A program made the position numbers and the translations under genes. The notes beneath the pieces were generated by a model. The model did not search any database. It was not told where the DNA came from and saw only the letters and a list, made by a program, of their open reading frames with translations. A DNA stretch of 64,000 nucleotides from an uncultured Lentisphaerales bacterium (GTDB lineage: Bacteria > Verrucomicrobiota > Kiritimatiellia > RFP12 > CAYQJG01). Positions 1 through 64,000 of the stretch are shown piece by piece. How positions within the stretch are numbered: position 1 is the first letter of the stretch; each line of letters starts with the position of its first letter. Where the stretch lies: positions 48,370-112,369 of the forward strand of contig CAYQJG010000003.1 in assembly GCA_964417715.1 (NCBI GenBank), in the 5' to 3' direction.

Positions 1-32
1 AAGAACGAGCCATGCAATCGCGACGAATCCCA

Positions 33-3000
33 TCATTCCACCACCACCAGTCCCCAGCCGTTCGGGTGCAGGCGGCTCTCGGTCGGGATGTCGTTGTTCA
101 CGCCCACCTCCGGGGTGCGGTCGGACCACAGGGCGCGCACGGCGTTGCGCGTGCCGCCCTCGTTGCCGGTGATCACGCCGGCATCGAAGAGGAATTTCAA
201 CCCGGACTGCAGTTTTATCGCCGTGGCACTCCACGGCACGGCCACCTCAACCACGTAGCCACCCGGGATCTCGCGGTAAGCCATCGGCAGATCGTTCCAC
301 TCGGCGATCTCGTCGAAGTCCTCGCGGCCGGAAGCGGGCGTCTCGACGAAGTGCGCGAACGGCTTCTGCTTCTCGGCGGTCTTCGGGCGGTAACGCGTAG
401 CGATCAGCTTGCCGTCCTTGGTGCGGGCGACCAGGACGCGCAGGTCGCCGATCTGCATCGGGTGGCGGTTGCCCGCCGTGACCGGGCGCGCGCCCAGGTG
501 CGGCGTCAGGCACAGCTCCAGGGCGCTGCCGCTCTTGAAGAGCAGCCGGTAGTCGGTCGGCGTGTTCAGGAAAGGCACAGCCGCCTTGACCTCGAACCGG
601 GCATAGAGATTCTGGTCGTCGAAGCCGATCTGCACCTGAGCAGGCCTTTCTTTCGCAGCGCTGATCGGCAGCACGGCCACGCCGCCCCATTCGCCGTCCT
701 TGCCGTCGGCCGCGGCGTTGGCCAGACGCTGAAGCGTCGCCGCATTCCGCCCGCTGTTGCGGGCCAGGACCGCGGTTTGCGCCAGCCGGTTCTGCTCCGC
801 GTTCGTCTGCGCCTGGGCAACCATCGCCTCGGTCACCTTGACCTTGGTGCTTGACCGCTTGATGCTGTCGAGCCCGGTCAATTCCCAGACCCGCTGGTCG
901 CAGTCGCCGCCGAACACGTAGGTCTTGCCGGTCTTCGGATGCCGGAAGAGAGTGCCGTTGAAGGTCTCGGTCAACACCATGGTCTGGTCCAGCTTGTAGG
1001 GGCTGCGCTGGTCCTGGCCGAGGGCGTCGAGGAAGAGGCCGTCCTTGGCGTCGAGCAGGAAGTACTGCCCGTAGTACCCGGTCACCAGTACGAGATCCTC
1101 GAGCGAGGGCTGCATGGCGAAGGCGGAGACGATGTAACCCGGGGTGTAAGGCTCGCTCGTCCAGGCAAAGGCGCAGTGCACGTTCTGGTATTCCCAGAGC
1201 TTCTTCCCCTGCGGCGAAAACTTGACCAAGCGATGGCCGGAGCCTTGGGCCCGGACCCCGCGGTCGAGCGAACCGCCGGAGACGAGGACATAGGTGCTGC
1301 CGTCGTTGGCGGGACTTGGCGGCGTATACGCGCCGCCATCGGCATCCGTCGCGATCAATTCCGGTTGGCCCGGATCGCCGTAGGTCACGCCGCCCTGCTC
1401 GTTGAAGCCGAGGAACTTCCAGCGCACGACCGAGTACGGGGCGGTGGTCTTCGCTCCGCCCTGAGCCGCCCAGCCGTTCCCCGTGGCCCAATACAGATTC
1501 AGATGCCGGTCCATCGGCAAACCCAGGAAGTAACCCGGGACCGTAACGGCGTCGCGTTTTTCCCCGGCCTGGACGCGGCCGTCGTTGTTGGTGTCGATCC
1601 AGACCTGCTTGACCTTGACCTCCTTGGGCTTGCCCGGCTTGCCGTTCTTGCCGATCGGGGTCTCGAGCCGCTTGGAGAGAAACAGGGACATCCGGGGCAC
1701 GGCCCGGGAAGCATCCAGTTCATAGAGGGTGCTCCCGGTCCAGAGAAACCTGCGCCCCTTGACGACCACCACATAGCCGCCGCTGTGATTGCCCTGACCC
1801 TCAAGCTCCACTCCGTCCTCTTCGCCGCCGCGGATCAGGGTGGCGTCGACCTTCCACGACCCCTGCTCGTAGTCGACGAGATAGCGGACGCCCTGCATGT
1901 AAACGACCTCCGGTTTCTCCGGGTCGCAGACCGCACGGGTCGAATAGTCGATCGAGCCGAAGAACTCCTTCCAGAGTTCGCCGTCCGGATTCCAGACCGA
2001 ATACCGTTTCGGCTTCGGATCCGCCTCGGCCACCCAGAGCCGGCCGTTCTTGTCGACCGCGATGCCGTAGGGGTTGAGCATGCCAGCCGGATCGAACGTG
2101 CCCAACAGCGGACGGCCGCCGGCCTTGCCGAACTTCTGCAGCACCTTTCCTTTCGGAGAAAGCTTCCACACCTGCATCGCCTGGCCCTGCAGCGACACGT
2201 AGAGGTTCCCATCCGCATCGCAGGCGACATGCTGCGGCGCGACGAGCTCCTCGGTGATCGGCTCGAAGCGGTTGGCCGCGAGGTCATACCGGCCCAAGCG
2301 CTTGTCGCTCAGCATATACAGCTCGCCCTTGGGCCCCACGGCCAGCCCGCGGGGTTTGTCGACTGGCGCCTCGCCACGCGCTTCGCCCGAGGCGAGATCG
2401 AAGAGCAGCAGGCGCCCGTCGGCGAGGCTGCTGACCACCAGCCGGTCGCCCGCGGCGGCGACGGCGTGGAGAGACCAGCGCCGGGTGTCCCAATCCGGCT
2501 TGCTCTCGTCGGGCTTCTGGGCGGCGACAATCGCTTCGGAGCGCCCGGTGGTGAAGGGCGCGAGGTGGCCGGTGGCGAGGGCGAACTTGGTGAGCCTGGC
2601 CGTGCCTGCCCCTAGCATGTAGCCGAAGCCCTGGTGCAGGGCAACGGCGTGCCCTACGGCCGCGGCGCCATAGCGCTTGCGCCCCTCCAGGTCGGTGCAG
2701 ATCGTCGGCGCCGTCGCCTCGGCATTCGCAGTGCCCAGGATGACGGAGTCGCCCTCGATGCCCATGGTCTGCGGAAAGCGGTAATCGCCGGCCCAGCCGC
2801 CGGTGCCGTCCTCGGTCTGATGCGGCGGCGTGCCGCTCACCCCGATGTCGCAGACGAGCTTCTGGCCAATGCCGTCGTGGGTGAGGATGATGGCCTGGTA
2901 GGCTCCGGTCGGCAAGGGCCGGTCACAGTCGTCGAGACCATCCCAGAGGTAGGTGTGCTTGCCGGTCGGGTAGGGTTGTGCGCCCAGACAGGTGCGGACG

Positions 3001-3932
3001 AGCTTGCCGTCGCCGTTGATGATGGCCAGGCTGACCTTGCTCGCCTTCTCCAGGGCAAAAGCGATGGGAATATGCCCCTCGGCGCGCCCGTCCGCGGTCG
3101 CCTTCTTCGCCATCGTCAGGTTCCCCTTGCTCTCGAACACCGCCTTGCCCCAGGAGCTCGGGCCCATGTAGCCGAGGTCGGTGCTTCCCGGGTTGCGGAG
3201 GTCGGTCATGGTGGTTCGCACCGAGGTGCCCAGTTCGTTGCCCCAGTTCACCTGGAACTGGGCCTGAATCTCGTCGCCACCCTGCAACGGCCGCGGCGCG
3301 CGCAACACACTCCAAGGCACGCGGTATTCGAAGGTGTACCCCTTGCCGTCAGCTTCCGGTTTGTAGGCGCCTTCGACGCCGGCTGGATTGAGCGTGTGAT
3401 CCTTGAAGCCGAGCGTGTACATGGCGAAGTAGCCCGGCTTCTGGTCCTGCGTCGAGTACCAGAGCGTAATGTGGTTGATGAAATGCTGATCCTCCGGCGA
3501 CATCCGCGAGCCGGTCTGGAGCGAGGCGGAGGATTTCAGTTCCGGATTTGCGAGGAGTCGCACCTGGAGCGCATCGGCGTTCCAGGACATCGACGGTTCG
3601 CCGGAGAAGGCATAGGCGTTGCGCAGCGGCGTCGGATCACGGAACACGCCGCCGATATGGAGGAACTCCTTGTCATACATCATCACCACGCGAGCCGAAT
3701 GGGTTTCCCGGCTCGCTTCGTCAATGAACATGACGATCGCCCCCGAGAGATCCCATTCACCGAGATCGCCGTCGATCACGATCTTGCCGGGTGCCGGCAC
3801 GACATGGATTTCGGTGTAGTCGGCCTTGTTGACAGTCGCGGCGTAGCCATAGGCGTCGCGGGCTCCGGCCAGCAGACTGGCGGCGGCCAGACTCACGGCC
3901 ATCAGCGGGGTGAAAAGGCGTTGGTGGCTCAT
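33..3932 (-). CDS. Large secreted multidomain protein: CBM9-like sugar-binding domain, FlgD-Ig domain, NHL/beta-propeller repeats, C-terminal CBM9-like domain
   Basis: Start reassigned to MSHQRLF (GGAGAG RBS, signal peptide). IDGDLGEW and DGKDGEW CBM9-like openings; VSLAI...LVRT...WDGLDD FlgD motif; PRGLAV/PQHVAC/PYGIAV NHL repeats. Confidence 0.75.
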   Translation of the reverse strand: MSHQRLFTPLMAVSLAAASLLAGARDAYGYAATVNKADYTEIHVVPAPGKIVIDGDLGEWDLSGAIVMFIDEASRETHSARVVMMYDKEFLHIGGVFRDPTPLRNAYAFSGEPSMSWNADALQVRLLANPELKSSASLQTGSRMSPEDQHFINHITLWYSTQDQKPGYFAMYTLGFKDHTLNPAGVEGAYKPEADGKGYTFEYRVPWSVLRAPRPLQGGDEIQAQFQVNWGNELGTSVRTTMTDLRNPGSTDLGYMGPSSWGKAVFESKGNLTMAKKATADGRAEGHIPIAFALEKASKVSLAIINGDGKLVRTCLGAQPYPTGKHTYLWDGLDDCDRPLPTGAYQAIILTHDGIGQKLVCDIGVSGTPPHQTEDGTGGWAGDYRFPQTMGIEGDSVILGTANAEATAPTICTDLEGRKRYGAAAVGHAVALHQGFGYMLGAGTARLTKFALATGHLAPFTTGRSEAIVAAQKPDESKPDWDTRRWSLHAVAAAGDRLVVSSLADGRLLLFDLASGEARGEAPVDKPRGLAVGPKGELYMLSDKRLGRYDLAANRFEPITEELVAPQHVACDADGNLYVSLQGQAMQVWKLSPKGKVLQKFGKAGGRPLLGTFDPAGMLNPYGIAVDKNGRLWVAEADPKPKRYSVWNPDGELWKEFFGSIDYSTRAVCDPEKPEVVYMQGVRYLVDYEQGSWKVDATLIRGGEEDGVELEGQGNHSGGYVVVVKGRRFLWTGSTLYELDASRAVPRMSLFLSKRLETPIGKNGKPGKPKEVKVKQVWIDTNNDGRVQAGEKRDAVTVPGYFLGLPMDRHLNLYWATGNGWAAQGGAKTTAPYSVVRWKFLGFNEQGGVTYGDPGQPELIATDADGGAYTPPSPANDGSTYVLVSGGSLDRGVRAQGSGHRLVKFSPQGKKLWEYQNVHCAFAWTSEPYTPGYIVSAFAMQPSLEDLVLVTGYYGQYFLLDAKDGLFLDALGQDQRSPYKLDQTMVLTETFNGTLFRHPKTGKTYVFGGDCDQRVWELTGLDSIKRSSTKVKVTEAMVAQAQTNAEQNRLAQTAVLARNSGRNAATLQRLANAAADGKDGEWGGVAVLPISAAKERPAQVQIGFDDQNLYARFEVKAAVPFLNTPTDYRLLFKSGSALELCLTPHLGARPVTAGNRHPMQIGDLRVLVARTKDGKLIATRYRPKTAEKQKPFAHFVETPASGREDFDEIAEWNDLPMAYREIPGGYVVEVAVPWSATAIKLQSGLKFLFDAGVITGNEGGTRNAVRALWSDRTPEVGVNNDIPTESRLHPNGWGLVVVE

Positions 3933-4033
3933 GGTTTCTCTCCGATGCATTGTTGCGTCTCCTGTAGTCGGTCCGACATGTTTCACAATTCCACTGACCA
4001 TCGTTCCCCGGCCCACTCTTCCAAGGTCGGTCA

Positions 4034-7000
4034 TCACTTGCCTCCTGTCGGAATCGCATGCGGCACGGGTATCCCGATCTGCAGGGAGCGGTCACGCTTG
4101 CCGGTGGCCGGATCCAACAGGGCCAGGGAGCATCCGACCGGTTTGTCCTTGTCTTTCGGCGTCACATCGAACAGGAGGACCACGGCGTTCATCCCCGCCT
4201 TCAGTGCCGCCGGAACGCCGGGCTGCGGCGCTGCCGCTGCGCTGTTGTCCTTGGGCTTCTGGGATGAAGCCGCAGCCTTCGCCAGGGGCGCGCCGTTCAC
4301 CCAGGCCACCGTGGGCTTGGAGGGCCCGGGGAACGCGACACGCACGTCCATGGCCTTGGGGGCCGCAACCTGCGTGGCAACATAGACCCGTCCGGCGGCG
4401 AACTTCGGCGGCACCCCTTCCGGCCACCGGACCACCCCCTCGGTCACCACTCGTTGCCAACCGGCCCTTTCCCGTTCAGCTGCAACGGCCGGAAACACAG
4501 GGGCGGCCTCGCCCCTGCCGTCGAGATCGAGATCACCCTGCCTGCCGGCGGGCGCAAGGCTGTCAGTCATGGCGCCTGCCTTGACCTTGTCGAGCGGGTT
4601 GACCGTCTTAACCCACCACTCCTGCTCGTAAACCAACTCGACCGGAAGCGCTGCGGCCGGCTGCGGGACCCCGCCAACCGTCCATTCGCACGCGACCTCA
4701 TGGAGGCCGGGGTCGGTTGCCGGGTCCAGTCTGGCGAAAGAACGCGAGAGCGCGGCCGAGGAGCCCGACGGCACGACGGCGGCTTCCTGCCACGGTTGGC
4801 TTGACGACCCCGGCAGCGTCGCAACCTTGATGGCGACGCGTTGCTCGGTCTTGGTGAAGTTGCTGACGCGGGCAGCCAGCGTGCCGCCGGTTACGAGTCC
4901 AAGGCGCTGAGGAGCGCGCGCCAGCGGAAGGATGTTGGGCGTCCAGTTGACGCTGCCGTCCGGCAGGCCTGCAGCCTCGATTGACAGATTCACTCCCTCC
5001 TGTCGGAGGCCGCACAAGGCCTGGGCCTGGGTGCGGGATAGAACGAGCGGGATCGCGAACGGCACGCCGGCATCCGCCTTGGGACTGGTCACCGTGACCT
5101 CCCGGGCCGCGCCCGCCGGGCCGGCCGGCAGGCGGATGGTGACCGGGGTGGGCCCCGCCGCCACGCACTTCAGCGTGCCGCGGATTTCAGTCAGGATGAG
5201 GTCGCCGTCAAGGTACGGCGTGGCTTCAAGCGTGACCGTAAAGGGCGAGCGCGCCGGCGGGCCGCTCGGCACAAAGGCCGTGCGCGGGCCGGCAGGCTTG
5301 GCCTGGCGCTGCAGCTTCGCCTGCGTGCGGGTGCCGTCCGTCATATCTTCCGCTTCCACCGTCCATTCGCCGGCTGGATCGTTGAGGGCGAACGCAGCCG
5401 TAAATACGTGCGGGCCGCCGCCGGTCGCCCAGCGGGTCAGCGCCTCGACCTCCTTGCCCTGCGGATCCAGGAAACGGACGCAGCAGGAGTGTCCAGGCAG
5501 TTCCAGCAATTTGCCCGTGGCGACCACGCGTCTCAGTTCGACCTGGACCTGCTCGGTGCCGGCCACGTCGTTTTGGGAGAGACGGAGCGCCAGCGTGCCG
5601 GTGGGTTCCGCCGTCAACAGGGACAGGATGGTGCCCTGCCCGGCTTCCAGCGCGAGGTCCACGCTGACGCCCTGGGCGTCCGCCTGCAGCGGCAGCAGTT
5701 TATTTGCACGCAAATCGCGGACGGCCTTGACCGCCGGATCGAGGATGCGCAGACGGCCCGCCACCTGCGGTTCGCTGGCCAGTTTCACCACCTGCTTCTT
5801 GGCGTCGGCGGGATCGGCTGCGAGCTTGCCGGCCGCTTCGGACACGATATAGAGGTACTCCTGCCGCGCATCGTACGTTTCGGCGCGGAACGCCCGCAGG
5901 TAGGGCTGGATGCGCCCCTTGGCGTCGGTGCAGGCGAGCCGCTGCGGCACCCCGGCCCGGGCGAGCAGCGCGCGCATGAAGGCGGCGTTGCGATCCGGAA
6001 TGCTGGAGTCGACCAGCAGGGAGAGCTGGCCCTCGCTGAAGCCGCCCGACAGGCCGTTGTCCCGGAACATGCCCAGCAGTTCGAAATTGAGGTACAGCAC
6101 CCAGCCCTTGCCCATCGGACCGGTGAGCGCGAGCAGCTTGCCTCCGGCGCGGACCGGCTGGAGCCCGGATTCCGGCGTGGCCGTGGCACCGGGGCCCCAC
6201 TTGCCGACCACGGTGACGCCGGCGAGGCCGGGGAAGGACGCCGCCAGCGGGCTGAGGTCGATCGCCTCGGCACCCTCGGGCAGCGTGCCTTCCGGCGTCA
6301 GCACCTCGGAACCGTCGTCGCGCTGCTTCGCCTCGGCCTCCTGGGGAGCGGCGCCTTCCGCCGAGGCCGTCACCATGATGCCCAGGCGGGTGAGCTCCTT
6401 GGCGTAGTTCCCCTGCAGCACCAGGCCGGCGCCGCGCCGCACCGCGTCCTGCAGCTCGGCCAGTCCGCCGGGGGCGCGTGTGGGCAATGCCGTGTCCAGC
6501 GGGGCCTTGATGGCGAGGATGAGCCGGGTGGCCTCGTCGGGCCGCAGGCCGCCGCGCGGCATGATGCCGCAGGCGAGCAACCCCTCGACGAAGTTCTGCT
6601 CGCCGCCGTTGTAGTGGTTCACGAGCAGGAGCACGGCTGGATCCACCCGCGTGCGCGTCTCCAGGATGACGGGGCGCAGTCCATGGATGGCCTGGCGGAT
6701 CGCCTGGAAGTTCCTGCCGTCGGCCGTGACCGTGCCATCGGACGACACCGGCACCGACCCGTACATGTCGCCGGCCCCGTACACGGTGAACAGCCGGTAA
6801 TTGCAGGCCAGCGAGGCCCAGTAGAGGTGCTCCTGCTGGCCGATCACCCCGAGCAGTTCACTGCCCCGGTAGAATCCGGTCCTGAGCTTGACCATCATGT
6901 TCCCTGGACGCAGGTCATAGTGCGCCTGCGCCTGAACGAACACTGAGGCGATATCCAAGGTCGTCTTGTTGATGCCCGACCGCGGACTGAAAGAGTCGTA

Positions 7001-8005
7001 GCGTCTGTTGTAGAGGCAATGGGTCGCCCCCGGCGTGAAGGCGGCCGGCGTCTGCATCTGGCGCATCACGGCCATGCGCTGCGCAGGCATCTCGACATCG
7101 CTGAACTCGCGATCAGCGGACTTAAACGCTCCCTTGGCCTGCGGGAAGCCGTCGCGCAGCGTCTCATCCCAGCTCAGGATGTCGGTCCCGAACTTCTGGT
7201 TGAACCGGCTGACGGTCGGCACATTCAGGAAGGGATCGGCCCGCAGCAGACGCAGGCGGACCGCCCGCATGGCAGGGGCGGCCAACTTGACCGTCATCTC
7301 GTCGGTCAGCGAGATCAAGACCATGCCGCCGTCATGGCTGATGGCGGGTGCGATCCAATTGCGGAACCCGCCGAGACCCGTCCCGTCGGGATGCAGGACG
7401 GTCTCCTCAGGATAGCCCTCGATCGGCCCATGGGCGGCATGATCCCGGAAGAACCCGTAGGGAAACCGGTAGTCCGGCGCGGTGCCGCCCGCGCCGTTCA
7501 TGCCGATTTCCCGGATGGTCCTGGCCATGGCATCCGAGACAGGACCGCCGGCCCAGTACAGCCACACCAGGTCGCGACGGAAATCGAACTTCTCGATCCG
7601 ACCGGTCGGCACCCAGACGGTCTGCACCTCGGCGCCGCCGGCATCGCGGACCAGGCCCCGGAAGAGGTATCGTCCGGCAGGCAGCGGCGGGTAGGAGATG
7701 GTGAACGCCACGGTCGCCGGACTCGCCGCATCGCCCGGGACGATGGAGACCGCATCCCCCGTCCAGAACACCCGCCCCCAACCATCGGCAAAACTGGGCG
7801 TCAGGACGAAGTTCCCCGCAACGGTCGCTTTCGGATTCCTTGTAAAGGCCAGCGAGAGGGAGAGCGTGCCGCCCTCTGGCTTGAGGACAAGGTCGCTCCC
7901 GGCCACCTTGCAGATCAGCGGCTCGATGGGTTGAGCGGCATGGGCTGTAACCGCGCCGACACCCAGACAGCAGACCGCCACGATCCCGTGCAATCGCTTC
8001 ACCAT
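4034..8005 (-). CDS. Large secreted hypothetical protein, possibly GH42-like with trimerisation/Ig domains
   Basis: Start reassigned to MVKRLHGIVAVCCLG (GGGAGG RBS, signal peptide ending AHA). ALNDPAGEWTVEAED Ig-like motif. The upstream part of the listed ORF overlaps the GH20 gene. Confidence 0.6.
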   Translation of the reverse strand: MVKRLHGIVAVCCLGVGAVTAHAAQPIEPLICKVAGSDLVLKPEGGTLSLSLAFTRNPKATVAGNFVLTPSFADGWGRVFWTGDAVSIVPGDAASPATVAFTISYPPLPAGRYLFRGLVRDAGGAEVQTVWVPTGRIEKFDFRRDLVWLYWAGGPVSDAMARTIREIGMNGAGGTAPDYRFPYGFFRDHAAHGPIEGYPEETVLHPDGTGLGGFRNWIAPAISHDGGMVLISLTDEMTVKLAAPAMRAVRLRLLRADPFLNVPTVSRFNQKFGTDILSWDETLRDGFPQAKGAFKSADREFSDVEMPAQRMAVMRQMQTPAAFTPGATHCLYNRRYDSFSPRSGINKTTLDIASVFVQAQAHYDLRPGNMMVKLRTGFYRGSELLGVIGQQEHLYWASLACNYRLFTVYGAGDMYGSVPVSSDGTVTADGRNFQAIRQAIHGLRPVILETRTRVDPAVLLLVNHYNGGEQNFVEGLLACGIMPRGGLRPDEATRLILAIKAPLDTALPTRAPGGLAELQDAVRRGAGLVLQGNYAKELTRLGIMVTASAEGAAPQEAEAKQRDDGSEVLTPEGTLPEGAEAIDLSPLAASFPGLAGVTVVGKWGPGATATPESGLQPVRAGGKLLALTGPMGKGWVLYLNFELLGMFRDNGLSGGFSEGQLSLLVDSSIPDRNAAFMRALLARAGVPQRLACTDAKGRIQPYLRAFRAETYDARQEYLYIVSEAAGKLAADPADAKKQVVKLASEPQVAGRLRILDPAVKAVRDLRANKLLPLQADAQGVSVDLALEAGQGTILSLLTAEPTGTLALRLSQNDVAGTEQVQVELRRVVATGKLLELPGHSCCVRFLDPQGKEVEALTRWATGGGPHVFTAAFALNDPAGEWTVEAEDMTDGTRTQAKLQRQAKPAGPRTAFVPSGPPARSPFTVTLEATPYLDGDLILTEIRGTLKCVAAGPTPVTIRLPAGPAGAAREVTVTSPKADAGVPFAIPLVLSRTQAQALCGLRQEGVNLSIEAAGLPDGSVNWTPNILPLARAPQRLGLVTGGTLAARVSNFTKTEQRVAIKVATLPGSSSQPWQEAAVVPSGSSAALSRSFARLDPATDPGLHEVACEWTVGGVPQPAAALPVELVYEQEWWVKTVNPLDKVKAGAMTDSLAPAGRQGDLDLDGRGEAAPVFPAVAAERERAGWQRVVTEGVVRWPEGVPPKFAAGRVYVATQVAAPKAMDVRVAFPGPSKPTVAWVNGAPLAKAAASSQKPKDNSAAAAPQPGVPAALKAGMNAVVLLFDVTPKDKDKPVGCSLALLDPATGKRDRSLQIGIPVPHAIPTGGK

Positions 8006-8049
8006 GATACGCCTCCCATTTTCGGATCCCGATCCCGTTGCCGCCTTGT

Positions 8050-9741
8050 TCATGCGTCGCCCATCAGCCGTCGCAATTGCTCCGCGATCCAGTCGAACCG
8101 GGGCGCCGGGACGGCGCGTCGCAGCGCGCGGGCTGTGTCGGCCTTGAGCTTCTCCCGCAGTTTGGGCGTGAGGCTGCCGTTGTGATCGATCAACATTTTC
8201 CAGGCGATGCCCGGAGAGTTGCCCGGCCAGATCAATTCCTCGCACTCCGCGAACAGCACCTCGTCGCTCGCGGCCGGATCGCCTTGGGCCAGTTTGCCCA
8301 TCAGGTAAATACCCGGCGCAGCCAGTCCCAAGCCACCGTCGCCCATCTCCCAGATGGTATCGAGGACCCCGACCATGCCGCGGCGCCGGCAGTCCAGGGT
8401 CATCGGCCGGATGTTGTCGTAGCGATTGAACGGGCAGCCGATCACCTCGAAGCCTTGGTCCTTCAGATAGGCCAGTGTCGGGAAGGTCGCCCAGTTGTAG
8501 TACTGCCAGTCGAGCACCACGATGTCGCGCGGCAGCTTCTCGACGAGCAGCGGCATGCGCAGCAGATGGTCGCTCCACACCATCATGCGCTTGCCGTGGC
8601 GGCCCACCTTTTCATGCAGCCAGAGCAGGTGGTCGAGGAAGATCTGTTCCTTGCCGAGCGCCGTGGCACCGCGCTGGCGGCAGCGCGGGCAGCGCCCGAT
8701 TACGCGCGACTCGTCGCAGTTGACGTTGAAGTAGTTCGACGACGAGAGCGGGATCAGTTCGTCCAGCAGGTCGCCGAGGAAGGCGTAGGTGTCCGGGTGG
8801 CTGGGGCAGAGCTGCCAGGGGTCGCCGTCTTCCGCCAGTCGGATATAGTCGGGATGCGAAAGAATCCCCGGCATGTGGCCGAAGCTGGTCTGAGACAGAA
8901 TAAGTTCGACGCCCCGTTCTCGGCAGGCGGCGTCGATGCGGCGCACTCCGGCTGCGTCCAGCGCCTGCGGCGCGGCGAAAGCGGGGTGCTTCTGGAAGCG
9001 GAACCCGTTCTCGAAATAGAGCATGAAATGCGTGCAGCCGCAGACCGCCAGCCAGTCGACGAATTTGACGAAGGTCTCGACGTCGTAGATCTTCCCGGCC
9101 CGGCTGGTGTCGTACATCAGGCCAACGAATTTCAGATTTCGGATTTGCGATTGCCGATTACGCGAATCGGGTCTTCCTGCTTCTTCTGCTGCCTGAACCC
9201 CGAGCCCTGAACCCTCCACGTTGACCTTCGCGAACCCCGGCACGAACTCGCCGAACGTGGCGTTCGCCAGTGGCCAGTAGGACCACTCGCGGTTGTCCCA
9301 GTTGCGGCCGATGTTCAGGCGAAAGGATGCCGGGACCGCGCCGCCGCGCAGCGCGAACATGGCCGCCAGCGGCAGGCGCAACGCCACACGCCAGCCATCG
9401 AGGGTCAGGGATGCCTCAACCCGGGCCGGGATCGGATAGGGTTCCGCGCCCCAAGCCGCACGGGTGTGGGGAAATGCCGTCCCGAGCTGATTTGTGACAA
9501 CCGTACCGTCCGGCGCCACCTCGACCGAGATCGTGTCCGCATCTCGTCCCACCGGGTCGAACGTCACCACCAGCCTGTCGTTCGCCGAGACGCCGGCGGC
9601 GTCGCAGCGGCATTGCGCCTGAATGACCAGGTCGCCTCCATCCCGCCGCAGCGACACCTCGGTGTCGCAGTTCGCGTGTTGGCCGGTGCTGATGTTGAGA
9701 AATCCGTCGATGACCTGCGCCGGAGACGCCGCTGCCTTCAT
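8050..9741 (-). CDS. GH20-family beta-N-acetylhexosaminidase-like protein with N-terminal CBM9-like domain
   Basis: GLMYDTSR, MLYFEN, QTSFGH, NVNCDE (catalytic DE), MMVWSD and VLDWQY motifs. Confidence 0.8.
   Translation of the reverse strand: MKAAASPAQVIDGFLNISTGQHANCDTEVSLRRDGGDLVIQAQCRCDAAGVSANDRLVVTFDPVGRDADTISVEVAPDGTVVTNQLGTAFPHTRAAWGAEPYPIPARVEASLTLDGWRVALRLPLAAMFALRGGAVPASFRLNIGRNWDNREWSYWPLANATFGEFVPGFAKVNVEGSGLGVQAAEEAGRPDSRNRQSQIRNLKFVGLMYDTSRAGKIYDVETFVKFVDWLAVCGCTHFMLYFENGFRFQKHPAFAAPQALDAAGVRRIDAACRERGVELILSQTSFGHMPGILSHPDYIRLAEDGDPWQLCPSHPDTYAFLGDLLDELIPLSSSNYFNVNCDESRVIGRCPRCRQRGATALGKEQIFLDHLLWLHEKVGRHGKRMMVWSDHLLRMPLLVEKLPRDIVVLDWQYYNWATFPTLAYLKDQGFEVIGCPFNRYDNIRPMTLDCRRRGMVGVLDTIWEMGDGGLGLAAPGIYLMGKLAQGDPAASDEVLFAECEELIWPGNSPGIAWKMLIDHNGSLTPKLREKLKADTARALRRAVPAPRFDWIAEQLRRLMGDA
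9131..9215. repeat. Two degenerate heptamer tandem arrays in the GH20 interdomain linker
   Basis: TTCAGAT-TTCGGAT-TTGCGAT-TGCCGAT (9131-9158) and CCTGAAC-CCCGAGC-CCTGAAC (9192-9212). Confidence 0.6.
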
Positions 9742-9891
9742 TTGCCGTCGTTTCTGCATCCAGGCTCCTTCATTTCCTGAGCACCGACAAACAGGGCAAT
9801 AGGCCGTTCCATCACCCCAGCCCCCGATGGTCTGCCTAACATTGCTTTGCCGTTCTCTTTGTGTTCTTCATATCTCGCAGTTCTCAGGATG

Positions 9892-12042
9892 TCATTTTCC
9901 AGTGCAAGTCCGATACACCCCGAACGGTTCCGCCGCCAGCACGCCATCCCTTGCCGTCACGTGTTTCCCGCTGCGCAGGTCCTCGATCCTCGCGCCCGGC
10001 GCCACCGCCACCTCCACATCCGCAAAGGCCCAGACGCACCGTCCGGCCTCCGAGTGCCAGACCACGCCGGCACGGTTGGGCAGCAGGCGCCGCGTGCCGC
10101 GCATGAACGGCTCGGCGCGGTTGAAGAGGGCGAGATTCTGCTTCCACCAGTCGGGGATGCCCGGATCGCGTGTGACGAAGCCGCCGTTCTCGGCCAACTC
10201 GCCGTAGAAAACCAGTCCGCGGCTGGCCATCGCCTGGAACTGGATCCTGGCCGACTCCGCGGCGCCGCGGGACGCGCCGCCGACGCTCAGGTGCATGTCG
10301 CAGATCATGTCCGGTTCGCCAGCCCACCAGCCGAAATCGTTTTGGCCGGCGACATCCTTGCGCTGCGCCATCTCCGCGCCCTGGAGATCGACGATGCCGA
10401 AGTTCGGGCATCCGAACGCGGAAAGGCTCTCAAAGCAGAAACTGCCGATCCCGGCCTGCTGCAGCCGGGCGATGAACCGCGCCAGGGCCGTGTACTGGGG
10501 GCGCATACGCTCGGCATAGTTGATCTGCAGCAGCCCGAGGTTGCTGAACGAATCCATCCAGAGGTAGTCGAGCCCACCCTCTTCCTTCCAGCGTCGGAGA
10601 TGCTCGAACGACCAGTCCGCGAAAGCGCTGTTCCAATCGGCGACGCATAGGCTCTGACCGTAGCCGCCGCCGGCCGGCTGCCCGACGACATCGATCATGC
10701 GGTACTCGGGATGCTCCGCAAAGATCGGGGCGCGCGGCGACATGTGCGGCGCCATCCAATGCCCGATCTCCATGCCCAGAGCGCGACCGCGCTCGTACAT
10801 CCGCCGCCAGGCAGCCATCCCGCCCCAGAACTCGGCCGGCCAGTGGCGATGGGTTGCGCAGATGCTGGCGCAGAGCAGGCCGCCGTGGATCCCACCGTCG
10901 AGCTTGCGGATCATCCCGTGCGCCGTGACGTCGCTCTCTGTCACCACCTCCGGCTTGAACCGCTTGAACCCGAGCGCGGCCAGGCGCGGCAGGATGTCCT
11001 CGGCATACGCGTCCAGGACGTCGGCCTGGTCCACCCAGACGCCGTCGCGCAGGGCGAGCTGCACCCGCCCCCTTTCAACGCGGTTCCGGTAGACATGCAT
11101 GAACCCGTGGTGGTAGGGCCCTTCCGGGATCATGCGGGTCGCGGCCACGCCGAAGCGCTCGCGGATTCCGCCGTGCACCGCCTGGGTGGTATCCCACCAG
11201 AGGTCGCGCGCCTCGTGCTCGGGCAGACTGCCCGGCGTGAACAGGATCCACTTGCTCGGCGTCACCAGTTCGCTGGCCAGCGGCAGGCGATACTCGTCGA
11301 CCACATGCAGCACATCGTCGCCGGGACGCGACTCGATGAGGCTGGAGAGCCCGTCGAACTCCGGCCAGTAGCCCATGAGCGCGCCGTCGGGACCGTGCTG
11401 GAAGTCGAAGGCCTGGCACATGCCGCCGCGCGGCCCGAGCTGAAAGCTGTTGCCGTGGAGCCGGCCGTAGACATCCAGGGTCTTCAGGCAGGCGGAGGTG
11501 AAATGCCGCTCCCGGCTGCCCCGCCAGACGGGCTGGTTGCACTGGCCTGGCATCAGAACCGTATTGCCGGTGATTGCGCCCCCCAGTTCCCACGTGGCGC
11601 GCACCAGCGCGCGGTGCACCTGCCGGATCGCGCTGTGGAAGCGCAGCCGGTAGGCGAACCCGCTCCACTCCCGGCCGCCGAGTTGCTGGCTGACCGGGCG
11701 AAGCTCGATCCGCAGGTCGTCGGTCACGGTGGCGTCGCTCGTGTCGAGGCGGACTTCGGCCTGCGCATAGTCGTCGTGGATCTCGCAGCGCCCCCAGGGC
11801 TGCCCGATGGCGTCGAGCCGCAGTTCCTGCCCGCCGCCGGCGAGTGGCGCGACCTCGCGCAGCCGCAACTGCGTGTAGAGGAGGCCGTCGTGTGTATCGA
11901 GCTGGAAGCGCAGCGGCACGCCGCCGTTCCGCAACGGCACACCGCGCACCGTGATATCGCCGAATCCGCGGAACAGTCCCGCCGCGGACACCAGCAGTTC
12001 GATTCGGGTGTGGTCGGAGAGAGTCAGAGTCTTCGTCGTCAT
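9892..12042 (-). CDS. Hypothetical glycoside hydrolase-like protein (clan GH-D-like TIM barrel)
   Basis: Start MTTKTLT after a GAAAGGA RBS; GMEIGHW...HPEY...LDYLWMDS pattern resembles GH36-type barrels. Confidence 0.55.
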   Translation of the reverse strand: MTTKTLTLSDHTRIELLVSAAGLFRGFGDITVRGVPLRNGGVPLRFQLDTHDGLLYTQLRLREVAPLAGGGQELRLDAIGQPWGRCEIHDDYAQAEVRLDTSDATVTDDLRIELRPVSQQLGGREWSGFAYRLRFHSAIRQVHRALVRATWELGGAITGNTVLMPGQCNQPVWRGSRERHFTSACLKTLDVYGRLHGNSFQLGPRGGMCQAFDFQHGPDGALMGYWPEFDGLSSLIESRPGDDVLHVVDEYRLPLASELVTPSKWILFTPGSLPEHEARDLWWDTTQAVHGGIRERFGVAATRMIPEGPYHHGFMHVYRNRVERGRVQLALRDGVWVDQADVLDAYAEDILPRLAALGFKRFKPEVVTESDVTAHGMIRKLDGGIHGGLLCASICATHRHWPAEFWGGMAAWRRMYERGRALGMEIGHWMAPHMSPRAPIFAEHPEYRMIDVVGQPAGGGYGQSLCVADWNSAFADWSFEHLRRWKEEGGLDYLWMDSFSNLGLLQINYAERMRPQYTALARFIARLQQAGIGSFCFESLSAFGCPNFGIVDLQGAEMAQRKDVAGQNDFGWWAGEPDMICDMHLSVGGASRGAAESARIQFQAMASRGLVFYGELAENGGFVTRDPGIPDWWKQNLALFNRAEPFMRGTRRLLPNRAGVVWHSEAGRCVWAFADVEVAVAPGARIEDLRSGKHVTARDGVLAAEPFGVYRTCTGK

Positions 12043-12053
12043 TGGCGTTCCTT

Positions 12054-13097
12054 TCACGGCAGGGACAGCGGCACGCACAGGTTCCAGGAGCGGGTGGCGT
12101 TGTTGAACCCGCCCGGGCCGTCCATGGTGGCCGCAAACAGGTGGGTGGGGAGACCAGAGGCCGGATCGCGCAGGAGAAATGGGCGCTCGAGTTGTCCCAT
12201 GGTCTGCACCGTGCCATCGCTCCAGGTGATGGTGCGGCTGTACGCCTGCGCCGGCCGGGCCAGTTCCCAGTGTTCCGCGTCGCGCGACAGGGCGTGGATG
12301 CCCGCGTGGTGCTCGCCGGTCAGCGTGCTCCCCATGTCCTTGGCAACCAGTTCGAAGTTCTCGCCATTGTGCCAGAGGAAGGGGTCCTCCAGCTCCGCGA
12401 ACCGATCCGGCCCGAAAAGCGGCGCATCCCCCGTTACGCGGTACGGGCCCAGCCAGTGATCGGCCCGCGCCAGCCCCAGCGTCATGGGACCATGCCCATT
12501 CCCCACGTAGCGGCGCGACTTGAAAATCAGGGTCACCGAGCCGTCGGCATGTACCACCGGGGCGGGGTTGGATGTCAGGTGGCTGTAGAACGAGGCGGGC
12601 CGGGTCTCGAGCACCGGCTGGTCGAGCCGCGTCCAGGGGCCGGTCACGGCGGGCGCCGTGGCCACCCCGATGCGCTTGCCCGCCCTGGCGGCAATGCAGC
12701 GCGGGTCGCTGGTCGCGAACATCGTCCCGCGCGGGGCATCGTCCAGGGGATGCGTGCTCCCAGTGTAGAACAGGATGTATGTGGAGCCACAGCGCGTGAT
12801 GGACGGGTTGTGCGTGGAGCGTCCATCCCACCATTCCGCACCTCGGCGTGGCAACACCACCTCGGCGAACGTGTACGGCCCCTCCGGCGTGTCGCTCACG
12901 GCCCGCACCACCTCGCTATCGGTCATCCAACCGGGGTGGAAGGTGATGTCGCGGGGCCAGCGGCTGGCAAACATGTGGTACCGGCCGTCTTCCGCGCGGA
13001 TCACCGAACCGCACCAGACCCAGTAACCGGCCATGGCAAAACCGCTGTCCCTGGGAACGGGGCCCTGACAGGCGGGCGAAAGAGGCGTGCTCAGCAT
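12054..13097 (-). CDS. GH43-like five-bladed beta-propeller glycoside hydrolase
   Basis: YWVWCGS, YHMFASRW, THNPSI, TSNPAP, LEDPFLW and LERP motifs. Confidence 0.8.
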   Translation of the reverse strand: MLSTPLSPACQGPVPRDSGFAMAGYWVWCGSVIRAEDGRYHMFASRWPRDITFHPGWMTDSEVVRAVSDTPEGPYTFAEVVLPRRGAEWWDGRSTHNPSITRCGSTYILFYTGSTHPLDDAPRGTMFATSDPRCIAARAGKRIGVATAPAVTGPWTRLDQPVLETRPASFYSHLTSNPAPVVHADGSVTLIFKSRRYVGNGHGPMTLGLARADHWLGPYRVTGDAPLFGPDRFAELEDPFLWHNGENFELVAKDMGSTLTGEHHAGIHALSRDAEHWELARPAQAYSRTITWSDGTVQTMGQLERPFLLRDPASGLPTHLFAATMDGPGGFNNATRSWNLCVPLSLP

Positions 13098-13104
13098 GAG
13101 ATTC

Positions 13105-15942
13105 CTATCCCTCCAGATTCTGCTGCCGGACCCGGTGCCGGTAACGTTCGACATCGAGCGTGGTGGCGTGGTTGAGTGTCACGGTCGGCCCGTCGCTCTC
13201 GCCGTCGCCATCGGGCCGGCAGGCCGTCACCTTGTAGGTCACGATCTGGCAGGCGGCGAAATCCAGCCGGGCATCGCGAAACTCGCAGGCCGTCAGGTGC
13301 TTTGCCAGCATCTCGTACGCCGGCGCGCCGTCCACGCTGCGGTAGACGTTGTAGCAGCGCCCTTCGGCGCCTTCCCAGCTAAGCCGGGACGATTCAGCCG
13401 ACGCGCTGCTTGAGAGGTGGACCTCGACATCCGGGCGAGGGCTGACAAACAGATGTCGTGCGCTCGACCCGCTCGCGCTCGGAGAGCGCGGGCCACCTTC
13501 AGCCTCAGTGGGTTGGGCGTGATGCGTCGACACCTTCGCTGCATCGCTCCGGCTGAGGCGCAAGTCCGGGCGTGATGCCGTGAGGTTGCGCGGGGCGGGC
13601 GCCGGCGGGTCCGGCCGCAGCCCCTCGATGGAGTATTGCCCGCCGGCTTCGGTCATGAAGCCGATCCGGTCCTCGCCCTCGGCCTCGTACGGAACCGGGC
13701 GTCGCTGGCCGTCGGTGACACGCGCACCCGAGAGGCCGCGGCAGGCAAGCCGGAGGCGGCCGCCCTTGCGGGCCAGGACGCCGATCCGCGTCACAGCGCC
13801 GTCGCGCCATTCCGCGTCGAACACGAAGTTTCCACGCGCCACCAGCCCGCGGAAGCGGCCGGTCGGCCAGGCCGCCGGCAGCGCCGGCAGGACGCGGACA
13901 TAGTCCTCGTGACTCTGCAGCAGCATCTCGACAACGCCGGCCGTGCCGCCGAGGTTGCCGTCGATCTGGAAGAGATACGGCTCTTTCCTGGCGAAGGTCT
14001 TGACGTCCCAGGGGCCGCGCAGCACGTCCCAGAGGTTCGGGAAGGTCCGGCTGCCGATCAGGTTCCGCAGAAGCCGGTGCGCGCGGTCGCCTTCGCCCGT
14101 GCGGGCCCGGCAGTTGAGGCGCAACGCCAGCGCCCAACCGCCCGACCCGGCGTCGTCGCCGCGCTCGTCCAGCGTGACCTTGGCGGCGTCCAGCCAGGCG
14201 GGCGTGTCGCGGCTGATCGAGGTGCCGGGGTGGAGCCCTGTCAGTTGGGCGATGTGCCGGTGCCGGTACTCGCCAATCTCGCCGTAAAACCGCTCCTCGG
14301 AGAACTCCTTCACCTGGCCAGACCAGCCTACCTCCACGGGCTGGTAGTGTCCATACTGCTCCCGCTGCAGGCGCACGGTCTCGTCCTCGATCCCGAGGAG
14401 CGCCGCCGCCTTGAGCAGGTCGCCGCCGTTCTCGTGGATCATCTGCTGGTCGAAGGCGCAGCCGACGGTGTGGTAAGGAAACACGCGCGGCCATTTGCCG
14501 CCGGTCATCTGCTCAGGCGACGCCGACCAGGAGGTGAGGACCTTCCCGTCGTAGTCGCGGACCGTCCCGGTCAGGAACCGGCTCATCCCGGCGAGGGCGG
14601 GATAGACCTGGTCGCGGAGCACCGCCTCGTCACGGGTGAAGTCGTACCAGTCCCAGAGCAGCTTGGTGGTGAAGCCGCCGGTGCCGGGCCCCGAATGGCA
14701 GGAGGGCGCGCTGATCTCGAGCGCCGTGCAGGCCGTACCCAGCGTCCAGCCGCAGCCGCCCGGACGCTCATCGACCAGCGCCGGATTGTGCTCGCGGATG
14801 TAGGCGGGCGCCAGCACTTCGGCAGCCGGGCGGATGGCCGCCAGATAGTCGGCCAGCGGTTGGAAGGTCTCGGCCAGATTAGCGCTGAAGGCCGGGTAGT
14901 AGTTCATCTGGATGTTGACGTTGAAGTGATAGTCGGCGCCCCACGGCGGCTGGTCGTGGCAGTTCCAGATCCCCTGCAGACCCGCCGGCAGCCCGCCCGG
15001 CCGCGAGGAGGCGATAAGCAGGTAGCGGCCGAACTGGAAGTAGAGGGCTTCGAGGCCCGGGTCGGCCGCGCCCGCTGCGTAGCGCCGCAACCGCTCATCG
15101 GTCGGCAGATCCCCGGCCGCCGGCCCGCCCAGGTCGAGCTCGACCCGTCCGAAGAGCGCCCGGTGGTCGGCCAGATGCCGGGCCTTGAGCGCATCGTACC
15201 CCTTGGCAGCGGCAGCCGCCAGATGGGCGTCAGCGGACGGACCGGGGTCGGTGTTCGTCAACTTCTTCGCCGGATCCGGCTCCAGGAAGACGCGGGGCTC
15301 CAGCCGATAGTTTGTCGCGAACGCGACCAGGATGACCACCGCATTCGCATCCGCGACAATGATCGTGCCGTTGGCGGCCGAGAGACGCCCTGCCTCGGCA
15401 AGCACCCGGATCCGTCCCTCGAAGCGCACGTTCGAGGCACGCAGGCGGCCCGACAGCCGAAGCGTGTCGCCAGCCGCGGTCACGGTGCCACTCTTGCCGC
15501 CGCCGTCCCCCGGCTTGACCGCGTAGTCCTTCACGAACGGGATCTCCGGAGAGACGCTGAACGAGAGCGCGCCGGGGCGCGACGCGGTCAGCCGGATCGC
15601 CAGCACCCGGTCGGGATACGATGTGAAGACTTCGCGGGTGTAGGTGACGCCGCCGATGGCGTAGCGGCACGAGGCGACGGCATCATCGAGCGAGAGGCTG
15701 CGCTCGTAGGCTTCCGCCGTGTCGCCGTGGTCGAAGCGCAGGTATAGCTCGGCGGCATTGTTCAGGCCGCCGACCGCGAGCGGATTCCAGAGCGTCCCCT
15801 CAGTGATCTGGATGCGCTCGCAGGTGACGCCGCCGAAGACGTTCGCGCCGAGGAAGCCGTTACCCAGCGGCAGCGATTCGCGCTCCCAACCGGAGGCGGA
15901 GTCTTCCGCCGGGTGCCGGTAGGTCAGAGATAGAAGCTTCAT
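13105..15942 (-). CDS. GH95 alpha-L-fucosidase-like enzyme with C-terminal Fn3-like domain (contains an in-frame insertion)
   Basis: LPLGNG, FQFGRYLLIASSRPG, LQGIWN, NIQMNY, SASPE, HRH and FQIDGNLG motifs. Confidence 0.92.
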   Translation of the reverse strand: MKLLSLTYRHPAEDSASGWERESLPLGNGFLGANVFGGVTCERIQITEGTLWNPLAVGGLNNAAELYLRFDHGDTAEAYERSLSLDDAVASCRYAIGGVTYTREVFTSYPDRVLAIRLTASRPGALSFSVSPEIPFVKDYAVKPGDGGGKSGTVTAAGDTLRLSGRLRASNVRFEGRIRVLAEAGRLSAANGTIIVADANAVVILVAFATNYRLEPRVFLEPDPAKKLTNTDPGPSADAHLAAAAAKGYDALKARHLADHRALFGRVELDLGGPAAGDLPTDERLRRYAAGAADPGLEALYFQFGRYLLIASSRPGGLPAGLQGIWNCHDQPPWGADYHFNVNIQMNYYPAFSANLAETFQPLADYLAAIRPAAEVLAPAYIREHNPALVDERPGGCGWTLGTACTALEISAPSCHSGPGTGGFTTKLLWDWYDFTRDEAVLRDQVYPALAGMSRFLTGTVRDYDGKVLTSWSASPEQMTGGKWPRVFPYHTVGCAFDQQMIHENGGDLLKAAALLGIEDETVRLQREQYGHYQPVEVGWSGQVKEFSEERFYGEIGEYRHRHIAQLTGLHPGTSISRDTPAWLDAAKVTLDERGDDAGSGGWALALRLNCRARTGEGDRAHRLLRNLIGSRTFPNLWDVLRGPWDVKTFARKEPYLFQIDGNLGGTAGVVEMLLQSHEDYVRVLPALPAAWPTGRFRGLVARGNFVFDAEWRDGAVTRIGVLARKGGRLRLACRGLSGARVTDGQRRPVPYEAEGEDRIGFMTEAGGQYSIEGLRPDPPAPAPRNLTASRPDLRLSRSDAAKVSTHHAQPTEAEGGPRSPSASGSSARHLFVSPRPDVEVHLSSSASAESSRLSWEGAEGRCYNVYRSVDGAPAYEMLAKHLTACEFRDARLDFAACQIVTYKVTACRPDGDGESDGPTVTLNHATTLDVERYRHRVRQQNLEG
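13379..13557. mobile_element. MITE-like element with an internal REP-like inverted pair, inserted in frame in GH95
   Basis: Terminal inverted repeats CTAAGCCGGGACGATTCAGC and CTCAGCCGGAGCGATGCAGC (revcomp), 16/20 identical. CTNAG at both ends, 174 bp apart. Adds 58 aa. Confidence 0.7.
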
Positions 15943-16020
15943 CTTTGTGTCACCCTTTGACTGTTACGCTCTCTGGTGGAAACCAACAGGCCATCGATGA
16001 TGACGCGGGTGGTCATGGGG

Positions 16021-16356
16021 TCAGTCCTGGTGGAACACTTCTTCCATGTCGGCCCACCACTCGCCCTGTTTGCGGTCACGGAGCGGTTGCTGGCAGGGCA
16101 TACAAACGCTCCACCACTTTTGCGTGGTCGGGTCGGCGGCCATTTGCGCCATATCCCTGGCGAAATCCCTGCCGGTGTATTCGAAGTAACTGAACAAATA
16201 ATACCGCCCGGCAATCTGCCGGAGATAGATCGAGTAGTTGCGGATCCGGCACTGCTTGATCTTCCGCAACACCTCCGGCCAGACGGCCGCGTGCAGTTTC
16301 TTGTACCCGGCGAGCTTCGACTTGCGGACACCGATGACCGATCCGTAACGTTTCAT
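16021..16356 (-). CDS. L-rhamnose/L-fucose mutarotase (RhaM family)
   Basis: YKKLHAAVWPEV, IRNYSIY, LFSYFEY and TQKWW motifs. Confidence 0.88.
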   Translation of the reverse strand: MKRYGSVIGVRKSKLAGYKKLHAAVWPEVLRKIKQCRIRNYSIYLRQIAGRYYLFSYFEYTGRDFARDMAQMAADPTTQKWWSVCMPCQQPLRDRKQGEWWADMEEVFHQD

Positions 16357-16358
16357 GG

Positions 16359-17636
16359 CTATTCCTCCGGGAGCTGCAACGGGTAGCGTCCGTATTCGCG
16401 GACAAGCTTGACGATGAGATCGTAGGCCGATCCGGAAATGCTGCTGGCGACGCTGTGATCGGATTGGAAGATCAGGCCACCGCCTTTCGCCGCGCGCAGC
16501 CGGTGCACAACTTCACGGCGAATTTCCGCCGGGTCGCCGCGTTCCCAGACCCGGATGTCACTGTTGCCGCAGAACCCGAGCCGGTGGCCATACTCGCGGC
16601 GCAGGTCGCAGACATCGAGGTCGGCTTTGGCTTCGAGCGGGTTGTAGGCGTCGAGCCCCATCTCGATGAAGTCCGGCAGGATGTGCTTCACGTTGCCGCA
16701 GCCGTGGTAGATCACCGGCAGGTTGTGCTTGTGACACAACTCGATCATCGCCTTGACGGCGGGTTTGAAGTAGGCGCGCCAGTAGTCCGGCGAGAAGAAC
16801 ATGCCGTTGCGGTACGCCACGTCGCCCCAGATCACGAAGCCGTCGAGCCAGCCACGGCCGGCTTCAATCTCGGCCTCAGCGCACTTGTAGTAGAACTCGC
16901 CGATGCGCAGGAGTTGTTGCCCGAACCGCTCCGGATACTCGCCGATCCACATCATCGTATTGAGCTGGCCGAGCAGTCGCGTGGTGCACTCGGAGGCCTC
17001 AATGATGCTTCCATACACGGGGAAGTCCGGATGCAACGCCTTGATCGTCTCGATCCACGCCGGTGAATTGCGCGAGAAACCATCGCCGACGCCGGCGATC
17101 TGGTTGTCTCCCGCGCTGTGGAATCGGCGCGGGTCGCGCGGGTCGTCGAATTCGAGCGCTTCGAGCTTCTCGATGGAGTCGGTCTCCCAGCTTTCCTGTT
17201 CCGGCATGGGCAGGTCGAAGCGTTTGCGCAACGTCGTCAGGAAACCGGTCTTCACCAGGACTTCCCTGGCGTCCTCCTTGAGTGTCTGGAAGCCCATGAT
17301 CCGGGGATCCATGTTCGGCACGGTCACGATCCAGTCGAGATCGTAGTGGTAGTAGGGACTGGCGTCCGCCGGCAGACCGAGTTCCTCGCGCCAGCGCTTG
17401 ATGAACCCGCCCCAGAAGAAATCGCTGATCGGCACCCGGTCCGGCTCCTCATGCCGCAACGCCTTGTTCATGCGCTCCAGCTTGGCCAACGTACCCGGCT
17501 TGCGGGCCGTGCCACCGCTCTTTCCGGCCGTGTCGAACATGCCGGTTCGCGTCGCCGCCTTGGTAGACTCATCCTTCTGCATTTCCGGCCCCCCCGTTCG
17601 GTTGTCCGCCCTGTCCTGGTCTGTGGTTTCAGTCAT
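16359..17636 (-). CDS. URO-D/MtaA-CmuA superfamily protein
   Basis: EPDRVP, WGDVA...FFSP, YHGCG, NPLE and GGLIFQSDH. Alternative start at 17582. Confidence 0.85.
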   Translation of the reverse strand: MTETTDQDRADNRTGGPEMQKDESTKAATRTGMFDTAGKSGGTARKPGTLAKLERMNKALRHEEPDRVPISDFFWGGFIKRWREELGLPADASPYYHYDLDWIVTVPNMDPRIMGFQTLKEDAREVLVKTGFLTTLRKRFDLPMPEQESWETDSIEKLEALEFDDPRDPRRFHSAGDNQIAGVGDGFSRNSPAWIETIKALHPDFPVYGSIIEASECTTRLLGQLNTMMWIGEYPERFGQQLLRIGEFYYKCAEAEIEAGRGWLDGFVIWGDVAYRNGMFFSPDYWRAYFKPAVKAMIELCHKHNLPVIYHGCGNVKHILPDFIEMGLDAYNPLEAKADLDVCDLRREYGHRLGFCGNSDIRVWERGDPAEIRREVVHRLRAAKGGGLIFQSDHSVASSISGSAYDLIVKLVREYGRYPLQLPEE

Positions 17637-18777
17637 ACGCACCCAGCGCCTTTCCCACCTGCACGTACCGGCGAATGTTCTCGAAGGGCGTATTGGCGCC
17701 GAGTCCCTCCTCCGTGAAAAGGATGTAGCCGCCGCCCGCTTTGGCGGCGCCCAGGCAGCGGATGACATCCTTTTCGACGTCATCCGGGCCGTCGAGAAGC
17801 ATGGGGTTGGTGACGCCCACGTTCCCTTTCAGACAGAAGCGTTTGCCGAAGCGGCGTTTGCACTCTTCCAGCCGGCAGTCGCCCATGGGCGGCGGCTGCA
17901 GCGGGTTGATGCTGTCGAGTTCGGTCATCTCCGCGCACATCTCCATGACCTGCAGTTCCTTGCCGCAGCAGTGCAACTCGGAAGGAATGCCCGCCTCGCG
18001 GCAGAACCGCGTCGCCCTGGCGAGGGTCGGCATGGCCAGTTCGCGGACCCACTGCGGGTTGGAGAGCGTGAGCAGGCCGGAGTTGCTGAACTCGATGTAG
18101 TCCGGCTTCTCGTCGAGCGCGCGTGCGAGGCAGGCCAGGAGCAGGCGCTCCTGGCGCTCGCGATACTCCTCGACCAAGTCTGGGTGGTCCATCATGAAGT
18201 AGGTCGCGCCCTCGAGCTTGCCGTCGAAGATGGTCATCAGGTCGTGCAGTCCGGGCAGGTGGGGCATGGATGCGGCGACCGCCCCGCGGTCGCCGAGGAG
18301 TGCCTTGCCCCTCCGCACCGGTTCCGGATCCCATTCCATATCCGCCGGATCGCCCAGGATGTGGTCGAGGTAGATGCGGAGATCCTCGGCGGTCTTGACC
18401 ATGCCGCGGGTGGTGGTCGGCACTTCGTGGCGCGGATAGGTGCGCTCGCTCAAGAGGACGCCGTCGGGGGTCGTCCACGTGGTGCGCTGGACGAGGTATT
18501 CGTCATCGCTGCGGATCAGCTCGGACTGGACCGTAGTCCGCCCGCTTCGCTGGCGGCTGCCCATGCGGGTGTAGAGATAGCCGTCGAAGTCGAAGGTCTT
18601 GACCATCTCGACCATCAGCGTGGCAAGGTCGAACCTGCCGTAGTAGTAGACATCCCAAAAGGTGGATTTCGAGAAGATCGGCGCGATCGATAAGATCCCG
18701 AGTTGCACCGGCACGCGGTCAGGCGTGCCGCCCCGCATCGCACAGAGGATACGCTCCTTGGAAGTCATCGGCATCAT
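17629..18777 (-). CDS. URO-D/MtaA-CmuA superfamily protein
   Basis: MTSKERI...TPDRVP, LHCCG, NPLQPPPMGD, LKGNV and GGGYIL. ATGA overlap with the upstream stop codon. Confidence 0.85.
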   Translation of the reverse strand: MMPMTSKERILCAMRGGTPDRVPVQLGILSIAPIFSKSTFWDVYYYGRFDLATLMVEMVKTFDFDGYLYTRMGSRQRSGRTTVQSELIRSDDEYLVQRTTWTTPDGVLLSERTYPRHEVPTTTRGMVKTAEDLRIYLDHILGDPADMEWDPEPVRRGKALLGDRGAVAASMPHLPGLHDLMTIFDGKLEGATYFMMDHPDLVEEYRERQERLLLACLARALDEKPDYIEFSNSGLLTLSNPQWVRELAMPTLARATRFCREAGIPSELHCCGKELQVMEMCAEMTELDSINPLQPPPMGDCRLEECKRRFGKRFCLKGNVGVTNPMLLDGPDDVEKDVIRCLGAAKAGGGYILFTEEGLGANTPFENIRRYVQVGKALGAYD

Positions 18778-20408
18778 TCGTAGTGCCCTCGGATCCGCCG
18801 GTCGCGGGGCGTGGCGGGGGTCAGGTGCAGGCCGTGGTCCTCGTACCACGAGTAGCGCACCTCCTCGCCGTCGAAGCGCCAGTGCCGGGGACAGCGGTCG
18901 TGGATCCAGTCGACGGGCTCCACTCGGGCGGGCGGCCGGGCCGCCCGGGCGAAGGCCTCGCGCAGGGCGCTGCGCTGCACCGTGCCGAGCGCCGCCTGCT
19001 CGAGCGAGACGAAGAGCGGCGTCCCGCTGCGGGCAACCAGGTCCAGCCACTGCGCGTTGAAGTCCCACGGCACCGCGCGCGTGAGGCCGACGCAATCGGC
19101 GTCGCAGGCGAAGAAACGGTTGTGCTGCGGCAGGCGGAAGGCCAGTGGGTTGACGCCCATGGCCCGCGTGCGCTCCCATTCGCGGCCGCTGGTGTCGCAA
19201 CCGGTGCGCTGGATCTCGTGCGTCCCCGCGGCCAGGTGGCCGACCGTGTTGCACCCGATCAGCAGCGCATCATCGGCGGCCTCGCGGATGGCGGCGTAGA
19301 GGTCGGTGATCACCTCGGCGGTGGTGCGGGTGCGGTCGGCGAAACTCCAGCCGCCGGCCGCCGTGGCGTAGCCGGTCTGGAAGCCCCAGTAGCCGAGCAG
19401 GTCGTAATGGCTGTAATCGTGCTTGATCATCTCGTACCCCCAGCCGTGCAGACGGCGGATGGTGGCCCGGATGGTCTCCAGGTTCTCGGGGATGGTCGGG
19501 TCCCACGCCGGGACGGTCCCCCACATGGGGGCCGGCTCGCAGCGGGCGGCCGGCAGCAACCGCTCCGCCGGGGCGTCGGCCGGGGCCTGGAGGATGCGGA
19601 CCCAGAGGCCGGGGCGGCAGCCCGCCGCGCGGATGCGCTGCGCCAGCGTCTGCGGATCACCAGCGCGTTCGTTCCCGCGTTCCCAGCGGCCGTCGTTGTC
19701 CTGCCACCCCTCATCCACCACCATCCACGGCCGCACCGGGCCGGCGGGTGAAAGTTCCGCGACGAGGGCGGCGTGGCGCGCAACCTCGTCGGCGGTGAAC
19801 CTGCCATAGGCCGCGTACCAGTTGTTGCTGCCGAAGACCGGTTCGGCTGGCAGACGCGGCCGCGGGCACATCCGGGCGCAAAGCTCCGAGACCACGGCCA
19901 GCGGAGCCTCTCCGGGCGCACCGTGGTGGCTGACGATGCGGGCGGCGCGGATCTCGCGCCCGCTTGGCAAAACCCCGGCACCGCCGGCGCGCAGGTCCAG
20001 GAGCAGGGTGACGCCCTCGGGGTCGACCTGCCAGCAGCACATGGCCCCGGCACCGGTGGCGACACCATAGGCGGCGCAGGTCGTGCCGTCGTACCCGGCC
20101 CAGTACCACGGCAGCGCGCGCTGCGCCGCATACCCGCGCCACTCGAGATCGCCGTAGCTCCGTTCCCAGGCATCGCCGAGGACGCGCAGGTCACCGGGCA
20201 GCGGATGCGTCCAGCGCAACTGCACCCAGCAGAGCGGACGCAGCGGCCGAACGGCAAGCTCCATGCCGGCATCGGTCAGGGTAAACCGCAGTTCGGCATC
20301 GGCGTTGCCGGCCGGGGCTACGTTGTCCGAACTTCCCGCTTCGGACACGATCCGAATCCGGTCTGGAAGACGGGCCAGGTCGGGGAGTGATGGGGGATGT
20401 TGGGTCAT
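18774..20408 (-). CDS. GH36/GH27-like alpha-galactosidase
   Basis: SNNWY, VVDEGWQ, RPGLW, MIKHDY (nucleophile) and RTGCD (acid/base) motifs. Confidence 0.78.
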   Translation of the reverse strand: MTQHPPSLPDLARLPDRIRIVSEAGSSDNVAPAGNADAELRFTLTDAGMELAVRPLRPLCWVQLRWTHPLPGDLRVLGDAWERSYGDLEWRGYAAQRALPWYWAGYDGTTCAAYGVATGAGAMCCWQVDPEGVTLLLDLRAGGAGVLPSGREIRAARIVSHHGAPGEAPLAVVSELCARMCPRPRLPAEPVFGSNNWYAAYGRFTADEVARHAALVAELSPAGPVRPWMVVDEGWQDNDGRWERGNERAGDPQTLAQRIRAAGCRPGLWVRILQAPADAPAERLLPAARCEPAPMWGTVPAWDPTIPENLETIRATIRRLHGWGYEMIKHDYSHYDLLGYWGFQTGYATAAGGWSFADRTRTTAEVITDLYAAIREAADDALLIGCNTVGHLAAGTHEIQRTGCDTSGREWERTRAMGVNPLAFRLPQHNRFFACDADCVGLTRAVPWDFNAQWLDLVARSGTPLFVSLEQAALGTVQRSALREAFARAARPPARVEPVDWIHDRCPRHWRFDGEEVRYSWYEDHGLHLTPATPRDRRIRGHYE

Positions 20409-20416
20409 TGTCAGAA

Positions 20417-21463
20417 TCACTTCCCCGGCCGCCAGGCCGCGACCGTGTCGAACATGGAGACGACGTTTTCGACCGGCGTTTCCTCCAGGATGTAGTCGTG
20501 ACTGGCCCCGGCCACATAGCCGCCGCCCGGGGCCATAATCGCGAGAACCTCCCGGGTGCGTTGCCGGACCGACTCCGGCGTGCCGTCGATGAGGACGTGG
20601 TGCGAATCAATCGCACCGTTGAAGAGGACCTGGCGACCATAGCGGGCTTTGAGCGTCGCCAGGTCCATCCCGCCGCAACAGGGCTGCACGGCGTGCAGGC
20701 CATCGAGGCCGGCGGCGACCATGGCGGGAATCAGGGGCTCAAAGCCGCCGCAGCAGTGCAACTGCACCTTCAACCGGTATTGGTGGCCTAAGTCGATCAA
20801 TCGCCTCAGGTGCGGCAGCATGAACCGCTCGAACTGCGCCGGCCCGAGCAGCGGGCCAGTCTGGCCCCCGAAATCGTTGCCGATGAAGAACACGTCGATC
20901 ACGTCCGCCGCCGCGTCGAAAATACGACGGCTGACAGCGGCATAGTAGTCCACGACATGCTGAAGAATCGCATCCACCGTCTCCGGTTCGTCGTAGAGCT
21001 TCAGGTACAACGTCTCCATGCCCAGCAGGTCGATCAGATCGTGCCAGAACGGCGACCAGTCGCCGCCGAGGATGGCATACCGCCGATTCCAAGCCAGCGC
21101 GTCGGCCCGGATGCGCGAGACATCCGGCACGTCCGGATCGGGCCATGGATAGTCATGGATTTCCTTCAGGCTGGCGTTCGCCAGCGGATGGCTCAGCGGC
21201 TGGCCGTATCCATGCCCGGCGCGGTCGATGCCGAAGACGGTGCGACAGACGACGCCCGGCGGAAGCGGGATCGCCGGGGCGGAGTTCCGGGCGAACACGC
21301 GCCGGAAATCATCGCCGATGCGGCCGAAGAAGCTCTCGTCATCCGGCAGGTTGAGTTGCCGGCGCGCCTTGGCAAGGAAATCCGGCGACGCGCCGCACCA
21401 GCGCGGCACGATATCGGCTTCCTGGTGGGCGAAGGCCGCCAAAACGCGTTCGCGCGAGGTCAT
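20417..21463 (-). CDS. URO-D/MtaA-CmuA superfamily protein
   Basis: MTSRERV, YPWPDP, GNDFGGQ, LHCCG, FNGAID, GGGYVAGASH and TPVEN motifs. Confidence 0.9.
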   Translation of the reverse strand: MTSRERVLAAFAHQEADIVPRWCGASPDFLAKARRQLNLPDDESFFGRIGDDFRRVFARNSAPAIPLPPGVVCRTVFGIDRAGHGYGQPLSHPLANASLKEIHDYPWPDPDVPDVSRIRADALAWNRRYAILGGDWSPFWHDLIDLLGMETLYLKLYDEPETVDAILQHVVDYYAAVSRRIFDAAADVIDVFFIGNDFGGQTGPLLGPAQFERFMLPHLRRLIDLGHQYRLKVQLHCCGGFEPLIPAMVAAGLDGLHAVQPCCGGMDLATLKARYGRQVLFNGAIDSHHVLIDGTPESVRQRTREVLAIMAPGGGYVAGASHDYILEETPVENVVSMFDTVAAWRPGK

Positions 21464-21476
21464 GGGGTGCTCCTAG

Positions 21477-21680
21477 GGTGCTCCATCGAGTACGCGACCT
21501 GTCCCGAACACTGTCCAATGCCGTTCTCAGGCTGGCCGCACATTTTTAAATCGGAATAAGGTTCGGGACAAGGTATTTCTCTTTTGGAGCGGACTCATGG
21601 CGGCAGGCACTCCTGCACCGTGCGGCAGATGCTGGCGTCGCCGCCATGATTGGTGACCCGGAAGATACTCGATGAACACC
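21477..21680. repeat. Intergenic element with three inverted-repeat pairs (MITE/IS-remnant-like)
   Basis: Outer GGTGCTCCATCGAGTA/TACTCGATGAACACC; inner ACCTGTCCCGAAC/GTTCGGGACAAGGT and TCATGGCGGC/GCCGCCATGA. Confidence 0.55.
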
Positions 21681-21692
21681 GTGACAGACAGG

Positions 21693-24600
21693 CTACCGCA
21701 GCAGAATGATAGTGCCTCCTCCGGACTTGGCCAGGACGACACTGTTGCCGTCCTTCTTGACGACATAGCCGGGCGCGCCGGTCACGGTCCACCCCGAAAG
21801 ACTGGCCGCCCCGGCGAACGACGCGGCGGTGAACACCGTGGCCGGACTCGGGAAGGCGCCGCTGCCGCTAACCGAGACGGTCGCGGTGGCGGGGAGAGTG
21901 AGCGTGCCGCTGACGGTCATGGCGCCGGCCACGCCGTCCGTATGGGACCAGGCGCGCGTTACCCCGCCGGCCAGCGTCGCATCGCCGGTGATCGTGCCGT
22001 TGCCCGCCAGCGTCCCGGCGTTGATCGCCACGGACGTCGCCACGACACTACCGCCGTTCTTCACGTCCAGCTTGCCGGCCGTCTGCGTCAGCGTGTATCC
22101 GGACATCTTGATGGAAGAAGCCGCGCCATCGACCGTAATGGTCCCGGAACTGATCAGGTTGATGGCGGAACGAAGCTGGTTGGTGCTGGCCGCCAGACTG
22201 TTCGTCGAGACAATCACAATCGTCCCACTGCTGGCGAACGTGGCGCCGGCCTTGATGTCCACATAGTTCTCGGCGGTTGCGCTCGACTTGGTGTTCTCGA
22301 TGATGAAGGTGCCGCCAGGGGCGTTGTTCAGCGTCGTGCCGCTGTTGAAAGTCCAATACGCTTTCGCCGCGCTCCCACTGAGCGAGAGCCTGGCCGTTCC
22401 CGAGTTTATCAAGCCCCCGGACGTATTGAAGGTTTCGTACTCGCTGAGGCTGGCCAAGAGCAGCTGGAATGTGCCGGCGTTGTTGACGGTTACGCTAGTC
22501 AACTCATGCTTGCCGTTTGGCTTTCCGAACGAGATCGTCGATGTGGAATCGGCATTCAAGCTACCGCCCGAGATGGCGAAGCTTGAAGGGAATGACAGTG
22601 TGCCGCCGTTAACGGCTTCGATCACGCCATCCGAATTGTTGAGCTTGGCCCCCCCCCCCGTCTCGGCGGTACTTGCTAAATTTAGCTGGCGCCCGTCGGC
22701 GCGGATTGTGCCGGCGTTCACATGCCCGGTGTTGAGTGAGTGAGTTATCGTCAGGATGCCGGACCCTTGATTATGCACGATGGTGCCGGCATTGTTGAGC
22801 ACGCCGGCGATGGTCAGGGTGCGGCCGATCGGCGTCGCATCCTTGCATAGCACGCTCCCGCTGCCCACGGTCAGATTCGATACAGAAGTGCCGCCATTCA
22901 GATCGTTCGTGCCGCCGTTCGTGATCAGCACGACATCGTTCGCCGACGGCACGGTCGCCGGGTTCCAGTTGCCGGCCGTGTTCCACGTGCCCGTGGCAAC
23001 ATTCCAGTAGTGCGCGCACGTTCCTTGGATCGCGAAGTCATAGGGATTCTCGTTGCCATCGTCGTTGGCGATCGACAGCGTCGCGGTTCGCAGTCCAAGG
23101 GCGGACGGATCGAAGGTCACTTGGAAGATTGTAGAGCCAAACGCCACCACGGGGCTGACCGGAAAGGCGGTGACCGTGAAGTCACTGGCGTGAGCTCCCC
23201 CGACCACCACGATTGGGGTAGCGGTGAGGTTCAGCGACGCCGAGCCCATGTTGGTGATCGTGAACGTGCGCACCACCGTGCCGGCCAGGGACGCGACCCC
23301 GAAGTCGGTGTGGTCGGCCAGGCCGGGCGTGTTGTCGCCGTCCGCGATCGACACCCCGTTGCCGCGCACGTCCATCTCGGTGTCATCGCGCAGCGTCAGC
23401 GTGGTGCCGTTGTAGTGCAAGGCCCAGCCAACGGGCAAGCCCTCGGTGGTGAAGGGGGTGCCCGCGCCGATGCCCGATGCCGCGGTCATCAACGTGTATA
23501 CCGTCCCTGGCGTGAGCGTGCCACTGAAGCGGATCACAGCCCCGCTCGCGATCGTGGCGGCCGCACTCAGCGTCAATTGATCGGCCGTGGCCCCGCTGAT
23601 TTCCACCACGTTCGTGCTGCCGTTGCTGAACGTGCCCGTCCCGGTGATGGCCAGCGTCCCTACCGTGCCCACCCCGCCCGGGTTGATGCTCGCCCCGCTG
23701 TTCAAGGTTGTGTTCCCGATCACCGTGCCGATGCCGGCCAACGTCTGCCCGCTCTTCACCTGATAGCCGCCCGTGACACCCGATACGTTTAGGAATGCGC
23801 CAGAGGCAACTGTGATCACGGGACTGCTGTCGATAGTGCCTGATCCTGTCAGCGTCAGGGTGCCGGTGTTGATTGTCGTGTCACCCGTATAGGTGTTGCC
23901 CGTCTTCAACGTCAGCGTGGAGGAACCGGCCTTGATGAGGCCGACGGCGGAATCGCCGCTAATGACCCCGTCCATGCTAACGGCACTATTCACGGTCAAC
24001 GTGCGGGTTGCCGCCCCCAGGCCCGCCGCCGCCGAGAAGGTCAGCGCACCATTGGCCGTGGCGTCGCCCAACGTGGGATTGCCGGTCAACGTCACAGCAT
24101 TCAGGATCGTCCGGGCCGTGGTGTCTCCCGACGACAGCGTGCCACCGCCGAGCGTCAACCCGCCCGTGCCCAGCGCGCTGGAGGTGATCGCTCCCACCGA
24201 GCCCACGTTGCCCACGGCCACCAGGACCGTCCCGTCGTTGATCACCACGCCGCCGGAGAAGGTGCTTGCGCCGGCGAAAGTGTAGGTGGCCGAGCCGGTG
24301 ACCTTGACCCCGTTGGCGGTCGTGGTCAGCGCGTTGACCGTGACCGGGGCGCTGCCGGCCAGGACCAGGGTGCCCGCCGTGCCGGTGAAGGCACCCGAAA
24401 TCACGGCTCTTTTCGCCCCCGTGCCGGTGCCGTTGTTGAAGGTGAGGGTGCGGGTAGCGCCTTGGGTGTCGATGGTGCCGGTGGAAAGCGTGAGCGTTCC
24501 TGCTCCGGTGCCATTTCCGTTGATGGTGTAGGTGGTGTCGCCCGTGAGCGTCTTGGCGCCGCTGAGCGTCAGGCCGTAGGCGGTGTCAATGGTGGTGAGT

Positions 24601-25373
24601 GACCCGGCGGACATGACCATGGTCTGGCTGCCACCCAAAGTTGCGGCCCCGCTGATAGTGTGGGTGACGCCATTGCCGGTCGAGGCCGGGTTGATGGTGA
24701 CCGTGGTGCCGGCAGCGGTCATATTGATCTTGCCGCTGAACGTCGTGGCCGCAGCGCGCAACTCAAGGTTGCCGCCGCCGAAATTCAAGGTGTTTGCGGC
24801 CGGGCCGAATGCAGCGGCCACGGTGGCGCGCAAGTTCCCGGAATTCAGGTCGATGCTCCCGGCCGTGCCGGTATTCGCGCCACCGAAAATGAAGTCGCCG
24901 CCCGCGAGCGTCAGTTTGTTGGCTCCAAGGGCAATGACGCCGAACGCGGGCGCATCGTTGTCGCTGTTGACCCAACTTTGGTTCGCGCCGATCGTTATGA
25001 CCGATGCGGCGGGAACCGTCAAGGCCCCGGCCCCATTGGCGATGGTGATCCCGCTGGCGCCGATGCTAAGGCCAGGAGTGGTTTTTGTGGTGAGGGTCAT
25101 GGCGCCATTGTTGGCGCCGATGGTAATGCCGTTGATACTCCTGCTGGCGGCCGCGGACGAGGGGTGCCTCGGCGTTGCCGCCGCTTGATAGGGTCCGGTC
25201 AGGTTGAAGTTGGCGATGTCGGAAGTCAGGTTGTCGGCCGGGAGGGTGTCCCAGTTGTCGGCGGCGGACCAAGTCACGCTCGTATCGCCATCCCAATTGC
25301 GGGTTGTGGCTTGCGCAGCGGGCACGGCGAACGCGAGGCTGAGACCCAGGAGTATGATTCGTCGCAGGTTCAT
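21693..25373 (-). CDS. Secreted surface protein with autotransporter-associated beta-strand repeats and a choice-of-anchor D (ASH-type Ig) domain, lacking a beta-barrel
   Basis: Signal peptide [10 protein letters not shown]...[31 protein letters not shown] repeat. IADGDNTP...TDFG...RTFTITN...[10 protein letters not shown] domain. Ends [10 protein letters not shown]. Confidence 0.85.
22649..22659 (-). repeat. G11 homopolymer in the coding strand of the surface protein
   Basis: 11 consecutive C on the + strand, read as ACG GGG GGG GGG GCC (TGGGA). Confidence 0.85.
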
Positions 25374-25469
25374 GATGCAGTTTCCTTTCTGTTTGGGTTT
25401 GCTGTTGGCAGTTGAACGCTCGGTGTGAGACGGTGTTCGTTTCATGTACATTTTCTCCTTTACTGTGCG

Positions 25470-26483
25470 TTATCGGTCAGTCCTTCCGTACCAGCGCTTC
25501 AGGACATCGGCGGCGGGCTTGCCGTCGAGGGTAAAGCCCTTGTCGCCGCGGGGGTCGTCGCGGAAATGGGGACGGTCGTTCTGCTCTTCCCACTTCCACC
25601 AGTAGAGCCCCATCCACCACGGTTCGGTCCAGAACGTATCGAGGATCGCATCGAGGTAGCGGGCCTGCTCCTCGCCGTCATACCCGCCCCCGTTGTCCCA
25701 GCCGTAAGGCTTGGCCGTGGCGCCGGCGGTCGAGCAGCAGCCGCACTCGGCGAAGTAGAACGGCTTGCCATAGAGCGCGGCGACCTGGCGGTAGTGTGCA
25801 AGCCAGGGCTGGAGCTTCGCGCGCATCGCCTCGAGGCTGGCGCCGGGGGCGTCGGCGACCGGGTGGTAAACGCTCACGCCCAGCGAATCCAGGTCGTAGA
25901 ACCAGTGGTCCTTGTTCGACAACTCCTTGAGAAAATCCACGACGGGCGTGTGCCCCGTGGTCAGGTGGCCGCTAAACTCGCTGCGGGCGGCGGCCACGAC
26001 CTTCTTCCAGTGGGCAATCTGCCCCACGGTGCGGCACAACTCGCTGTCCAGGCCGAACGCCTCGCACCCGGCCCGGCGAGCGACGCGTGCATAGTGCAAG
26101 GTCCGCTCGGCCATGCTCTCGAACCAGCGGGTCCAGTGGTTCATGGGCTTGCCGGGCATGATGGTCTGCTCCTCCGGGAAGTTGATCTGCAGCCGCTGGG
26201 CACCGTCCCAGCATTCGAGCATCGGACGGAGTTGCACTTTCATCCCCCGCGCGTGGATATGATCGATGATGTCCCGCAGTTCGTCATCGGCGGGGGTCAT
26301 CAGGAAATCCCGGTACTGGCGGGTGCTGGCAAAGGTGTCCTGCAGGACGGTGGCCACCACGCAGACCCACTCGATGTTCAGCGCGCGCATGCGGTCGACC
26401 TGGCGCCGCGCCTCGTCGCTGGCGTAATAGCCGTTGCGGGCGTAGAAGCCGAAGGTCATGCCGCGATGGAGAGGAATGCTCAT
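25470..26483 (-). CDS. GH113-family glycoside hydrolase (beta-mannanase-like)
   Basis: RGMTFG, GMKVQLRP, WFESM, LDSEL (acid/base), FAECG (nucleophile), EQARY and GLYWWKW motifs. Confidence 0.82.
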   Translation of the reverse strand: MSIPLHRGMTFGFYARNGYYASDEARRQVDRMRALNIEWVCVVATVLQDTFASTRQYRDFLMTPADDELRDIIDHIHARGMKVQLRPMLECWDGAQRLQINFPEEQTIMPGKPMNHWTRWFESMAERTLHYARVARRAGCEAFGLDSELCRTVGQIAHWKKVVAAARSEFSGHLTTGHTPVVDFLKELSNKDHWFYDLDSLGVSVYHPVADAPGASLEAMRAKLQPWLAHYRQVAALYGKPFYFAECGCCSTAGATAKPYGWDNGGGYDGEEQARYLDAILDTFWTEPWWMGLYWWKWEEQNDRPHFRDDPRGDKGFTLDGKPAADVLKRWYGRTDR

Positions 26484-26538
26484 AGTTAGGCTCTGGAAAC
26501 AAACAGAGTTTTCATATCGCCGTAATCCACTTTTCTAG

Positions 26539-26690
26539 ACACTTAACCGCTTTCTTAACCGCCACTCTTACTCGGATACCCTTAACCGACCTGCTTACTC
26601 CTGGCGGCGCAAGCCGTTGCAAGAGAGTCGTTTAAGCGTATCCGACTAAGTGTTTCGGCTAAGTGGGCGAGGAAGTGTAGGGTTAAGTGT
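26539..26690. repeat. Inverted array of CTTAACCG-like units with ~12-bp period
   Basis: Perfect terminal IR ACACTTAACC/GGTTAAGTGT. CTTA units on the left half and TAAG units on the right half. Confidence 0.6.
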
Positions 26691-26705
26691 TTCCTTTCAA
26701 TCCGT

Positions 26706-28997
26706 TCATCTTTTCATAGGATTCTTGACAGCGCCGGCCAGTGGACAGGCGAGCACACAGGGCTCGGCCACGACCGGCCGGTACTTCTTGATCGGGTCGT
26801 GCTGCCGCAACGCGGCGGCCAGGTCGGTGGCCGTCGGCTCGACCGGCGCCGGCTCATCGAGAGGGGAGCCCAGGTACTTGAACCCGCTGTCGCCCATGAG
26901 GGCGTAGCGCTTGACCCAATCGCAGCGCCGGGCGTCGCGCGGATGGAAGACGACACTGCGGCCGTCGTAGCACAGAGTCACGGGAGCAATACTGAAGGCG
27001 CTGGAGGGACAGGCAGCCAGGCACGGGCGGGCGCAGTCGCCGCAGGCGGCGGCCGCCAGCTCGGGCGGCAGCGGCGACGGAGTCAGCGGCGCGTCGGTGA
27101 CGACGGCGATCAGCCGCTGGCGCAGGCCATACGCGGGCGTGGCCAGAGCGCCGCTGACGGTGAGCTGGCCCAGGCCGGCGGCGAGGCCGGCGAAGCGGTT
27201 GGTGAACAGGTCCGGTTGCGGGCCGCGCGGATTGGCGGTCCAGGAGTCGGTGCCGGTGAGGTCGGTGGCGATAACGGCCTGGTAGCCGAGGGCTTCGAGG
27301 CGCTTGACCAGACGCATGGCCAGGACCGCCCCCAGCCAGTTGGTGACATAGGTCTGGAAGGCGTAGGGGCCGACCGCCTCGGCGGGCGGTCGGGTGGCCC
27401 AGCGGGGTACGGCGGCATGGTAGCGGAGGCCGCACACCAGCACGGCACGGGCCCCGGGCAGCCAGTCGGCACAGGTGCGCACCTTCCGGGCGCGGGTGGT
27501 GACCTCGGGATCCCAGGGGGTGAAGCGGACCGAGCGGTCAGTGGCGTCGAGCACCTCCTCGCCGTCGAAGACCGGCCGCAACTGCGCGGCGAGTGCGTCC
27601 ACGCGGGCGGCGGAGGCCACGCCCACGAGATCCGCGCCCAGCCCGCTGGCGAAGGCGGTGAGATCGGCGGTGAGGTCGGCAGCGGGGTCCCCGGCCGGCG
27701 CTTCGCGCGACTGCGGCGGGATGACGGCGCGGGTCAGCACGGTGTTGGCGATGACGACGCGGCCTTGGAACGGTGCGAAGTTCGCAACAATGACGCCGGT
27801 GGCGTTTTCGTCCTTCACCGGATCGGGGTGCGAGCCGCTACGCTGGACGGTCAGCAGGGCGCGGTGGCCCAACCCCTCGCAGGCGCGCGCCAGGTCATAG
27901 CAGAGCGAATCGATCTGATAGGCGGCGCCGAAATGGAAGGGTTCGGTCGCCGCGCTGCCGGCGGGCACGACGATGGCCGCGGTGATCGCCGTCCGGGCGC
28001 CGGGCAGCAGGCGGTCGGCGTCGAGTCCCGCCTGGTGCAGGTCCTCGGCTGTCGTCACGCGCACCAGTTCGGCGCCTCCCGCGAAAAGCGGCGCGAGCAG
28101 ACGGTCCACGGTCGCATCGTCCGCCGGTTCGGACGAACCGGTAACGGCGTAGCGTCGCATGGGGGTTCGCGAGTAGGTGCGGTCGAACGTGCGCAGCGGC
28201 TTGGGGACGCAGAATTTCAGGCACTGGCCCATTTCCCCAGAACGAATGCCATGCCGCTGGACATTTTCGAGGATGACGTCTTCGGTGACCTTCTCGGGGA
28301 TCTGGAGATCCAGGTCTAGGTCGAAGTGTTCGCCCCAGGCGCAGCGCCAGAGGTTCTTGTCGGGGAAGCGGTATTCGTAGGGGTCGATGCGCACGACCTT
28401 GTCGCCGGCGATCTCCTTGGTCAGGGCGGCGGTAGGGCAATGCTTGCGGCAGAGCATGCACCGGTCGCAGACAGTACCGGGCGGGATGAGCGGGTCCGGC
28501 TCGAGTTCGGCGTCGGTCAGGACCGTGATGAAGCGGTTGCGGGCGCCGTACTGGGGCGTCAGGGCGAGGCCGTTGAAGCCGAGTTCGGCCAGTCCCGCGA
28601 CGACCGCCATGTAGATGTGGCTGACGTCCGGGGCGAAAACGGCTGTGAGATCCTTGTATTGGTTGTAGCGCCAGATGTTGCTGGAGGCGATGGGCATGGC
28701 CTGGTGGCCCTGCGTCTCGATCCAGGTGGCCAGCCGGTAGGCCATCTCGTCGAGCCGCGAGTTCATCAGGTACTGCACCGAGTAGGGCCCGATCTCCTGC
28801 GGGTGCGTCTCGCCGCCCAGCTCGATGCAGGCGTCAGGATGGTGGAGCGCCATGACGACAATGCTGCGGGTGGGCGGGAAGAGCCCCTGCGGGCTCATCA
28901 TCAAGGGCGCGTGGCGGCAGCGGGCGATGCCGCCAATGCCGACCAAGTCGGCCCCGAGTTCGTGCGCACGGGTCTTGATGAGCGCTTTCAGCGACAT
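26706..28997 (-). CDS. Multi-module QueG/reductive-dehalogenase-like Fe-S protein, putatively cobalamin-binding
   Basis: Two complete modules (GADLVG...AGL..G...TP.YG.R.R...V.TDA; CDRCMLCRKHCP and CGDCARPCLAACP) plus a degenerate middle module. Confidence 0.8.
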   Translation of the reverse strand: MSLKALIKTRAHELGADLVGIGGIARCRHAPLMMSPQGLFPPTRSIVVMALHHPDACIELGGETHPQEIGPYSVQYLMNSRLDEMAYRLATWIETQGHQAMPIASSNIWRYNQYKDLTAVFAPDVSHIYMAVVAGLAELGFNGLALTPQYGARNRFITVLTDAELEPDPLIPPGTVCDRCMLCRKHCPTAALTKEIAGDKVVRIDPYEYRFPDKNLWRCAWGEHFDLDLDLQIPEKVTEDVILENVQRHGIRSGEMGQCLKFCVPKPLRTFDRTYSRTPMRRYAVTGSSEPADDATVDRLLAPLFAGGAELVRVTTAEDLHQAGLDADRLLPGARTAITAAIVVPAGSAATEPFHFGAAYQIDSLCYDLARACEGLGHRALLTVQRSGSHPDPVKDENATGVIVANFAPFQGRVVIANTVLTRAVIPPQSREAPAGDPAADLTADLTAFASGLGADLVGVASAARVDALAAQLRPVFDGEEVLDATDRSVRFTPWDPEVTTRARKVRTCADWLPGARAVLVCGLRYHAAVPRWATRPPAEAVGPYAFQTYVTNWLGAVLAMRLVKRLEALGYQAVIATDLTGTDSWTANPRGPQPDLFTNRFAGLAAGLGQLTVSGALATPAYGLRQRLIAVVTDAPLTPSPLPPELAAAACGDCARPCLAACPSSAFSIAPVTLCYDGRSVVFHPRDARRCDWVKRYALMGDSGFKYLGSPLDEPAPVEPTATDLAAALRQHDPIKKYRPVVAEPCVLACPLAGAVKNPMKR

Positions 28998-29015
28998 GGC
29001 GTCTCCGGGTCTGTT

Positions 29016-29816
29016 CTAGTTCTTGGCGGACAACGAGCCGGACAAGTCGGCCGCACACTGCTGCATCTTGGCGGCCAGGGCCTTGATTGTTTCGGACGAA
29101 CAGCGGAAGGCGGGCGCGTAGAGCCCGAGTACCCCCCACGCGGAACCGTCGACGCCTGTGACCGGGCAGGCCAGACCGATCAACCCGTACTCGGGCGTGG
29201 TGGCCATGCAGCCGCCCTCCTCGCGCAACTTGGCCAGCGCCGACCGCAGGGCCGCCGGAGTCGCGATGTTGTCCCAGGCAACGCCCGGCATGCCGTGCCG
29301 GACGACGATCTGCTCCAATTCTTCAGCGGTCGCGTGAGCCGCGAGGGCGCGGCCCGTGGCGCGAGAGAAGAAGGGCAGGTCCTCGATGGTCGCGTGCGAC
29401 ACCCGAATGGCCTGCGCGCTGTCCACGCGGGCTACCACCACGCGTTCGCCGTTCATCAACACGGTCAGCAGGCAGCCTTCGCCGGTCTCGTCGGTAAGTT
29501 GCTGCAGCCGGCGCTGAACGGCATCGTGAACCGCGGGGGCCTCGAGGCGGTTCAGGCGTCCCATCTGCCGGCATTTCACGCCCTGCACATACAGCCCGTG
29601 GCCGTTCTTGCGCACGTAGCCGCAAGCCACCATGGTCTTAAGCAGGTTGTGTGCGGTGTTGGACGGTATGCCCATCCGTTGCGCCAGCCCGGCCAGCGAC
29701 GCATCCACCTCGTGAAGGTCCGCCTCGATAATCAAGTCCAGGATGTCGAGCGCCTTCTTGAGCGAACGCACCGGTACTGTCTTGGCCGCAGCGGCCTCTC
29801 TCGCTTTGCTCTTCAA
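29016..29816 (-). CDS. IclR-family transcriptional regulator
   Basis: VRSLKKALDIL...TAHNLLKTM HTH; LTDETGE; ATGRALAA. The TTG start is a best guess. Confidence 0.88.
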   Translation of the reverse strand: MKSKAREAAAAKTVPVRSLKKALDILDLIIEADLHEVDASLAGLAQRMGIPSNTAHNLLKTMVACGYVRKNGHGLYVQGVKCRQMGRLNRLEAPAVHDAVQRRLQQLTDETGEGCLLTVLMNGERVVVARVDSAQAIRVSHATIEDLPFFSRATGRALAAHATAEELEQIVVRHGMPGVAWDNIATPAALRSALAKLREEGGCMATTPEYGLIGLACPVTGVDGSAWGVLGLYAPAFRCSSETIKALAAKMQQCAADLSGSLSAKN

Positions 29817-29908
29817 ACCGGCGCCCTTTCCATGGGATTCCTCACCGGACGCGCGCGGTGGCAGCCCGTCTCCGCCATCGCCACAGACAATCCATAACCT
29901 GGAATTGC

Positions 29909-29951
29909 TTCCGTAATGTGGAATATACAACAGACGGCATGACGGCGTCAA
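29909..29951 (-). promoter_or_regulatory. Sigma70-like promoter with an overlapping IclR-type palindrome
   Basis: TTGACG-18-TATATT on the minus strand; TTCCGTAATGTGGAA at 29909-29923. Confidence 0.6.
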
Positions 29952-30201
29952 CTGGATAGTCGACGGCAGTGCGGGTGTCGAGGTCAAGGAACTGACCCGC
30001 ATGGAAGACGGTGTCGGCGCGGGCCTTCAAAGCCGGTGGATGTCATCGACCTCGGCCGCGCAGGTAAGTTCTCCGACATCGTACGGCGCGCAGGTGTATT
30101 GCTCTATCTTCACGGGTAGTGTTCCCGGTTCAGAAACAGCCTGGCGCCGGTGCCCCAGGTGAGCATGTGTGATGATCCTCTTGATCCGCAGCCGGATGCA
30201 A

Positions 30202-31710
30202 CTATGCCGGCGTCTGCTGTCGCCCCGCCCCGTCAACGGGTGGCGGCCGGAAGGATTCGCTGCCGCCCAGCCGTTTCCATTCGCGGTACAGCGCAAAGTA
30301 GCAGACCAGTCCCAGCGCTTGAAACGAGATGCCCCAGATGAAGCCGAGGCGCAGGGCGTAGGAGCCGAAGTGGAGTTCCAGCGTGCGCATCAGCCATCCA
30401 GCCAGCGCGCTCCCAAGGATACCGGCAAAGATCATCCGCAGCATGGATTGTGCGGCCGCGAACTGGCCGTACCGTTCGCGGGGCAGAATGGTCATGGCCA
30501 GCGGCCCTTCCGCCATGCCCATGATGACCAGGATCGGCAGGTTGATGAGATTGCGGGCGATTTCGATGTAGAGGTACGTCTTGGGCGACAACCCGGGAAT
30601 CAGGAAAAGCAGGGCGATCGGCGACGAGGCCACCAGCAAGACCAGCGAGAAGACCATCAGCGGCAGCGGCTTGTAACGATCGCCGTACTTGGCTGTTGCC
30701 AGGGTTAGGATCAGGCTGACGAAACCCGTCACCGCCCCGATCTTGCCGAGAACCTTCAGGTCCATGCCCAAGTCGACGCGCATCGGGTTCTGAAACTGCC
30801 CCATCTGATAGCTCATCCACATGGTCACGCAGACAGCGAAGTAGAGGACATAGAAGCGATGGCTGAAACACTCCTTTGTCAGCGTCTTCATGGTCCCCAG
30901 CATCTTCTGCAGAAACCCGTCGCCCTCGGCCAGGGGCGGTGGCGGCGGATAGTCGGGTTCCTTGACCTTCAGCAGGGCGAAGGCGCCGGCAACCATGTAG
31001 AAGACGGCGGCGCCGACCAGGATCAGTTTGGGATACCAGAAGTTCGGATTATGGTAGTGGATGAACCCCCAGTCGATGTTGAGCGGCCCCCACTTGTTGG
31101 AGTAGCCGAAGATGAACCAACTGTACACCATGCCGGCCAGTGTGCTGACCACGCGCATGTAGGCCGAGAAGCTGATGAAGTGCGACTCCGGAACCACGTC
31201 GTTGAACAGGTAGTAGAAGGTGGTGCCGAGGAACATATTCGAAACCGTGAACATCAGGAACAGGATGCCGAAGGTCCAGATCGTGACCACATCCAGCGTC
31301 TGCGCCGGCGCGAACACCTGCTGCGCCCAACCGGCGATCTCGTTGCCGAACCCCATCACCGCCAGACAGCCGCAGGCCAGCGGCGCGCCGAAGATGAGGA
31401 AGGGAATGCGCCGTCCAAACCGGCTGCGATAGCGGTCCGACTTGATGCTGATGACCGGATTGAGGATGAAGTTGATGATGCTCGGGCCGGTGACCGTGAA
31501 CAACGTGAACAACAGCGAATCGGTGCGCAAGTCGTTCTTGAGCCGGAACTGGATGATCGGGTACAGCACGGTCTCCATCAGCGTGAAGCAGAAATCAAAC
31601 CAGAGCAGCCAGAAGAAGAGCGCGTACAGGCCGCGCTTGGTGTAGACCAGATTGCCGACGCGATGGATCTCGCCTGCCGCCACGCTGCTCGAACCGTCGG
31701 GGCTATTCAT
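30202..31710 (-). CDS. MFS transporter (GPH-like sugar porter)
   Basis: About 12 hydrophobic segments; SDRYRSRFGRRIPF motif; FNDVVP. Confidence 0.88.
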   Translation of the reverse strand: MNSPDGSSSVAAGEIHRVGNLVYTKRGLYALFFWLLWFDFCFTLMETVLYPIIQFRLKNDLRTDSLLFTLFTVTGPSIINFILNPVISIKSDRYRSRFGRRIPFLIFGAPLACGCLAVMGFGNEIAGWAQQVFAPAQTLDVVTIWTFGILFLMFTVSNMFLGTTFYYLFNDVVPESHFISFSAYMRVVSTLAGMVYSWFIFGYSNKWGPLNIDWGFIHYHNPNFWYPKLILVGAAVFYMVAGAFALLKVKEPDYPPPPPLAEGDGFLQKMLGTMKTLTKECFSHRFYVLYFAVCVTMWMSYQMGQFQNPMRVDLGMDLKVLGKIGAVTGFVSLILTLATAKYGDRYKPLPLMVFSLVLLVASSPIALLFLIPGLSPKTYLYIEIARNLINLPILVIMGMAEGPLAMTILPRERYGQFAAAQSMLRMIFAGILGSALAGWLMRTLELHFGSYALRLGFIWGISFQALGLVCYFALYREWKRLGGSESFRPPPVDGAGRQQTPA

Positions 31711-31746
31711 GGTGTCAGTGGTTCCTTCGCCCGGATGACCGCCGGC

Positions 31747-33129
31747 TCACTCAACAGTGACCGGCTGCAGCGGGGTCCATCCGTCGGAGTAGCGTTCCTT
31801 GACTGCGAACTTGACGATGATGCGCTGGGTGCGGGGGTCGATGATGCCCGCCGACAGGTCGGCCCGCCCGCGGGGGAAATCCCGTGGGATGTTCAGCCGG
31901 ACATCCACCCAGTTGTCCCCCGGCAACCACGTGCGGATGTCGTCGGCCAGCGGGAAGATGGCGACATGCTCGTCGTGCCGCAGCCTCAGGGCGAACTGGT
32001 ACGGCCGGTAGATCGGCGCGACGCCGACGTTGTCGATCCAGAACTGGATGTCCAGGGGACCGCCCGGCCTGAGGTCCAGGTTGAATATAGCCTGCCGCAG
32101 TACGAAGCGATAGCCCAGGCGCTGGCAGAAGGCCGACAGCTTGTCCATCCACGCATCCGGCAGCCGGGTGCTCTTGGGCATGAAGTACGTCGCGTGAAAC
32201 TTGAGCCCCTGCTCAAGGATGAAGTCGATGTCGTAGCCCTGGTCGTGCCAGTACAGCGGCACCCAGCCGACCTCCAGGTGCACCGGGGCCTTCTGCCAGG
32301 CATCGCGTGCAAACTTGCAGATCGATCGCGGATAGCAGTTGTAGTGGTGATTCCACGAAGTGTGCTTGGGGATGAACTCGTTGCCGCCGTTGCCCAGGTC
32401 GCCGAAGCTGTCGACGCGCCAGCCTGTGCCGGCGGCCATGCCGGCGATCATCTGCTCATCGCTGATCGCGCACAGCCGCGGCGTGGTCGGCCAGGCATCC
32501 CTCCATAACTGATGGAACTCGTGGTGGCGATCCTGGGTGCAGTCGCCGGCGCCCTCGCCCCACGGGCCGGCGTAGGAGACGTCGATGGTGTCGATCAGCG
32601 GATGACCGTCGTAGCGCCGACCGGCCTCGCGGATGAACCCGCCCCACCGCTCGATGTACTCCTTCGAACTGTGCAGCGGGCAGTCAATCTCGCTGTAGTG
32701 GATCTTCTTTTGCGTCGGGTATTTCGCGACGTACCAGTCCGGCAGTTGCGGCTGGCGGGCCGGGCCGAACGGCATCAGGCGGATCGCGACGCTCTGCCCA
32801 CGGCTCTGGGCCAACTGGAGCGACTTGTCGAGCACCGAAAAGTCAAACCGGCCATCCTCCGGCTCCATCAGCCGCCAGAACCATCGCAAGTACGCAACGG
32901 TGGTCGGCAGGTAGCCGGGCGTCACGAGCTTGCCGGCCGGGAGGAACTCGTAGCCGGTCGGGTTGGTGGACGCGAGCGACGGAAACTCCGTCGGCCCTTC
33001 CTCCGACCACGTCATGCCGGGATAGAGCGGGTCGCCGTTGAACCGCTGGAACGTGCAGCAGCCCTCGTGCGGGTTGGCGAGGTATTCGTTGGACGGCGTG
33101 GGACGGATCTTGGCATGGAGTTCGGGCAT
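31747..33129 (-). CDS. DUF4832-type protein with GH-A-like TIM barrel (beta-galactosidase-like)
   Basis: LANP, AYLRWFWRLMEPEDGRFDF, GPWGEG, RLGYRF and NVGVAPIY motifs. Confidence 0.7.
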   Translation of the reverse strand: MPELHAKIRPTPSNEYLANPHEGCCTFQRFNGDPLYPGMTWSEEGPTEFPSLASTNPTGYEFLPAGKLVTPGYLPTTVAYLRWFWRLMEPEDGRFDFSVLDKSLQLAQSRGQSVAIRLMPFGPARQPQLPDWYVAKYPTQKKIHYSEIDCPLHSSKEYIERWGGFIREAGRRYDGHPLIDTIDVSYAGPWGEGAGDCTQDRHHEFHQLWRDAWPTTPRLCAISDEQMIAGMAAGTGWRVDSFGDLGNGGNEFIPKHTSWNHHYNCYPRSICKFARDAWQKAPVHLEVGWVPLYWHDQGYDIDFILEQGLKFHATYFMPKSTRLPDAWMDKLSAFCQRLGYRFVLRQAIFNLDLRPGGPLDIQFWIDNVGVAPIYRPYQFALRLRHDEHVAIFPLADDIRTWLPGDNWVDVRLNIPRDFPRGRADLSAGIIDPRTQRIIVKFAVKERYSDGWTPLQPVTVE

Positions 33130-33144
33130 ACGTGCTTTCACTGG

Positions 33145-35253
33145 TTAAGGGGACGACTGGGTGGCTGTGGCGGGCAGATTCCACTGCGAATCGAAGCTGC
33201 CGCTGGCGATCGGGAACGCCCAGATCCGCTCGGGCCAGTGTTTCTGGGGCTCGATCACAAGCCAGTCGCCTAAGTAGCACAGCTCGATCGAAACGTGGGT
33301 GATGCCCAAGGCGTCGCACTTGCCCATGACTTCGGGCACCAGCAGCACGTACCGCTGCGGGTTCAGGGGGTTGGGGTAGATCATCATCAGGCCCTGAGCC
33401 GAGTTCTTGTACGACTTGCCGCCAATTTCGAAGCCCTCGCCCGTGTATTTCACCGGCAGCTTGTCGACCAGACGCGCCAGCAGCTTGTTCTTCGACGGGT
33501 CGCCGAAGATCACCAGGTTCCGCTGGGCGATGTCCGCGTCGCTGACGTCCGCGTCGGCCTTGCGGTCGAAACCCGTATGCATGATCTCATAGCCGTCACC
33601 GGGGCCGAAGTAGTAGCGGACGAAGTTGTCGATCTGCTTGCCCCCGTCGGCTGCGTCGGCGTTCTGCGTGGCGTACACCATCAGCACGGGATGTTCCATG
33701 AACGCATCCGAGATGGGCCCAGAGAGGCCATGCTTCTTGATCAACCCATCGGGATAGCGCTTGTCAGTTCGAGACCACTTGCCCGCATCCTGCGCGAAGT
33801 AAACGATGCCGCCGGCGGGGACGACGAGCGGCGCGCCCCCGTCGATGGCGACCTTTACGTCTTTGGCGTCGCCCACAAGTTCTTTGGCCAGGTTCAGGTG
33901 GAATCGCGTGACGTTCTGCAACGCGACCTTGATCGGCCCGGCCTCGCGTGCGTCGGCCGTGATCTTGGCGGCCGTCGCCGGATCACCCACGGTGTCTATC
34001 GCAACCCAATATGCGCCGTCATATCGCAGGCAATCGGTCTTGTAGACCGCCAGCTTTGGCCAGAGGTTGCGGGGTTTCTGCTGGGACAACCATTCTTTGC
34101 TCGCCTGTACGATTTTTTCGTCGAGGTTTTCATGGCCCTTGCCCGGATCGATCCATTGCTTATTCAGGTAGTACCCGGGGAACTCCCTGGCCAGGCGGTC
34201 CAGTTCGGCCATGAAAGGCCCGACGACTTTCAAGTACCCGTCCAAGCCGCCGATGGAGATCGCCAGCGGCACGTTGGCGAAGTTGTCGACCAGGCGGCCC
34301 GGGTCGAAGACGATCTTCTTAGGCCACGCGTAGACTCCACCTGCACTGAGGCCCGCCCACGCGAACACATCCGGGTGCAGGGCGGCCAGGCGGCCGAGGC
34401 CGTCAGCGCCCATGCTCCCGCCAACGCCGGTCACGAGGTCATCATCGACCGAGTACGTCTTCTTGACGTGCTCGACGACCTGCATAACGGCCGCCTCGCC
34501 CATCCAGGCGTAGTCGTTGTTGCCGCGCCCGCAGGGATGGACCCAGATGCTCTGGCCCTTCCACTGGCTGTAATTGGCGTGCCCCCAGTAGAGCGATGCG
34601 GCTTGGTCGGGCAGGTTCTTCGCATGGGCGGGCCGGCCCACGACCCCGGTCGCCTGCCACAGCACCCCGTTCCCGCTGTGGAGACGGATTTCCAAGGGGT
34701 ACTTCTTCTGGGGCAAGTAGTCCTTCGGCAGCCAGTACTCGTACCACAGCAGCTGACCGTCGATCGGCGAGCGTACGGTGCGCATGCCGTAGATCATGTC
34801 CTTGTAGGGGTCGGTGCCGTCCTTGGCGCATCGCAGGTAATACTCCAGACCCTCCTGCCACTCCTCGAGGCACTTCTGTCGCATCCGGATCGACATGCGT
34901 GTCAGGTGGCTCACGGCCGTGTTGTGGATCCCCCGGTTGAGGAAGTCCTCCTGGGCCGGTGCCGGGCCATCGGCGAAGTCCATCAGCCGCCTGGCGGATC
35001 GCACGGCCAATATCCTCAGGCGAGCGCCGTCAACGGCGTCCTGAACCTTCGGATCATTGGACTCCAGAAACGGCTTGATGTCGGCCTCGACCTGATCGGC
35101 CAGCTTCTCCAGCGCGGGCAGGCGCTGGGCAAGCTCCGGGTTCTTGGACGGTTGCGCGGCGGTGGCGGGTGCGTCGGCCCCAGCAGCCAGGCACGACGCC
35201 ACGACAAAGGTCATCGCCACAACGCGGGCGGGCTGTGTAAAACTGTTCTTCAT
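33145..35253 (-). CDS. Secreted alpha/beta hydrolase (esterase/peptidase S9-like)
   Basis: Signal peptide; RSPIDG...LPKDY...KYPLEIRLH; GGSMG nucleophile elbow; GGLD; KGH; YPNPLNP C-terminal domain. Confidence 0.8.
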   Translation of the reverse strand: MKNSFTQPARVVAMTFVVASCLAAGADAPATAAQPSKNPELAQRLPALEKLADQVEADIKPFLESNDPKVQDAVDGARLRILAVRSARRLMDFADGPAPAQEDFLNRGIHNTAVSHLTRMSIRMRQKCLEEWQEGLEYYLRCAKDGTDPYKDMIYGMRTVRSPIDGQLLWYEYWLPKDYLPQKKYPLEIRLHSGNGVLWQATGVVGRPAHAKNLPDQAASLYWGHANYSQWKGQSIWVHPCGRGNNDYAWMGEAAVMQVVEHVKKTYSVDDDLVTGVGGSMGADGLGRLAALHPDVFAWAGLSAGGVYAWPKKIVFDPGRLVDNFANVPLAISIGGLDGYLKVVGPFMAELDRLAREFPGYYLNKQWIDPGKGHENLDEKIVQASKEWLSQQKPRNLWPKLAVYKTDCLRYDGAYWVAIDTVGDPATAAKITADAREAGPIKVALQNVTRFHLNLAKELVGDAKDVKVAIDGGAPLVVPAGGIVYFAQDAGKWSRTDKRYPDGLIKKHGLSGPISDAFMEHPVLMVYATQNADAADGGKQIDNFVRYYFGPGDGYEIMHTGFDRKADADVSDADIAQRNLVIFGDPSKNKLLARLVDKLPVKYTGEGFEIGGKSYKNSAQGLMMIYPNPLNPQRYVLLVPEVMGKCDALGITHVSIELCYLGDWLVIEPQKHWPERIWAFPIASGSFDSQWNLPATATQSSP

Positions 35254-35269
35254 GTTTGTCTCTCCGGAT

Positions 35270-38200
35270 TCGGCAGGTTTCTATTTTGACAGTTCATGGA
35301 TCAACCGTGTTGCGCGTTCGCGGAGCGAGGCGAAATCCGCCGGTTTGGCCAATGCCTTGTAGTTCACATAAGGGTCGTCTTCCAGCGAGCATGCCTTGTC
35401 CATCTCAGAGAGAAAAACCTCCGCTTCGGTCACGGCGGCGGGGTTGGCACCCTTCTTTCTGGCCGCGTCGAGGCGCGATCTGACCGTCTGCAGGTAGCGA
35501 TAGTCGTTGATCCCCATGCTGATCTGCTCCAGCCACACCGTCGTGTTGACGCCATCCTTGCTTGGGTAGACGACGCCCCAGGAGCCTTCATGGTCGGACA
35601 TGTCGTAGTAGGGCACGGTATTGACGTAGTAGAATCCGCCGGTGATGCCATCGAGGCCGCGCTGACGCGCCATGAACAACCACCGCCCATACAAATGGCG
35701 GAAGTTCAAGAAGTTGATGTAGGCCGGATTCGTGTAAAGCCAGACCTGGTTGCCGGCATCGTGGATGCTCTTGAGGATCGGCTCGGTCACGATGTTCATG
35801 ATCGACAGTTGCAGCAGGGGGTAGAAACGGTCCCGCGGGCTGCCGGGACCGGCCGGCGCGTAGTATCCGCTGAACTTGGTGCCGGGAGCGCTCTTGACGT
35901 GCTGTTCGATCAGTTGCCGGGTCCATTCAACCGCCTCACCGCCGACCTCATTGACCTTATAATACGCGCGCGGGGGCCAGTTCTTCTCTTTGGCGTGCCG
36001 CTCGACCTCCGCGTACACCGTCTTGAGCACGTCTGGGAAGCTCATGCCGTAGGCGCTCCTGGCCTTCTGCTCGTTTACGGCCATCGCGTCTGCGGAAACA
36101 CCACGATCCACGTTAAAGCCCATATTTACGTCGAATTCCGTGAAACTGTCGCCGAGTTCGGTCAACCCATGCTTGCGGGCCAGTTCCATCCATCGGTCGG
36201 CGTCGGCGAAGTCGATGTCGGCGCGGCCGTCCTTAATGCCATTGAGCTTCATGCCTGGGCCGCCTGTGAGGGCGTTGAACCCGTGCTCGGCCTGCATCGC
36301 CATGCTCTTGTCACTGACATCCCACCACAGTTCCGCGGACTCAGGATACGGCTGGCGCCAGAAACCGGCGCCGGTGCCCATGCCGCTGATGGAGATATCA
36401 TCCACCGGATCGAGTGCGAACGCGCTTACCGTCACACGCAGCGGCATGTCGAGCACCTTGTCGCCGAACTTGAGCTTCAGGCTGCCCGTATACTGCCCGG
36501 CCTTTGACTTCTCGGGGACTTTGACCGCGATCCAGAGCGGCCGGGTGAAGCCCGGCGTGAGTTCCAGCGTCTGGAACTTCTGGAGCACGAGGGGCATAAG
36601 CTGCATGTCGGAGCCGAAGCCAAACCGCTTGAAATAGTGCCGAACCTTACTGATGTCGATGGCGGCGGCCGGGATCTTCGCATCGCCCGGCCCTTTGAGG
36701 TCGCCGCAAACGACGGACAGATCCTTGACGGCGGCCAGGGGGTAAAGACCCAGTTGAATCGAGGTCCGCTCGCCCTGGGCGGCATGGATCGCCAGTGCCG
36801 CTCCGCGTTCCTGCGCGGCGGGCACGGATCGGCAGTCGAGGTTGGCATCCGCATTACGCCCGAAGGCGATGAAGCCGCGAGCCTTCTCCTCGGCCGTCGG
36901 CTCTGGGGCCGTGCCGTCGGCGACCGGGTAGCCCAGGTTCATCCTGGCTTCGAACACCTCTTTGCGGATGGAGTCCATGTCCTTCATGTAGGCAGCGCCT
37001 TCCGCGGCCTTGTCCTTGGGATAGACCACGAGGAAAGACATGCCGCTGACGCCGGCGACGTTATACTCGACCGTCAGTTTGCCGTCGTCTCCGACGGTGG
37101 CCTCAAATTCCCGCACCGGGCTGATGCGGTGGACGCGGTCGTTCCACAGATCGGTCGCGGGGGTATCCTCGTCATCCTCAAACATGCAGTACCGATCCCT
37201 CAGAAATGCCTTGTAGTCCATCGTCTCGCTGAGGACCTCCTTGTCGCACAGCTTGAGGCTTCGCGTGGTGAACTGGCATGTCCAGGCCCACTGATTGATG
37301 GGGTCGATGCAGGTCTGTACGATGTACTGGCCCGGCTTGAGCTTCACTGCAAATTTGCCATTCGCAACCGCGTTGCCCAACAGGTCCGGATTGCATAACG
37401 ACGAGATGTATGGCCATGGACCTCTCTCCCAGCCGAATTCGGTCTTGTCCGAATAGGGCGGGGTCTTGTCCGTGACGGCTGTGCATCCGAAGAATGAGCC
37501 CGTTTGGTGGGCGCGTCCGAAATTGAACGCCTTGAGGCCTTCCACCTTGGGCAATTCCACGCCGGAGTGTTCGGCCCGGATATTGTCGACGTAGAAGACG
37601 ATCGGCGGATCCCACTTCCCACTGTTCAGGCCGACGAAGAACGATATCTGCTGGAGCGCTGCGGAGTCCAGGACGTACGACCCCTCGCCCGGCCACTGTA
37701 GTTCCAGTGCCTGCAAGCTGAGCCGAATGGTGCTCTGGCCCGGAGGCATGAAGTTGTAGTCCTTCGCGTAGCGGTTCTTCTTCTCGTCCAACACGTTCAC
37801 GTAGTACTGGATGGGGAAGGGCGACGGGTTGAACACGTCGACCGCCAACGTTCGGTAATCGGCCAGCTTCTTCAACATGGCCGCATCATTCATCCCCACG
37901 CCTATCCAATTGCCCGGCGTAGCGATCTTCAGCGAGTGCTGGCCGCTGGTGACGTGCTCGGTGCTGATCGTCTTGAACCCGTCCTGCGAATACAGTTTCT
38001 GCTCGGCGTCGGTCTCAAAATCGACCAATACGAGCTTGCGTGGCTCCGCCAGCAGAAGTCCCGGCAGACACAGTCCGCACAAGATGGTAACCAGAACGCG
38101 ATATGACATTTCTTTTTTTCCTTGTTCGATTGATGGCCTGCGCCATCGCAGACCGAAAGTCGGCAGGTTTCTATTTCGACAGTTCATGGATCAACCGTGT

Positions 38201-40957
38201 TGCGCGTTCGCGGAGCGAGGCGAAATCCACCGGTTCGGCCAACGCCTTGTAGTTCACATAAGGGTCGGCTTCCAGCGAGCATGCCTTGTCCATTTCAGAG
38301 AGAAAACCCTCCGCTTCGGTCACGGCGGCGGGGTTGGAGCCCTTCTTCCTGGCCGCGTCGAGACGCGATTTGACCGTCTTCAAGTAGCGATAGTCGTTGA
38401 TCCCCATGCTGATCTTCTCCAGCCACACGGTCGTGTTCATGCCATCTTTGCTGGGGTAGACGACGCCCCAGGAGCCTTCATGATCAGACATGTCGTAGTA
38501 GGGCACGGTATTGACGTAGTAGAATCCGCCGGTGATGCCATCGAGGCCGCGCTGACGCGCCATGAACAACCACCGCCCATACAAATGGCGGAAGTTCAAG
38601 AAGTTGATGTAGGCCGGATTCGTGTAAAGCCAGACCTGGTTGCCGGCATCGTGGATGCTCTTGAGGATCGGCTCGGTCACGATGTTCATGATCGACAGTT
38701 GCAGCAGGGGGTAGAAACGGTCCCGCGGGCTGCCGGGACCGGCCGGCGCGTAGTATCCGCTGAACTTGGTGCCGGGAGCGCTCTTGACGTGCTGTTCGAT
38801 CAGTTGCCGGGTCCACTCGATCGCTTGGCCGCCGACCTCATTGATCTTGAAATACGCTCGCGGGGGCCAGTTCTTCTCTTTGGCGTGCCGCTCGACCTCC
38901 GAGTACACGGTCTTGAGCACGTCTGGAAAACTCATGCCGTAAGCTTTCTGGGCACTCTGCTCGTTCGCGGCCGTCGCGTTTGCGGAGACCTCCACGCCAA
39001 AGCCCAGATTTACGTCGAACTCCGTGAAACTGTCGCCGAGTTTGGTCAACCCATGTTTGCGGGCCAGTTCCATCCATCGGTCGGCGTCGGCGAAGTCGAT
39101 GTCGGCGCGGCCGTCCTTAATGCCATTGAGCTTCATGCCTGGGCCGCCTGTGAGGGCGTTGAAGCCGTGCTCGGCCTGGATCGCCATGAGCTTGTCGCAG
39201 ACATCCCACCACAGTTCGGCGGACTCAGGGTACGCCTTGCGCCAGAAACCGGCACGGGTGCCCATGCCGCTGATGGAGATATCATCCGCCGGATCGAGTG
39301 CGAACGCGCCGACCGTCACACTCAGCGGGATGTCGAGCGCCTTGTCGCCGAACTTGAGCTTCAGGCTGCCCGTATACTGCCCGGCCTTTGCCTTCTCGGG
39401 GACTGTGACCGCGATCCAGAGCGGCCGGGTGAAGCCCGGCGTGAGCTCCAGCGTCTGGAACTTCTGGAGCACGAGGGGCCGAAGCTGCATGCTGGCACCG
39501 AAGCCGAACCGCTTGAAATAGTGCCGAACCTTACTGATGTCGATGGCGGCAGCCGGGATCTTCGCATCGCCTGGCCCTTTGAGGTCGCCGCAAACGACGG
39601 ACAGATCCTTGACGGCGGCCAGGGGGTAAAGACCCAGTTGAATCGAGGTCCGCTCGCCCTGGGCGGCATGGATCGCCAGTGCCGCTCCGCGTTCCTGCGC
39701 GGCGGGCACGGATCGGCAGTCGAGGTTGGCATCCGCATTACGCCCGAAGGCGATGAAGCCGCGAGCCTTCTCCTCGGCCGTCGGCTCTGGGGCCGTGCCG
39801 TCGGCGACCGGGTAGCCCAGGTTCATCCTGGCTTCGAACACCTCTTTGCGGATGGAGTCCATGTCCTTCATGTAGGCAGCGCCTTCCGCGGCCTTGTCCT
39901 TGGGATAGACCACGAGGAAAGACATGCCGCTGACGCCGGCGACGTTATACTCGACCGTCAGTTTGCCGTCGTCTCCGACGGTGGCCTCAAATTCCCGCAC
40001 CGGGCTGATGCGGTGGACGCGGTCGTTCCACAGATCGGTCGCGGGGGTATCCTCGTCATCCTCAAACATGCAGTACCGATCCCTCAGAAATGCCTTGTAG
40101 TCCATCGTCTCGCTGAGGACCTCCTTGTCGCACAGCTTGAGGCTTCGCGTGGTGAACTGGCATGTCCAGGCCCACTGATTGATGGGGTCGATGCAGGTCT
40201 GTACGATGTACTGGCCCGGCTTGAGCTTCACTGCAAATTTGCCATTCGCAACCGCGTTGCCCAACAGGTCCGGATTGCATAACGACGAGATGTATGGCCA
40301 TGGACCTCTCTCCCAGCCGAATTCGGTCTTGTCCGAATAGGGCGGGGTCTTGTCCGTGACGGCTGTGCATCCGAAGAATGAGCCCGTTTGGTGGGCGCGT
40401 CCGAAATTGAACGCCTTGAGGCCTTCCACCTTGGGCAATTCCACGCCGGAGTGTTCGGCCCGGATATTGTCGACGTAGAAGACGAACGGCGGATCCCACT
40501 TCCCACTGTTCAGGCCGACGATGAACGATATCTGCTGGAGCGATGCGGAGTCCATGACGTACGACCCCTCGCCCGGCCACTGTAGTTCCAAGGCCTGCAA
40601 GCTGAGCCGAATGGTGCTCTGGCCCGGAGGCATAAAGTTATGACCCTTCGAGTAGCGGTTCTTCTTCGCGTCCAACACGGTCAAGTAGTACTGGATGGGG
40701 AAGGGCGACGGGTTGTAGATGTCGATCACCAACGTGCGGTAGTCGGCCAGATTCTTCAACATGGCCACATCATTCAGCCCCACGCCAATCCAATTGCCTG
40801 GCGTTGTGATCTTCAGAGAGTGCTTGCCGCTCGTGGCGTGCTCGGTGCTGATCACCCGGTACCCGCCCTGCGAATACAGTTTCTGCTCGGCGTCGGTCTC
40901 AAAATCGATCAATACGAGCTTGCGTGGCTCCGCCAGCAGAAGTCCCGGCAGACACAG
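35270..40957. repeat. Direct tandem duplication, 35270-38073 and 38160-40957
   Basis: Offset 2884-2890 bp. Long tracts identical by eye (36689-37601 = 39573-40485; 35597-35925 = 38487-38815). Confidence 0.95.
35281..38109 (-). CDS. Secreted GH123-like/hypothetical glycoside hydrolase with N-terminal CBM-like domain, paralog A
   Basis: Signal peptide MSYRVLVTIL; DFE...FYVDNIR CBM-like domain; PLWIAVKVP...AGQYTG Ig domain; GINDYRY C-terminal motif. Confidence 0.65.
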   Translation of the reverse strand: MSYRVLVTILCGLCLPGLLLAEPRKLVLVDFETDAEQKLYSQDGFKTISTEHVTSGQHSLKIATPGNWIGVGMNDAAMLKKLADYRTLAVDVFNPSPFPIQYYVNVLDEKKNRYAKDYNFMPPGQSTIRLSLQALELQWPGEGSYVLDSAALQQISFFVGLNSGKWDPPIVFYVDNIRAEHSGVELPKVEGLKAFNFGRAHQTGSFFGCTAVTDKTPPYSDKTEFGWERGPWPYISSLCNPDLLGNAVANGKFAVKLKPGQYIVQTCIDPINQWAWTCQFTTRSLKLCDKEVLSETMDYKAFLRDRYCMFEDDEDTPATDLWNDRVHRISPVREFEATVGDDGKLTVEYNVAGVSGMSFLVVYPKDKAAEGAAYMKDMDSIRKEVFEARMNLGYPVADGTAPEPTAEEKARGFIAFGRNADANLDCRSVPAAQERGAALAIHAAQGERTSIQLGLYPLAAVKDLSVVCGDLKGPGDAKIPAAAIDISKVRHYFKRFGFGSDMQLMPLVLQKFQTLELTPGFTRPLWIAVKVPEKSKAGQYTGSLKLKFGDKVLDMPLRVTVSAFALDPVDDISISGMGTGAGFWRQPYPESAELWWDVSDKSMAMQAEHGFNALTGGPGMKLNGIKDGRADIDFADADRWMELARKHGLTELGDSFTEFDVNMGFNVDRGVSADAMAVNEQKARSAYGMSFPDVLKTVYAEVERHAKEKNWPPRAYYKVNEVGGEAVEWTRQLIEQHVKSAPGTKFSGYYAPAGPGSPRDRFYPLLQLSIMNIVTEPILKSIHDAGNQVWLYTNPAYINFLNFRHLYGRWLFMARQRGLDGITGGFYYVNTVPYYDMSDHEGSWGVVYPSKDGVNTTVWLEQISMGINDYRYLQTVRSRLDAARKKGANPAAVTEAEVFLSEMDKACSLEDDPYVNYKALAKPADFASLRERATRLIHELSK

Positions 40958-40993
40958 ACACAACATTGCGATTGGCGTGAAGCGATTCAACAT
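38171..40993 (-). CDS. Secreted GH123-like/hypothetical glycoside hydrolase, paralog B
   Basis: Signal peptide MLNRFTPIAML; near-identical to the protein at 35281-38109. Confidence 0.65.
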   Translation of the reverse strand: MLNRFTPIAMLCLCLPGLLLAEPRKLVLIDFETDAEQKLYSQGGYRVISTEHATSGKHSLKITTPGNWIGVGLNDVAMLKNLADYRTLVIDIYNPSPFPIQYYLTVLDAKKNRYSKGHNFMPPGQSTIRLSLQALELQWPGEGSYVMDSASLQQISFIVGLNSGKWDPPFVFYVDNIRAEHSGVELPKVEGLKAFNFGRAHQTGSFFGCTAVTDKTPPYSDKTEFGWERGPWPYISSLCNPDLLGNAVANGKFAVKLKPGQYIVQTCIDPINQWAWTCQFTTRSLKLCDKEVLSETMDYKAFLRDRYCMFEDDEDTPATDLWNDRVHRISPVREFEATVGDDGKLTVEYNVAGVSGMSFLVVYPKDKAAEGAAYMKDMDSIRKEVFEARMNLGYPVADGTAPEPTAEEKARGFIAFGRNADANLDCRSVPAAQERGAALAIHAAQGERTSIQLGLYPLAAVKDLSVVCGDLKGPGDAKIPAAAIDISKVRHYFKRFGFGASMQLRPLVLQKFQTLELTPGFTRPLWIAVTVPEKAKAGQYTGSLKLKFGDKALDIPLSVTVGAFALDPADDISISGMGTRAGFWRKAYPESAELWWDVCDKLMAIQAEHGFNALTGGPGMKLNGIKDGRADIDFADADRWMELARKHGLTKLGDSFTEFDVNLGFGVEVSANATAANEQSAQKAYGMSFPDVLKTVYSEVERHAKEKNWPPRAYFKINEVGGQAIEWTRQLIEQHVKSAPGTKFSGYYAPAGPGSPRDRFYPLLQLSIMNIVTEPILKSIHDAGNQVWLYTNPAYINFLNFRHLYGRWLFMARQRGLDGITGGFYYVNTVPYYDMSDHEGSWGVVYPSKDGMNTTVWLEKISMGINDYRYLKTVKSRLDAARKKGSNPAAVTEAEGFLSEMDKACSLEADPYVNYKALAEPVDFASLRERATRLIHELSK

Positions 40994-41021
40994 GGGGAAT
41001 CCCCATAAAGCGTGGAAACTC

Positions 41022-41052
41022 GCCGATCCTATCCCAGGGGGATAGGATCGGC
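41022..41052. terminator. Perfect 14-bp hairpin (terminator or mRNA-stabilising structure)
   Basis: GCCGATCCTATCCC-AGG-GGGATAGGATCGGC. No strong U-tract. Confidence 0.5.
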
Positions 41053-41132
41053 CTTGTGATTGTTGCGCGTAAACCTGGGCTGGTTTCCCCCACGGACCGC
41101 GCATGATTGGCGTGCGCCCCGCGCGGAGCTGC

Positions 41133-41867
41133 CTACTGGATCAAGACCAGCGTGCCTTTGGAACTCGGCAGATCACGGAGCACGATGCTCAGATTCGCGG
41201 CCATGTTGTTGGCGGGGGCAACCATGGTGCCACTCCCGTCCCACCATGAGCCCCAGTTGGCACCACTGCTACCATACAGGACGATACCGAGGGCCTTGGT
41301 GGGATCGGCTGCCCACGCCTGCACGTAGCTCGTAAGATCGATGGTCGTCAAGACGCCCTTGGTGGAGACCACTGTATTGCCGGTTACCGTGAATTGGCTG
41401 GAGGCCTGCAGGGCGGTGAAGACCGCCGTGCCCGGGTAGAATAAGTCGCCGGTGTCGAAAGTCGGCTTTGTCACGCCTCCGGCGGTGATCGTGGCCGTAC
41501 CGATCCTGGCGACGGTCATGGTGTCGGCGGGAGTGGTAGCGACGTAGGAGTATGTGTAGTACTTGTACGTCGCACTCACTATTTCCCTGGTCCCGCCCTG
41601 CAGAAGGCTTGCCCAATCGACGTTCCAGTTGAGCAAACCGGCATATTCTATATACTGAAAGGGTGTGCCCCCTTTCGCTAAAATTGACTTAGGCGCCACC
41701 GCAACGCCGTTCACCACCCTAGGAAAACTGCCCCTGAAATTCCCGCCATACGCTTGCCACACTTCAGACCCCTTGTCGACCGTGTAGGAATTGGTGACTG
41801 TCGCCGCCTGTGTCTGGGCTGCAAAGGCCACAACTGTAAGAAGAACTATTCCCAATGTCTTTTGCAT
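41133..41867 (-). CDS. Secreted protein with DNRLRE-like domain
   Basis: Signal peptide MQKTLGIV...TQA; IVSAT and IDLTSYVQAWAADP...GIVL motifs; ends PSSKGTLVLIQ. Confidence 0.65.
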   Translation of the reverse strand: MQKTLGIVLLTVVAFAAQTQAATVTNSYTVDKGSEVWQAYGGNFRGSFPRVVNGVAVAPKSILAKGGTPFQYIEYAGLLNWNVDWASLLQGGTREIVSATYKYYTYSYVATTPADTMTVARIGTATITAGGVTKPTFDTGDLFYPGTAVFTALQASSQFTVTGNTVVSTKGVLTTIDLTSYVQAWAADPTKALGIVLYGSSGANWGSWWDGSGTMVAPANNMAANLSIVLRDLPSSKGTLVLIQ

Positions 41868-41970
41868 ACACACTGTCCTTTCCACTTTGAATGACGACTC
41901 AACTGCTCAGGCGCCCTTCCGCAGCGGCCGGGAACCTGAGGGCATTGGTCCCAACCAATGCCACCCAACG

Positions 41971-42126
41971 TCTGTCTCAAGCAGGTCTGTCAACGACCGT
42001 GCCTCGGCAACGAACGCCCTGGAACCAGAGCTGCACATCCAATGTTCCTTTTTGTTGTTCTTTGTTCGTATCGTACATCAACGGCGCGCGGCGTCAAGTA
42101 CAAATCCAAGCCCGGCAGGCCAAGGG
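41971..42126 (-). promoter_or_regulatory. Copy of the aminotransferase promoter plus a 5' gene stub (source 51911-52066)
   Basis: Colinear match at offset 9940. Retains TTGACG-16-TACGAT and 10-bp-phased TGTT repeats. Stub MCSSGSRAFVAEARSLTDLL. Confidence 0.9.
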
Positions 42127-42164
42127 TGCGGCGTGTGTCGGTGGGGTGCGAGAGGAACAGGGTT

Positions 42165-42440
42165 GGGTTCACCGGATAGGAACGAACCTCCAGCGCCCGC
42201 CTTGACAAAGACCGCTGCCTTGGCTGTATATTCACGCATCTGCAGGATTCCTTGCCGTTTGACATTTCCCTTTCAATAGGGAGAAGTTAGGCTTTCGAGG
42301 CTCATTCGCAAATGGACGGTATTGCGAATTTGATGTATATTCTTGCAACACCAGAAGGGCAGAACCGGCATGTCTGCCAGGGCCATGCGCATCAGCCCGT
42401 CCACACTCTCCCACAACTATGCCGCCGAAGCCGGCCACCC
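42165..42440. promoter_or_regulatory. Inverted copy of the araC/adh divergent promoter with decayed adh and araC stubs
   Basis: Reverse-complement match to ~57337-57553. The araC start is fused to the araC HTH segment ~56655-56718. The adh stub is frameshifted. Confidence 0.9.
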
Positions 42441-42486
42441 GCCGAATTGTCTTCACTCATTGCTCTTTGGCTTGGCGCGCGCTATT

Positions 42487-42710
42487 TCACATCGACCGTA
42501 GTTTCCAATCCGTATCGGAACTGCCAGCCTTGACGGCAACGGGATAGAACTTGTCGGGCCAACTCTTCTGGGGCTCGATTACCGCCCAGTCGCCCATGTA
42601 GCACATGACGTAGGAGCAATGGGTGACGCCCAGACCATCGATTTTACCGAACACGTCCGGCACCAGCATAATGCACTTCTGCGGATTGAGCGGATTGGGA
42701 CGCCCCCAGA
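42487..42710 (-). pseudogene. C-terminal fragment of an alpha/beta hydrolase paralog
   Basis: PNPLNPQKCIMLVPDVFGK...CYMGDWAVIEPQK aligns with PNPLNPQRYVLLVPEVMGK...CYLGDWLVIEPQK of 33145-35253. Confidence 0.85.
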
Positions 42711-42770
42711 CAGCAAACTCGCCAAGGCGCTGGAGATGACAAGGCGGAATCGTATGTCGAAATGCAACCC

Positions 42771-43856
42771 CTATTTTGAGCCTGATCCGGGAGCTTGCAG
42801 CTTCAGCCATCCCGCCCCCACCAGGAGCCGCCGCGCGTTGTGGCAAAACACGTCCTCGATGTCGGCCCGCGTAAGACCGACACGCTCTGCCGCGCGGTGG
42901 AAGGCCATAAGCTCCTCGTACAGAAAGAGGGTCAGGCGCTCTGCCTCGGGCCCCTCAACCTCCTCCATGTTCCGGTCGCCGGACACGTCGCCGTAAAGCC
43001 CCTTGGGAACCACATTGACATAGCGACCGTCGCGCACGATGCGCCGCATGCGCATGCGTAGGATGGGCAGGTCGGTGCCGAAGAGCATCCGCTGCGGTCC
43101 CACGCAACGCAACGCCTGCCCGAAGACCTGATCGTTGGTGTTGGCGCTGAAGTCGAAGCACAGCCGTTCGGTCGCGGCCAATACCTCGAAGGCATTGCCG
43201 ACGTCCTCGTTGCAGTAAGCGCGGCCGACATGGGCGACGATCAGCTTCAGATTCGGGAAGTCGCGCTCGATTTCCAGCAGGTGCGCCAGGTTGAGCGGAT
43301 CCCTGAGCCGCCCGTCACGCGGGATGTGCAGCATTATGATCGAGCCATGGCGGTCATGCACCTCAAGTTGATGGCGCGGGAAGAAGTCGAAGATGCAGAT
43401 ATCCCTGGCGGGGGTATGGGCCGGGGCCAGCGAAAGGTAGCTCTTGGCGCCGACAAACCCGCCGGCCAGGGTTTTCGCCTCGAGTTCCGCCGCGCTCCAG
43501 ACCGGGTCGGTGAAGATCAGCGCCGGCACGTTGGCACGCCGCGCACAGTCGGCCACATAGGCGTTCTGCCGGTCCAGGTTGCCGCCCACAGGCAGGTTCG
43601 CGAAGATCAGCGGCGTGACGCGCTTGCCGGGCAGCAGCAGGCGGTAGGTCTCCTGCAGGTCCTCGATCGGATTCTCCGCGGCGACGAGCGACGGCCAGGT
43701 GACCGTGCGCTTCTCTCCGGCCTGCGGAACCGGCGGCGGGAAATCGGCCCTGCGCCAGACGTGCGTGTGGATGTCCACCAGCTCGTCCGGCAACCAGTCC
43801 TGCAGGCGCTCCGCATAGAAGCGCCGGTCGACCTCCTTGAGAGTGATCCGTTCCAT
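42771..43856 (-). CDS. Amidohydrolase 2 family protein
   Basis: DIHTH, GAKSY, MLH, VAHVGR, LFGTDLP and HNARRL motifs. Confidence 0.88.
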   Translation of the reverse strand: MERITLKEVDRRFYAERLQDWLPDELVDIHTHVWRRADFPPPVPQAGEKRTVTWPSLVAAENPIEDLQETYRLLLPGKRVTPLIFANLPVGGNLDRQNAYVADCARRANVPALIFTDPVWSAAELEAKTLAGGFVGAKSYLSLAPAHTPARDICIFDFFPRHQLEVHDRHGSIIMLHIPRDGRLRDPLNLAHLLEIERDFPNLKLIVAHVGRAYCNEDVGNAFEVLAATERLCFDFSANTNDQVFGQALRCVGPQRMLFGTDLPILRMRMRRIVRDGRYVNVVPKGLYGDVSGDRNMEEVEGPEAERLTLFLYEELMAFHRAAERVGLTRADIEDVFCHNARRLLVGAGWLKLQAPGSGSK

Positions 43857-43927
43857 GGAATCCTGTTTCGTTCGCGTGACTAGCTTGACATCGTTCTTAC
43901 CCGACGTCCACTCCGCGTCGAGGGTCA

Positions 43928-45499
43928 TCACCTACGCGGAGTGGAGATTGTCGGCGTGGCGGTCTCCTCGCCAAACTTCCGCCGCAGGGCCGCGACCTCC
44001 TTCTTCAAGGCAGGCAGGAATCCGGGACTCAGCACCTTAGTCTCCTCGCCCACATCGAGCATCTCGCGCAAGACCTGCGCCCCGTCAGACTCCGGGTATG
44101 CGTCCACGATGGCGCGGGCGTCCTTGTAGGCCGCCACGAGTTGGCCGTAGCCATCAAGCAGGCGTTGGGCGATGGGCAGGAACGCCGCCGGCTCGCTCAA
44201 TGCCGCGCGCACCTTCCTCCAATCCGCGTAGGCGCGGTAGACGGGGGCGAAGGTTACCATGTCCTTCATGATGGCGCTGAAGTTGGCTGCCGTGTCGCCC
44301 GCGTCGGGCACGAAGCCACCGAACACGCCGGCACGGGTGTCATAGCGTTCCTGCTGCCAGTCGTCGTTGCGGTAGCGGTTGCGGTCCGCCTTCTTGCGGA
44401 AATCCGGAACCTCCATGGGCTTGCCGCCCTCCATCGAACTGCGCAGCGCCTGGATACCGGGGATGGTCACGTCGCAGCCACCGTAGATGTCGAACGGACC
44501 CTTCTCGCCGGTGAGGATCTCACGGGCAAAGTGATAGAGTGTCCAAAAGTCACCGCCGCCGTGCCCGGTCTGCGCGGCCAGTTCGCCCAACCCTTCCCAG
44601 CAGGGGTTCACGGCCAGCATCGGAGAACCGCCCGAGGCCCCGAGGCGCAGTCGAACCCCGTCGTGTCCGATCTCGTAGGCGCCGAGCGTCCCCCACATCC
44701 GTTGCTGGTGGCTGTCGTTGGTGCCGGCCCCCATCAGGTTGCGGACGACGGCACCGTTGTTCATCTGGATCAGTGAGGGGGTCATCCTGCCGTTGCTCGC
44801 GCCGTGGTTGCGCAGGTAGCCGGCAATGGTGGGCCGGGCGCAGAACGTCTCCACCGCCACTGGCCGCGTACCCGTGATGGCCATGACCGGTCCCAGCGAG
44901 TGCGTGCAATAGTAGTGGAAGTCAAACCAGCTCCGCCAGTTGTGCACCATGTGCCCCGGCTTGACGGGAATGCCATCAATGTAGGTATAGGCCAGCGAGC
45001 GGCATTCATGGACGTACTCGTATTCGGCGTAGGCCAGTTCCCCGAACAGCCCCTCCCGCCAGCGGTTGGCCAGCCACATGTTGGCGGCCGAAAACGGATA
45101 GTTCTCGGCCAGATTGTACACCAGCTTGCGCTTCTCCACCTCCTCCACCAGCTTCACCCCCTCGGCCAGGGTGAAGAACGAGGTCACCTCGGAGAGCACA
45201 TGCTTGCCCGCCTGCAGGCACTTGATGGCATGGGGGCCGTGGGCCGGGCAGAAGGTGGCCAGCAGCACCGCGTCGAAGTCCTGCTTGAGGAAATCGGACT
45301 CGTTGTCGGTCACGAAGGCACCCGGATTGTGCTGTAAGAAGCCTTCCCGCATGTGGGCGTTGTAGTCGCACCCCGCGACCACGTCAATGTTGAGGAACTT
45401 GCAGGTGCTGAAGAAATTCATCCCCCGCCCCAGTCCCCATATTCCCAGCCTGATCCGCCTATCCGTGTCAAACACCCGTGGAATTGCTGCCTTCTTCAC
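43928..45499 (-). CDS. Gfo/Idh/MocA oxidoreductase (GH109-like)
   Basis: GIWGLGRG, AGKHVLSEV, AENY, EYVH, YCTHSLGP and GHGGGD motifs. Confidence 0.88.
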   Translation of the reverse strand: MKKAAIPRVFDTDRRIRLGIWGLGRGMNFFSTCKFLNIDVVAGCDYNAHMREGFLQHNPGAFVTDNESDFLKQDFDAVLLATFCPAHGPHAIKCLQAGKHVLSEVTSFFTLAEGVKLVEEVEKRKLVYNLAENYPFSAANMWLANRWREGLFGELAYAEYEYVHECRSLAYTYIDGIPVKPGHMVHNWRSWFDFHYYCTHSLGPVMAITGTRPVAVETFCARPTIAGYLRNHGASNGRMTPSLIQMNNGAVVRNLMGAGTNDSHQQRMWGTLGAYEIGHDGVRLRLGASGGSPMLAVNPCWEGLGELAAQTGHGGGDFWTLYHFAREILTGEKGPFDIYGGCDVTIPGIQALRSSMEGGKPMEVPDFRKKADRNRYRNDDWQQERYDTRAGVFGGFVPDAGDTAANFSAIMKDMVTFAPVYRAYADWRKVRAALSEPAAFLPIAQRLLDGYGQLVAAYKDARAIVDAYPESDGAQVLREMLDVGEETKVLSPGFLPALKKEVAALRRKFGEETATPTISTPRR

Positions 45500-45539
45500 A
45501 ATCGTTCCTTTCTTTTGGATGACATCCTACGCGCTCACC

Positions 45540-46712
45540 TCATCCGCGCCCGTGTTTCCGGTAATGCGCGAAGCCTTCGATCAGGGTCTTGATGTTCTCC
45601 AATGGTACGCCAGGGGCGACGGAACTGCTGCAGCCGAGCATGAGGCCGACTCTTGGCCCCTTCTCCACCAGCCACGCCATCTCGCGCGTGACGTCGGCCG
45701 GCTTGCCGAGCGGCAAGGTGGTGGTGACCGAGACGCCGGCGATGATGAAGAGATCGCCGCCGTCGCGGGTCTTCATCTGGCAGATCTTCTCGTAGTCCAT
45801 GCCGTCCTCGTACTGGAAGCCCTGGAAGCCGCCGATGCCGCACTCCAGCAGGCGCGGCACCATGTCCATCAGGTTGCCGTCGCAATGCCAGATCAGGCGG
45901 ATGCCGGCGTCGAGCAACGGCTTGATCGAGCGGGCGAAGTGGGGGAACCAGATGGCGTCGAGGGTTTTGATGTCCACCAGCATGCCGCGCGAATCGGCCA
46001 TGTCGTGATCGAGCCTCAACAGCCGCGGCAGGCCGCCCTCGATGATGGCACGGGCGGCAATGCGGTTGGAGACGGTCGCCGCATCGGCGTTGATCCTGAA
46101 TCCCCGCTCGATCACCTCCGGATAGAGCGCGTAGGCCATGAAGTAGTTGGCGTAACCGTAATGCCAATAGAGAAGCTCCGGGAAGGCGAAGAACCCGCCG
46201 TAAGGGCCCTTAAGCATGTTCATGCCGAAGAGCTTCTGAACTTCGACCTCGCCGGCAATGCGCTTGCGCACTTCCTTATCCGCGTTGGCTTCCAGATTGC
46301 GCCGCCGCTGTTCACACTGCGGGAAGAGAAACTTTTCCATGTGCTCGACGGCAGCCTCAGGCGAATCGATCACCATGCCGTCGCGAACGATCTCCTCAGC
46401 GCCGGTCGTGGCGCCACGCTCGGCGGCCGTGTCGTAGCCCTGGTCCTTCATGCTCAGGGGGTTCGTGGGAATCCACTGGTCAATGAAGCAGCACCCGGCT
46501 TTGAGGTGGAACTCGCGGTAGACGCGGACCGGATCCTTCTCATAGCTGCCGGGCGCATTGCCGGAGATCTCATCCTGGTGCGACCACTGCATGTCGTTCA
46601 GGAACCACGCCGGGATCCCCCGCGTCGGCTTCAGCGCAATGGTATCCAGCGCCAGTTGCGCGTTTTCCTGCCAGTTGCCCTCAAATTCCTGATATCCGAT
46701 GATGTTGCTCAT
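45540..46712 (-). CDS. URO-D/MtaA-CmuA superfamily protein
   Basis: DHDMAD, WHCDGN, FQGFQYE and VAPGVPLENI motifs. Confidence 0.75.
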   Translation of the reverse strand: MSNIIGYQEFEGNWQENAQLALDTIALKPTRGIPAWFLNDMQWSHQDEISGNAPGSYEKDPVRVYREFHLKAGCCFIDQWIPTNPLSMKDQGYDTAAERGATTGAEEIVRDGMVIDSPEAAVEHMEKFLFPQCEQRRRNLEANADKEVRKRIAGEVEVQKLFGMNMLKGPYGGFFAFPELLYWHYGYANYFMAYALYPEVIERGFRINADAATVSNRIAARAIIEGGLPRLLRLDHDMADSRGMLVDIKTLDAIWFPHFARSIKPLLDAGIRLIWHCDGNLMDMVPRLLECGIGGFQGFQYEDGMDYEKICQMKTRDGGDLFIIAGVSVTTTLPLGKPADVTREMAWLVEKGPRVGLMLGCSSSVAPGVPLENIKTLIEGFAHYRKHGRG

Positions 46713-46741
46713 GTCTTCCCTTCATACTGAACACGGACTGA

Positions 46742-48139
46742 TCAGATCCTCACGACATCCAGCCCGCACTGGCGGCCGAAGGCGGCGATGGCCTCGGCGC
46801 GGTCACCCAGGACCAGCGCGCTGTGGTGGGTACCGCCGGCGCGGGAATAGGCCTCCAGGAAGGGCGCTACCGGCATACGCGGACGCACCCAGGTGCGCAC
46901 CACGTCGCGCATGGCCGGGTCAAGCGAGGCGTCCTCGGCCATGACGTCAACCGGGGCAACAATCAACACGAACGTATTGTCCGGGCCGGGGGCGAGGTTG
47001 ACGAACACGGCCGGGCCGGGCTTGGCGACGCAGGTCAGGATGGCCGGGTCGAGCGAGCCGCCGCTGAAAAACGGCTTGGAGATGACGCGCGGGCGCTCGC
47101 CGGCCACCGTCGGGCTGATCTCGCCCATGTGCGAGAGGAACAGGCTGTTGCCGGCCCAGTCGGCGCAGAAGATCTCGGTGAAGGTCACGGTGCCGAAGGC
47201 CCGCGTCAGGGCGCCGACCAGCGCGGCGGTGAGCACGTCGCCCTCGCCGGCATAGCCGAGTCCCCGCCCCATCGCCTTGGAGATCTCGAAGAACGGCATG
47301 GTGTTGGCCGGCCGGTCGCCGCGGTTGAAGGCCTGGAAATTGACGCTGAGCCCGCGGTACCCGCCCTCGTCCAGGAGGCGACGCAGCCCCAGCCCGACGC
47401 GCACCGAGCGCGCATGGGCCTCGGCGGGCAGCTCGCAGGCGTAACGCCCGCGATCCTCCGCGACTTCGCGCTCCACCTCGGTATCGGTCACCTTCAAGAT
47501 GGCCGCGTCGAGCTTGTCGAGCCCGATCTGCTTGACACTGACCCCCAGCTTGGCGGCCAACACCTCCTCGGACACGGCGAAATCGCCCATGCCGGCAAAG
47601 GTTTCGCCGACGCGCAGGATGCGGCTGCCGCGGAGGGACTTTGCCCCGGCGGCGGCGCGCACCAGTGCCGCCGTCCGGTCCAGCAGCGCCGGATCGGCGT
47701 CGTGGCCGGCAACGATCTCGAAGGCGCGGCGGTGACGGCGCAGCATCGAGGCGAAGTCCATCACGCCGTGCACGCCGTGGTTGTACATGATGCGGTCGGC
47801 ACGCGCGCCAACACCGAAGTCCGCGTCCATGGTGGTGTCGAGAATGACGATGGGGAGCTTCGTCGCCAGGCAGGCGTCAAGCGCCTCGAGCGAAGGGGAG
47901 TAGGCCAGATGCACCGTGACGATGCACTCCACCCCGGCGGCATCGAACTGGCCGATGGCGTCCGTAAACTCCCCGGCTACGCGGCAGACCGGCGCGGTCT
48001 GCACCGCCAATCCACGCGCCGCAAGCCCGGCGGCGATCCGCTTGATGAAGCCGTCGAAGCCTGGCCGGTAGGTGGGCAGGATGTCGTCGTAGAGCTTCAA
48101 GTAGAAGGGCAGGAGACCGGCTTTGAGCTGTTGGTTCAT
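46742..48139 (-). CDS. L-arabinose isomerase-like sugar isomerase (AraA/FucI superfamily)
   Basis: NHGVHG, YAGEGD, FTE, SHMGE and GGTHH metal-ligand motifs. Confidence 0.82.
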   Translation of the reverse strand: MNQQLKAGLLPFYLKLYDDILPTYRPGFDGFIKRIAAGLAARGLAVQTAPVCRVAGEFTDAIGQFDAAGVECIVTVHLAYSPSLEALDACLATKLPIVILDTTMDADFGVGARADRIMYNHGVHGVMDFASMLRRHRRAFEIVAGHDADPALLDRTAALVRAAAGAKSLRGSRILRVGETFAGMGDFAVSEEVLAAKLGVSVKQIGLDKLDAAILKVTDTEVEREVAEDRGRYACELPAEAHARSVRVGLGLRRLLDEGGYRGLSVNFQAFNRGDRPANTMPFFEISKAMGRGLGYAGEGDVLTAALVGALTRAFGTVTFTEIFCADWAGNSLFLSHMGEISPTVAGERPRVISKPFFSGGSLDPAILTCVAKPGPAVFVNLAPGPDNTFVLIVAPVDVMAEDASLDPAMRDVVRTWVRPRMPVAPFLEAYSRAGGTHHSALVLGDRAEAIAAFGRQCGLDVVRI

Positions 48140-48211
48140 GGTCTGGTTCCTTGCGTACGTTCCATCGGATTGGACTGACCAGACTGATCCGACCGATCTC
48201 ATGCTGGTTGC

Positions 48212-49528
48212 CTACACACCGATCCCCTGCCCCGCCAGGAGGGCGGCGCCGCGGGCGCCGGCGGAGCGGCCGCCGATACTCACTTCAAGCCCGCTGATTC
48301 CGGCCACGATCTGCGGCCAAAGCGGGCTGTTGGCCGGACCACCAACCATCACCGCACGGGTGTAGTGCAGGCCATGGGTTTTCAAGGCCATGATCTTGGC
48401 GTTCAGCAGCCGGGCGGCGCCTTCCATGATGGCACGACTGAGGTTGCGGCGGTCGCCCGCAAACGGCCGCGGTGGTTCGCGGAGGTCGATCTCCAGCCCG
48501 CCGGCACCGGGTTCGGCCTGCGCCGCAAACTCGTTGAAAATGCGCAACCGGTCGGACTCACCCGGGGCGATGACGTTCTCGATATACCAGTCAATGCTCC
48601 GGCCGATGTATGGCACGGAGAAGATGCCGCCCCACGGCAGGCCCTCGTCGGCAAGGAATGGATCGCACAGCATGCCGGCGTCGATGATGGCCTGCCGGTC
48701 CCGGCAGGGCGCGAACCCCACCCACGAGGTGCCGCAGGACAGCATGAGCTGGCCCGGCTCCACCACGCCGACGGCGCGCGCCGCGGCCGGATGGTCGAAA
48801 CAGCCGGTAACGACGGTGGTCCGGGCGGAGAGTCCGGTGTCGCGCCGGGCCTGCTCGGTCAGCGGGCCGACGACCGCGCCGGAGGGCACGAGCGCCGGAA
48901 GTTTCTCCCGTGGGATGCCAAGCCGCCGGAGGAACGGTTCATGGTACGTGCGGGAGATCTGCTCCTGCAGATGGAAGGTGGTGGCGGTGGAATGGTCCAT
49001 CAGCCAGCGGCCGGTTAGACGCCACAGCAGCCAGTCGGTATCCATGCCGTAGCGTCCGGCGGTCCGGTAGAGATCCGGACGGTTCTCCCGCAGCCACGCC
49101 AGATGCCCCAGCGGGAAGCTGGTGACGCAGGGCCAGCCGGTGATTTGGGTGACCTCCGCCGAAGTGAGGCCGGCCAGGTCGGCGGGGGGTTGCTGTTCGG
49201 CGCGATGGTCCATCCAGTTGATGATGTTCATCAGGGGCGCGCCGGCGGCATCGGTCAGCAGGGTGTTGCCGGAGGCGGCGGCCATGGCGATGGCGCCGAC
49301 CTCGCCGGGAGCGGCTGCGACGAGGTCACGGATCACGCCGCACACATTCCGGTAATGCCGTTGCGGATCCACCTCCACCCAGCCCTCATGGGGGTGGATG
49401 AAAGTGGAGTCTGCGCCGGCCTCGGCCAGCACCACGCCCCGGACATCCGTCAGGACACCCTTGATGACGCTGGTGCCCAGATCCAGCCCGATGAGGCAGG
49501 CTTCAGGGTTGCATGCGGCGGTTTTCAT
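48212..49528 (-). CDS. FGGY-family carbohydrate kinase
   Basis: IGLDLGTSVIK, GWVEVDP, WMDHR, GCFDH, SCGTS and MVGGPA motifs. Confidence 0.9.
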   Translation of the reverse strand: MKTAACNPEACLIGLDLGTSVIKGVLTDVRGVVLAEAGADSTFIHPHEGWVEVDPQRHYRNVCGVIRDLVAAAPGEVGAIAMAAASGNTLLTDAAGAPLMNIINWMDHRAEQQPPADLAGLTSAEVTQITGWPCVTSFPLGHLAWLRENRPDLYRTAGRYGMDTDWLLWRLTGRWLMDHSTATTFHLQEQISRTYHEPFLRRLGIPREKLPALVPSGAVVGPLTEQARRDTGLSARTTVVTGCFDHPAAARAVGVVEPGQLMLSCGTSWVGFAPCRDRQAIIDAGMLCDPFLADEGLPWGGIFSVPYIGRSIDWYIENVIAPGESDRLRIFNEFAAQAEPGAGGLEIDLREPPRPFAGDRRNLSRAIMEGAARLLNAKIMALKTHGLHYTRAVMVGGPANSPLWPQIVAGISGLEVSIGGRSAGARGAALLAGQGIGV

Positions 49529-49564
49529 GTTCGACAAAACACCCACGTCATGGAACCGACGGCC

Positions 49565-50410
49565 TCAAGATTCACCTTCTCTGCCGCCGGTTGGCGCCAG
49601 CGTAACGTCTTTCACGGCCTTGCCAACCCATTGTTGAGTGGACTTGTCAAGACCATCGTCCACCAGCAGACAATCGATCTTCTCCCAACCGGTGAAACGG
49701 ACAAAGGCGGTCTTGCCGAATTTGCTGCTGTCAGCCACCAGGATGGTGCGCCTGGCATTGGCGATCATGGCCCGGGAGACGCGCGCGATCTGCTGGCTGC
49801 TGGTATAGAGCCCACGGGCGTCCACGGCATCGGCCCCGATGAAGGCCAGGTCGGCGCGGAAGGCGGCCAGGTTGTCCTCGGTGAGCGGCCCGGAGAGGTC
49901 GGGACTGTTCTTGCTGACGGTGCCGCCCAGCAACACCAGTTCCAGATTGCTGTAGGCCAGCAGCGCCGAGGCGATGGCCAGCGAGCTGGTCAATACGTTC
50001 AATTGGGGGATGCCGCCGAGTGCCCGGGCCACCTCCAAAGTGGTGGTGCCGGTGTCGAGGATCACCGTCATTCCCGGCTTCACCAGCTCCGCCGCCGCCC
50101 GGGCGATGGCCCGCTTTTCGGCCAGGCAGGATTGCCGGCGCTTCTGGAACTTGAAAGCCACGATGGAAGGTGCCGCCAGGCGGGTTCCGCCATGGGTGCG
50201 GGTGATCCGCCCCTGCTGTTCCAGGATATCCAGGTCGCGGCGGATGGTCATGGAGGTCACCTGGAACCGTTCCGTCAGTTCGGCGACGCTGACCTCTTCG
50301 CGCCCGGCGAGGGCTTCCAGAATTTTGTTGATCCGCAAGGAAGAAGAGGTAGTGTTCATAGGGTTTCCACAAAGGGATTGGGGGAGCATGGCATATTCAC
50401 GGACATTCAT
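49565..50410 (-). CDS. DeoR/GlpR-family transcriptional regulator
   Basis: VTSMTIRRDL, RTHGG, EKRAIA, LDTGTT and ADSSKF. Alternative start at 50359. Confidence 0.93.
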   Translation of the reverse strand: MNVREYAMLPQSLCGNPMNTTSSSLRINKILEALAGREEVSVAELTERFQVTSMTIRRDLDILEQQGRITRTHGGTRLAAPSIVAFKFQKRRQSCLAEKRAIARAAAELVKPGMTVILDTGTTTLEVARALGGIPQLNVLTSSLAIASALLAYSNLELVLLGGTVSKNSPDLSGPLTEDNLAAFRADLAFIGADAVDARGLYTSSQQIARVSRAMIANARRTILVADSSKFGKTAFVRFTGWEKIDCLLVDDGLDKSTQQWVGKAVKDVTLAPTGGREGES

Positions 50411-51978
50411 GCCAGCGCCGCCAGCGCCCGGTGCATGGCGTCCACCACGAAAGCAATCACCGCCCGGTCGGCAGTCAGCGGCAATTTGGTCAGCACCACC
50501 GGGGGGCAGTCCGCCTTGTAGGTCTGGGCGCTCAGGTCCAAACCACCCCGGTTCAGTTCGGCGGCGAAAGCGTTGGCCCTGCCCCGGTCAACGAAACAGA
50601 TGGTGGTCATATGGCGCCAGCCATCAACCCCGATAACGGCACGGGGAAATCGGGCGGCCAGTTGGCGGACCTGCGCCTCAAATTCGGCCCCCAACTCCGC
50701 CGTCACGGCGGCGTTGGCTTGCGCCCATTCCATGGTGACCAGATAAGCCAGGGAGGCAAGTTCCTCCTGGCCGTTGGTCACCAGGGCGCCAAACTGGGGC
50801 ATGACATCCATGGCGGCGCTGAACAGAATGCGCGAGGCGGGATATTCGCCGCCGGGGAACCCCTTACCGACCGCCACAAAGGTCGGCTTGAGCCCATACT
50901 CGCGGAACATGAACAGTTGCGGCGCCCACATGCAGGACTGGATCTCGTCCACCACGGTCGGCACATCGTGCTTCTCACAAAGGCCATGGGCATGGTGCAG
51001 AAACTCCGGCGTCAGGCGGCGGCCGCCATAGTTCATCATGATGACTTCATGGAAGAAGCCGGCAATCTTGTAATCGCCCTGTTCATATTCACTGAAGGCC
51101 CGGTCCAGATCTCCCAGGCAGTTGGGACGGATGGGAACCACTTTCCAGGCACCGGCGGCGGTCAAGATTTCATGCAAGCCCGGCCACATTCCCCGCATCA
51201 TCTGGGTGAGCACCGTGGTGCCATGGTAGTTGGCCTGCACCCCCCCATCGTCGTTGCCCATCACCAGGATGACCGGGATGCGGCCCTGATAGCGGGGGGG
51301 TGGCATCTCCGGCTGCATGCGATGGAAACGGGCGAGAACCATCTTCAGCGCGGCCTCCACCGCCAAACTGCCAGTCTCCAAGTTCAGCACCCGGTTGAGC
51401 ACCCGGAGGTCATCCTGGCGCGCCATCACGGCCGCCAGTCCGGCCTGGTCCTCCCGTGACAAGCCGTTGGCCGTGCGGATGAGTTCCTCCTCCAGCCGGC
51501 GGGTGATGAAACCGCGTGTGTTGTTGTGCGTGGCATTCGGGATACCAAGCGCCCGTGCCTGACCCAGAAGAGCATAGCCGGGAAAGCCATGTCCCAGCGG
51601 CGTATGGTAATGCTCGCTCTTGGTGATCAGGTACAACCGCCCGTCCTCCCCGAGCCGGTAATAGCCCAGGGCGCTCAACGGCGCCGCTGCGGTTGAGGCC
51701 GCCGCGCAGAACTTTGAGGAACCCGCACCGGCGGCCGTGCGGGCCAACGGCCCGGCAAGTACCTGCCTGCCCACCTGATCCAGCATGCCCGCCAAGCGCC
51801 TCTGCAATGCCTGTGGAAAGAAGTCGACAGGCTGACTCGCGGCGACCTCCAGATCACCCGGCTGCTCGCCGGCGAGGCACGCCCGCGCCCCGCACGCCGC
51901 TTTCACATAGTCTGTCCCAAGCAGGTCTGTCAACGACCGTGCCACGGGAACGAACGCACTGGAACCAGAGTTGCACAT
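50407..51978 (-). CDS. Class III PLP-dependent aminotransferase
   Basis: TGSLAVEAALK, YHGTT, VVDEIQS and VGKGFPGG (PLP lysine). Confidence 0.88.
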   Translation of the reverse strand: MCNSGSSAFVPVARSLTDLLGTDYVKAACGARACLAGEQPGDLEVAASQPVDFFPQALQRRLAGMLDQVGRQVLAGPLARTAAGAGSSKFCAAASTAAAPLSALGYYRLGEDGRLYLITKSEHYHTPLGHGFPGYALLGQARALGIPNATHNNTRGFITRRLEEELIRTANGLSREDQAGLAAVMARQDDLRVLNRVLNLETGSLAVEAALKMVLARFHRMQPEMPPPRYQGRIPVILVMGNDDGGVQANYHGTTVLTQMMRGMWPGLHEILTAAGAWKVVPIRPNCLGDLDRAFSEYEQGDYKIAGFFHEVIMMNYGGRRLTPEFLHHAHGLCEKHDVPTVVDEIQSCMWAPQLFMFREYGLKPTFVAVGKGFPGGEYPASRILFSAAMDVMPQFGALVTNGQEELASLAYLVTMEWAQANAAVTAELGAEFEAQVRQLAARFPRAVIGVDGWRHMTTICFVDRGRANAFAAELNRGGLDLSAQTYKADCPPVVLTKLPLTADRAVIAFVVDAMHRALAALA

Positions 51979-51982
51979 GCAA

Positions 51983-52037
51983 TGTTTCTTTATGTTCTTC
52001 TTTGTGCGTATCGTACACCAACGGCGCGCGGCGTCAA
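51983..52037 (-). promoter_or_regulatory. Sigma70-like promoter with phased direct repeats (candidate DeoR operator)
   Basis: TTGACG-16-TACGAT; TGTT/TGTT/TGTG at 51983, 51993 and 52003. Confidence 0.6.
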
Positions 52038-52159
52038 GTGCAAATCCAAGCCCGGGCAGGCCAGGGATCCAGTCAGTCTCCAGATCCGTCAGCGGTGGGT
52101 TGGGTTTCTGTCCGCAGATCAGGTTCAGCTCCTGCGGCCACACTATTGCTGCACTTGCT

Positions 52160-53203
52160 CTAGCCGCGGGAAATGATCCGTTCCGCGTTGCGCCACAGGA
52201 TGCGGTCCAACACCTCAGCCGGAAGCCCGACGCCGTGGATCGTGTAGCCGCCTCGTTGCCGCTTGAAGGGCGGATGCTCCTGGAGGTGATCCGTGGACAG
52301 GAACTCCACCGAGCAGCGCACGAGGTCCAGGGATGTCTCGATGTAGCGATCCGCCGGATCGCGCCCGGCCAGCGGCACCTCGTAGGGCTGATAGAGGGAC
52401 TGCGCCTGCATGCCGGTCGGGACATTCTCATCATCATAGATGAGGTCAGTCCCGAACAGAACGCGGTCGGCGTAAGCCGTCAGGAACTCCCGCGCATGCC
52501 GGGCGCGCCGGTTACTGCGGCCCAGGATGGGAATCCGCGCGGAGCAATCGAAGACGAGATTGGGCAGCGCGTCGAGGTCGTCCGCAGCCTGGTCCAGGGA
52601 CTCGCCTCGGCTTCCAATGTGCGGCGCGATGAACTGCGTCGTGGGAAAGCGTCGGATCACGTCATTGCGCTCGGCAATGAGTTCATCGCGACTGGGAAAC
52701 CCCTTGCGGTAATACGTCCACCAGTCGTAACTGCCGTACAGCACGCCATTCCAGAAATTGTGCTCATCGACCGGCTGCCAGAAGAAACTTGGATCGGCCG
52801 TATGGATGAGCACGGGGATTCCCAGTTCGCCGGCCTGGCGCCAGATGGGATCGAAGCGGGGATCGTTCACCCGCAGCAGCGCGCCATCCCGGCCCCGGCA
52901 TGAAAGCCCCAGCGATTTGTAGATCTTGAGGCCCCGCATTCCAGCCCGAACATCCTCCTCCATCTGCGCGGCCGCCTGCTCGCCAAATTCCGGCTCGTTG
53001 ACGCGCGACAGATCCACGTTACCGAACACCACGAAACGCCCGGGATAGCGCCGGAACACCTCGAGATGCCGGCGCAGGGATTCTCCAAATCCGTCATGCC
53101 ATTCCAGCGTGACCGACCAGGCGATGCCGGCCCGGTCCATGACCGCCACCGCCAGATCCACATGCTGTGGCAGGACGTGCGTATGGATGTCGATCAGTTT
53201 CAC
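52160..53203 (-). CDS. Amidohydrolase 2 family protein
   Basis: IDIHTH, GLKIYK, PVLIHTADP, APH and LFGTD motifs. Confidence 0.88.
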   Translation of the reverse strand: MKLIDIHTHVLPQHVDLAVAVMDRAGIAWSVTLEWHDGFGESLRRHLEVFRRYPGRFVVFGNVDLSRVNEPEFGEQAAAQMEEDVRAGMRGLKIYKSLGLSCRGRDGALLRVNDPRFDPIWRQAGELGIPVLIHTADPSFFWQPVDEHNFWNGVLYGSYDWWTYYRKGFPSRDELIAERNDVIRRFPTTQFIAPHIGSRGESLDQAADDLDALPNLVFDCSARIPILGRSNRRARHAREFLTAYADRVLFGTDLIYDDENVPTGMQAQSLYQPYEVPLAGRDPADRYIETSLDLVRCSVEFLSTDHLQEHPPFKRQRGGYTIHGVGLPAEVLDRILWRNAERIISRG

Positions 53204-53511
53204 AGGTCGAGGTTCTCGTAGAACTCCACGCGGACGCTGCGGAAGAAGGGCACCTGCTGACGAAAGAGTTCCTCATGAGCCGGGTTGCCCTCGAAAAAGG
53301 CCAGCGCGGCATTCGCGGCGTCAAGCGATGGAAATTCGCCTTGCCAGACCAGGGTGTTACAAGCGGCGGCGGCGGAAATGGGTTTCAGGCGCCGTCCCTT
53401 GGGAAAGTCGGGGCGGGTCCGCTCCAGGTCCGCGAACTTGCGCTCAAGGGCCAGAAACTCACGCTCGTGGCGAACATCGTACTCCTGCAGGATTCGCATC
53501 GTCACGCTCAT
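53200..53511 (-). CDS. Small hypothetical protein (NIPSNAP/dimeric alpha-beta barrel-like)
   Basis: Operon-embedded ORF with GAGGA RBS and GTGA overlap; LVWQGEFPSLDA pattern. Confidence 0.65.
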   Translation of the reverse strand: MSVTMRILQEYDVRHEREFLALERKFADLERTRPDFPKGRRLKPISAAAACNTLVWQGEFPSLDAANAALAFFEGNPAHEELFRQQVPFFRSVRVEFYENLDL

Positions 53512-53530
53512 CGGGTTCTCCTCCCTCTGC

Positions 53531-54556
53531 CTATTCCAGAGCTTTCAGCAAGGCGGCCTGGCGGCATTGCTTCAGGTAGCGCCTGAGGCTGGCCAGGTTG
53601 ATGCCATCGTGAATCGTATCCTTCCCCGTCACCTTGAGGCTGCCCAGGGCGCACCCCAGGTGCAAGGCCGTGGCCGGGCCGTCCATGAAAGGAATTCCCA
53701 GGATCTCCCCCAGCAGGACGCCCGCCAAGAAGGCATCGCCCGCGCCGGCCGTGTTGACGACCTTGGCCGGCAGCGCCGGAAACCAGCGAAGCGTACCACC
53801 TGCCACGGCACAGGCGCCGTCGGGGCCCGCCGTGATGGTCAGGCGCACGCCCGGGTGCTTGCGCACTAACCGCACCGCGCAGGCCGAAGCGATCTTGCGG
53901 GCAGGGGCGGTGGCGGGCAGCCCCGCCAGCGCCGCGGCCTCGTCCCGGTTCAGGGCCAGCACATCCACCAGATCCAGCAGACCCTGGCGCATGCCGGGAA
54001 TAACCTCCTGGGTCACCAACGACGCCGCATTGAGTGCGCCGACAGCCCGACCGCGTTCGAGCAGGCGCCGGCGCGCCGCCAGCGGCACCTCGGGCGCTGC
54101 CAGCACCAGCGTCCGGCCGCGCGGCGGCTTGAGCGCGCGCCAAGCGCGATCGATGACCGCGGGCGAGACCCGCTCGCAGGCGCTGTTGGACTCGGTGAAG
54201 TTGCCGCCGCTGCCGTCGGGAAACTGATAACACACGGCCGAAAGCGTGGCGGCATCCCGCAGCCGGCGCACCTGGCCAAGGTCCATCCCCGCGGCGGTCA
54301 TCTCGGCGCACACCGTACGCCCGTCCGCGTCATCGCCCACCGCCCCGATGGGCGCCACCGTCACCCCGAGTCTCAAGTCGCGCTGCAAGACGGCCAAGTA
54401 GTGCAGAATGATATGCTGCTTGCAGGCATCGCGCCGGTCGAGCCGGTGCCCCCGGCGGCTCTCTTCACGGCCGATGGCATGGTTGCCCTCGAGCCGGTAA
54501 AAGATCCCCGTGCCGATCCCGCCGGTCCCGACAATGGTGGAGACACGCGCCCTCAT
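53531..54556 (-). CDS. PfkB-family carbohydrate kinase
   Basis: IGAVGDDADG, LNRDEA, ITAGPDGA and NTAGAGDAFLAG motifs. Confidence 0.9.
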   Translation of the reverse strand: MRARVSTIVGTGGIGTGIFYRLEGNHAIGREESRRGHRLDRRDACKQHIILHYLAVLQRDLRLGVTVAPIGAVGDDADGRTVCAEMTAAGMDLGQVRRLRDAATLSAVCYQFPDGSGGNFTESNSACERVSPAVIDRAWRALKPPRGRTLVLAAPEVPLAARRRLLERGRAVGALNAASLVTQEVIPGMRQGLLDLVDVLALNRDEAAALAGLPATAPARKIASACAVRLVRKHPGVRLTITAGPDGACAVAGGTLRWFPALPAKVVNTAGAGDAFLAGVLLGEILGIPFMDGPATALHLGCALGSLKVTGKDTIHDGINLASLRRYLKQCRQAALLKALE

Positions 54557-55440
54557 GGGAAAAACGCCCACTCAGGATGCACCGAGCAGGGGTGCGTGGC
54601 GGTTTCCAGTGTCGCGGTCACGACCGCGTCCGGGTGTTCCTGCAGCAGGGTGATGGGATACTCCGCGCAGGGCAGCGCGAAAAGCGCGGCGCGAAAGGCC
54701 GTCATCTTCCAGGGTCCCGTGTCGCTGAACACGCGGATGCGCCGCGCCGAGAGGCACTCCTTGATGCCGATCGTACAAGACATCGGGGGGATCAGCTGAT
54801 AGGCCGCACCCACGTTGCGATGCGCCAGCGCCAGCACGGTGTCCGGGTTATTGTTCTGCACCCGCATCTCCGCATCCCGCCAATCGTCAAGCGACACCGG
54901 ACTGAACGGCTCGCGGCGGGCCTGGTTGTAGGCCAGATGTCCATCCTGGCCCCAGCCGCCCAGGCAAATATCGATCGGCTCCTGCCAGAAAACCTCGCGG
55001 TAGCGCGGCAGGTTGGCCGGTTCCATCCAGAATCGCTGGGCCTCCGGGACGGCCAGTTCAGGCTTCACCGGTCCATAAAACACCCGTTCCATCGTGGTGC
55101 GGAAATTGAGCGGGTGTGCCTTGGGCAGCAGACGCCCTTGCCAATCCAGGCATTCGTCCATATGAAACACGGTCAGGCGCCGCAGGGACAGGCCGGCCTC
55201 GTTCACCTTGCGGGTAAACGGCGCGTACCACGCCATCGGGCCGCAGGGCACAATGGCACGGGTCGGCTGGCCCAGGCGATTGTTCGCAGCCACCACGTCG
55301 ATCAGTTCCTGGCTCATCATTTCGCCCATGGCGCGCGAATCCGCAACGACACGGTAGCGCACCCGAGGCTGATGCCGTTCGAACTGGTCCACGGGAATCG
55401 AGCAGATACGCAACAGTTCTTTCCGATCAATCACGAACAT
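54553..55440 (-). CDS. Glucosamine/galactosamine-6-phosphate deaminase-like protein (NagB superfamily, divergent)
   Basis: PCGP, FHMDE, GGWGQDGHLAYNQ, TIGIKE and YPITLLQEHP motifs. Confidence 0.8.
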   Translation of the reverse strand: MFVIDRKELLRICSIPVDQFERHQPRVRYRVVADSRAMGEMMSQELIDVVAANNRLGQPTRAIVPCGPMAWYAPFTRKVNEAGLSLRRLTVFHMDECLDWQGRLLPKAHPLNFRTTMERVFYGPVKPELAVPEAQRFWMEPANLPRYREVFWQEPIDICLGGWGQDGHLAYNQARREPFSPVSLDDWRDAEMRVQNNNPDTVLALAHRNVGAAYQLIPPMSCTIGIKECLSARRIRVFSDTGPWKMTAFRAALFALPCAEYPITLLQEHPDAVVTATLETATHPCSVHPEWAFFP

Positions 55441-55476
55441 GCACACCGTCCTTCCTGCACACAGAGCCCTTGCCGA

Positions 55477-56238
55477 TCAAGGGCGCATACTGCCACACTG
55501 GAAGGCCTCCGCGCCAGACCGGAGTTGGCATCCTTCGAAGGGCAGCTCCGCCTTGATAAGCACCGGCTTCAAGGTGTCCCGCCACAGTTCATACCCGGCC
55601 CTGGTCATGTGCAGGTTATCCTCCTGGAAGAGTTCCTTCTTCGGCTCCCCATTGCCGTCGAGCATGACCCCGGCCACGTCCACGTAGACCAGACGCCTGT
55701 CCTTGGAACACGCTTGCTCGAGCAGGCGGTTGGCTTCCTTCATCTGCGGCCAGAGATTCCATCGGCTGATACTGGGCTTGATCGACAGGACGTACACACG
55801 GGTCTCGGGAAGTTCCTTGTGCACCTTTTCAACAAACGCGCGAAAACTCTCCACGATCCGGGCCGGAGCAACGCCCCCTGCGATATCATTGTCCCCTTCA
55901 TAGAGCACGACAGCCCGCGGTTTGTAGGCGATGACGATCCGATCAACAAAGTGCAGGGCGTCATTCATGCTACTACCGCCGAACCCGCGAGGGATGACGG
56001 TCAGCGGCGCCAGATCCTCCACAATGGTGGGGTGCCAGCCCTTCATACTGGAACTCCCGATACAGACAACGGCGCCGGTCGGCGGGAACAGTTGCGTGTC
56101 CTTGCTTTCGAAGGCTTGGATTTCCTTCTCAAAGTAGTTGGTGGTGCCGGATTTCCGGCTTGGGCTGTTCGTGACTTCGGCCAGGCAGGTCATGCTCACA
56201 AGCAACAGCCAACCGGACATGGTTATCAGTGCTCTCAT
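55477..56238 (-). CDS. SGNH/GDSL esterase (probable carbohydrate O-acetylesterase)
   Basis: GSSS, RGFGGS, YEGDND and DNLH blocks; possible signal peptide. Confidence 0.88.
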   Translation of the reverse strand: MRALITMSGWLLLVSMTCLAEVTNSPSRKSGTTNYFEKEIQAFESKDTQLFPPTGAVVCIGSSSMKGWHPTIVEDLAPLTVIPRGFGGSSMNDALHFVDRIVIAYKPRAVVLYEGDNDIAGGVAPARIVESFRAFVEKVHKELPETRVYVLSIKPSISRWNLWPQMKEANRLLEQACSKDRRLVYVDVAGVMLDGNGEPKKELFQEDNLHMTRAGYELWRDTLKPVLIKAELPFEGCQLRSGAEAFQCGSMRP

Positions 56239-56461
56239 CGTCGTTTTCCCTTCGTGACCCCTCAGTGTTGGCACGGACGATTCATCCTCACATCGGGTGG
56301 GTAGCCTGTCAGAACGGCGGATCAACGTCAAGATCGCCACCAACCCGGTACGCGTTTCGAAGGCCGGACAGGGACAGACCGGAACTGCCGCCCCCTGTCG
56401 CCAACCCATTGCGTTCTCGGGGTTGCAGGCTAAACCGTGAAGTTGGTCTTGGTTTGGCGGA

Positions 56462-57343
56462 CTATTTTGACCGGCTCGTGTTGAGCGTGCGGCGGTAGGC
56501 GGCCGGTGGAAGTGAAAAGTGACGGTGGAAGGCTTTGGATAGATGGTAGGCATCGCAGAATCCGGTCTGGGCAGCCACGGCATCCAGTTTCAACCCGCTC
56601 ATGATCAGGGCTCGGGCGGACTCCAGCCGCATGCGGTTGAAGGTGGCCAGGGGGGGGCGGCCGGCTTCGGCGGCATATTTGTGGGAGAGTGTGGACGGGC
56701 TGATGCACATGACCCTGGCGACTTTCGCGAGTGAGATCTGGCCTCCGACATGGCCGGAGAGGATCGCATCTACTTCCGTTACAAAGGACGAGGACGACCC
56801 GACGGGGTCCGGGCCAATGGCCAGGTCCGTGCCCGCTGTTTCCGGCACGACCCGGCGCAGGAGATGGATCACGGTGCACAACGCGGCTTGCGCTGCCCAG
56901 AACCCGGCTGCGCCATGTTCTACCCCAGCGCTGGCGGCCGCCTTCAGTTGGGGCAGCAGGAGGCCCTGCGTATCCCGGATCCGCGCGAAACACCGCCCCT
57001 CGGGAATCACCTCCGCCAGTCCGGCCTCGTATCCGCCTTCGAAGATGACGAAGGCGGATTCAATCATGCGGGTGCAGGATCGCTGGTCCTGCCAATAGGT
57101 CGTATGCGGCGGGTAGAGGTGCGCAACACCCGGGGGACGTTCCAGCCAGGGGGACCTGGCGGTGCCAACGCGGACTAGCCCGCAGTGACTGCATGAATAG
57201 TCCAGCACCCAGCAGGGAAACGCAAACCGCCCGTTGAAGCGGCAGGGGATGCTGGTGCCGTGCATGGCGGTGTTGACCCGCGGCAAGAGCCGGCCCGATT
57301 CCTGCCATGAGTATCCGCCAATCGATCCGGGGTTTGCAGACAT
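56462..57343 (-). CDS. AraC-family transcriptional regulator
   Basis: ISPSTLSHKY...RMRLESAR...VAAQTGFCDAYHLSKAFHRHFSLPP. Confidence 0.92.
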   Translation of the reverse strand: MSANPGSIGGYSWQESGRLLPRVNTAMHGTSIPCRFNGRFAFPCWVLDYSCSHCGLVRVGTARSPWLERPPGVAHLYPPHTTYWQDQRSCTRMIESAFVIFEGGYEAGLAEVIPEGRCFARIRDTQGLLLPQLKAAASAGVEHGAAGFWAAQAALCTVIHLLRRVVPETAGTDLAIGPDPVGSSSSFVTEVDAILSGHVGGQISLAKVARVMCISPSTLSHKYAAEAGRPPLATFNRMRLESARALIMSGLKLDAVAAQTGFCDAYHLSKAFHRHFSLPPAAYRRTLNTSRSK

Positions 57344-57473
57344 GCCGGTTCCGCCCTTCTGGTATTGCAGGAATATACATTAAATTCGCAATACCGTCTA
57401 TTTTCAAATGCGCCTCGAAAGCCTAAATTCTCTCCATTCAAAGGGAAATGGCAAACGGCAAGGAATCCTGCAG
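57344..57473. promoter_or_regulatory. Divergent araC/adh promoter region
   Basis: Leftward TAGACG-17-TATATT (57400-57372); TATTGC...GCAATA dyad; conserved in two other copies. Confidence 0.7.
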
Positions 57474-58589
57474 ATGCGTGAATATACAGCCAAGGCGGCG
57501 GTCTTTGTCAAGGCGGGGGCGGCGCTGGAGATTCGTTCCTATCCGGTGAGCCCGCCGCGGGGCGACCGGGTGTTGCTGAAGCTCAAGTTGAGCGGGATTT
57601 GTGGCACGGACATCCACATCCTTTCGGGACGGCTTCCGATCCCGCCGTCCTTCATCCCCGGCCATGAGTTCATCGGGACGGTTGAAGCAGCCGGTCCGCG
57701 GGCGAAGGTGGATGGTTTGGGACAGGCGCTGCGGACGGGTGATCTGGTGATTGCCTGTGTTGCCGATCCCTGCGGCAAGTGCTTCACCTGCAAGCGGGGT
57801 GGACAGGCCAACTGCCTGAATTTCGGGGTCACCAACATCCGGAATCCGCAAGAGGCACCCCACCTGTTCGGCGGGTTCGCGGAGCGGTTGTACCAGCCGG
57901 CCGCCACGCTCGTGCGCGTGCCGCGGGGGATTCCCGCCGAGGCGGTGGCGGCGTTTCCCTGCGCCGGTCCGACGGCGATCCACGGGTTCGGTCGGGCAGG
58001 CGGGCTCTCCAAGGGAGAGCTCGTGGTGGTCCAGGGCACGGGGCCGGTGGGGCTATTCGCCATTGCCTGGGCGCATGCGGCCGGATGCCGGGTGGCGGCG
58101 ATCGGGTCGGCGTCCAACCCTGAGCGCATGGCCCTGGCGCGCCGGCTCGGGGCGGAGAAGATCTGGGACTATCGTGCCGGTACCCCGGCTGACCGTGCGG
58201 CGGAGATCAAGGCCTGGGGTGCGCGTTACAAGCGCGGGGACGGCGCGGACGTGGTCTTCGAGGCTAGTGGTGCCCCGGCGGCCATTCCCGAGGGGCTCGG
58301 CATGGTGCGAACCCTGGGGCGCTACATTGTGCCTGGCCAGTATTCGGCCAGCGGAAGCGTGGCCATCAACCCCGAACAGATCACCTTCAAGGCGCTGACC
58401 ATCGTGGGGAGTTCCCAGTACGCGCTGGCCGATATCAAGTCCTATCTGGCGTTCCTGAAGGCCAACCCGCGGCTCCACGGGCCATTTGCCGCCTGTATCA
58501 CCCACCGTTTCAAGGTGGATGAGGCGGCCAAGGCTTGTGCCGACGCGTCGGCCGGGAGAGCCGTGAAGGCGGTGTTTGAAGGGGTATGA
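57474..58589 (+). CDS. Zinc-dependent alcohol/sugar dehydrogenase (MDR family)
   Basis: GICGTD, GHEF, CGKCFTC...C structural Zn site and GTGPVG. Confidence 0.93.
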   Translation: MREYTAKAAVFVKAGAALEIRSYPVSPPRGDRVLLKLKLSGICGTDIHILSGRLPIPPSFIPGHEFIGTVEAAGPRAKVDGLGQALRTGDLVIACVADPCGKCFTCKRGGQANCLNFGVTNIRNPQEAPHLFGGFAERLYQPAATLVRVPRGIPAEAVAAFPCAGPTAIHGFGRAGGLSKGELVVVQGTGPVGLFAIAWAHAAGCRVAAIGSASNPERMALARRLGAEKIWDYRAGTPADRAAEIKAWGARYKRGDGADVVFEASGAPAAIPEGLGMVRTLGRYIVPGQYSASGSVAINPEQITFKALTIVGSSQYALADIKSYLAFLKANPRLHGPFAACITHRFKVDEAAKACADASAGRAVKAVFEGV

Positions 58590-58590
58590 C

Positions 58591-60681
58591 ATGATCCGGC
58601 AGGCAAACGCATTGGGGTGGCGCGAGCTGTTGACATCGCTGCGAACCGCCCGCCACGCATGGACTGGAAAGTATGACATCCGGCCGTACTGGCGCGAGTT
58701 GGCTTTCTTGGAGCATGCCGGCGCGCCGTTGCCGGTGCAGTGGGCGCAGACTTTTGCCGCTGTGCTGGACCACATGGAATTGCACACCTGCCACGGTGAG
58801 GCGATCCTGGGAAGCCGCCTGGGTTTCATGGCCCGGCAACTCCCGGAAGGGCAGGATCAAGCCGGTTTCACGGCCCTGGTAGAGGCGAATAGCCGCCGGC
58901 GCCGCCGTGACTTCGGCGCCGGGTGGGATCATACCCTGGCGGACTATCCCACCCTGTTGGCTGAAGGAGTGGGGGGATTGCTGGCCCGCATCGAGGCTTC
59001 CTCGCTGACGCATCCCGAACCCGCTGAACAGGCGGCTTTGCGCGGCATGCGCATCACCCTGGAAGGGCTCAGTCGCTTCATCCTCCGGCATGCCGGCCTG
59101 GGTGCCGTCCCGGAAATGCGTGCCCGGCTTGAATGGATCAGCCGACACCCGCCGCGTACCTTCCATGAGGCCATCCAGTTGGTGTGGCTGACCCATCTGG
59201 CCTTTGTCAGCGAGGGGCGTTTTGCCAATGCCCTGGGGCGGATCGACCAATACCTGTGTCGTTTCTACGAGGCGGACCTGGCTGCTGGCCGGCTTGATCG
59301 TGAGGGCGCCCTGGAGCTGCTCTGCTCCCTCTGGGCGCGTGTGGATGAATTGGGGGAAGTGACGAACATTTGCATCGGTGGCGTCAGGCCGGACGGGCTG
59401 GATGGCACCAATGACCTTTCCGCCCTCTGCATTGAGGCGACCCGGCTGGTGAAGTCACCCTCCACCAACCTGTCGGCCCGGTTTCATGATGGCACGCCGG
59501 ATACGTTTCATCGGCAGGCCTTCGAGTGCATCCGCACCGGGCTGGGTTTTCCGGCCATCTTCAATGACCATGTGTTGATCCCCGGACTGGTGGAGATCGG
59601 CATTCCGGTTGAGATCGCGCGTGACCATTGCATGGTCGGCTGCATCGAGACCATGCTGGCCGGGCGGCAGCAGGCCTGGTCTGACAGCCGTTACAATGCG
59701 CCCGTCAATGTGCTGGCGGCCCTCCGGCGGCTGGCGGCCGAACCCGTGCCAGGCTGGGAACGGTTGCAGGAGCTGTTTGCCGAGGAGTTCCGGAGCGGCG
59801 TGGCCCGCCATGTGGCATCCGTGAATGCCCACATCGCCTCGTTCCCGGCGACGGATTTCCCCGACCCCTTCCTGTCGGCGCTGACCCGCGATTGTATCGG
59901 GCGTGCCCGCGACCTGAATGATGGGGGGGCGGAGTTCCGGAGGTTCCACGGGGTGGCGGTCATGGGGCTGGCCAATGTGGCCGACAGCCTTGCCGCAGTG
60001 AAAAAGCTGGTCATCGAGGAGCAGAAGGTGGATCTGGCCGGGTTGATCGCTGCGCTGGAGCGCGACTTTGAAGGGAACGAGCCCCTGCGGCAGATGTTGA
60101 TAAATCGGGCGCCGAAGTACGGAAATGGCGAGCCCTATGTGGATGATATTGCCGCCTGGATGGTCCAGCTGGCCGCCGAAACCTGTCTGCAGCATGCTAC
60201 CGTTGACGGGGGGCGGTTTGTCGCCGCCATGGCGGCGAATGTCTCCAACATCTATGCCGGGCGGGAAGTCGGCGCCACACCGGACGGGCGGCGGGCCCAT
60301 ACGCCGCTGTCCGACGCGGCATCGCCCTTCTTCGGCAGGGACACGCATGGCCCGACAGCCTTCCTCCGCTCCGTGGCCCGCCCCGATTACCGGCTGGTGC
60401 TCACGGGAAGTGTGATCAACATGAAGTTCGAGCCCGACTACTTCGATGGGGAAGAGGGGGTTGCAAGGTTCGGTGCGCTCACGCGCTTCTTTGTCCGCCA
60501 CCGGATTCCTGAACTCCAGTTCAACTTCACGGGCACACAAGCCTTGCTTGCGGCGAAGCAGCATCCGGAGAACCATCGTGACCTGGTGGTGCGCGTCAGT
60601 GGTTTCTCGGGCTACTTCGTCTGGCTGGCCCCGGAAGTCCAGGATGACATTATCCGCCGCCGCAGCCATGGTGCGCCATGA
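58591..60681 (+). CDS. Glycyl radical enzyme (PFL2/dehydratase-like), substrate unknown
   Basis: TFHEAIQ, GRIDQYL, GCIE Cys loop, PKYGN, GATPDGR and LVVRVSGFS Gly loop. Confidence 0.93.
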   Translation: MIRQANALGWRELLTSLRTARHAWTGKYDIRPYWRELAFLEHAGAPLPVQWAQTFAAVLDHMELHTCHGEAILGSRLGFMARQLPEGQDQAGFTALVEANSRRRRRDFGAGWDHTLADYPTLLAEGVGGLLARIEASSLTHPEPAEQAALRGMRITLEGLSRFILRHAGLGAVPEMRARLEWISRHPPRTFHEAIQLVWLTHLAFVSEGRFANALGRIDQYLCRFYEADLAAGRLDREGALELLCSLWARVDELGEVTNICIGGVRPDGLDGTNDLSALCIEATRLVKSPSTNLSARFHDGTPDTFHRQAFECIRTGLGFPAIFNDHVLIPGLVEIGIPVEIARDHCMVGCIETMLAGRQQAWSDSRYNAPVNVLAALRRLAAEPVPGWERLQELFAEEFRSGVARHVASVNAHIASFPATDFPDPFLSALTRDCIGRARDLNDGGAEFRRFHGVAVMGLANVADSLAAVKKLVIEEQKVDLAGLIAALERDFEGNEPLRQMLINRAPKYGNGEPYVDDIAAWMVQLAAETCLQHATVDGGRFVAAMAANVSNIYAGREVGATPDGRRAHTPLSDAASPFFGRDTHGPTAFLRSVARPDYRLVLTGSVINMKFEPDYFDGEEGVARFGALTRFFVRHRIPELQFNFTGTQALLAAKQHPENHRDLVVRVSGFSGYFVWLAPEVQDDIIRRRSHGAP

Positions 60682-61637
60682 ACGCGGGGCCCCAGGCGCA
60701 TGAAGCCTCACCTGCCATCCGGGGGATGGTCTTTGATATCCAGCCGTTCTCCCTGCACGATGGGCCGGGAATCCGTACCACGGTGTTCCTGAAAGGATGC
60801 CCGCTGCACTGTCCCTGGTGCCATAATCCTGAGTCCTGGCAGGCGTCTGGACAGATTGCCTGGACGCCGGAGTTGTGCGTGGGGTGCGCCGCGTGCAGCC
60901 GGGTATGCCCCGCTGGCGCCCACCGGATGGACCCGGGCAGGCATGCGTATGACCGGCCGCGCTGCCAGGCCTGCGGTAAATGCGCTGAGGTTTGTCCATC
61001 CAGGGCACTGGAGTGGTCCGGCCGGAGACTGTCGGTCGCGCAGGTGATGGAGCGCGTCCTTGTGGATCGCGAGTTTTACGGCGGATCCGGCGGCGGGATG
61101 ACGGTGTCCGGCGGTGAACCGCTGGCACAGGCGGAATTTACCGCGGCGCTGCTGGATGCCGGCCGCTCGGCTGGAATTCATACGGCCGTGGACACCTCAG
61201 GCGCCGGACGGCTGGACGATCTCCGGCGTATGGCCAGCCGGTCGGATCTGGTGCTGTTCGACATCAAGGCCGCGCCGGAAGATTATGAGCGCCTGACCGG
61301 TGCCCGCTATGAGCAGGTCGTGGCGGGCCTGCAGGTGATCCGGTCACAGGGCCTTGCGCTCTGGCTGCGGTTGCCCATGATTCCCGGAGTCAATGATTCC
61401 CGGAACCATTTTGAAAACATCGCGAAGCTGGCCGATGAGTTCCGGCCGGACCGGATTGAGATGATCCCCTACCATGTGCTGGGGGCAGGCAAGCGGACAC
61501 GCTTCGGATTGGCGCCAACCCCCATGCCCGATCAGCCCCCGGCGGAACCCGGCCAGATCAAGCAATGGGCCGGATGGTTTCGCGAATTGGGGGTGAATGT
61601 GGCCATGCCGGACACGGGCCGCGGGCGCGCAGGCTGA
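60678..61637 (+). CDS. Glycyl radical enzyme activase (radical SAM, with ferredoxin insert)
   Basis: HDGPGIRTTVFLKGCPLHCPWCHNPE; two CxxCxxCxxxCP motifs; SGGEP. Confidence 0.95.
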   Translation: MNAGPQAHEASPAIRGMVFDIQPFSLHDGPGIRTTVFLKGCPLHCPWCHNPESWQASGQIAWTPELCVGCAACSRVCPAGAHRMDPGRHAYDRPRCQACGKCAEVCPSRALEWSGRRLSVAQVMERVLVDREFYGGSGGGMTVSGGEPLAQAEFTAALLDAGRSAGIHTAVDTSGAGRLDDLRRMASRSDLVLFDIKAAPEDYERLTGARYEQVVAGLQVIRSQGLALWLRLPMIPGVNDSRNHFENIAKLADEFRPDRIEMIPYHVLGAGKRTRFGLAPTPMPDQPPAEPGQIKQWAGWFRELGVNVAMPDTGRGRAG

Positions 61638-61679
61638 ACGGGGGCTCGTTCACCTCGTGGCATCGCATTCAGGTATCCT

Positions 61680-63029
61680 TCATCCGGAGATTTTCCTCGT
61701 CCGGATGAGGTCGCGATAGAAACGGAAACTGTCCTTGGGGATGCGGCGCTGGGTCGGGAAGTCGACGTAGACCAGGCCGAGGCGCTGGCCATAACCCAGG
61801 GTCCATTCGAAGTTGTCGAAGAACGACCAGGCGAAGTAGCCGTCCACGCGGTAGCCATCTTGCATGGCCCGGTGCATTTCGCGGATATTCTCGCGGAGGA
61901 ACCGGATGCGGTCCTCGTCATGCACGCGGCCGTCATGCACGAGCACATCGACGCAGGCGCAGCCGTTTTCGGCGACATGCAGCCGCTTCACCGGATAGTT
62001 GTCCCACACGTGCTTGATGCTCCAGTACATGGCGCGCGGCGTGACGACCCACCCCATGCTGGTGCGCGGCGCGTCGAATGCCGGCATGATCTCCCGGTAC
62101 CCGGCAGGGGTGTCGTCGGCCGCCACGGCAAAGCCGCCGTAGCAGTTGAGGCCGAAGAAATCGAGCGGCGTCGCGATGACGCGCAACTCCTCGTCCGTGA
62201 TTCGCGGCTCCTCACCCGGCTTCCAGGCATTGGCGGGATAGCGCCCCTTGTAAAGCGGGTCGAAGAGCAGGCTGCTCTTGTCCAGGAAGCAGCGCTCGGC
62301 CGCCCGCACATCCCGCGGCTTCTTCTCGTCCGCCGGCATGCGCAGCCAGAAGGCGTGGACGAGGCCGACGTCCACCTTGCGTCGCGCCCGAGCGCGGATG
62401 GACTGCACCGCCAGGCCATGCGCCAGATGCACATGGTGCAGCACCTGGTTGTTCACCCGCGGGGAGAGCAACAGCCCGGGCGCGTTCCACCCGCCCTGGT
62501 AGCACCCTTCGTAGATGTGCTTGATCTCGTTGAAGGTGATCCAGTCCCGCACGCGGTCCGACAGGCGCTCGGACATCAGCCCCGCGTAATCCGCAAAGGC
62601 CTGAACCACGTCCTTGTTGCGCCAGCCGCCCTGGTGGTCGAGCGCCAAGGGCATGTCCCAATGGTGGAGGTTCACGAACGGCCGGATGCCGTTGGCAAGG
62701 AAGGTGTCGATGAGGCGATCATAGAAGTCGAGCCCCTTGGGGTTGGGTTTGCCGACTCCCCGGGGAAGCACGCGCGGCCAGGAGATCGACAGGCGGTAGG
62801 CCTGCAGCCCGCACTTCGCCATCAGCGCGATGTCGGTCTTGTAGCGGTGGTAGTGGTCGATGGCGATGCGTCCGTCGTCGCCGCCCTTGATCTTGCCGGG
62901 GACGCGGCAGAAGACATCCCAGTTCGACGCGCCCTTGCCGTCGGCGCGCCAGGCACCCTCGGTCTGGAAAGCCGAGGCGGCCGCGCCCCAGATGAAGTTC
63001 TTCGGAAAACGGCATACGGTCTGGCTCAT
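61680..63029 (-). CDS. GH1 beta-glucosidase
   Basis: FIWGAAASAFQTEG, DHYHRY, YRLSISWPR, TFNE, VAENG and WSFFDNFEW motifs. Confidence 0.95.
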   Translation of the reverse strand: MSQTVCRFPKNFIWGAAASAFQTEGAWRADGKGASNWDVFCRVPGKIKGGDDGRIAIDHYHRYKTDIALMAKCGLQAYRLSISWPRVLPRGVGKPNPKGLDFYDRLIDTFLANGIRPFVNLHHWDMPLALDHQGGWRNKDVVQAFADYAGLMSERLSDRVRDWITFNEIKHIYEGCYQGGWNAPGLLLSPRVNNQVLHHVHLAHGLAVQSIRARARRKVDVGLVHAFWLRMPADEKKPRDVRAAERCFLDKSSLLFDPLYKGRYPANAWKPGEEPRITDEELRVIATPLDFFGLNCYGGFAVAADDTPAGYREIMPAFDAPRTSMGWVVTPRAMYWSIKHVWDNYPVKRLHVAENGCACVDVLVHDGRVHDEDRIRFLRENIREMHRAMQDGYRVDGYFAWSFFDNFEWTLGYGQRLGLVYVDFPTQRRIPKDSFRFYRDLIRTRKISG

Positions 63030-63047
63030 GTACTCTCCTGTCGGTTA

Positions 63048-63263
63048 GATCACACCGCGGCTTGCGCTGCCCAGAACCCGGCTGCAGCATGTTCTGCCCC
63101 AGCGCGGGCGGCCGCCTCCGAAGATGATCAACCTGATATTGCACGAATATACATTAGATTCGCAATGCTGTCTATTTTCGAATGCGCCTCGAAAGCCTAA
63201 CTTCTCTCTATTCAAAGAGAAATGGCAAACAGCAAGGAATCCTGCAGATGCGTGAATATACAG
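63048..63263. promoter_or_regulatory. Third copy of the araC/adh divergent promoter, with araC debris and an adh start stub
   Basis: Matches ~56867-56945, ~57033-57048 and 57360-57489 (ends ATGCGTGAATATACAG). Leftward TAGACA-17-TATATT. Confidence 0.9.
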
Positions 63264-63364
63264 TGGATGGCTCGCGTCGGCCCTGTGCTACCGTGCAACA
63301 CAGGGATCTTAACGAGGTTCTGACCGCAAGCTAGTCCTATCACGGTTTCATTATGGAGAGTCGT

Positions 63365-64000
63365 ATGCGAATTTACCTGCCTTTGGGATGTGTCCTTCTT
63401 CTTACGTCAATGGGCGTTGCCCAGCAGTCATCGAACGCGCCAGCCTCCCAGCCGTCCTGGGAAGTCCAGTTCCAGGCGCTCGCGGCTCATGCCAAGGAGA
63501 TCGAATCCCAGTTGGGCGCTTTTGATAGGTCGAACAATCCGACTATCGCTGACGCGCTTGACAACGTTCGCCTGCGTATCGAGCAAATCCACTCCGTGTC
63601 CGCCAAGGTCGCAGACAAACGGGGCAGAGGCAACGGGCCCGCACTCGCTGCGCGCATTCCGGAATTGAAGGCATCGCTGGACTACTACTTTGAGGCGCTC
63701 AAGGCTGGCAAGGATCCGCACCGGGGTAAAGCCGGGGGCTTGCGCGCGATGAGGTCCAAGATCGACGGCGAACTGCTTTCCTATGACTTCTGGCTGCCTA
63801 ATGACTACGACCCCAAGAAGAAGTACCCCCTCGAGGTGCGGCTGCACTCCGGCGGCGGCGTGATTTGGAAAGCCGATACCAGTTGGGGTATTCCGGTCGA
63901 CCAGGTTGGGCCTTACGCTGCGTTCGCCGGATATGACCGCAAGTGGAGTCTCTGGAAGAACGAGAGCATCATCATCCACCCCTGCGGGCGCGGCCAGAAC
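63365..64000 (+). CDS. Secreted alpha/beta hydrolase paralog of 33145-35253 (partial, runs off the window; absent from the ORF track)
   Basis: Manual translation MRIYLPLGCVLLL...RSKIDGELLSYDFWLPNDYDPKKKYPLEVRLHSG...HPCGRGQN; GGAGAG RBS. Confidence 0.85.
   Translation, partial: MRIYLPLGCVLLLTSMGVAQQSSNAPASQPSWEVQFQALAAHAKEIESQLGAFDRSNNPTIADALDNVRLRIEQIHSVSAKVADKRGRGNGPALAARIPELKASLDYYFEALKAGKDPHRGKAGGLRAMRSKIDGELLSYDFWLPNDYDPKKKYPLEVRLHSGGGVIWKADTSWGIPVDQVGPYAAFAGYDRKWSLWKNESIIIHPCGRGQN

Follow-up and report, generated by a model that had tools for sequence, protein, structure and literature searches.

Sequence comparison suggests, with a probability of about 0.6, that two segments of the window (the whole 64,000-nt stretch of DNA analysed here), termed copies B and C, are paralogues, now in decay, of the AraC-type divergent control region of a module encoding an alcohol dehydrogenase (adh), a glycyl radical enzyme (GRE) and its activase, that they were left by segmental duplications and trimmed at microhomologies, and that the copied module probably serves the genes next to copy C.

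Source locus

The source of both copies, locus A, comprises the following features.

56462..57343, minus strand: intact AraC-family regulator gene (araC, 293 aa; Pfam HTH_18 and HTH_AraC), source of the araC stubs
57344..57473, no strand assigned: master control region A, the divergent araC/adh intergenic core (repeat search and alignment)
57474..58589, plus strand: Zn-dependent alcohol dehydrogenase gene, adh (Pfam ADH_N and ADH_zinc_N)
58576..61637, plus strand: GRE (701 aa) and activase (319 aa) (Pfam, NCBIfam and PDB relatives)

The start of adh is likely the ATG at 57474, to which the ortholog alignments extrapolate. A comparison of ortholog loci indicated that the araC and adh–GRE–activase module is conserved phylum-wide, AraC, ADH and GRE being adjacent in 10 of the 16 orthologous loci in other genomes and ADH and GRE in 13, with araC divergent from adh in 10/16. 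Judged from these loci, this is the ancestral arrangement. Sparse metatranscriptome contigs from one run matched adh (57698-57940) and GH1 (62188-62338) exactly, at a depth of about 2; they are weak evidence for the reading above, with possible DNA carry-over.

Homology among the three copies

The first-pass annotation had reported the intergenic region to recur inverted at 42165-42440 and direct at 63048-63263. A repeat search and self-BLASTN of the whole assembly confirmed this, with the true edges a few bases off, at 42443 and 63051. In copy B, A 57336-57553 recurs inverted at 42377-42165 (218 columns, 90.4% identity, E 3e-79) and A 56652-56719 at 42443-42376 (92.6%, E 2e-19). In copy C, A 57359-57489 recurs directly at 63133-63263 (92.4%, E 4e-47), A 56877-56943 at 63051-63117 (92.5%, E 6e-19) and a 16-nt fragment, A 57033-57048, at 63112-63127. 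Copies B and C are 88.5% identical across 131 nt. The three-way alignment of these shared 131 nt contains 18 variable columns and no indels, and the promoter-like sites of A, B and C have the same 17-nt spacing; the colinearity claimed for a core of about 130 bp holds. No difference among the three copies occurs in the last 32 nt of the shared segment, which carry the ribosome-binding site, the start codon and 5 codons. The self-BLASTN, which had been proposed as a search for more copies, found exactly three in the 4.8-Mb assembly (200 contigs, 90.5% complete), all inside the window and within 21 kb.

Both B and C carry broken araC and adh stubs and, therefore, derive from the intact locus A. 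These homologies, like the stubs, deletions, retained motifs and gene layout given below, are direct observations. The flanking coding parts had been described as deleted or frameshifted; they are indeed broken in both copies, whereas the araC deletion in B is in frame and involves no frameshift. The genes adh, araC, GH1, the esterase-like gene and the 244-aa gene have no mutual nucleotide match by self-BLASTN and belong to different Pfam families; the two esterase-like targets form a paralogous pair (47%) unrelated in this sense to adh.

A small promoter-carrying MITE-like mobile element could have produced three dispersed copies of about 90% identity, and MITE-like repeats do occur in this genome. 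However, B and C do not share their ends, which fall within araC/adh coding sequence, neither copy shows terminal inverted repeats, fixed ends or target-site duplications, and only three copies exist, all close together, which makes such an element exceedingly improbable.

Assembly check

The possibility that the copies are an artefact of a metagenome-assembled genome was considered, since this genome is a 200-contig bin and one contig of run X5 continues, via the identical 32-nt word, from 63231 into 57458. In the independent sample of run X5, however, a single contig spans 61054-63231 with 0 differences and, thus, joins GH1, the araC stub and most of core C. Runs X5, X6, X7 and X8, from three studies and not flagged as a possible source, contain 0.61-0.97 of the sampled words from 56400-63500. 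Furthermore, assemblers do not generate copies that differ by 8-11%. The misassembly that had been named as a way for the first reading to fail is not borne out on the C side, the side within the 20-kb stretch that this read-level check covered, and an artefact is very improbable.

Promoter-like sites and putative operator

Two regulatory features were located within control region A.

57372..57400, minus strand: promoter-like site TAGACG-17-TATATT facing araC (consensus scan)
57365..57390, plus strand: putative regulator-binding direct repeat, TTGCA and, 21 nt on, TCGCA (ortholog footprint)

The consensus scan returned no promoter in the adh direction in A, B or C; for the candidate adh promoter of A, TTTTCA-17-TAAATT, B and C share a less consensus-like base at two positions. 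The footprint takes the form TTGCA, 20-21 nt, TYGCA in ortholog intergenic regions and adjoins the araC start in 8 of 10 orthologous araC–adh intergenic regions, two of the eight coming from near-identical congeners. Shuffling gave an expectation of 0.125 of 10 regions with the footprint and a maximum of 2 in 2000 shuffles, for a pattern that was set after the sequences had been viewed. Both half-sites are unchanged across A, B and C; by our own estimate, the 10 motif bases would be retained by chance in both copies, at a divergence of about 8%, with a probability of about 15%. Half-sites about 21 nt apart, beside predicted promoters and conserved together with the regulator, reproduce the layout of AraC-family operators, and the AraC-type regulator probably binds this conserved direct repeat.

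Copy C

Copy C and its neighbours are arranged as follows.

61680..63029, minus strand: GH1 beta-glucosidase-type gene, leftward target of C (Pfam Glyco_hydro_1, E 6e-138; NCBIfam TIGR03356, 505 bits, above cut-off)
63051..63127, no strand assigned: araC stubs of C (A 56877-56943 and A 57033-57048) with an 8-nt microhomology joint (repeat search, self-BLASTN and sequence)
63133..63247, no strand assigned: core of C (A 57359-57473), with the repeat at 63139-63164 and the GH1-facing TAGACA-17-TATATT at 63174..63146
63248..63334, plus strand: ribosome-binding site, start codon and 5 codons of adh, to which a 28-codon frame is fused
63365..64000, plus strand: 5' part of the gene for a 686-aa secreted esterase-like protein (u702p), rightward target of C, 47% identical to the 702-aa protein at 33145-35253

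The first-pass annotation had placed this copy between GH1 and a secreted hydrolase gene, which was borne out, and the TAGACA-17-TATATT that it listed is present on the minus strand with 10/12 consensus matches. Copy C occupies 213 of the 335 nt separating the two genes, each of which leads its transcription direction; 89 unique nt are left beside the copy, where an older promoter could sit. Deletions of 95 and about 305 nt left 67 + 16 nt of its araC part; of its adh part, 16 nt remain, and the 28-codon frame ends 30 nt upstream of the next gene. At the junction 63050|63051, the 21 nt upstream of the GH1 start meet araC position 56877, in the araC reading direction. The sole promoter-like site that the consensus scan detected in 62950-63450 lies within copy C and faces GH1 (1 found vs 0.3 expected).

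The layout supports the view that most of the only DNA able to drive GH1 and the rightward secreted esterase-like gene belongs to copy C. It would give GH1 a leftward araC-type promoter, and the esterase-like gene an adh-side promoter, a ribosome-binding site and a short upstream frame. Since copy C would supply promoters together with an intact conserved repeat, the copied module probably drives or modulates GH1 and the esterase-like gene, and promoter capture at C is probable.

Copy B and a second captured module

At copy B, another copied segment, D1c, lies between the core and the genes downstream.

33145..41867, minus strand: operon downstream of D1c and B, encoding a 244-aa secreted protein, two tandem GH123-like proteins (genes 95.3% identical) and the 702-aa esterase-like protein
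41970..42125, minus strand: D1c, duplicated from the aminotransferase gene: its promoter (TTGACG-16-TACGAT at 42097..42070), its leader and about 20 initial codons
42165..42239, minus strand: adh stub of B (75 nt, from A 57474-57553), with a 5-nt gap and a 53-codon frame
42240..42369, minus strand: core of B, inverted, with the repeat at 42323-42348 and a plus-strand TGGACG-17-TATATT at 42313-42341 that faces away from the glycosidase genes
42370..42501, plus strand: araC remnant of B, a 43-codon frame in which codons 1-2 are followed, in frame, by codon 209 and those after it
42487..42700, minus strand: remnant, adjoining copy B, of the C-terminal end of a third paralogue in the 702-aa esterase-like family (protein and nucleotide match)
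51910..52066, minus strand: master of D1c, upstream of and running into a class-III aminotransferase gene

The in-frame araC deletion in B removed 618 nt (codons 3-208). Over its final 67 residues, the esterase-like remnant shares 55% identity with residues 627-693 of the 702-aa protein, and a CBM96-like nature of the 244-aa protein is a lead only. Copy B had been described as pointing into the genes at 41867-33145; it is not directly upstream of them, because D1c (156 nt, 91% identical to its master) sits directly upstream of the 244-aa gene and holds the sole promoter-like site toward those genes. The sole promoter that the consensus scan detected in B points in the opposite direction, into a dead end. 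With the aminotransferase-derived D1c as the predicted proximal promoter of the operon, copy B, therefore, probably plays no part in driving this glycosidase operon or, at most, acts on it from a distance, and promoter capture at B is doubtful.

Conservation of core and stubs

A core no more conserved than the coding stubs had been named in advance as evidence against promoter capture, and this was found: mismatches amounted to 23/245 (9.4%) in the core vs 13/234 (5.6%) in the stubs (Fisher p 0.12), a direction opposite to core constraint. Copy-specific changes in the core numbered 8/131 in B and 6/131 in C, a rate equal to that of the stubs, and the longest invariant run was 32 nt (p 0.078). 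The comparison of core and stub mismatches, thus, gave no sign of purifying selection on the copies.

These values bear on whether B and C are neutral scars, that is, duplication and deletion debris without an effect on expression, beside genes that use older or aminotransferase-derived promoters. The core changes as fast as dead stubs, which serve as a neutral yardstick because 4 of the 5 differences in the araC stub of B change the residue; the copies are still eroding through deletions; the lone detectable promoter of B leads nowhere; and the genome is rich in short low-copy intergenic repeats (93 families, with copies 58% coding vs 89% for random segments by crude gene calls). On the other hand, there is no second promoter-like site between the divergent genes at C, all deletions missed the core (115-130 nt), as well as the conserved repeat and the ribosome-binding site, and useless DNA in a bacterium would often be gone by the time that lineages have diverged by about 5-6% each. 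We regard debris of this kind as a possibility of some weight, if a tentative one.

It may also be considered that what was conserved and copied is not a promoter but a feature of the adh 5' region, either a structured RNA leader or a short regulatory frame upstream. The 32-nt end segment is identical in the three copies, the start codon is kept in B and C and opens a short frame before the next gene in each, and a small hairpin near 57431-57446 is retained with one-sided changes. However, there was no Rfam match at E up to 1 across 41000-64000, compensatory changes were found in 0/39 predicted pairs (in three sequences, which give little power), the frames of B and C are unrelated past codon 5, and the invariant run, with the p value given above, is not significant. 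Such a leader or frame is, in our judgment, improbable.

Possible regulon expansion and the GRE substrate

The first-pass annotation proposed regulon expansion by promoter capture. That part stands in which copies of the araC/adh region keep a leftward promoter-like site and the putative repeat, whereas the absence of better core conservation and the presence of D1c before the targets of B weigh against the remainder. In its adaptive form, B and C would be selected AraC-dependent promoters that place GH1, the esterase-like genes and the GH123-like genes under the same inducer as the GRE operon. Both copies keep the putative operator intact, the targets are all glycan-degrading or secreted and lie in the same island as the GRE operon, and one operon has two different promoters stacked upstream. 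However, the core lacks excess conservation, D1c separates B from its targets, and GH1, the GH123-like genes, the gene for the 244-aa protein and other island genes are absent from the fetched flanks of the 16 orthologous GRE loci. The suggested hint at the GRE substrate likewise has no comparative support, these hydrolases accompanying GRE in 0/16 of the loci, within the flanks fetched; PflD is the closest solved relative in the PDB comparison (E 7e-93) and CutC and glycerol dehydratase are almost equal. We consider this adaptive expansion unlikely; transcription, regulator binding and any selective value of the copies are inferred.

It is similarly doubtful that the AraC operator-promoter and the second, unrelated promoter, each copied by duplication and collapse inside one glycan island, wire GH1, the two esterase-like proteins and the CBM96-like/GH123-like operon into an anaerobic GRE-centred response. 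If this were true, the locus would be a stepwise natural record of regulon growth, because the stubs, the microhomology deletions and the source locus are all readable, and a glycoside-derived substrate would be indicated for an uncharacterised phylum-wide short GRE family.

Proposed origin of the copies

Returning to the reading of B and C as decaying paralogous copies, segmental duplications within one ~30-kb glycan-catabolic island probably left both, followed by trimming through microhomology-mediated deletions. By the simplest route for C, a tandem duplication of 6,174 nt (unit 56877-63050) would have created the junction 63050|56877, the redundant second copy would then have been lost from inside adh onward, and two more deletions within the araC stub would have come last. 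The same duplication-collapse scheme, with the unit 42126-52066, could account for D1c. The 95-nt deletion in C coincides with an 8-nt repeat, the 618-nt deletion in B with 2 nt of microhomology, and between the start-to-start spacings, 6174 vs 5774 nt, there is a difference of 400 nt, exactly the length lost from the araC stub. Only 213 nt survive of the putative 6,174-nt second copy, read depth across 57.3-63.3 kb is not elevated, and no tandem unit is present. The region is prone to duplication, as seen in the GH123-like pair (95.3%), the D1 pair (91%) and the third esterase-like paralogue remnant. Since tandem duplication suits any direct downstream copy, we offer this route as a parsimonious one.

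Comparison with known systems

In systems of the araC-araBAD type, the regulator is divergent from the operon, and direct-repeat half-sites spaced by about two helical turns sit on the upstream side of the operon promoter, one of them overlapping the promoter of the regulator. Locus A likewise has a divergent regulator and half-sites of that layout, with predicted promoter positions, whereas the half-site sequence here is specific to the GRE-linked regulator family. In the rnk-citT module, which Blount et al. in 2012 are said to have described from the E. coli long-term evolution experiment, promoter capture reportedly occurred by tandem duplication, with the tandem arrangement still in place and a measured phenotype. 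As in that module, a junction sets a gene behind a foreign promoter, and 63050|56877 would put GH1 behind the araC promoter (compare PMC3575422 and PMC6614815). The novel junction of tandem-duplication capture is found here and the tandem unit is not; unlike rnk-citT, the present case is a collapsed scar, about 8% diverged. Promoter capture in E. coli by deletion or tandem duplication through microhomology showed short direct repeats at the break points in a laboratory screen with a reporter gene (PMC6614815). Microhomologies of 8 nt and 2 nt are similarly found here, at internal deletions, although the event is a natural and old one in an uncultured freshwater bacterium.

The closest description is that of putative mobile promoters, similar non-coding upstream segments before unrelated genes in one genome, surveyed at a threshold of at least 80% identity over at least 50 nt, with pairs averaging 92% (Matus-Garcia, Nijveen, van Passel 2012; PMC3575422). 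The present copies share 88.5-92.5% over 131 nt and exceed this threshold in each pair (A–C, 131 nt, 92.4%; B–C, 88.5%; A–B, 218 columns, 90.4%); furthermore, the downstream genes are non-paralogous and the segment, judged by the Rfam search and the lack of terminal repeats, belongs to no known IS, tRNA or RNA family. The fixed −150 to −50 window of that survey would overlap these copies only partially. Mobile promoters are described there as having an unknown mobility mechanism (PMC3575422), whereas the copies here keep stubs of both flanking genes, and the source, the direction and a duplication-deletion route can, therefore, be identified. Promoter-bearing MITEs, such as Correia elements and ERIC/REPIN, are presented in the same commentary as short repeats able to bring promoters to new genes (PMC3575422); unlike them, the present segment has three copies, no terminal inverted repeats and variable ends within source coding sequence. 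Taken together, this case is of a known kind, that of putative mobile promoters and promoter capture, with a putative regulatory effect, and is ordinary but unusually legible.

Results

Three copies of the araC/adh control region

The window has a G+C content of 64.6% and is part of contig C3 in an assembly that comprises 200 contigs and is 90.5% complete. The first-pass annotation had proposed that the non-coding DNA separating an araC-family regulator gene from a divergent alcohol dehydrogenase gene (adh) recurs there once inverted and once direct, and alignment confirmed this with coordinates right within a few bases. The genome self-comparison suggested there as a check showed that the whole assembly contains three copies only, referred to here as A (the master), B (inverted) and C (direct). 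The features concerned are as follows.

33145-35253: gene of a 702-aa protein, esterase-like at residues 246-308
35270-38073 and 38160-40957: two GH123-like genes, a 2.8-kb tandem duplicate with 95.3% identity
41867-33145 (read in this direction): operon of a 244-aa secreted protein, the GH123-like genes and the 702-aa protein
41970-42125: D1c, direct copy (91%) of 51910-52066, the upstream region and first ~20 codons of a class-III aminotransferase gene
42165-42377: B, inverted copy of A 57553-57336 (90.4% over 218 columns)
42376-42443: second piece of B, inverted copy of A 56719-56652 (92.6%)
42487-42700 (minus): last ~70 codons of a third, destroyed esterase-like paralogue
56462-57343 (minus): araC-family regulator gene
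57344-57473: A, intergenic core
57474 (plus): likely start of the Zn-alcohol-dehydrogenase gene, followed by a 701-aa glycyl radical enzyme (GRE), its activase and a convergent GH1 gene
63029: start of the GH1 gene
63051-63117: araC piece of C, copy of A 56877-56943 (92.5%)
63112-63127: second araC piece of C, copy of A 57033-57048
63133-63263: C, direct copy of A 57359-57489 (92.4%)
63365 (plus): likely start of a 686-aa secreted protein

A three-way alignment of the 131 nt common to all copies had no indels and 18 variable columns, of which 3 were specific to A, 8 to B and 6 to C, with 1 differing in all three. The coding flanks had been described as deleted or frameshifted; deletions were found in both B and C, whereas the araC part of B lost codons 3-208 without a shift of frame, through a deletion at a microhomology of 2 nt, and now reads as a frame of 43 codons. 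A mobile element was rejected as the identity of the copies, the ends of which are unlike each other, lie within coding sequence and have no terminal repeats. The copies gave no Rfam match at E up to 1 and no compensatory base pairs in RNAalifold.

Short repeats were also observed elsewhere. In the genome as a whole, 93 families of dispersed repeats, 60-450 nt long and with 2-4 copies each, were counted. Their copies were 58% coding and lay close to the 5' end of a gene in 50% of cases, compared with 89% and 32%, respectively, for random segments, values that are only indicative because the crude gene caller used for the census misplaces starts. Duplication of short intergenic stretches may be frequent here. 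Within the window, a segment of ~47-60 nt at 26540-26600 matches about 20 other contigs at 83-93%, being a high-copy short repeat or a conserved gene start, and a 41-nt stretch at an amidohydrolase gene stop (52129-52169) matches contig C29 at 90%.

Conservation of the GRE module and a putative operator

The GRE is a member of a distinct orthologous group. Among 400 genomes sampled from the phylum, orthologues (44-58% identity) were found in 16 other genomes, with AraC, ADH and GRE adjacent in 10 of the 16 loci and ADH and GRE in 13, and with araC divergent from adh as in the window. The ten araC-adh intergenic regions carry a direct repeat beside the araC start, TTGCA followed 20-21 nt on by T(T/C)GCA, with an AT-rich centre. 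The pattern matches 8 of the 10 regions, two of the eight being near-identical congeners, and near-variants are seen by eye in the other two. The expectation was 0.125 of ten in base shuffles (maximum 2 in 2000) and 0.048 per 260 nt in the background of the same loci, an enrichment that is somewhat inflated, as the pattern was written after the sequences had been viewed, but large. In the window, the half-sites of the repeat (57365-57390) lie on either side of a -10-like TATATT, part of the promoter that faces araC, and the repeat is upstream of a candidate adh promoter, TTTTCA-17-TAAATT, which has 8 of 12 consensus matches and is under the scan threshold; this geometry is reminiscent of AraC at araC-araBAD. 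Both half-sites are the same in B and C as in A. Because the footprint and the module are both conserved in orthologues, A is, as judged from comparative sequence, a genuine and ancient control region, the best-supported element of which is kept by the copies, and the direct repeat provides a concrete putative binding site.

A genome-wide search for further operator-like sites gave 17 strict matches, compared with 26-33 in shuffles, so that additional regulon members were not detectable; the AT-rich spacer was present only in A, B and C. Two other intergenic matches belong to a MITE-like repeat of ~280 nt with terminal inverted repeats (C115:4185-4463, C70:19488-19766 and C86:15788-15850; 84-88%). 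The module and footprint span several families of the phylum (loci L028, L031-L037, L039 and L042), and in many of the orthologues the GRE frame comprises 921-951 aa, extending ~230 aa further at the N-terminus than the 701-aa GRE.

The GRE scored below the NCBIfam subfamily cut-off. Its best solved relative was PflD, with choline lyase and glycerol dehydratase scoring nearly equally; PflD is described in a review as a 1,5-anhydromannitol-6-phosphate C-O lyase (PMC13450708). The copies had been taken as a hint at the GRE substrate through the hydrolases of the island, a suggestion that the comparative data do not bear out: in the flanks retrieved for the 16 orthologous GRE loci, no counterpart of GH1, the GH123-like genes, the 244-aa protein or the other island genes was seen, apart from an unrelated alpha/beta-hydrolase match at one locus.

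Copy C and its origin

The GH1 start and the likely start of the 686-aa secreted protein are separated by 335 nt, of which 213 belong to C, each gene being the first in its own transcription direction. The noted location between GH1 and a secreted hydrolase was confirmed, the protein being esterase-like, with 47% identity to the 702-aa protein. Two deletions shortened the araC part of C, one of 95 nt, bounded in A by an 8-nt sequence that occurs twice, and one of ~305 nt, which together account for the 400-nt gap between the repeat spacings of 6174 and 5774 nt. On the other side, the adh start codon and 5 codons are retained and open a frame of 28 codons, the stop of which lies 30 nt short of the next gene.

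Had 56877-63050 been duplicated in tandem, A 56877 would have come to lie against DNA 21 nt upstream of GH1, and a deletion starting at adh codon 6 and taking the remainder of the second copy, with the two internal deletions, would then have led to the present state; the same scheme would apply to D1c with the unit 42126-52066. We infer these routes on grounds of parsimony, and they fit any direct copy; B, being inverted, needs another mechanism. Remnants of both source genes, internal deletions at microhomologies and a source locus that is still intact point to a segmental duplication that later collapsed. For the A/C pair, island insertion or a Campbell-type event was considered and not adopted as the origin; araC and adh are ancestrally adjacent, a finding that by itself is compatible with such an event too.

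Of 16 listed runs, 8 contained half or more of the words sampled from 56400-63500; the four of these without a possible-source flag, from three studies and recorded as freshwater or lake metagenomes, had shares of 0.61-0.97. One contig of run X5, an independent sample, is identical to 61054-63231 and so places GH1, the araC stub and core C on one piece of DNA. From 63231 this contig continues to 57458 via a 32-nt word common to A and C (57458-57489 and 63232-63263). Such a join would be expected if the 5,774-nt adh-GRE-activase-GH1 unit were repeated in tandem or excised as a circle; its simplest explanation is a k=31 graph path through the identical word, and depth over the repeat unit gave no sign of amplification. 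This comparison covered at most 20 kb, a stretch that took in A and C, and the right edge of C (63232-63264) was bridged by none of the longest contig pieces listed for four runs (contigs only). In one metatranscriptome run, contigs with a depth of ~2 were exact matches to adh, to GH1 and to two further genes of the island, a weak signal that may represent DNA carry-over and that is informative only where RNA contigs occur.

The core DNA had no real match in 40 genomes of the same order, a collection without a family-level relative, apart from one 31-nt chance match (E 5e-5), and an exact 22-mer of the invariant stretch had no match in metagenome_contigs, where records near this genome may be absent. 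An alignment of the esterase family against the same collection confirmed 152 of 527 candidate stretches, of which 80 were kept, yielding only two useful relatives, L044 (74% to the 702-aa protein, on a 2.8-kb contig) and L045 (~45%), with neither synteny nor core-like DNA at either locus.

Copy B and its neighbours

Four of the five differences in the araC stub of B alter a residue, indicating that the stub is a dead remnant; the adh stub of B comprises 75 nt with a 5-nt gap. B had been thought to point into the 41867-33145 genes, a reading at odds with two observations. D1c, which carries a promoter-like TTGACG-16-TACGAT, a leader and the first ~20 codons of the aminotransferase gene, intervenes and is the predicted proximal promoter of that operon, and the sole consensus promoter found in B faces away from the operon, toward the araC remnant. 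On that side B adjoins the third esterase-like paralogue, the first ~630 codons of which are missing. The 244-aa protein is CBM96-like by language-model features, which is a lead only. The GH123-like tandem duplicate is younger than the promoter copies. D1c, the paralogue remnant and the tandem pair indicate that the island holds several rearrangement scars of differing ages.

Discussion

The recurrence of the control region is confirmed, and its interpretation as regulon expansion by promoter capture is partly supported: capture is probable at C, with a probability of roughly 0.6, and doubtful at B. A serious rival, which we consider less likely, is that the copies are a purely neutral scar. 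Selection on the copies was not evident: the core, expected to be better conserved than the stubs, differed from the master at 23 of 245 positions and the stubs at 13 of 234 (Fisher p 0.12), the direction opposite to that expected, in a test with 18 variable sites and little power; a core no better conserved than the stubs was the first outcome that the first-pass annotation had named as refuting its reading. Changes private to one copy (8 in B and 6 in C, each of 131) occur in the core as often as changes do in the stubs, the stretch of 32 nt at the ribosome-binding site and start of adh that is identical in all copies does not reach significance (p 0.078), and two of the three sites at which B and C agree against A fall in the candidate adh promoter hexamers, with the less consensus-like base in B and C. 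Set against this are the retained half-sites and the position of C before two first genes, and promoter capture at C is the reading we prefer. If the copies are active, they would bring GH1 and the esterase-like secreted protein under common control with an uncharacterised GRE family widespread in the phylum, providing a handle on its substrate; if inactive, the locus could serve as a neutral yardstick for how quickly duplication debris decays in a free-living freshwater bacterium.

Bacterial regulation is considered to be rewired often by the reuse of promoters, a route for which documentation is poor, with surveys finding thousands of similar upstream segments for which the route of movement is unknown. 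In the citrate case, promoter capture reportedly occurred by tandem duplication. The present case fits the putative mobile promoters, a survey of which identified over 4000 families of segments upstream of unrelated genes, with a minimum identity of 80% across 50 nt or more and a mean of 92% (PMC3575422). It likewise agrees with promoter capture through tandem duplication or through deletion with microhomology (PMC6614815). This case stands out by its legibility, in that both source genes leave stubs, that two different putative promoters are stacked before one operon and that a phylum-wide footprint marks the likely operator.

Follow-up and report, generated by a model that had tools for sequence, protein, structure and literature searches.

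A predicted compact glycyl radical enzyme and its conserved dehydrogenase partner in an uncultured Lentisphaerales bacterium

Glycyl radical enzymes (GREs) are oxygen-sensitive and perform difficult anaerobic chemistry; in their activases, SAM and a reduced 4Fe-4S cluster together generate a glycyl radical, which in turn gives rise to a Cys thiyl radical. The window analyzed here, the whole 64,000-nucleotide stretch of contig CAYQJG010000003.1 from an uncultured Lentisphaerales bacterium, encodes a short GRE together with an alcohol dehydrogenase and an activase, next to a set of sugar-related genes. This arrangement raises the question of which reaction the enzyme catalyzes and whether its neighbors supply the substrate. 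The features of the locus are as follows:

56462..57343, minus strand: AraC-family regulator, divergent from the operon, with the Pfam domains HTH_18 and HTH_AraC at residues 209-285
57344..57473, no strand: divergent intergenic segment of 130 bp, a putative control region, so named for its position only
57474..58589, plus strand: Zn-dependent medium-chain alcohol dehydrogenase (ADH), 371 aa counted from the ATG at 57474, with PF08240 and PF00107
58591..60681, plus strand: GRE, 696 aa from its ATG, with PF02901 and PF01228
59623..59652, plus strand: Cys loop DHCMVGCIET of the GRE, residues 350-359 of translation P0002, with the predicted catalytic Cys356 and Glu358
60592..60606, plus strand: glycyl radical loop RVSGF of the GRE, residues 673-677 of P0002, with Gly676
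60678..61637, plus strand: radical-SAM GRE-activating enzyme (activase), 319 aa, TIGR02494

The open reading frames and their translations place the ADH, GRE, and activase genes in a plus-strand run (57474-61637) in which the ADH stop codon (58587-58589) ends 1 nt before the GRE ATG and the activase ATG overlaps the GRE stop codon by 4 nt, so the operon recognized in the initial annotation is real and intact. The ADH frame covers 57408..58589, with the likely start at the ATG at 57474, which an aagga ribosome-binding site precedes by 9 nt. The GRE has a second possible start, a TTG at 58576, and residue numbers in P0002 equal those of the 696-aa protein plus 5. The N-terminal half of the AraC-family regulator had no family match in the Pfam search, and a consensus scan of the intergenic segment found weak sigma-70-like sites on the minus strand only; a homologous divergent regulator is present in 16 of the 58 related loci that have at least 3.5 kb of upstream sequence. 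The activase combines a Radical_SAM domain with two ferredoxin-type cluster motifs in Pfam, contains CPLHCPWC (the radical-SAM motif) and two CxxCxxCxxxCP motifs in its translation, and scores well above the TIGR02494 cut-off (303 versus 174 bits).

The GRE itself matches PF02901 (346 bits) and PF01228 (76 bits, at residues 579-682), and with the barrel domain, the RVxG loop, and a cognate activase all present, it is predicted to be a member of the GRE superfamily. Its length and both of its loops were located in the translation just as originally described; residues G355, C356, and E358 are invariant among 25 family members, as are R673, V674, S675, and G676 in the compact family. The view that this GRE is unassigned also holds, since it scores no more than about one-third of the curated cut-off of each NCBIfam equivalog: 336 bits versus 1109 for the PflD equivalog NF007437 and 315/1050, 325/1100, 310/1000, 276/1000, 222/1100, and 199/1150 (bits/cut-off) for the CutC, HypD, HpsG/HpfG, and arylacetate decarboxylase models. 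The PFL model TIGR01255 gave 89.5 bits versus a cut-off of 994, and the loop, VGCIE, contains no Cys-Cys pair. Identity to the solved GREs listed is 24 to 29%.

In a tree of 96 rows, the GRE belongs to a well-supported clade of 688- to 734-aa proteins; PflD and YbiW are found in the other half of the tree, not beside this clade. The term "short" is appropriate for the 696-aa protein because the solved GRE eliminases and isomerases have 776 to 849 aa, which bears out the compact class postulated from the sequence. The clade comprises 264 loci in species-representative genomes, with carriers in Lentisphaerae, Planctomycetota, Anaerolineae, Armatimonadota, Verrucomicrobiota, and Kiritimatiellia, including a cultured one, Oligosphaera ethanolica DSM 24202, which encodes a 44%-identical member (locus L066). 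No paper on this clade was found in the literature on GREs, the ESM Atlas returned generic GRE clusters only, and a 2026 review states that whole GRE clades are still without experimental validation (PMC13450708).

The AF2 model of the GRE (pLDDT 90, pTM 0.91) matches GRE structures with TMq values of 0.81 to 0.89; the best Foldseek match is PflD (8yjo, TMq 0.89, 29% identity), and glycerol dehydratase (GD) and 1,2-propanediol dehydratase also rank high. The predicted structure thus has the fold seen in GRE eliminases and isomerases. The Cys loop aligns with Cys433/Glu435 of GD and with the Cys loops of PflD and CutC. According to the same 2026 review (PMC13450708), a single-Cys GCxE loop marks eliminases and isomerases, in agreement with the initial annotation; the CxE motif is kept in all of them, its Glu hydrogen-bonds the substrate hydroxyl, and His164 of GD donates the proton to the hydroxyl that leaves. 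His119 (in P0002), which is invariant in the family, aligns with a His of PflD and YbiW and with His166 of L003, a GRE paralogue from the same genome; residue 165 of L003 pairs with residue 163 of GD, and therefore His119 falls at the position of GD His164. In PMC8473560, GD His164, HypD His160, CutC Asp216, and IslA Gln193 are listed as a common beta-1 substrate-contact site, which in the compact family is occupied by the invariant His119. Residues Asp370 and Trp368 are likewise invariant and align with Asp447 and Trp445 of GD. The beta-1 position four residues before the His is Ala115 in the family rather than Arg. Because a beta-1 Arg serves IslA and HypD in handling anionic groups, according to PMC8473560, its absence from the alignments leads us to read the substrate as probably neutral.

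On balance, these features favor the prediction that the AraC-controlled operon encodes a working GRE system of the compact clade, with the GRE probably acting as a C-O eliminase and the ADH acting on the carbonyl. To judge from its conserved residues, the GRE is most likely a 1,2-eliminase-type C-O lyase of a neutral hydroxylated substrate. The activase, using SAM, would place a radical on Gly676, leading to a thiyl radical on Cys356, which would then take a hydrogen from a carbinol carbon in the substrate. The hydroxyl on that carbon would lose its proton to Glu358 (GCIE loop), and the resulting ketyl radical could expel a neighboring O-linked leaving group (OH, an ether, or a ring oxygen) with the help of His119 on strand beta-1, yielding an aldehyde or a ketone. 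The co-translated Zn-ADH, as its conserved gene linkage suggests, would reduce the product carbonyl or else make the alcohol substrate. The substrate itself would most likely be a neutral, hydroxyl-rich small molecule from anaerobic glycan or ester breakdown.

The ADH translation contains the GICGTD and GHE catalytic-Zn motifs and the CGKCFTCKRGGQANC structural-Zn motif; the best matches are TIGR03366 in NCBIfam (173 bits, cut-off 328) and 1vj0 in the PDB (130 bits). An orthologous ADH (41 to 69% identity) adjoins the GRE in 32 of the 53 informative loci, representing at least six phyla. The other 21 loci have no ADH beside the GRE, and in at least 9 of them a different NAD(P) oxidoreductase, of the GFO/IDH/MocA, aldo-keto reductase, or 2-hydroxyacid dehydrogenase type, is encoded within one or two genes or ∼3 kb. 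The activase gene adjoins the GRE gene in only 19 of 63 loci.

The same logic of GRE, activase, and alcohol dehydrogenase is found in the DhaB1-DhaB2-DhaT system of Clostridium butyricum, and by analogy the operon could encode a microcompartment-free dehydratase of a small diol (1,2-propanediol, glycerol, or ethylene glycol), in which case the ADH would convert the aldehyde to the alcohol as an electron sink, although we regard this as rather unlikely. As initially noted, the window has no microcompartment shell genes: PF00936, the one shell family searched, had no matches in the whole assembly (90.5% complete), and control genomes did match. With no shell proteins, any aldehyde must therefore go to a soluble ADH. 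The window GRE retains the His/Cys/Glu/Asp set of GD, GD and 1,2-propanediol dehydratase rank among its best structural matches, and in 5 Lentisphaerae-type loci the operon is followed by rhamnosidase-like genes, rhamnose being a source of propanediol. However, the GRE is only 26 to 27% identical to these two dehydratases, and it is paired with a Zn-MDR instead of an Fe-ADH. The phmmer alignment to 1r8w shows Ala217 and Ala553 in place of Ser282 and Tyr640 of GD and a deletion of the Tyr339 loop; these three GD residues presumably form the small-diol pocket and, along with Asp447, bind the substrate. A larger pocket resulting from the Tyr339-loop deletion was also considered, but this idea is weakened by the same deletion in L003, which lies elsewhere in the tree, so that the deletion is not specific to the compact clade. 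L003, likewise an unassigned GRE, scores 358 bits to GD, making it the closer of the two, and an Fe-ADH gene is found upstream of it, a weak hint that L003 is the true diol dehydratase and hence that the window GRE differs from it. The L003 gene is cut by a contig end.

The initial annotation had further proposed that the kinase, NagB-like, and esterase genes of the window supply the substrate and had itself named the lack of conserved linkage to the sugar genes among homologs as grounds for refutation, which is what was found. In tblastn searches, homologs of the window PfkB, NagB-like, GDSL, Amidohydro_2, aminotransferase-like, DeoR, AraA-like, and GH1 proteins were detected in none of the 80 related loci, and the window FGGY protein had a single weak match among them. 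The linkage of the GRE to these sugar genes was accordingly rejected. The kinase, NagB-like, and esterase genes are grouped with two GH123-like genes, one GH109-like gene, several of the Amidohydro_2 type, and a DeoR regulator resembling AgaR; the set looks like a separate GalNAc-type amino-sugar cluster with its own DeoR regulator, is self-contained, and requires no GRE. The neighboring sugar genes are thus probably unrelated to the operon, and the GRE cassette can be set apart from the amino-sugar cluster beside it.

These data also bear on a PflD/YbiW-like isomerase that would open the ring of an anhydro-sugar (or its phosphate), with the substrate coming from sugar kinases. PflD is the best match of the GRE in both sequence (315 bits) and structure, PfkB kinase genes lie close to the operon both in the window and in two of the related loci (L010 and L021), and aldo-keto reductases and GFO/IDH/MocA proteins, families that include known anhydrofructose reductases, are encoded next to GRE homologs. 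Nevertheless, the score against the PflD equivalog and the position of PflD and YbiW in the opposite half of the tree (see above), together with the absence of window kinase and NagB-like homologs from all 80 loci, make such an activity distinctly improbable. Neither PTS nor fructose-6-phosphate aldolase genes were found among 145 neighbor ORFs of the homologs or in the window, and the earlier suggestion of a sugar phosphate substrate gained no specific support.

All characterized GRE classes lie at about the same distance from the family, and therefore its class assignment hangs on a few motif residues, which brings up other GRE chemistries, such as those of C-N or C-S lyases, decarboxylases, or enzymes forming or cleaving C-C bonds. 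These appear very unlikely: the window GRE is without the Cys-Cys pair of PFL, the family is without the beta-1 Arg of IslA, and the CutC, HpsG, and decarboxylase models score far under their cut-offs. Further, the window operon contains no GRE small-subunit genes in the ORF list and no sulfite- or amine-handling genes in the Pfam search, and none of the latter were seen among the neighbor ORFs scanned in the homologous loci.

In 11 of the 80 loci, an alpha/beta hydrolase is encoded inside the operon, and three sequences, L071 and L077 among them, have it fused to the GRE, an association that is new here; the operon hydrolase has only weak esterase, lactonase, or PHA-depolymerase matches in the PDB and NCBIfam. 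Glycoside hydrolases, sulfatases, deacetylases, and esterases are frequent neighbors of the GRE homologs, and a carbohydrate/esterase context in general recurs around them. The GH38, HerA-like, and AKR+Fer4 neighbor clusters were not taken as functional links because they come from a few syntenic Anaerolineae/Chloroflexia loci. The compact clade, the oxidoreductase partner, and, in some lineages, the in-operon or fused hydrolase tentatively suggest a GRE reaction that has not yet been described; one possibility is that a C-O bond is cleaved by radical chemistry in a glycan-derived hydroxy-ether, a deoxy-sugar alcohol, or a de-esterified polyol. If true, this would add an unrecognized step, independent of microcompartments, to the anaerobic breakdown of polysaccharides in PVC-group bacteria, Anaerolineae, and Armatimonadota. 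The clade is common among uncultured glycan degraders, and because it offers a simple four-gene cassette, a conserved coupling enzyme as a possible assay readout, and a cultured carrier, it is a tractable target in the search for a new substrate or reaction.

Among the known systems, CutC, HypD, HpsG/HpfG, and IslA share the fold and the CxE motif with the window GRE, but the CutC, HypD, and HpsG/HpfG equivalog models give 276 to 325 bits versus cut-offs of 1000 to 1100, and the beta-1 Arg of IslA and HypD is absent in the compact family. The best matches are PflD of E. coli and Streptococcus (8yjo, 315 bits) and E. coli YbiW, which are 1,5-anhydrohexitol-6-phosphate C-O lyases ("GRE isomerases") and have in common with the window GRE the GCxE loop, the beta-1 His, the glycyl loop, and the ferredoxin-type inserts of the activase. 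Yet their identity to it is only 29 to 33%, they are not its sister groups in the tree, and the window GRE is ∼70 to 115 aa shorter, with gaps of ∼51 aa before beta-1, ∼10 aa later, and ∼15 aa in the loop before a barrel strand; the E. coli operons include PTS and FSA aldolase genes, whereas the compact-clade loci have a Zn-ADH instead. The B12-independent GD of C. butyricum (DhaB1/DhaB2, with DhaT) and the GRE 1,2-propanediol dehydratase differ from the window system in sequence (26 to 27% identity), in the Fe-ADH that takes the place of the Zn-MDR, and in the window system's lack of a microcompartment, but they represent the same module of dehydratase, activase, and ADH, and the equivalents of GD Cys433, Glu435, His164, and Asp447 are all conserved in the window GRE.

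Among the three closely packed plus-strand genes at 57.4-61.6 kb of the window (G+C content, ~65%), the ORFs and translations, with domain calls upheld by both Pfam and NCBIfam, support the short glycyl radical enzyme (GRE) operon with a Zn-dependent alcohol dehydrogenase (ADH) and an activase that was proposed in the initial annotation. The ADH-GRE-activase operon is real and intact:

56462..57343, divergent from the operon across a 130-bp spacer: AraC-family regulator
57408..58589 (ORF), + strand: Zn-dependent medium-chain ADH
58591..60681, + strand: GRE, 696 aa
60678..61637, + strand: radical-SAM activase

The GRE starts 1 nt past the ADH stop, and its own stop overlaps the activase start. 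The probable ADH start is ATG 57474, which has an aagga ribosome-binding site and agrees with where the homologue and PDB alignments start. This ADH carries both catalytic and structural Zn motifs, and its loop VAAIGSASNPER, having no acidic residue after beta-2, hints at NADP(H) as the cofactor. The Cys loop (DHCMVGCIET) and Gly loop (RVSGF) of the GRE are exactly as first read. Microcompartment genes had been described as missing from the window; PF00936, the sole shell family sought, is absent from the whole assembly (90.5% complete) as well.

The proposal of a compact GRE class held up in sequence searches and in the tree. A word-indexed search returned 350 matches, of which the best 120 are 54-76% identical to the window GRE and mostly 683-728 aa long. 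When representatives clustered at 50% identity were searched exhaustively with HMMER, 6643 relatives passed E <= 1e-3; just ~15 clusters, most of 690-730 aa, exceed 400 bits, and below that score lies a continuum of 750-830-aa GREs. A FastTree phylogeny of 96 rows was built from 10 sequences of the 24-member family set A1 and the P0124-P0214 search representatives of at least 600 aa, together with the two other GREs of the genome, the Oligosphaera ethanolica homologue (locus L066), and PflD and YbiW of E. coli. It places the window GRE in a 16-row clade (support, 100) of 688-700-aa proteins plus one 937-aa fusion, nested in a 29-row clade of 690-734-aa proteins (support, 98), with PflD and YbiW in the other half of the tree. 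Relatives are encoded at 264 loci in species-representative genomes, and the best 80 of these come from Lentisphaerae/Victivallales, Phycisphaerae/Planctomycetota, Anaerolineae/Chloroflexia, Armatimonadota, Verrucomicrobiota, Kiritimatiellia, and TA06, including one cultured strain, O. ethanolica DSM 24202 (44% identity). For three 69-71%-identical members (P0009, P0013, and P0014), the longest contig given is 86,801 bases in each case, which suggests that several compact-GRE paralogues share one contig.

The window GRE reaches no NCBIfam equivalog cut-off, in line with its earlier description as unassigned. It scores about one third of each cut-off for PflD (336/1109), HypD (325/1100), CutC (315/1050), and HpsG (310/1000), with PFL at 89/994. 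The top sequence match among solved structures is E. coli PflD (315 bits), with the B12-independent glycerol dehydratase (GD), CutC, and 1,2-propanediol dehydratase no more than 15 bits behind. With 25 family sequences as input, AlphaFold gave a model (pLDDT 90; pTM 0.91) that matches the listed GRE structures with TMq 0.81-0.89 and 21-29% identity (24-29% for the characterised eliminases/isomerases listed). Therefore, the window GRE is roughly equidistant from every characterised class. The same genome encodes two further GREs, both below every equivalog cut-off; the nearest structure to the third is GD (358 bits):

contig C34, L002:859-3977: second GRE, 738 aa, with its own activase
contig C174, L003:2-3054: third GRE, cut by the contig end, with an Fe-ADH upstream

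Upstream of the operon, the minus strand carries a sugar cluster:

GDSL esterase (past the AraC gene), NagB/AgaI-like gene, and PfkB
53200-53511, - strand: 103-aa ORF without a Pfam or NCBIfam match
Amidohydro_2
50407-52437, - strand: 676-aa protein with a class-III aminotransferase domain
DeoR regulator (best model AgaR, 190 bits against a cut-off of 260)
FGGY kinase and AraA-like isomerase
further upstream: URO-D-like, GH109-like/GFO, second Amidohydro_2, and two GH123-like genes

The region 35281-50410 (- strand) holds the tandem GH123-like pair (~970 aa each) and the GH109-like/GFO, Amidohydro_2, URO-D-like, and AgaR-like DeoR genes. In the 676-aa ORF, the aminotransferase domain spans only residues 334-671, and Pfam recognises nothing in the N-terminal 346 aa; given a 278-nt overlap with the neighbouring ORF (52160..53203), its true start may lie further downstream. 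A 216-aa ORF at 63353-64000 (+ strand), open at the window end, likewise matches nothing in Pfam or NCBIfam.

The initial annotation tied the GRE to these kinase, NagB, and esterase genes, a link that comparative data do not bear out. When 15 window proteins were compared by tblastn with the best 80 loci (query coverage of at least 50%), matches were found for the GRE in 80, the ADH in 44, the activase in 21, and AraC in 18. FGGY was matched once (27% identity), and PfkB, NagB-like, GDSL, Amidohydro_2, aminotransferase-like, DeoR, AraA-like, GH1, and two unassigned ORFs of the window had no match in any of the 80 loci. Linkage between the sugar cluster and the GRE was rejected, since the cluster is not kept beside the GRE in other genomes. 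The cluster as a whole reads as a self-contained locus for the use of an amino sugar, probably GalNAc, with a regulator of its own.

What is conserved is the oxidoreductase. Of the loci, 53 extend 1.2 kb or more to both sides of the GRE. In 30 of these the ADH gene immediately precedes the GRE in the same orientation, in 2 it immediately follows, and in 21 it is not adjacent. At least 9 of these 21 have a different NAD(P) oxidoreductase nearby, no more than two genes or ~3 kb away: GFO/IDH/MocA (loci L019, L023, and L044), an aldo-keto reductase (L031, L017, and L024; by cluster also L026 and L042), or a 2-hydroxyacid dehydrogenase (L051 and L060). An aldo-keto reductase is also found near the GRE in L039, which lies outside the 53-locus set. 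In 19 of 63 loci the activase gene comes immediately after the GRE gene, and AraC is divergent in 16 of 58. Therefore, the conserved unit is the GRE plus an oxidoreductase, frequently with the activase and AraC. Other neighbours vary, but many are carbohydrate related, among them GH9, GH20, GH38, GH78-like, and GH42-like genes, sulfatases, polysaccharide deacetylases, GNAT acetyltransferases, and PfkB kinases. This survey covered 145 of the 439 ORFs within 4.5 kb (greedy ORF picker), among which no PTS or transaldolase/FSA family was seen. Another GRE, only distantly related to that of the window (28-31% identity), is encoded within a few kb of the compact one at L028:1289-3235 (-), L053:2521-4269 (+), and L066:18022-20052 (-). 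Pfam assigns both GRE and radical-SAM/ferredoxin domains to P0067 (1068 aa), which looks like a fusion of GRE and activase unless two gene calls were merged.

At 11 of the 80 loci, a homologous alpha/beta hydrolase, weakly resembling esterases, enol-lactonases, and PHA depolymerases, is encoded upstream of the GRE on the same strand. The two are separate genes with a 4-nt overlap at the GRE start in L083, and single ORFs of 933-944 aa, with a ~245-aa hydrolase domain N-terminal to the compact GRE, in three sequences:

L077:9260-12061, + strand: hydrolase-GRE ORF, 933 aa
L071:9218-12052, + strand: hydrolase-GRE ORF, 944 aa
P0129: fusion representative, 937 aa

P0129 and the L077 protein are 53% identical across their full length and keep the GSMGG nucleophile motif and the conserved Asp and His motifs, so the fusion is natural and conserved. 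The window operon contains no alpha/beta hydrolase gene.

Alignment to GD (window numbering is that of the 696-aa protein plus 5) pairs Cys433/Glu435 with Cys356/Glu358, and Trp445 and Asp447 with the family-invariant Trp368 and Asp370. His119, also invariant, aligns with His residues of PflD, YbiW, and the third GRE; in the last it is His166, which pairs with GD position 164. GD Ser282, Tyr339, and Tyr640 presumably have roles in the small-diol substrate pocket. The Ser282 and Tyr640 positions are Ala in the window GRE and the Tyr339 loop is deleted, which argues against a snug C3-diol pocket; this carries light weight, because the third GRE, an unrelated paralogue in the same genome, lacks that loop too. 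In GD, Glu435 deprotonates the C1 hydroxyl and His164 protonates the leaving hydroxyl, and the CxE Glu hydrogen-bonds a substrate hydroxyl in all eliminases/isomerases, according to sections of a 2026 review (PMC13450708). Parts of the IslA paper (PMC8473560) describe a common beta-1 site preceded by an Arg to which anionic groups bind; Ala115 occupies the position of this Arg in the compact family. The GD-like Cys356, Glu358, His119, Asp370, and Trp368, together with Ala115 in place of the anion-binding Arg, fit a predicted C-O elimination from a substrate that is neutral and hydroxylated.

No mention of the compact clade was found in the portions of the GRE literature consulted, including those of the 2026 review, which notes that entire GRE clades lack validation (PMC13450708). 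The features new here are the hydrolase-GRE fusion, the nonorthologous oxidoreductase partners, and the separation of the GRE operon from the sugar cluster. Compared with PflD and YbiW, the compact family lacks ~51 residues before strand beta-1, ~15 residues in the loop preceding a barrel strand, and ~10 further residues later in the sequence. The operon, with a compact GRE architecture and a conserved Zn-ADH partner, is probably a variant of the GRE eliminase/isomerase type.
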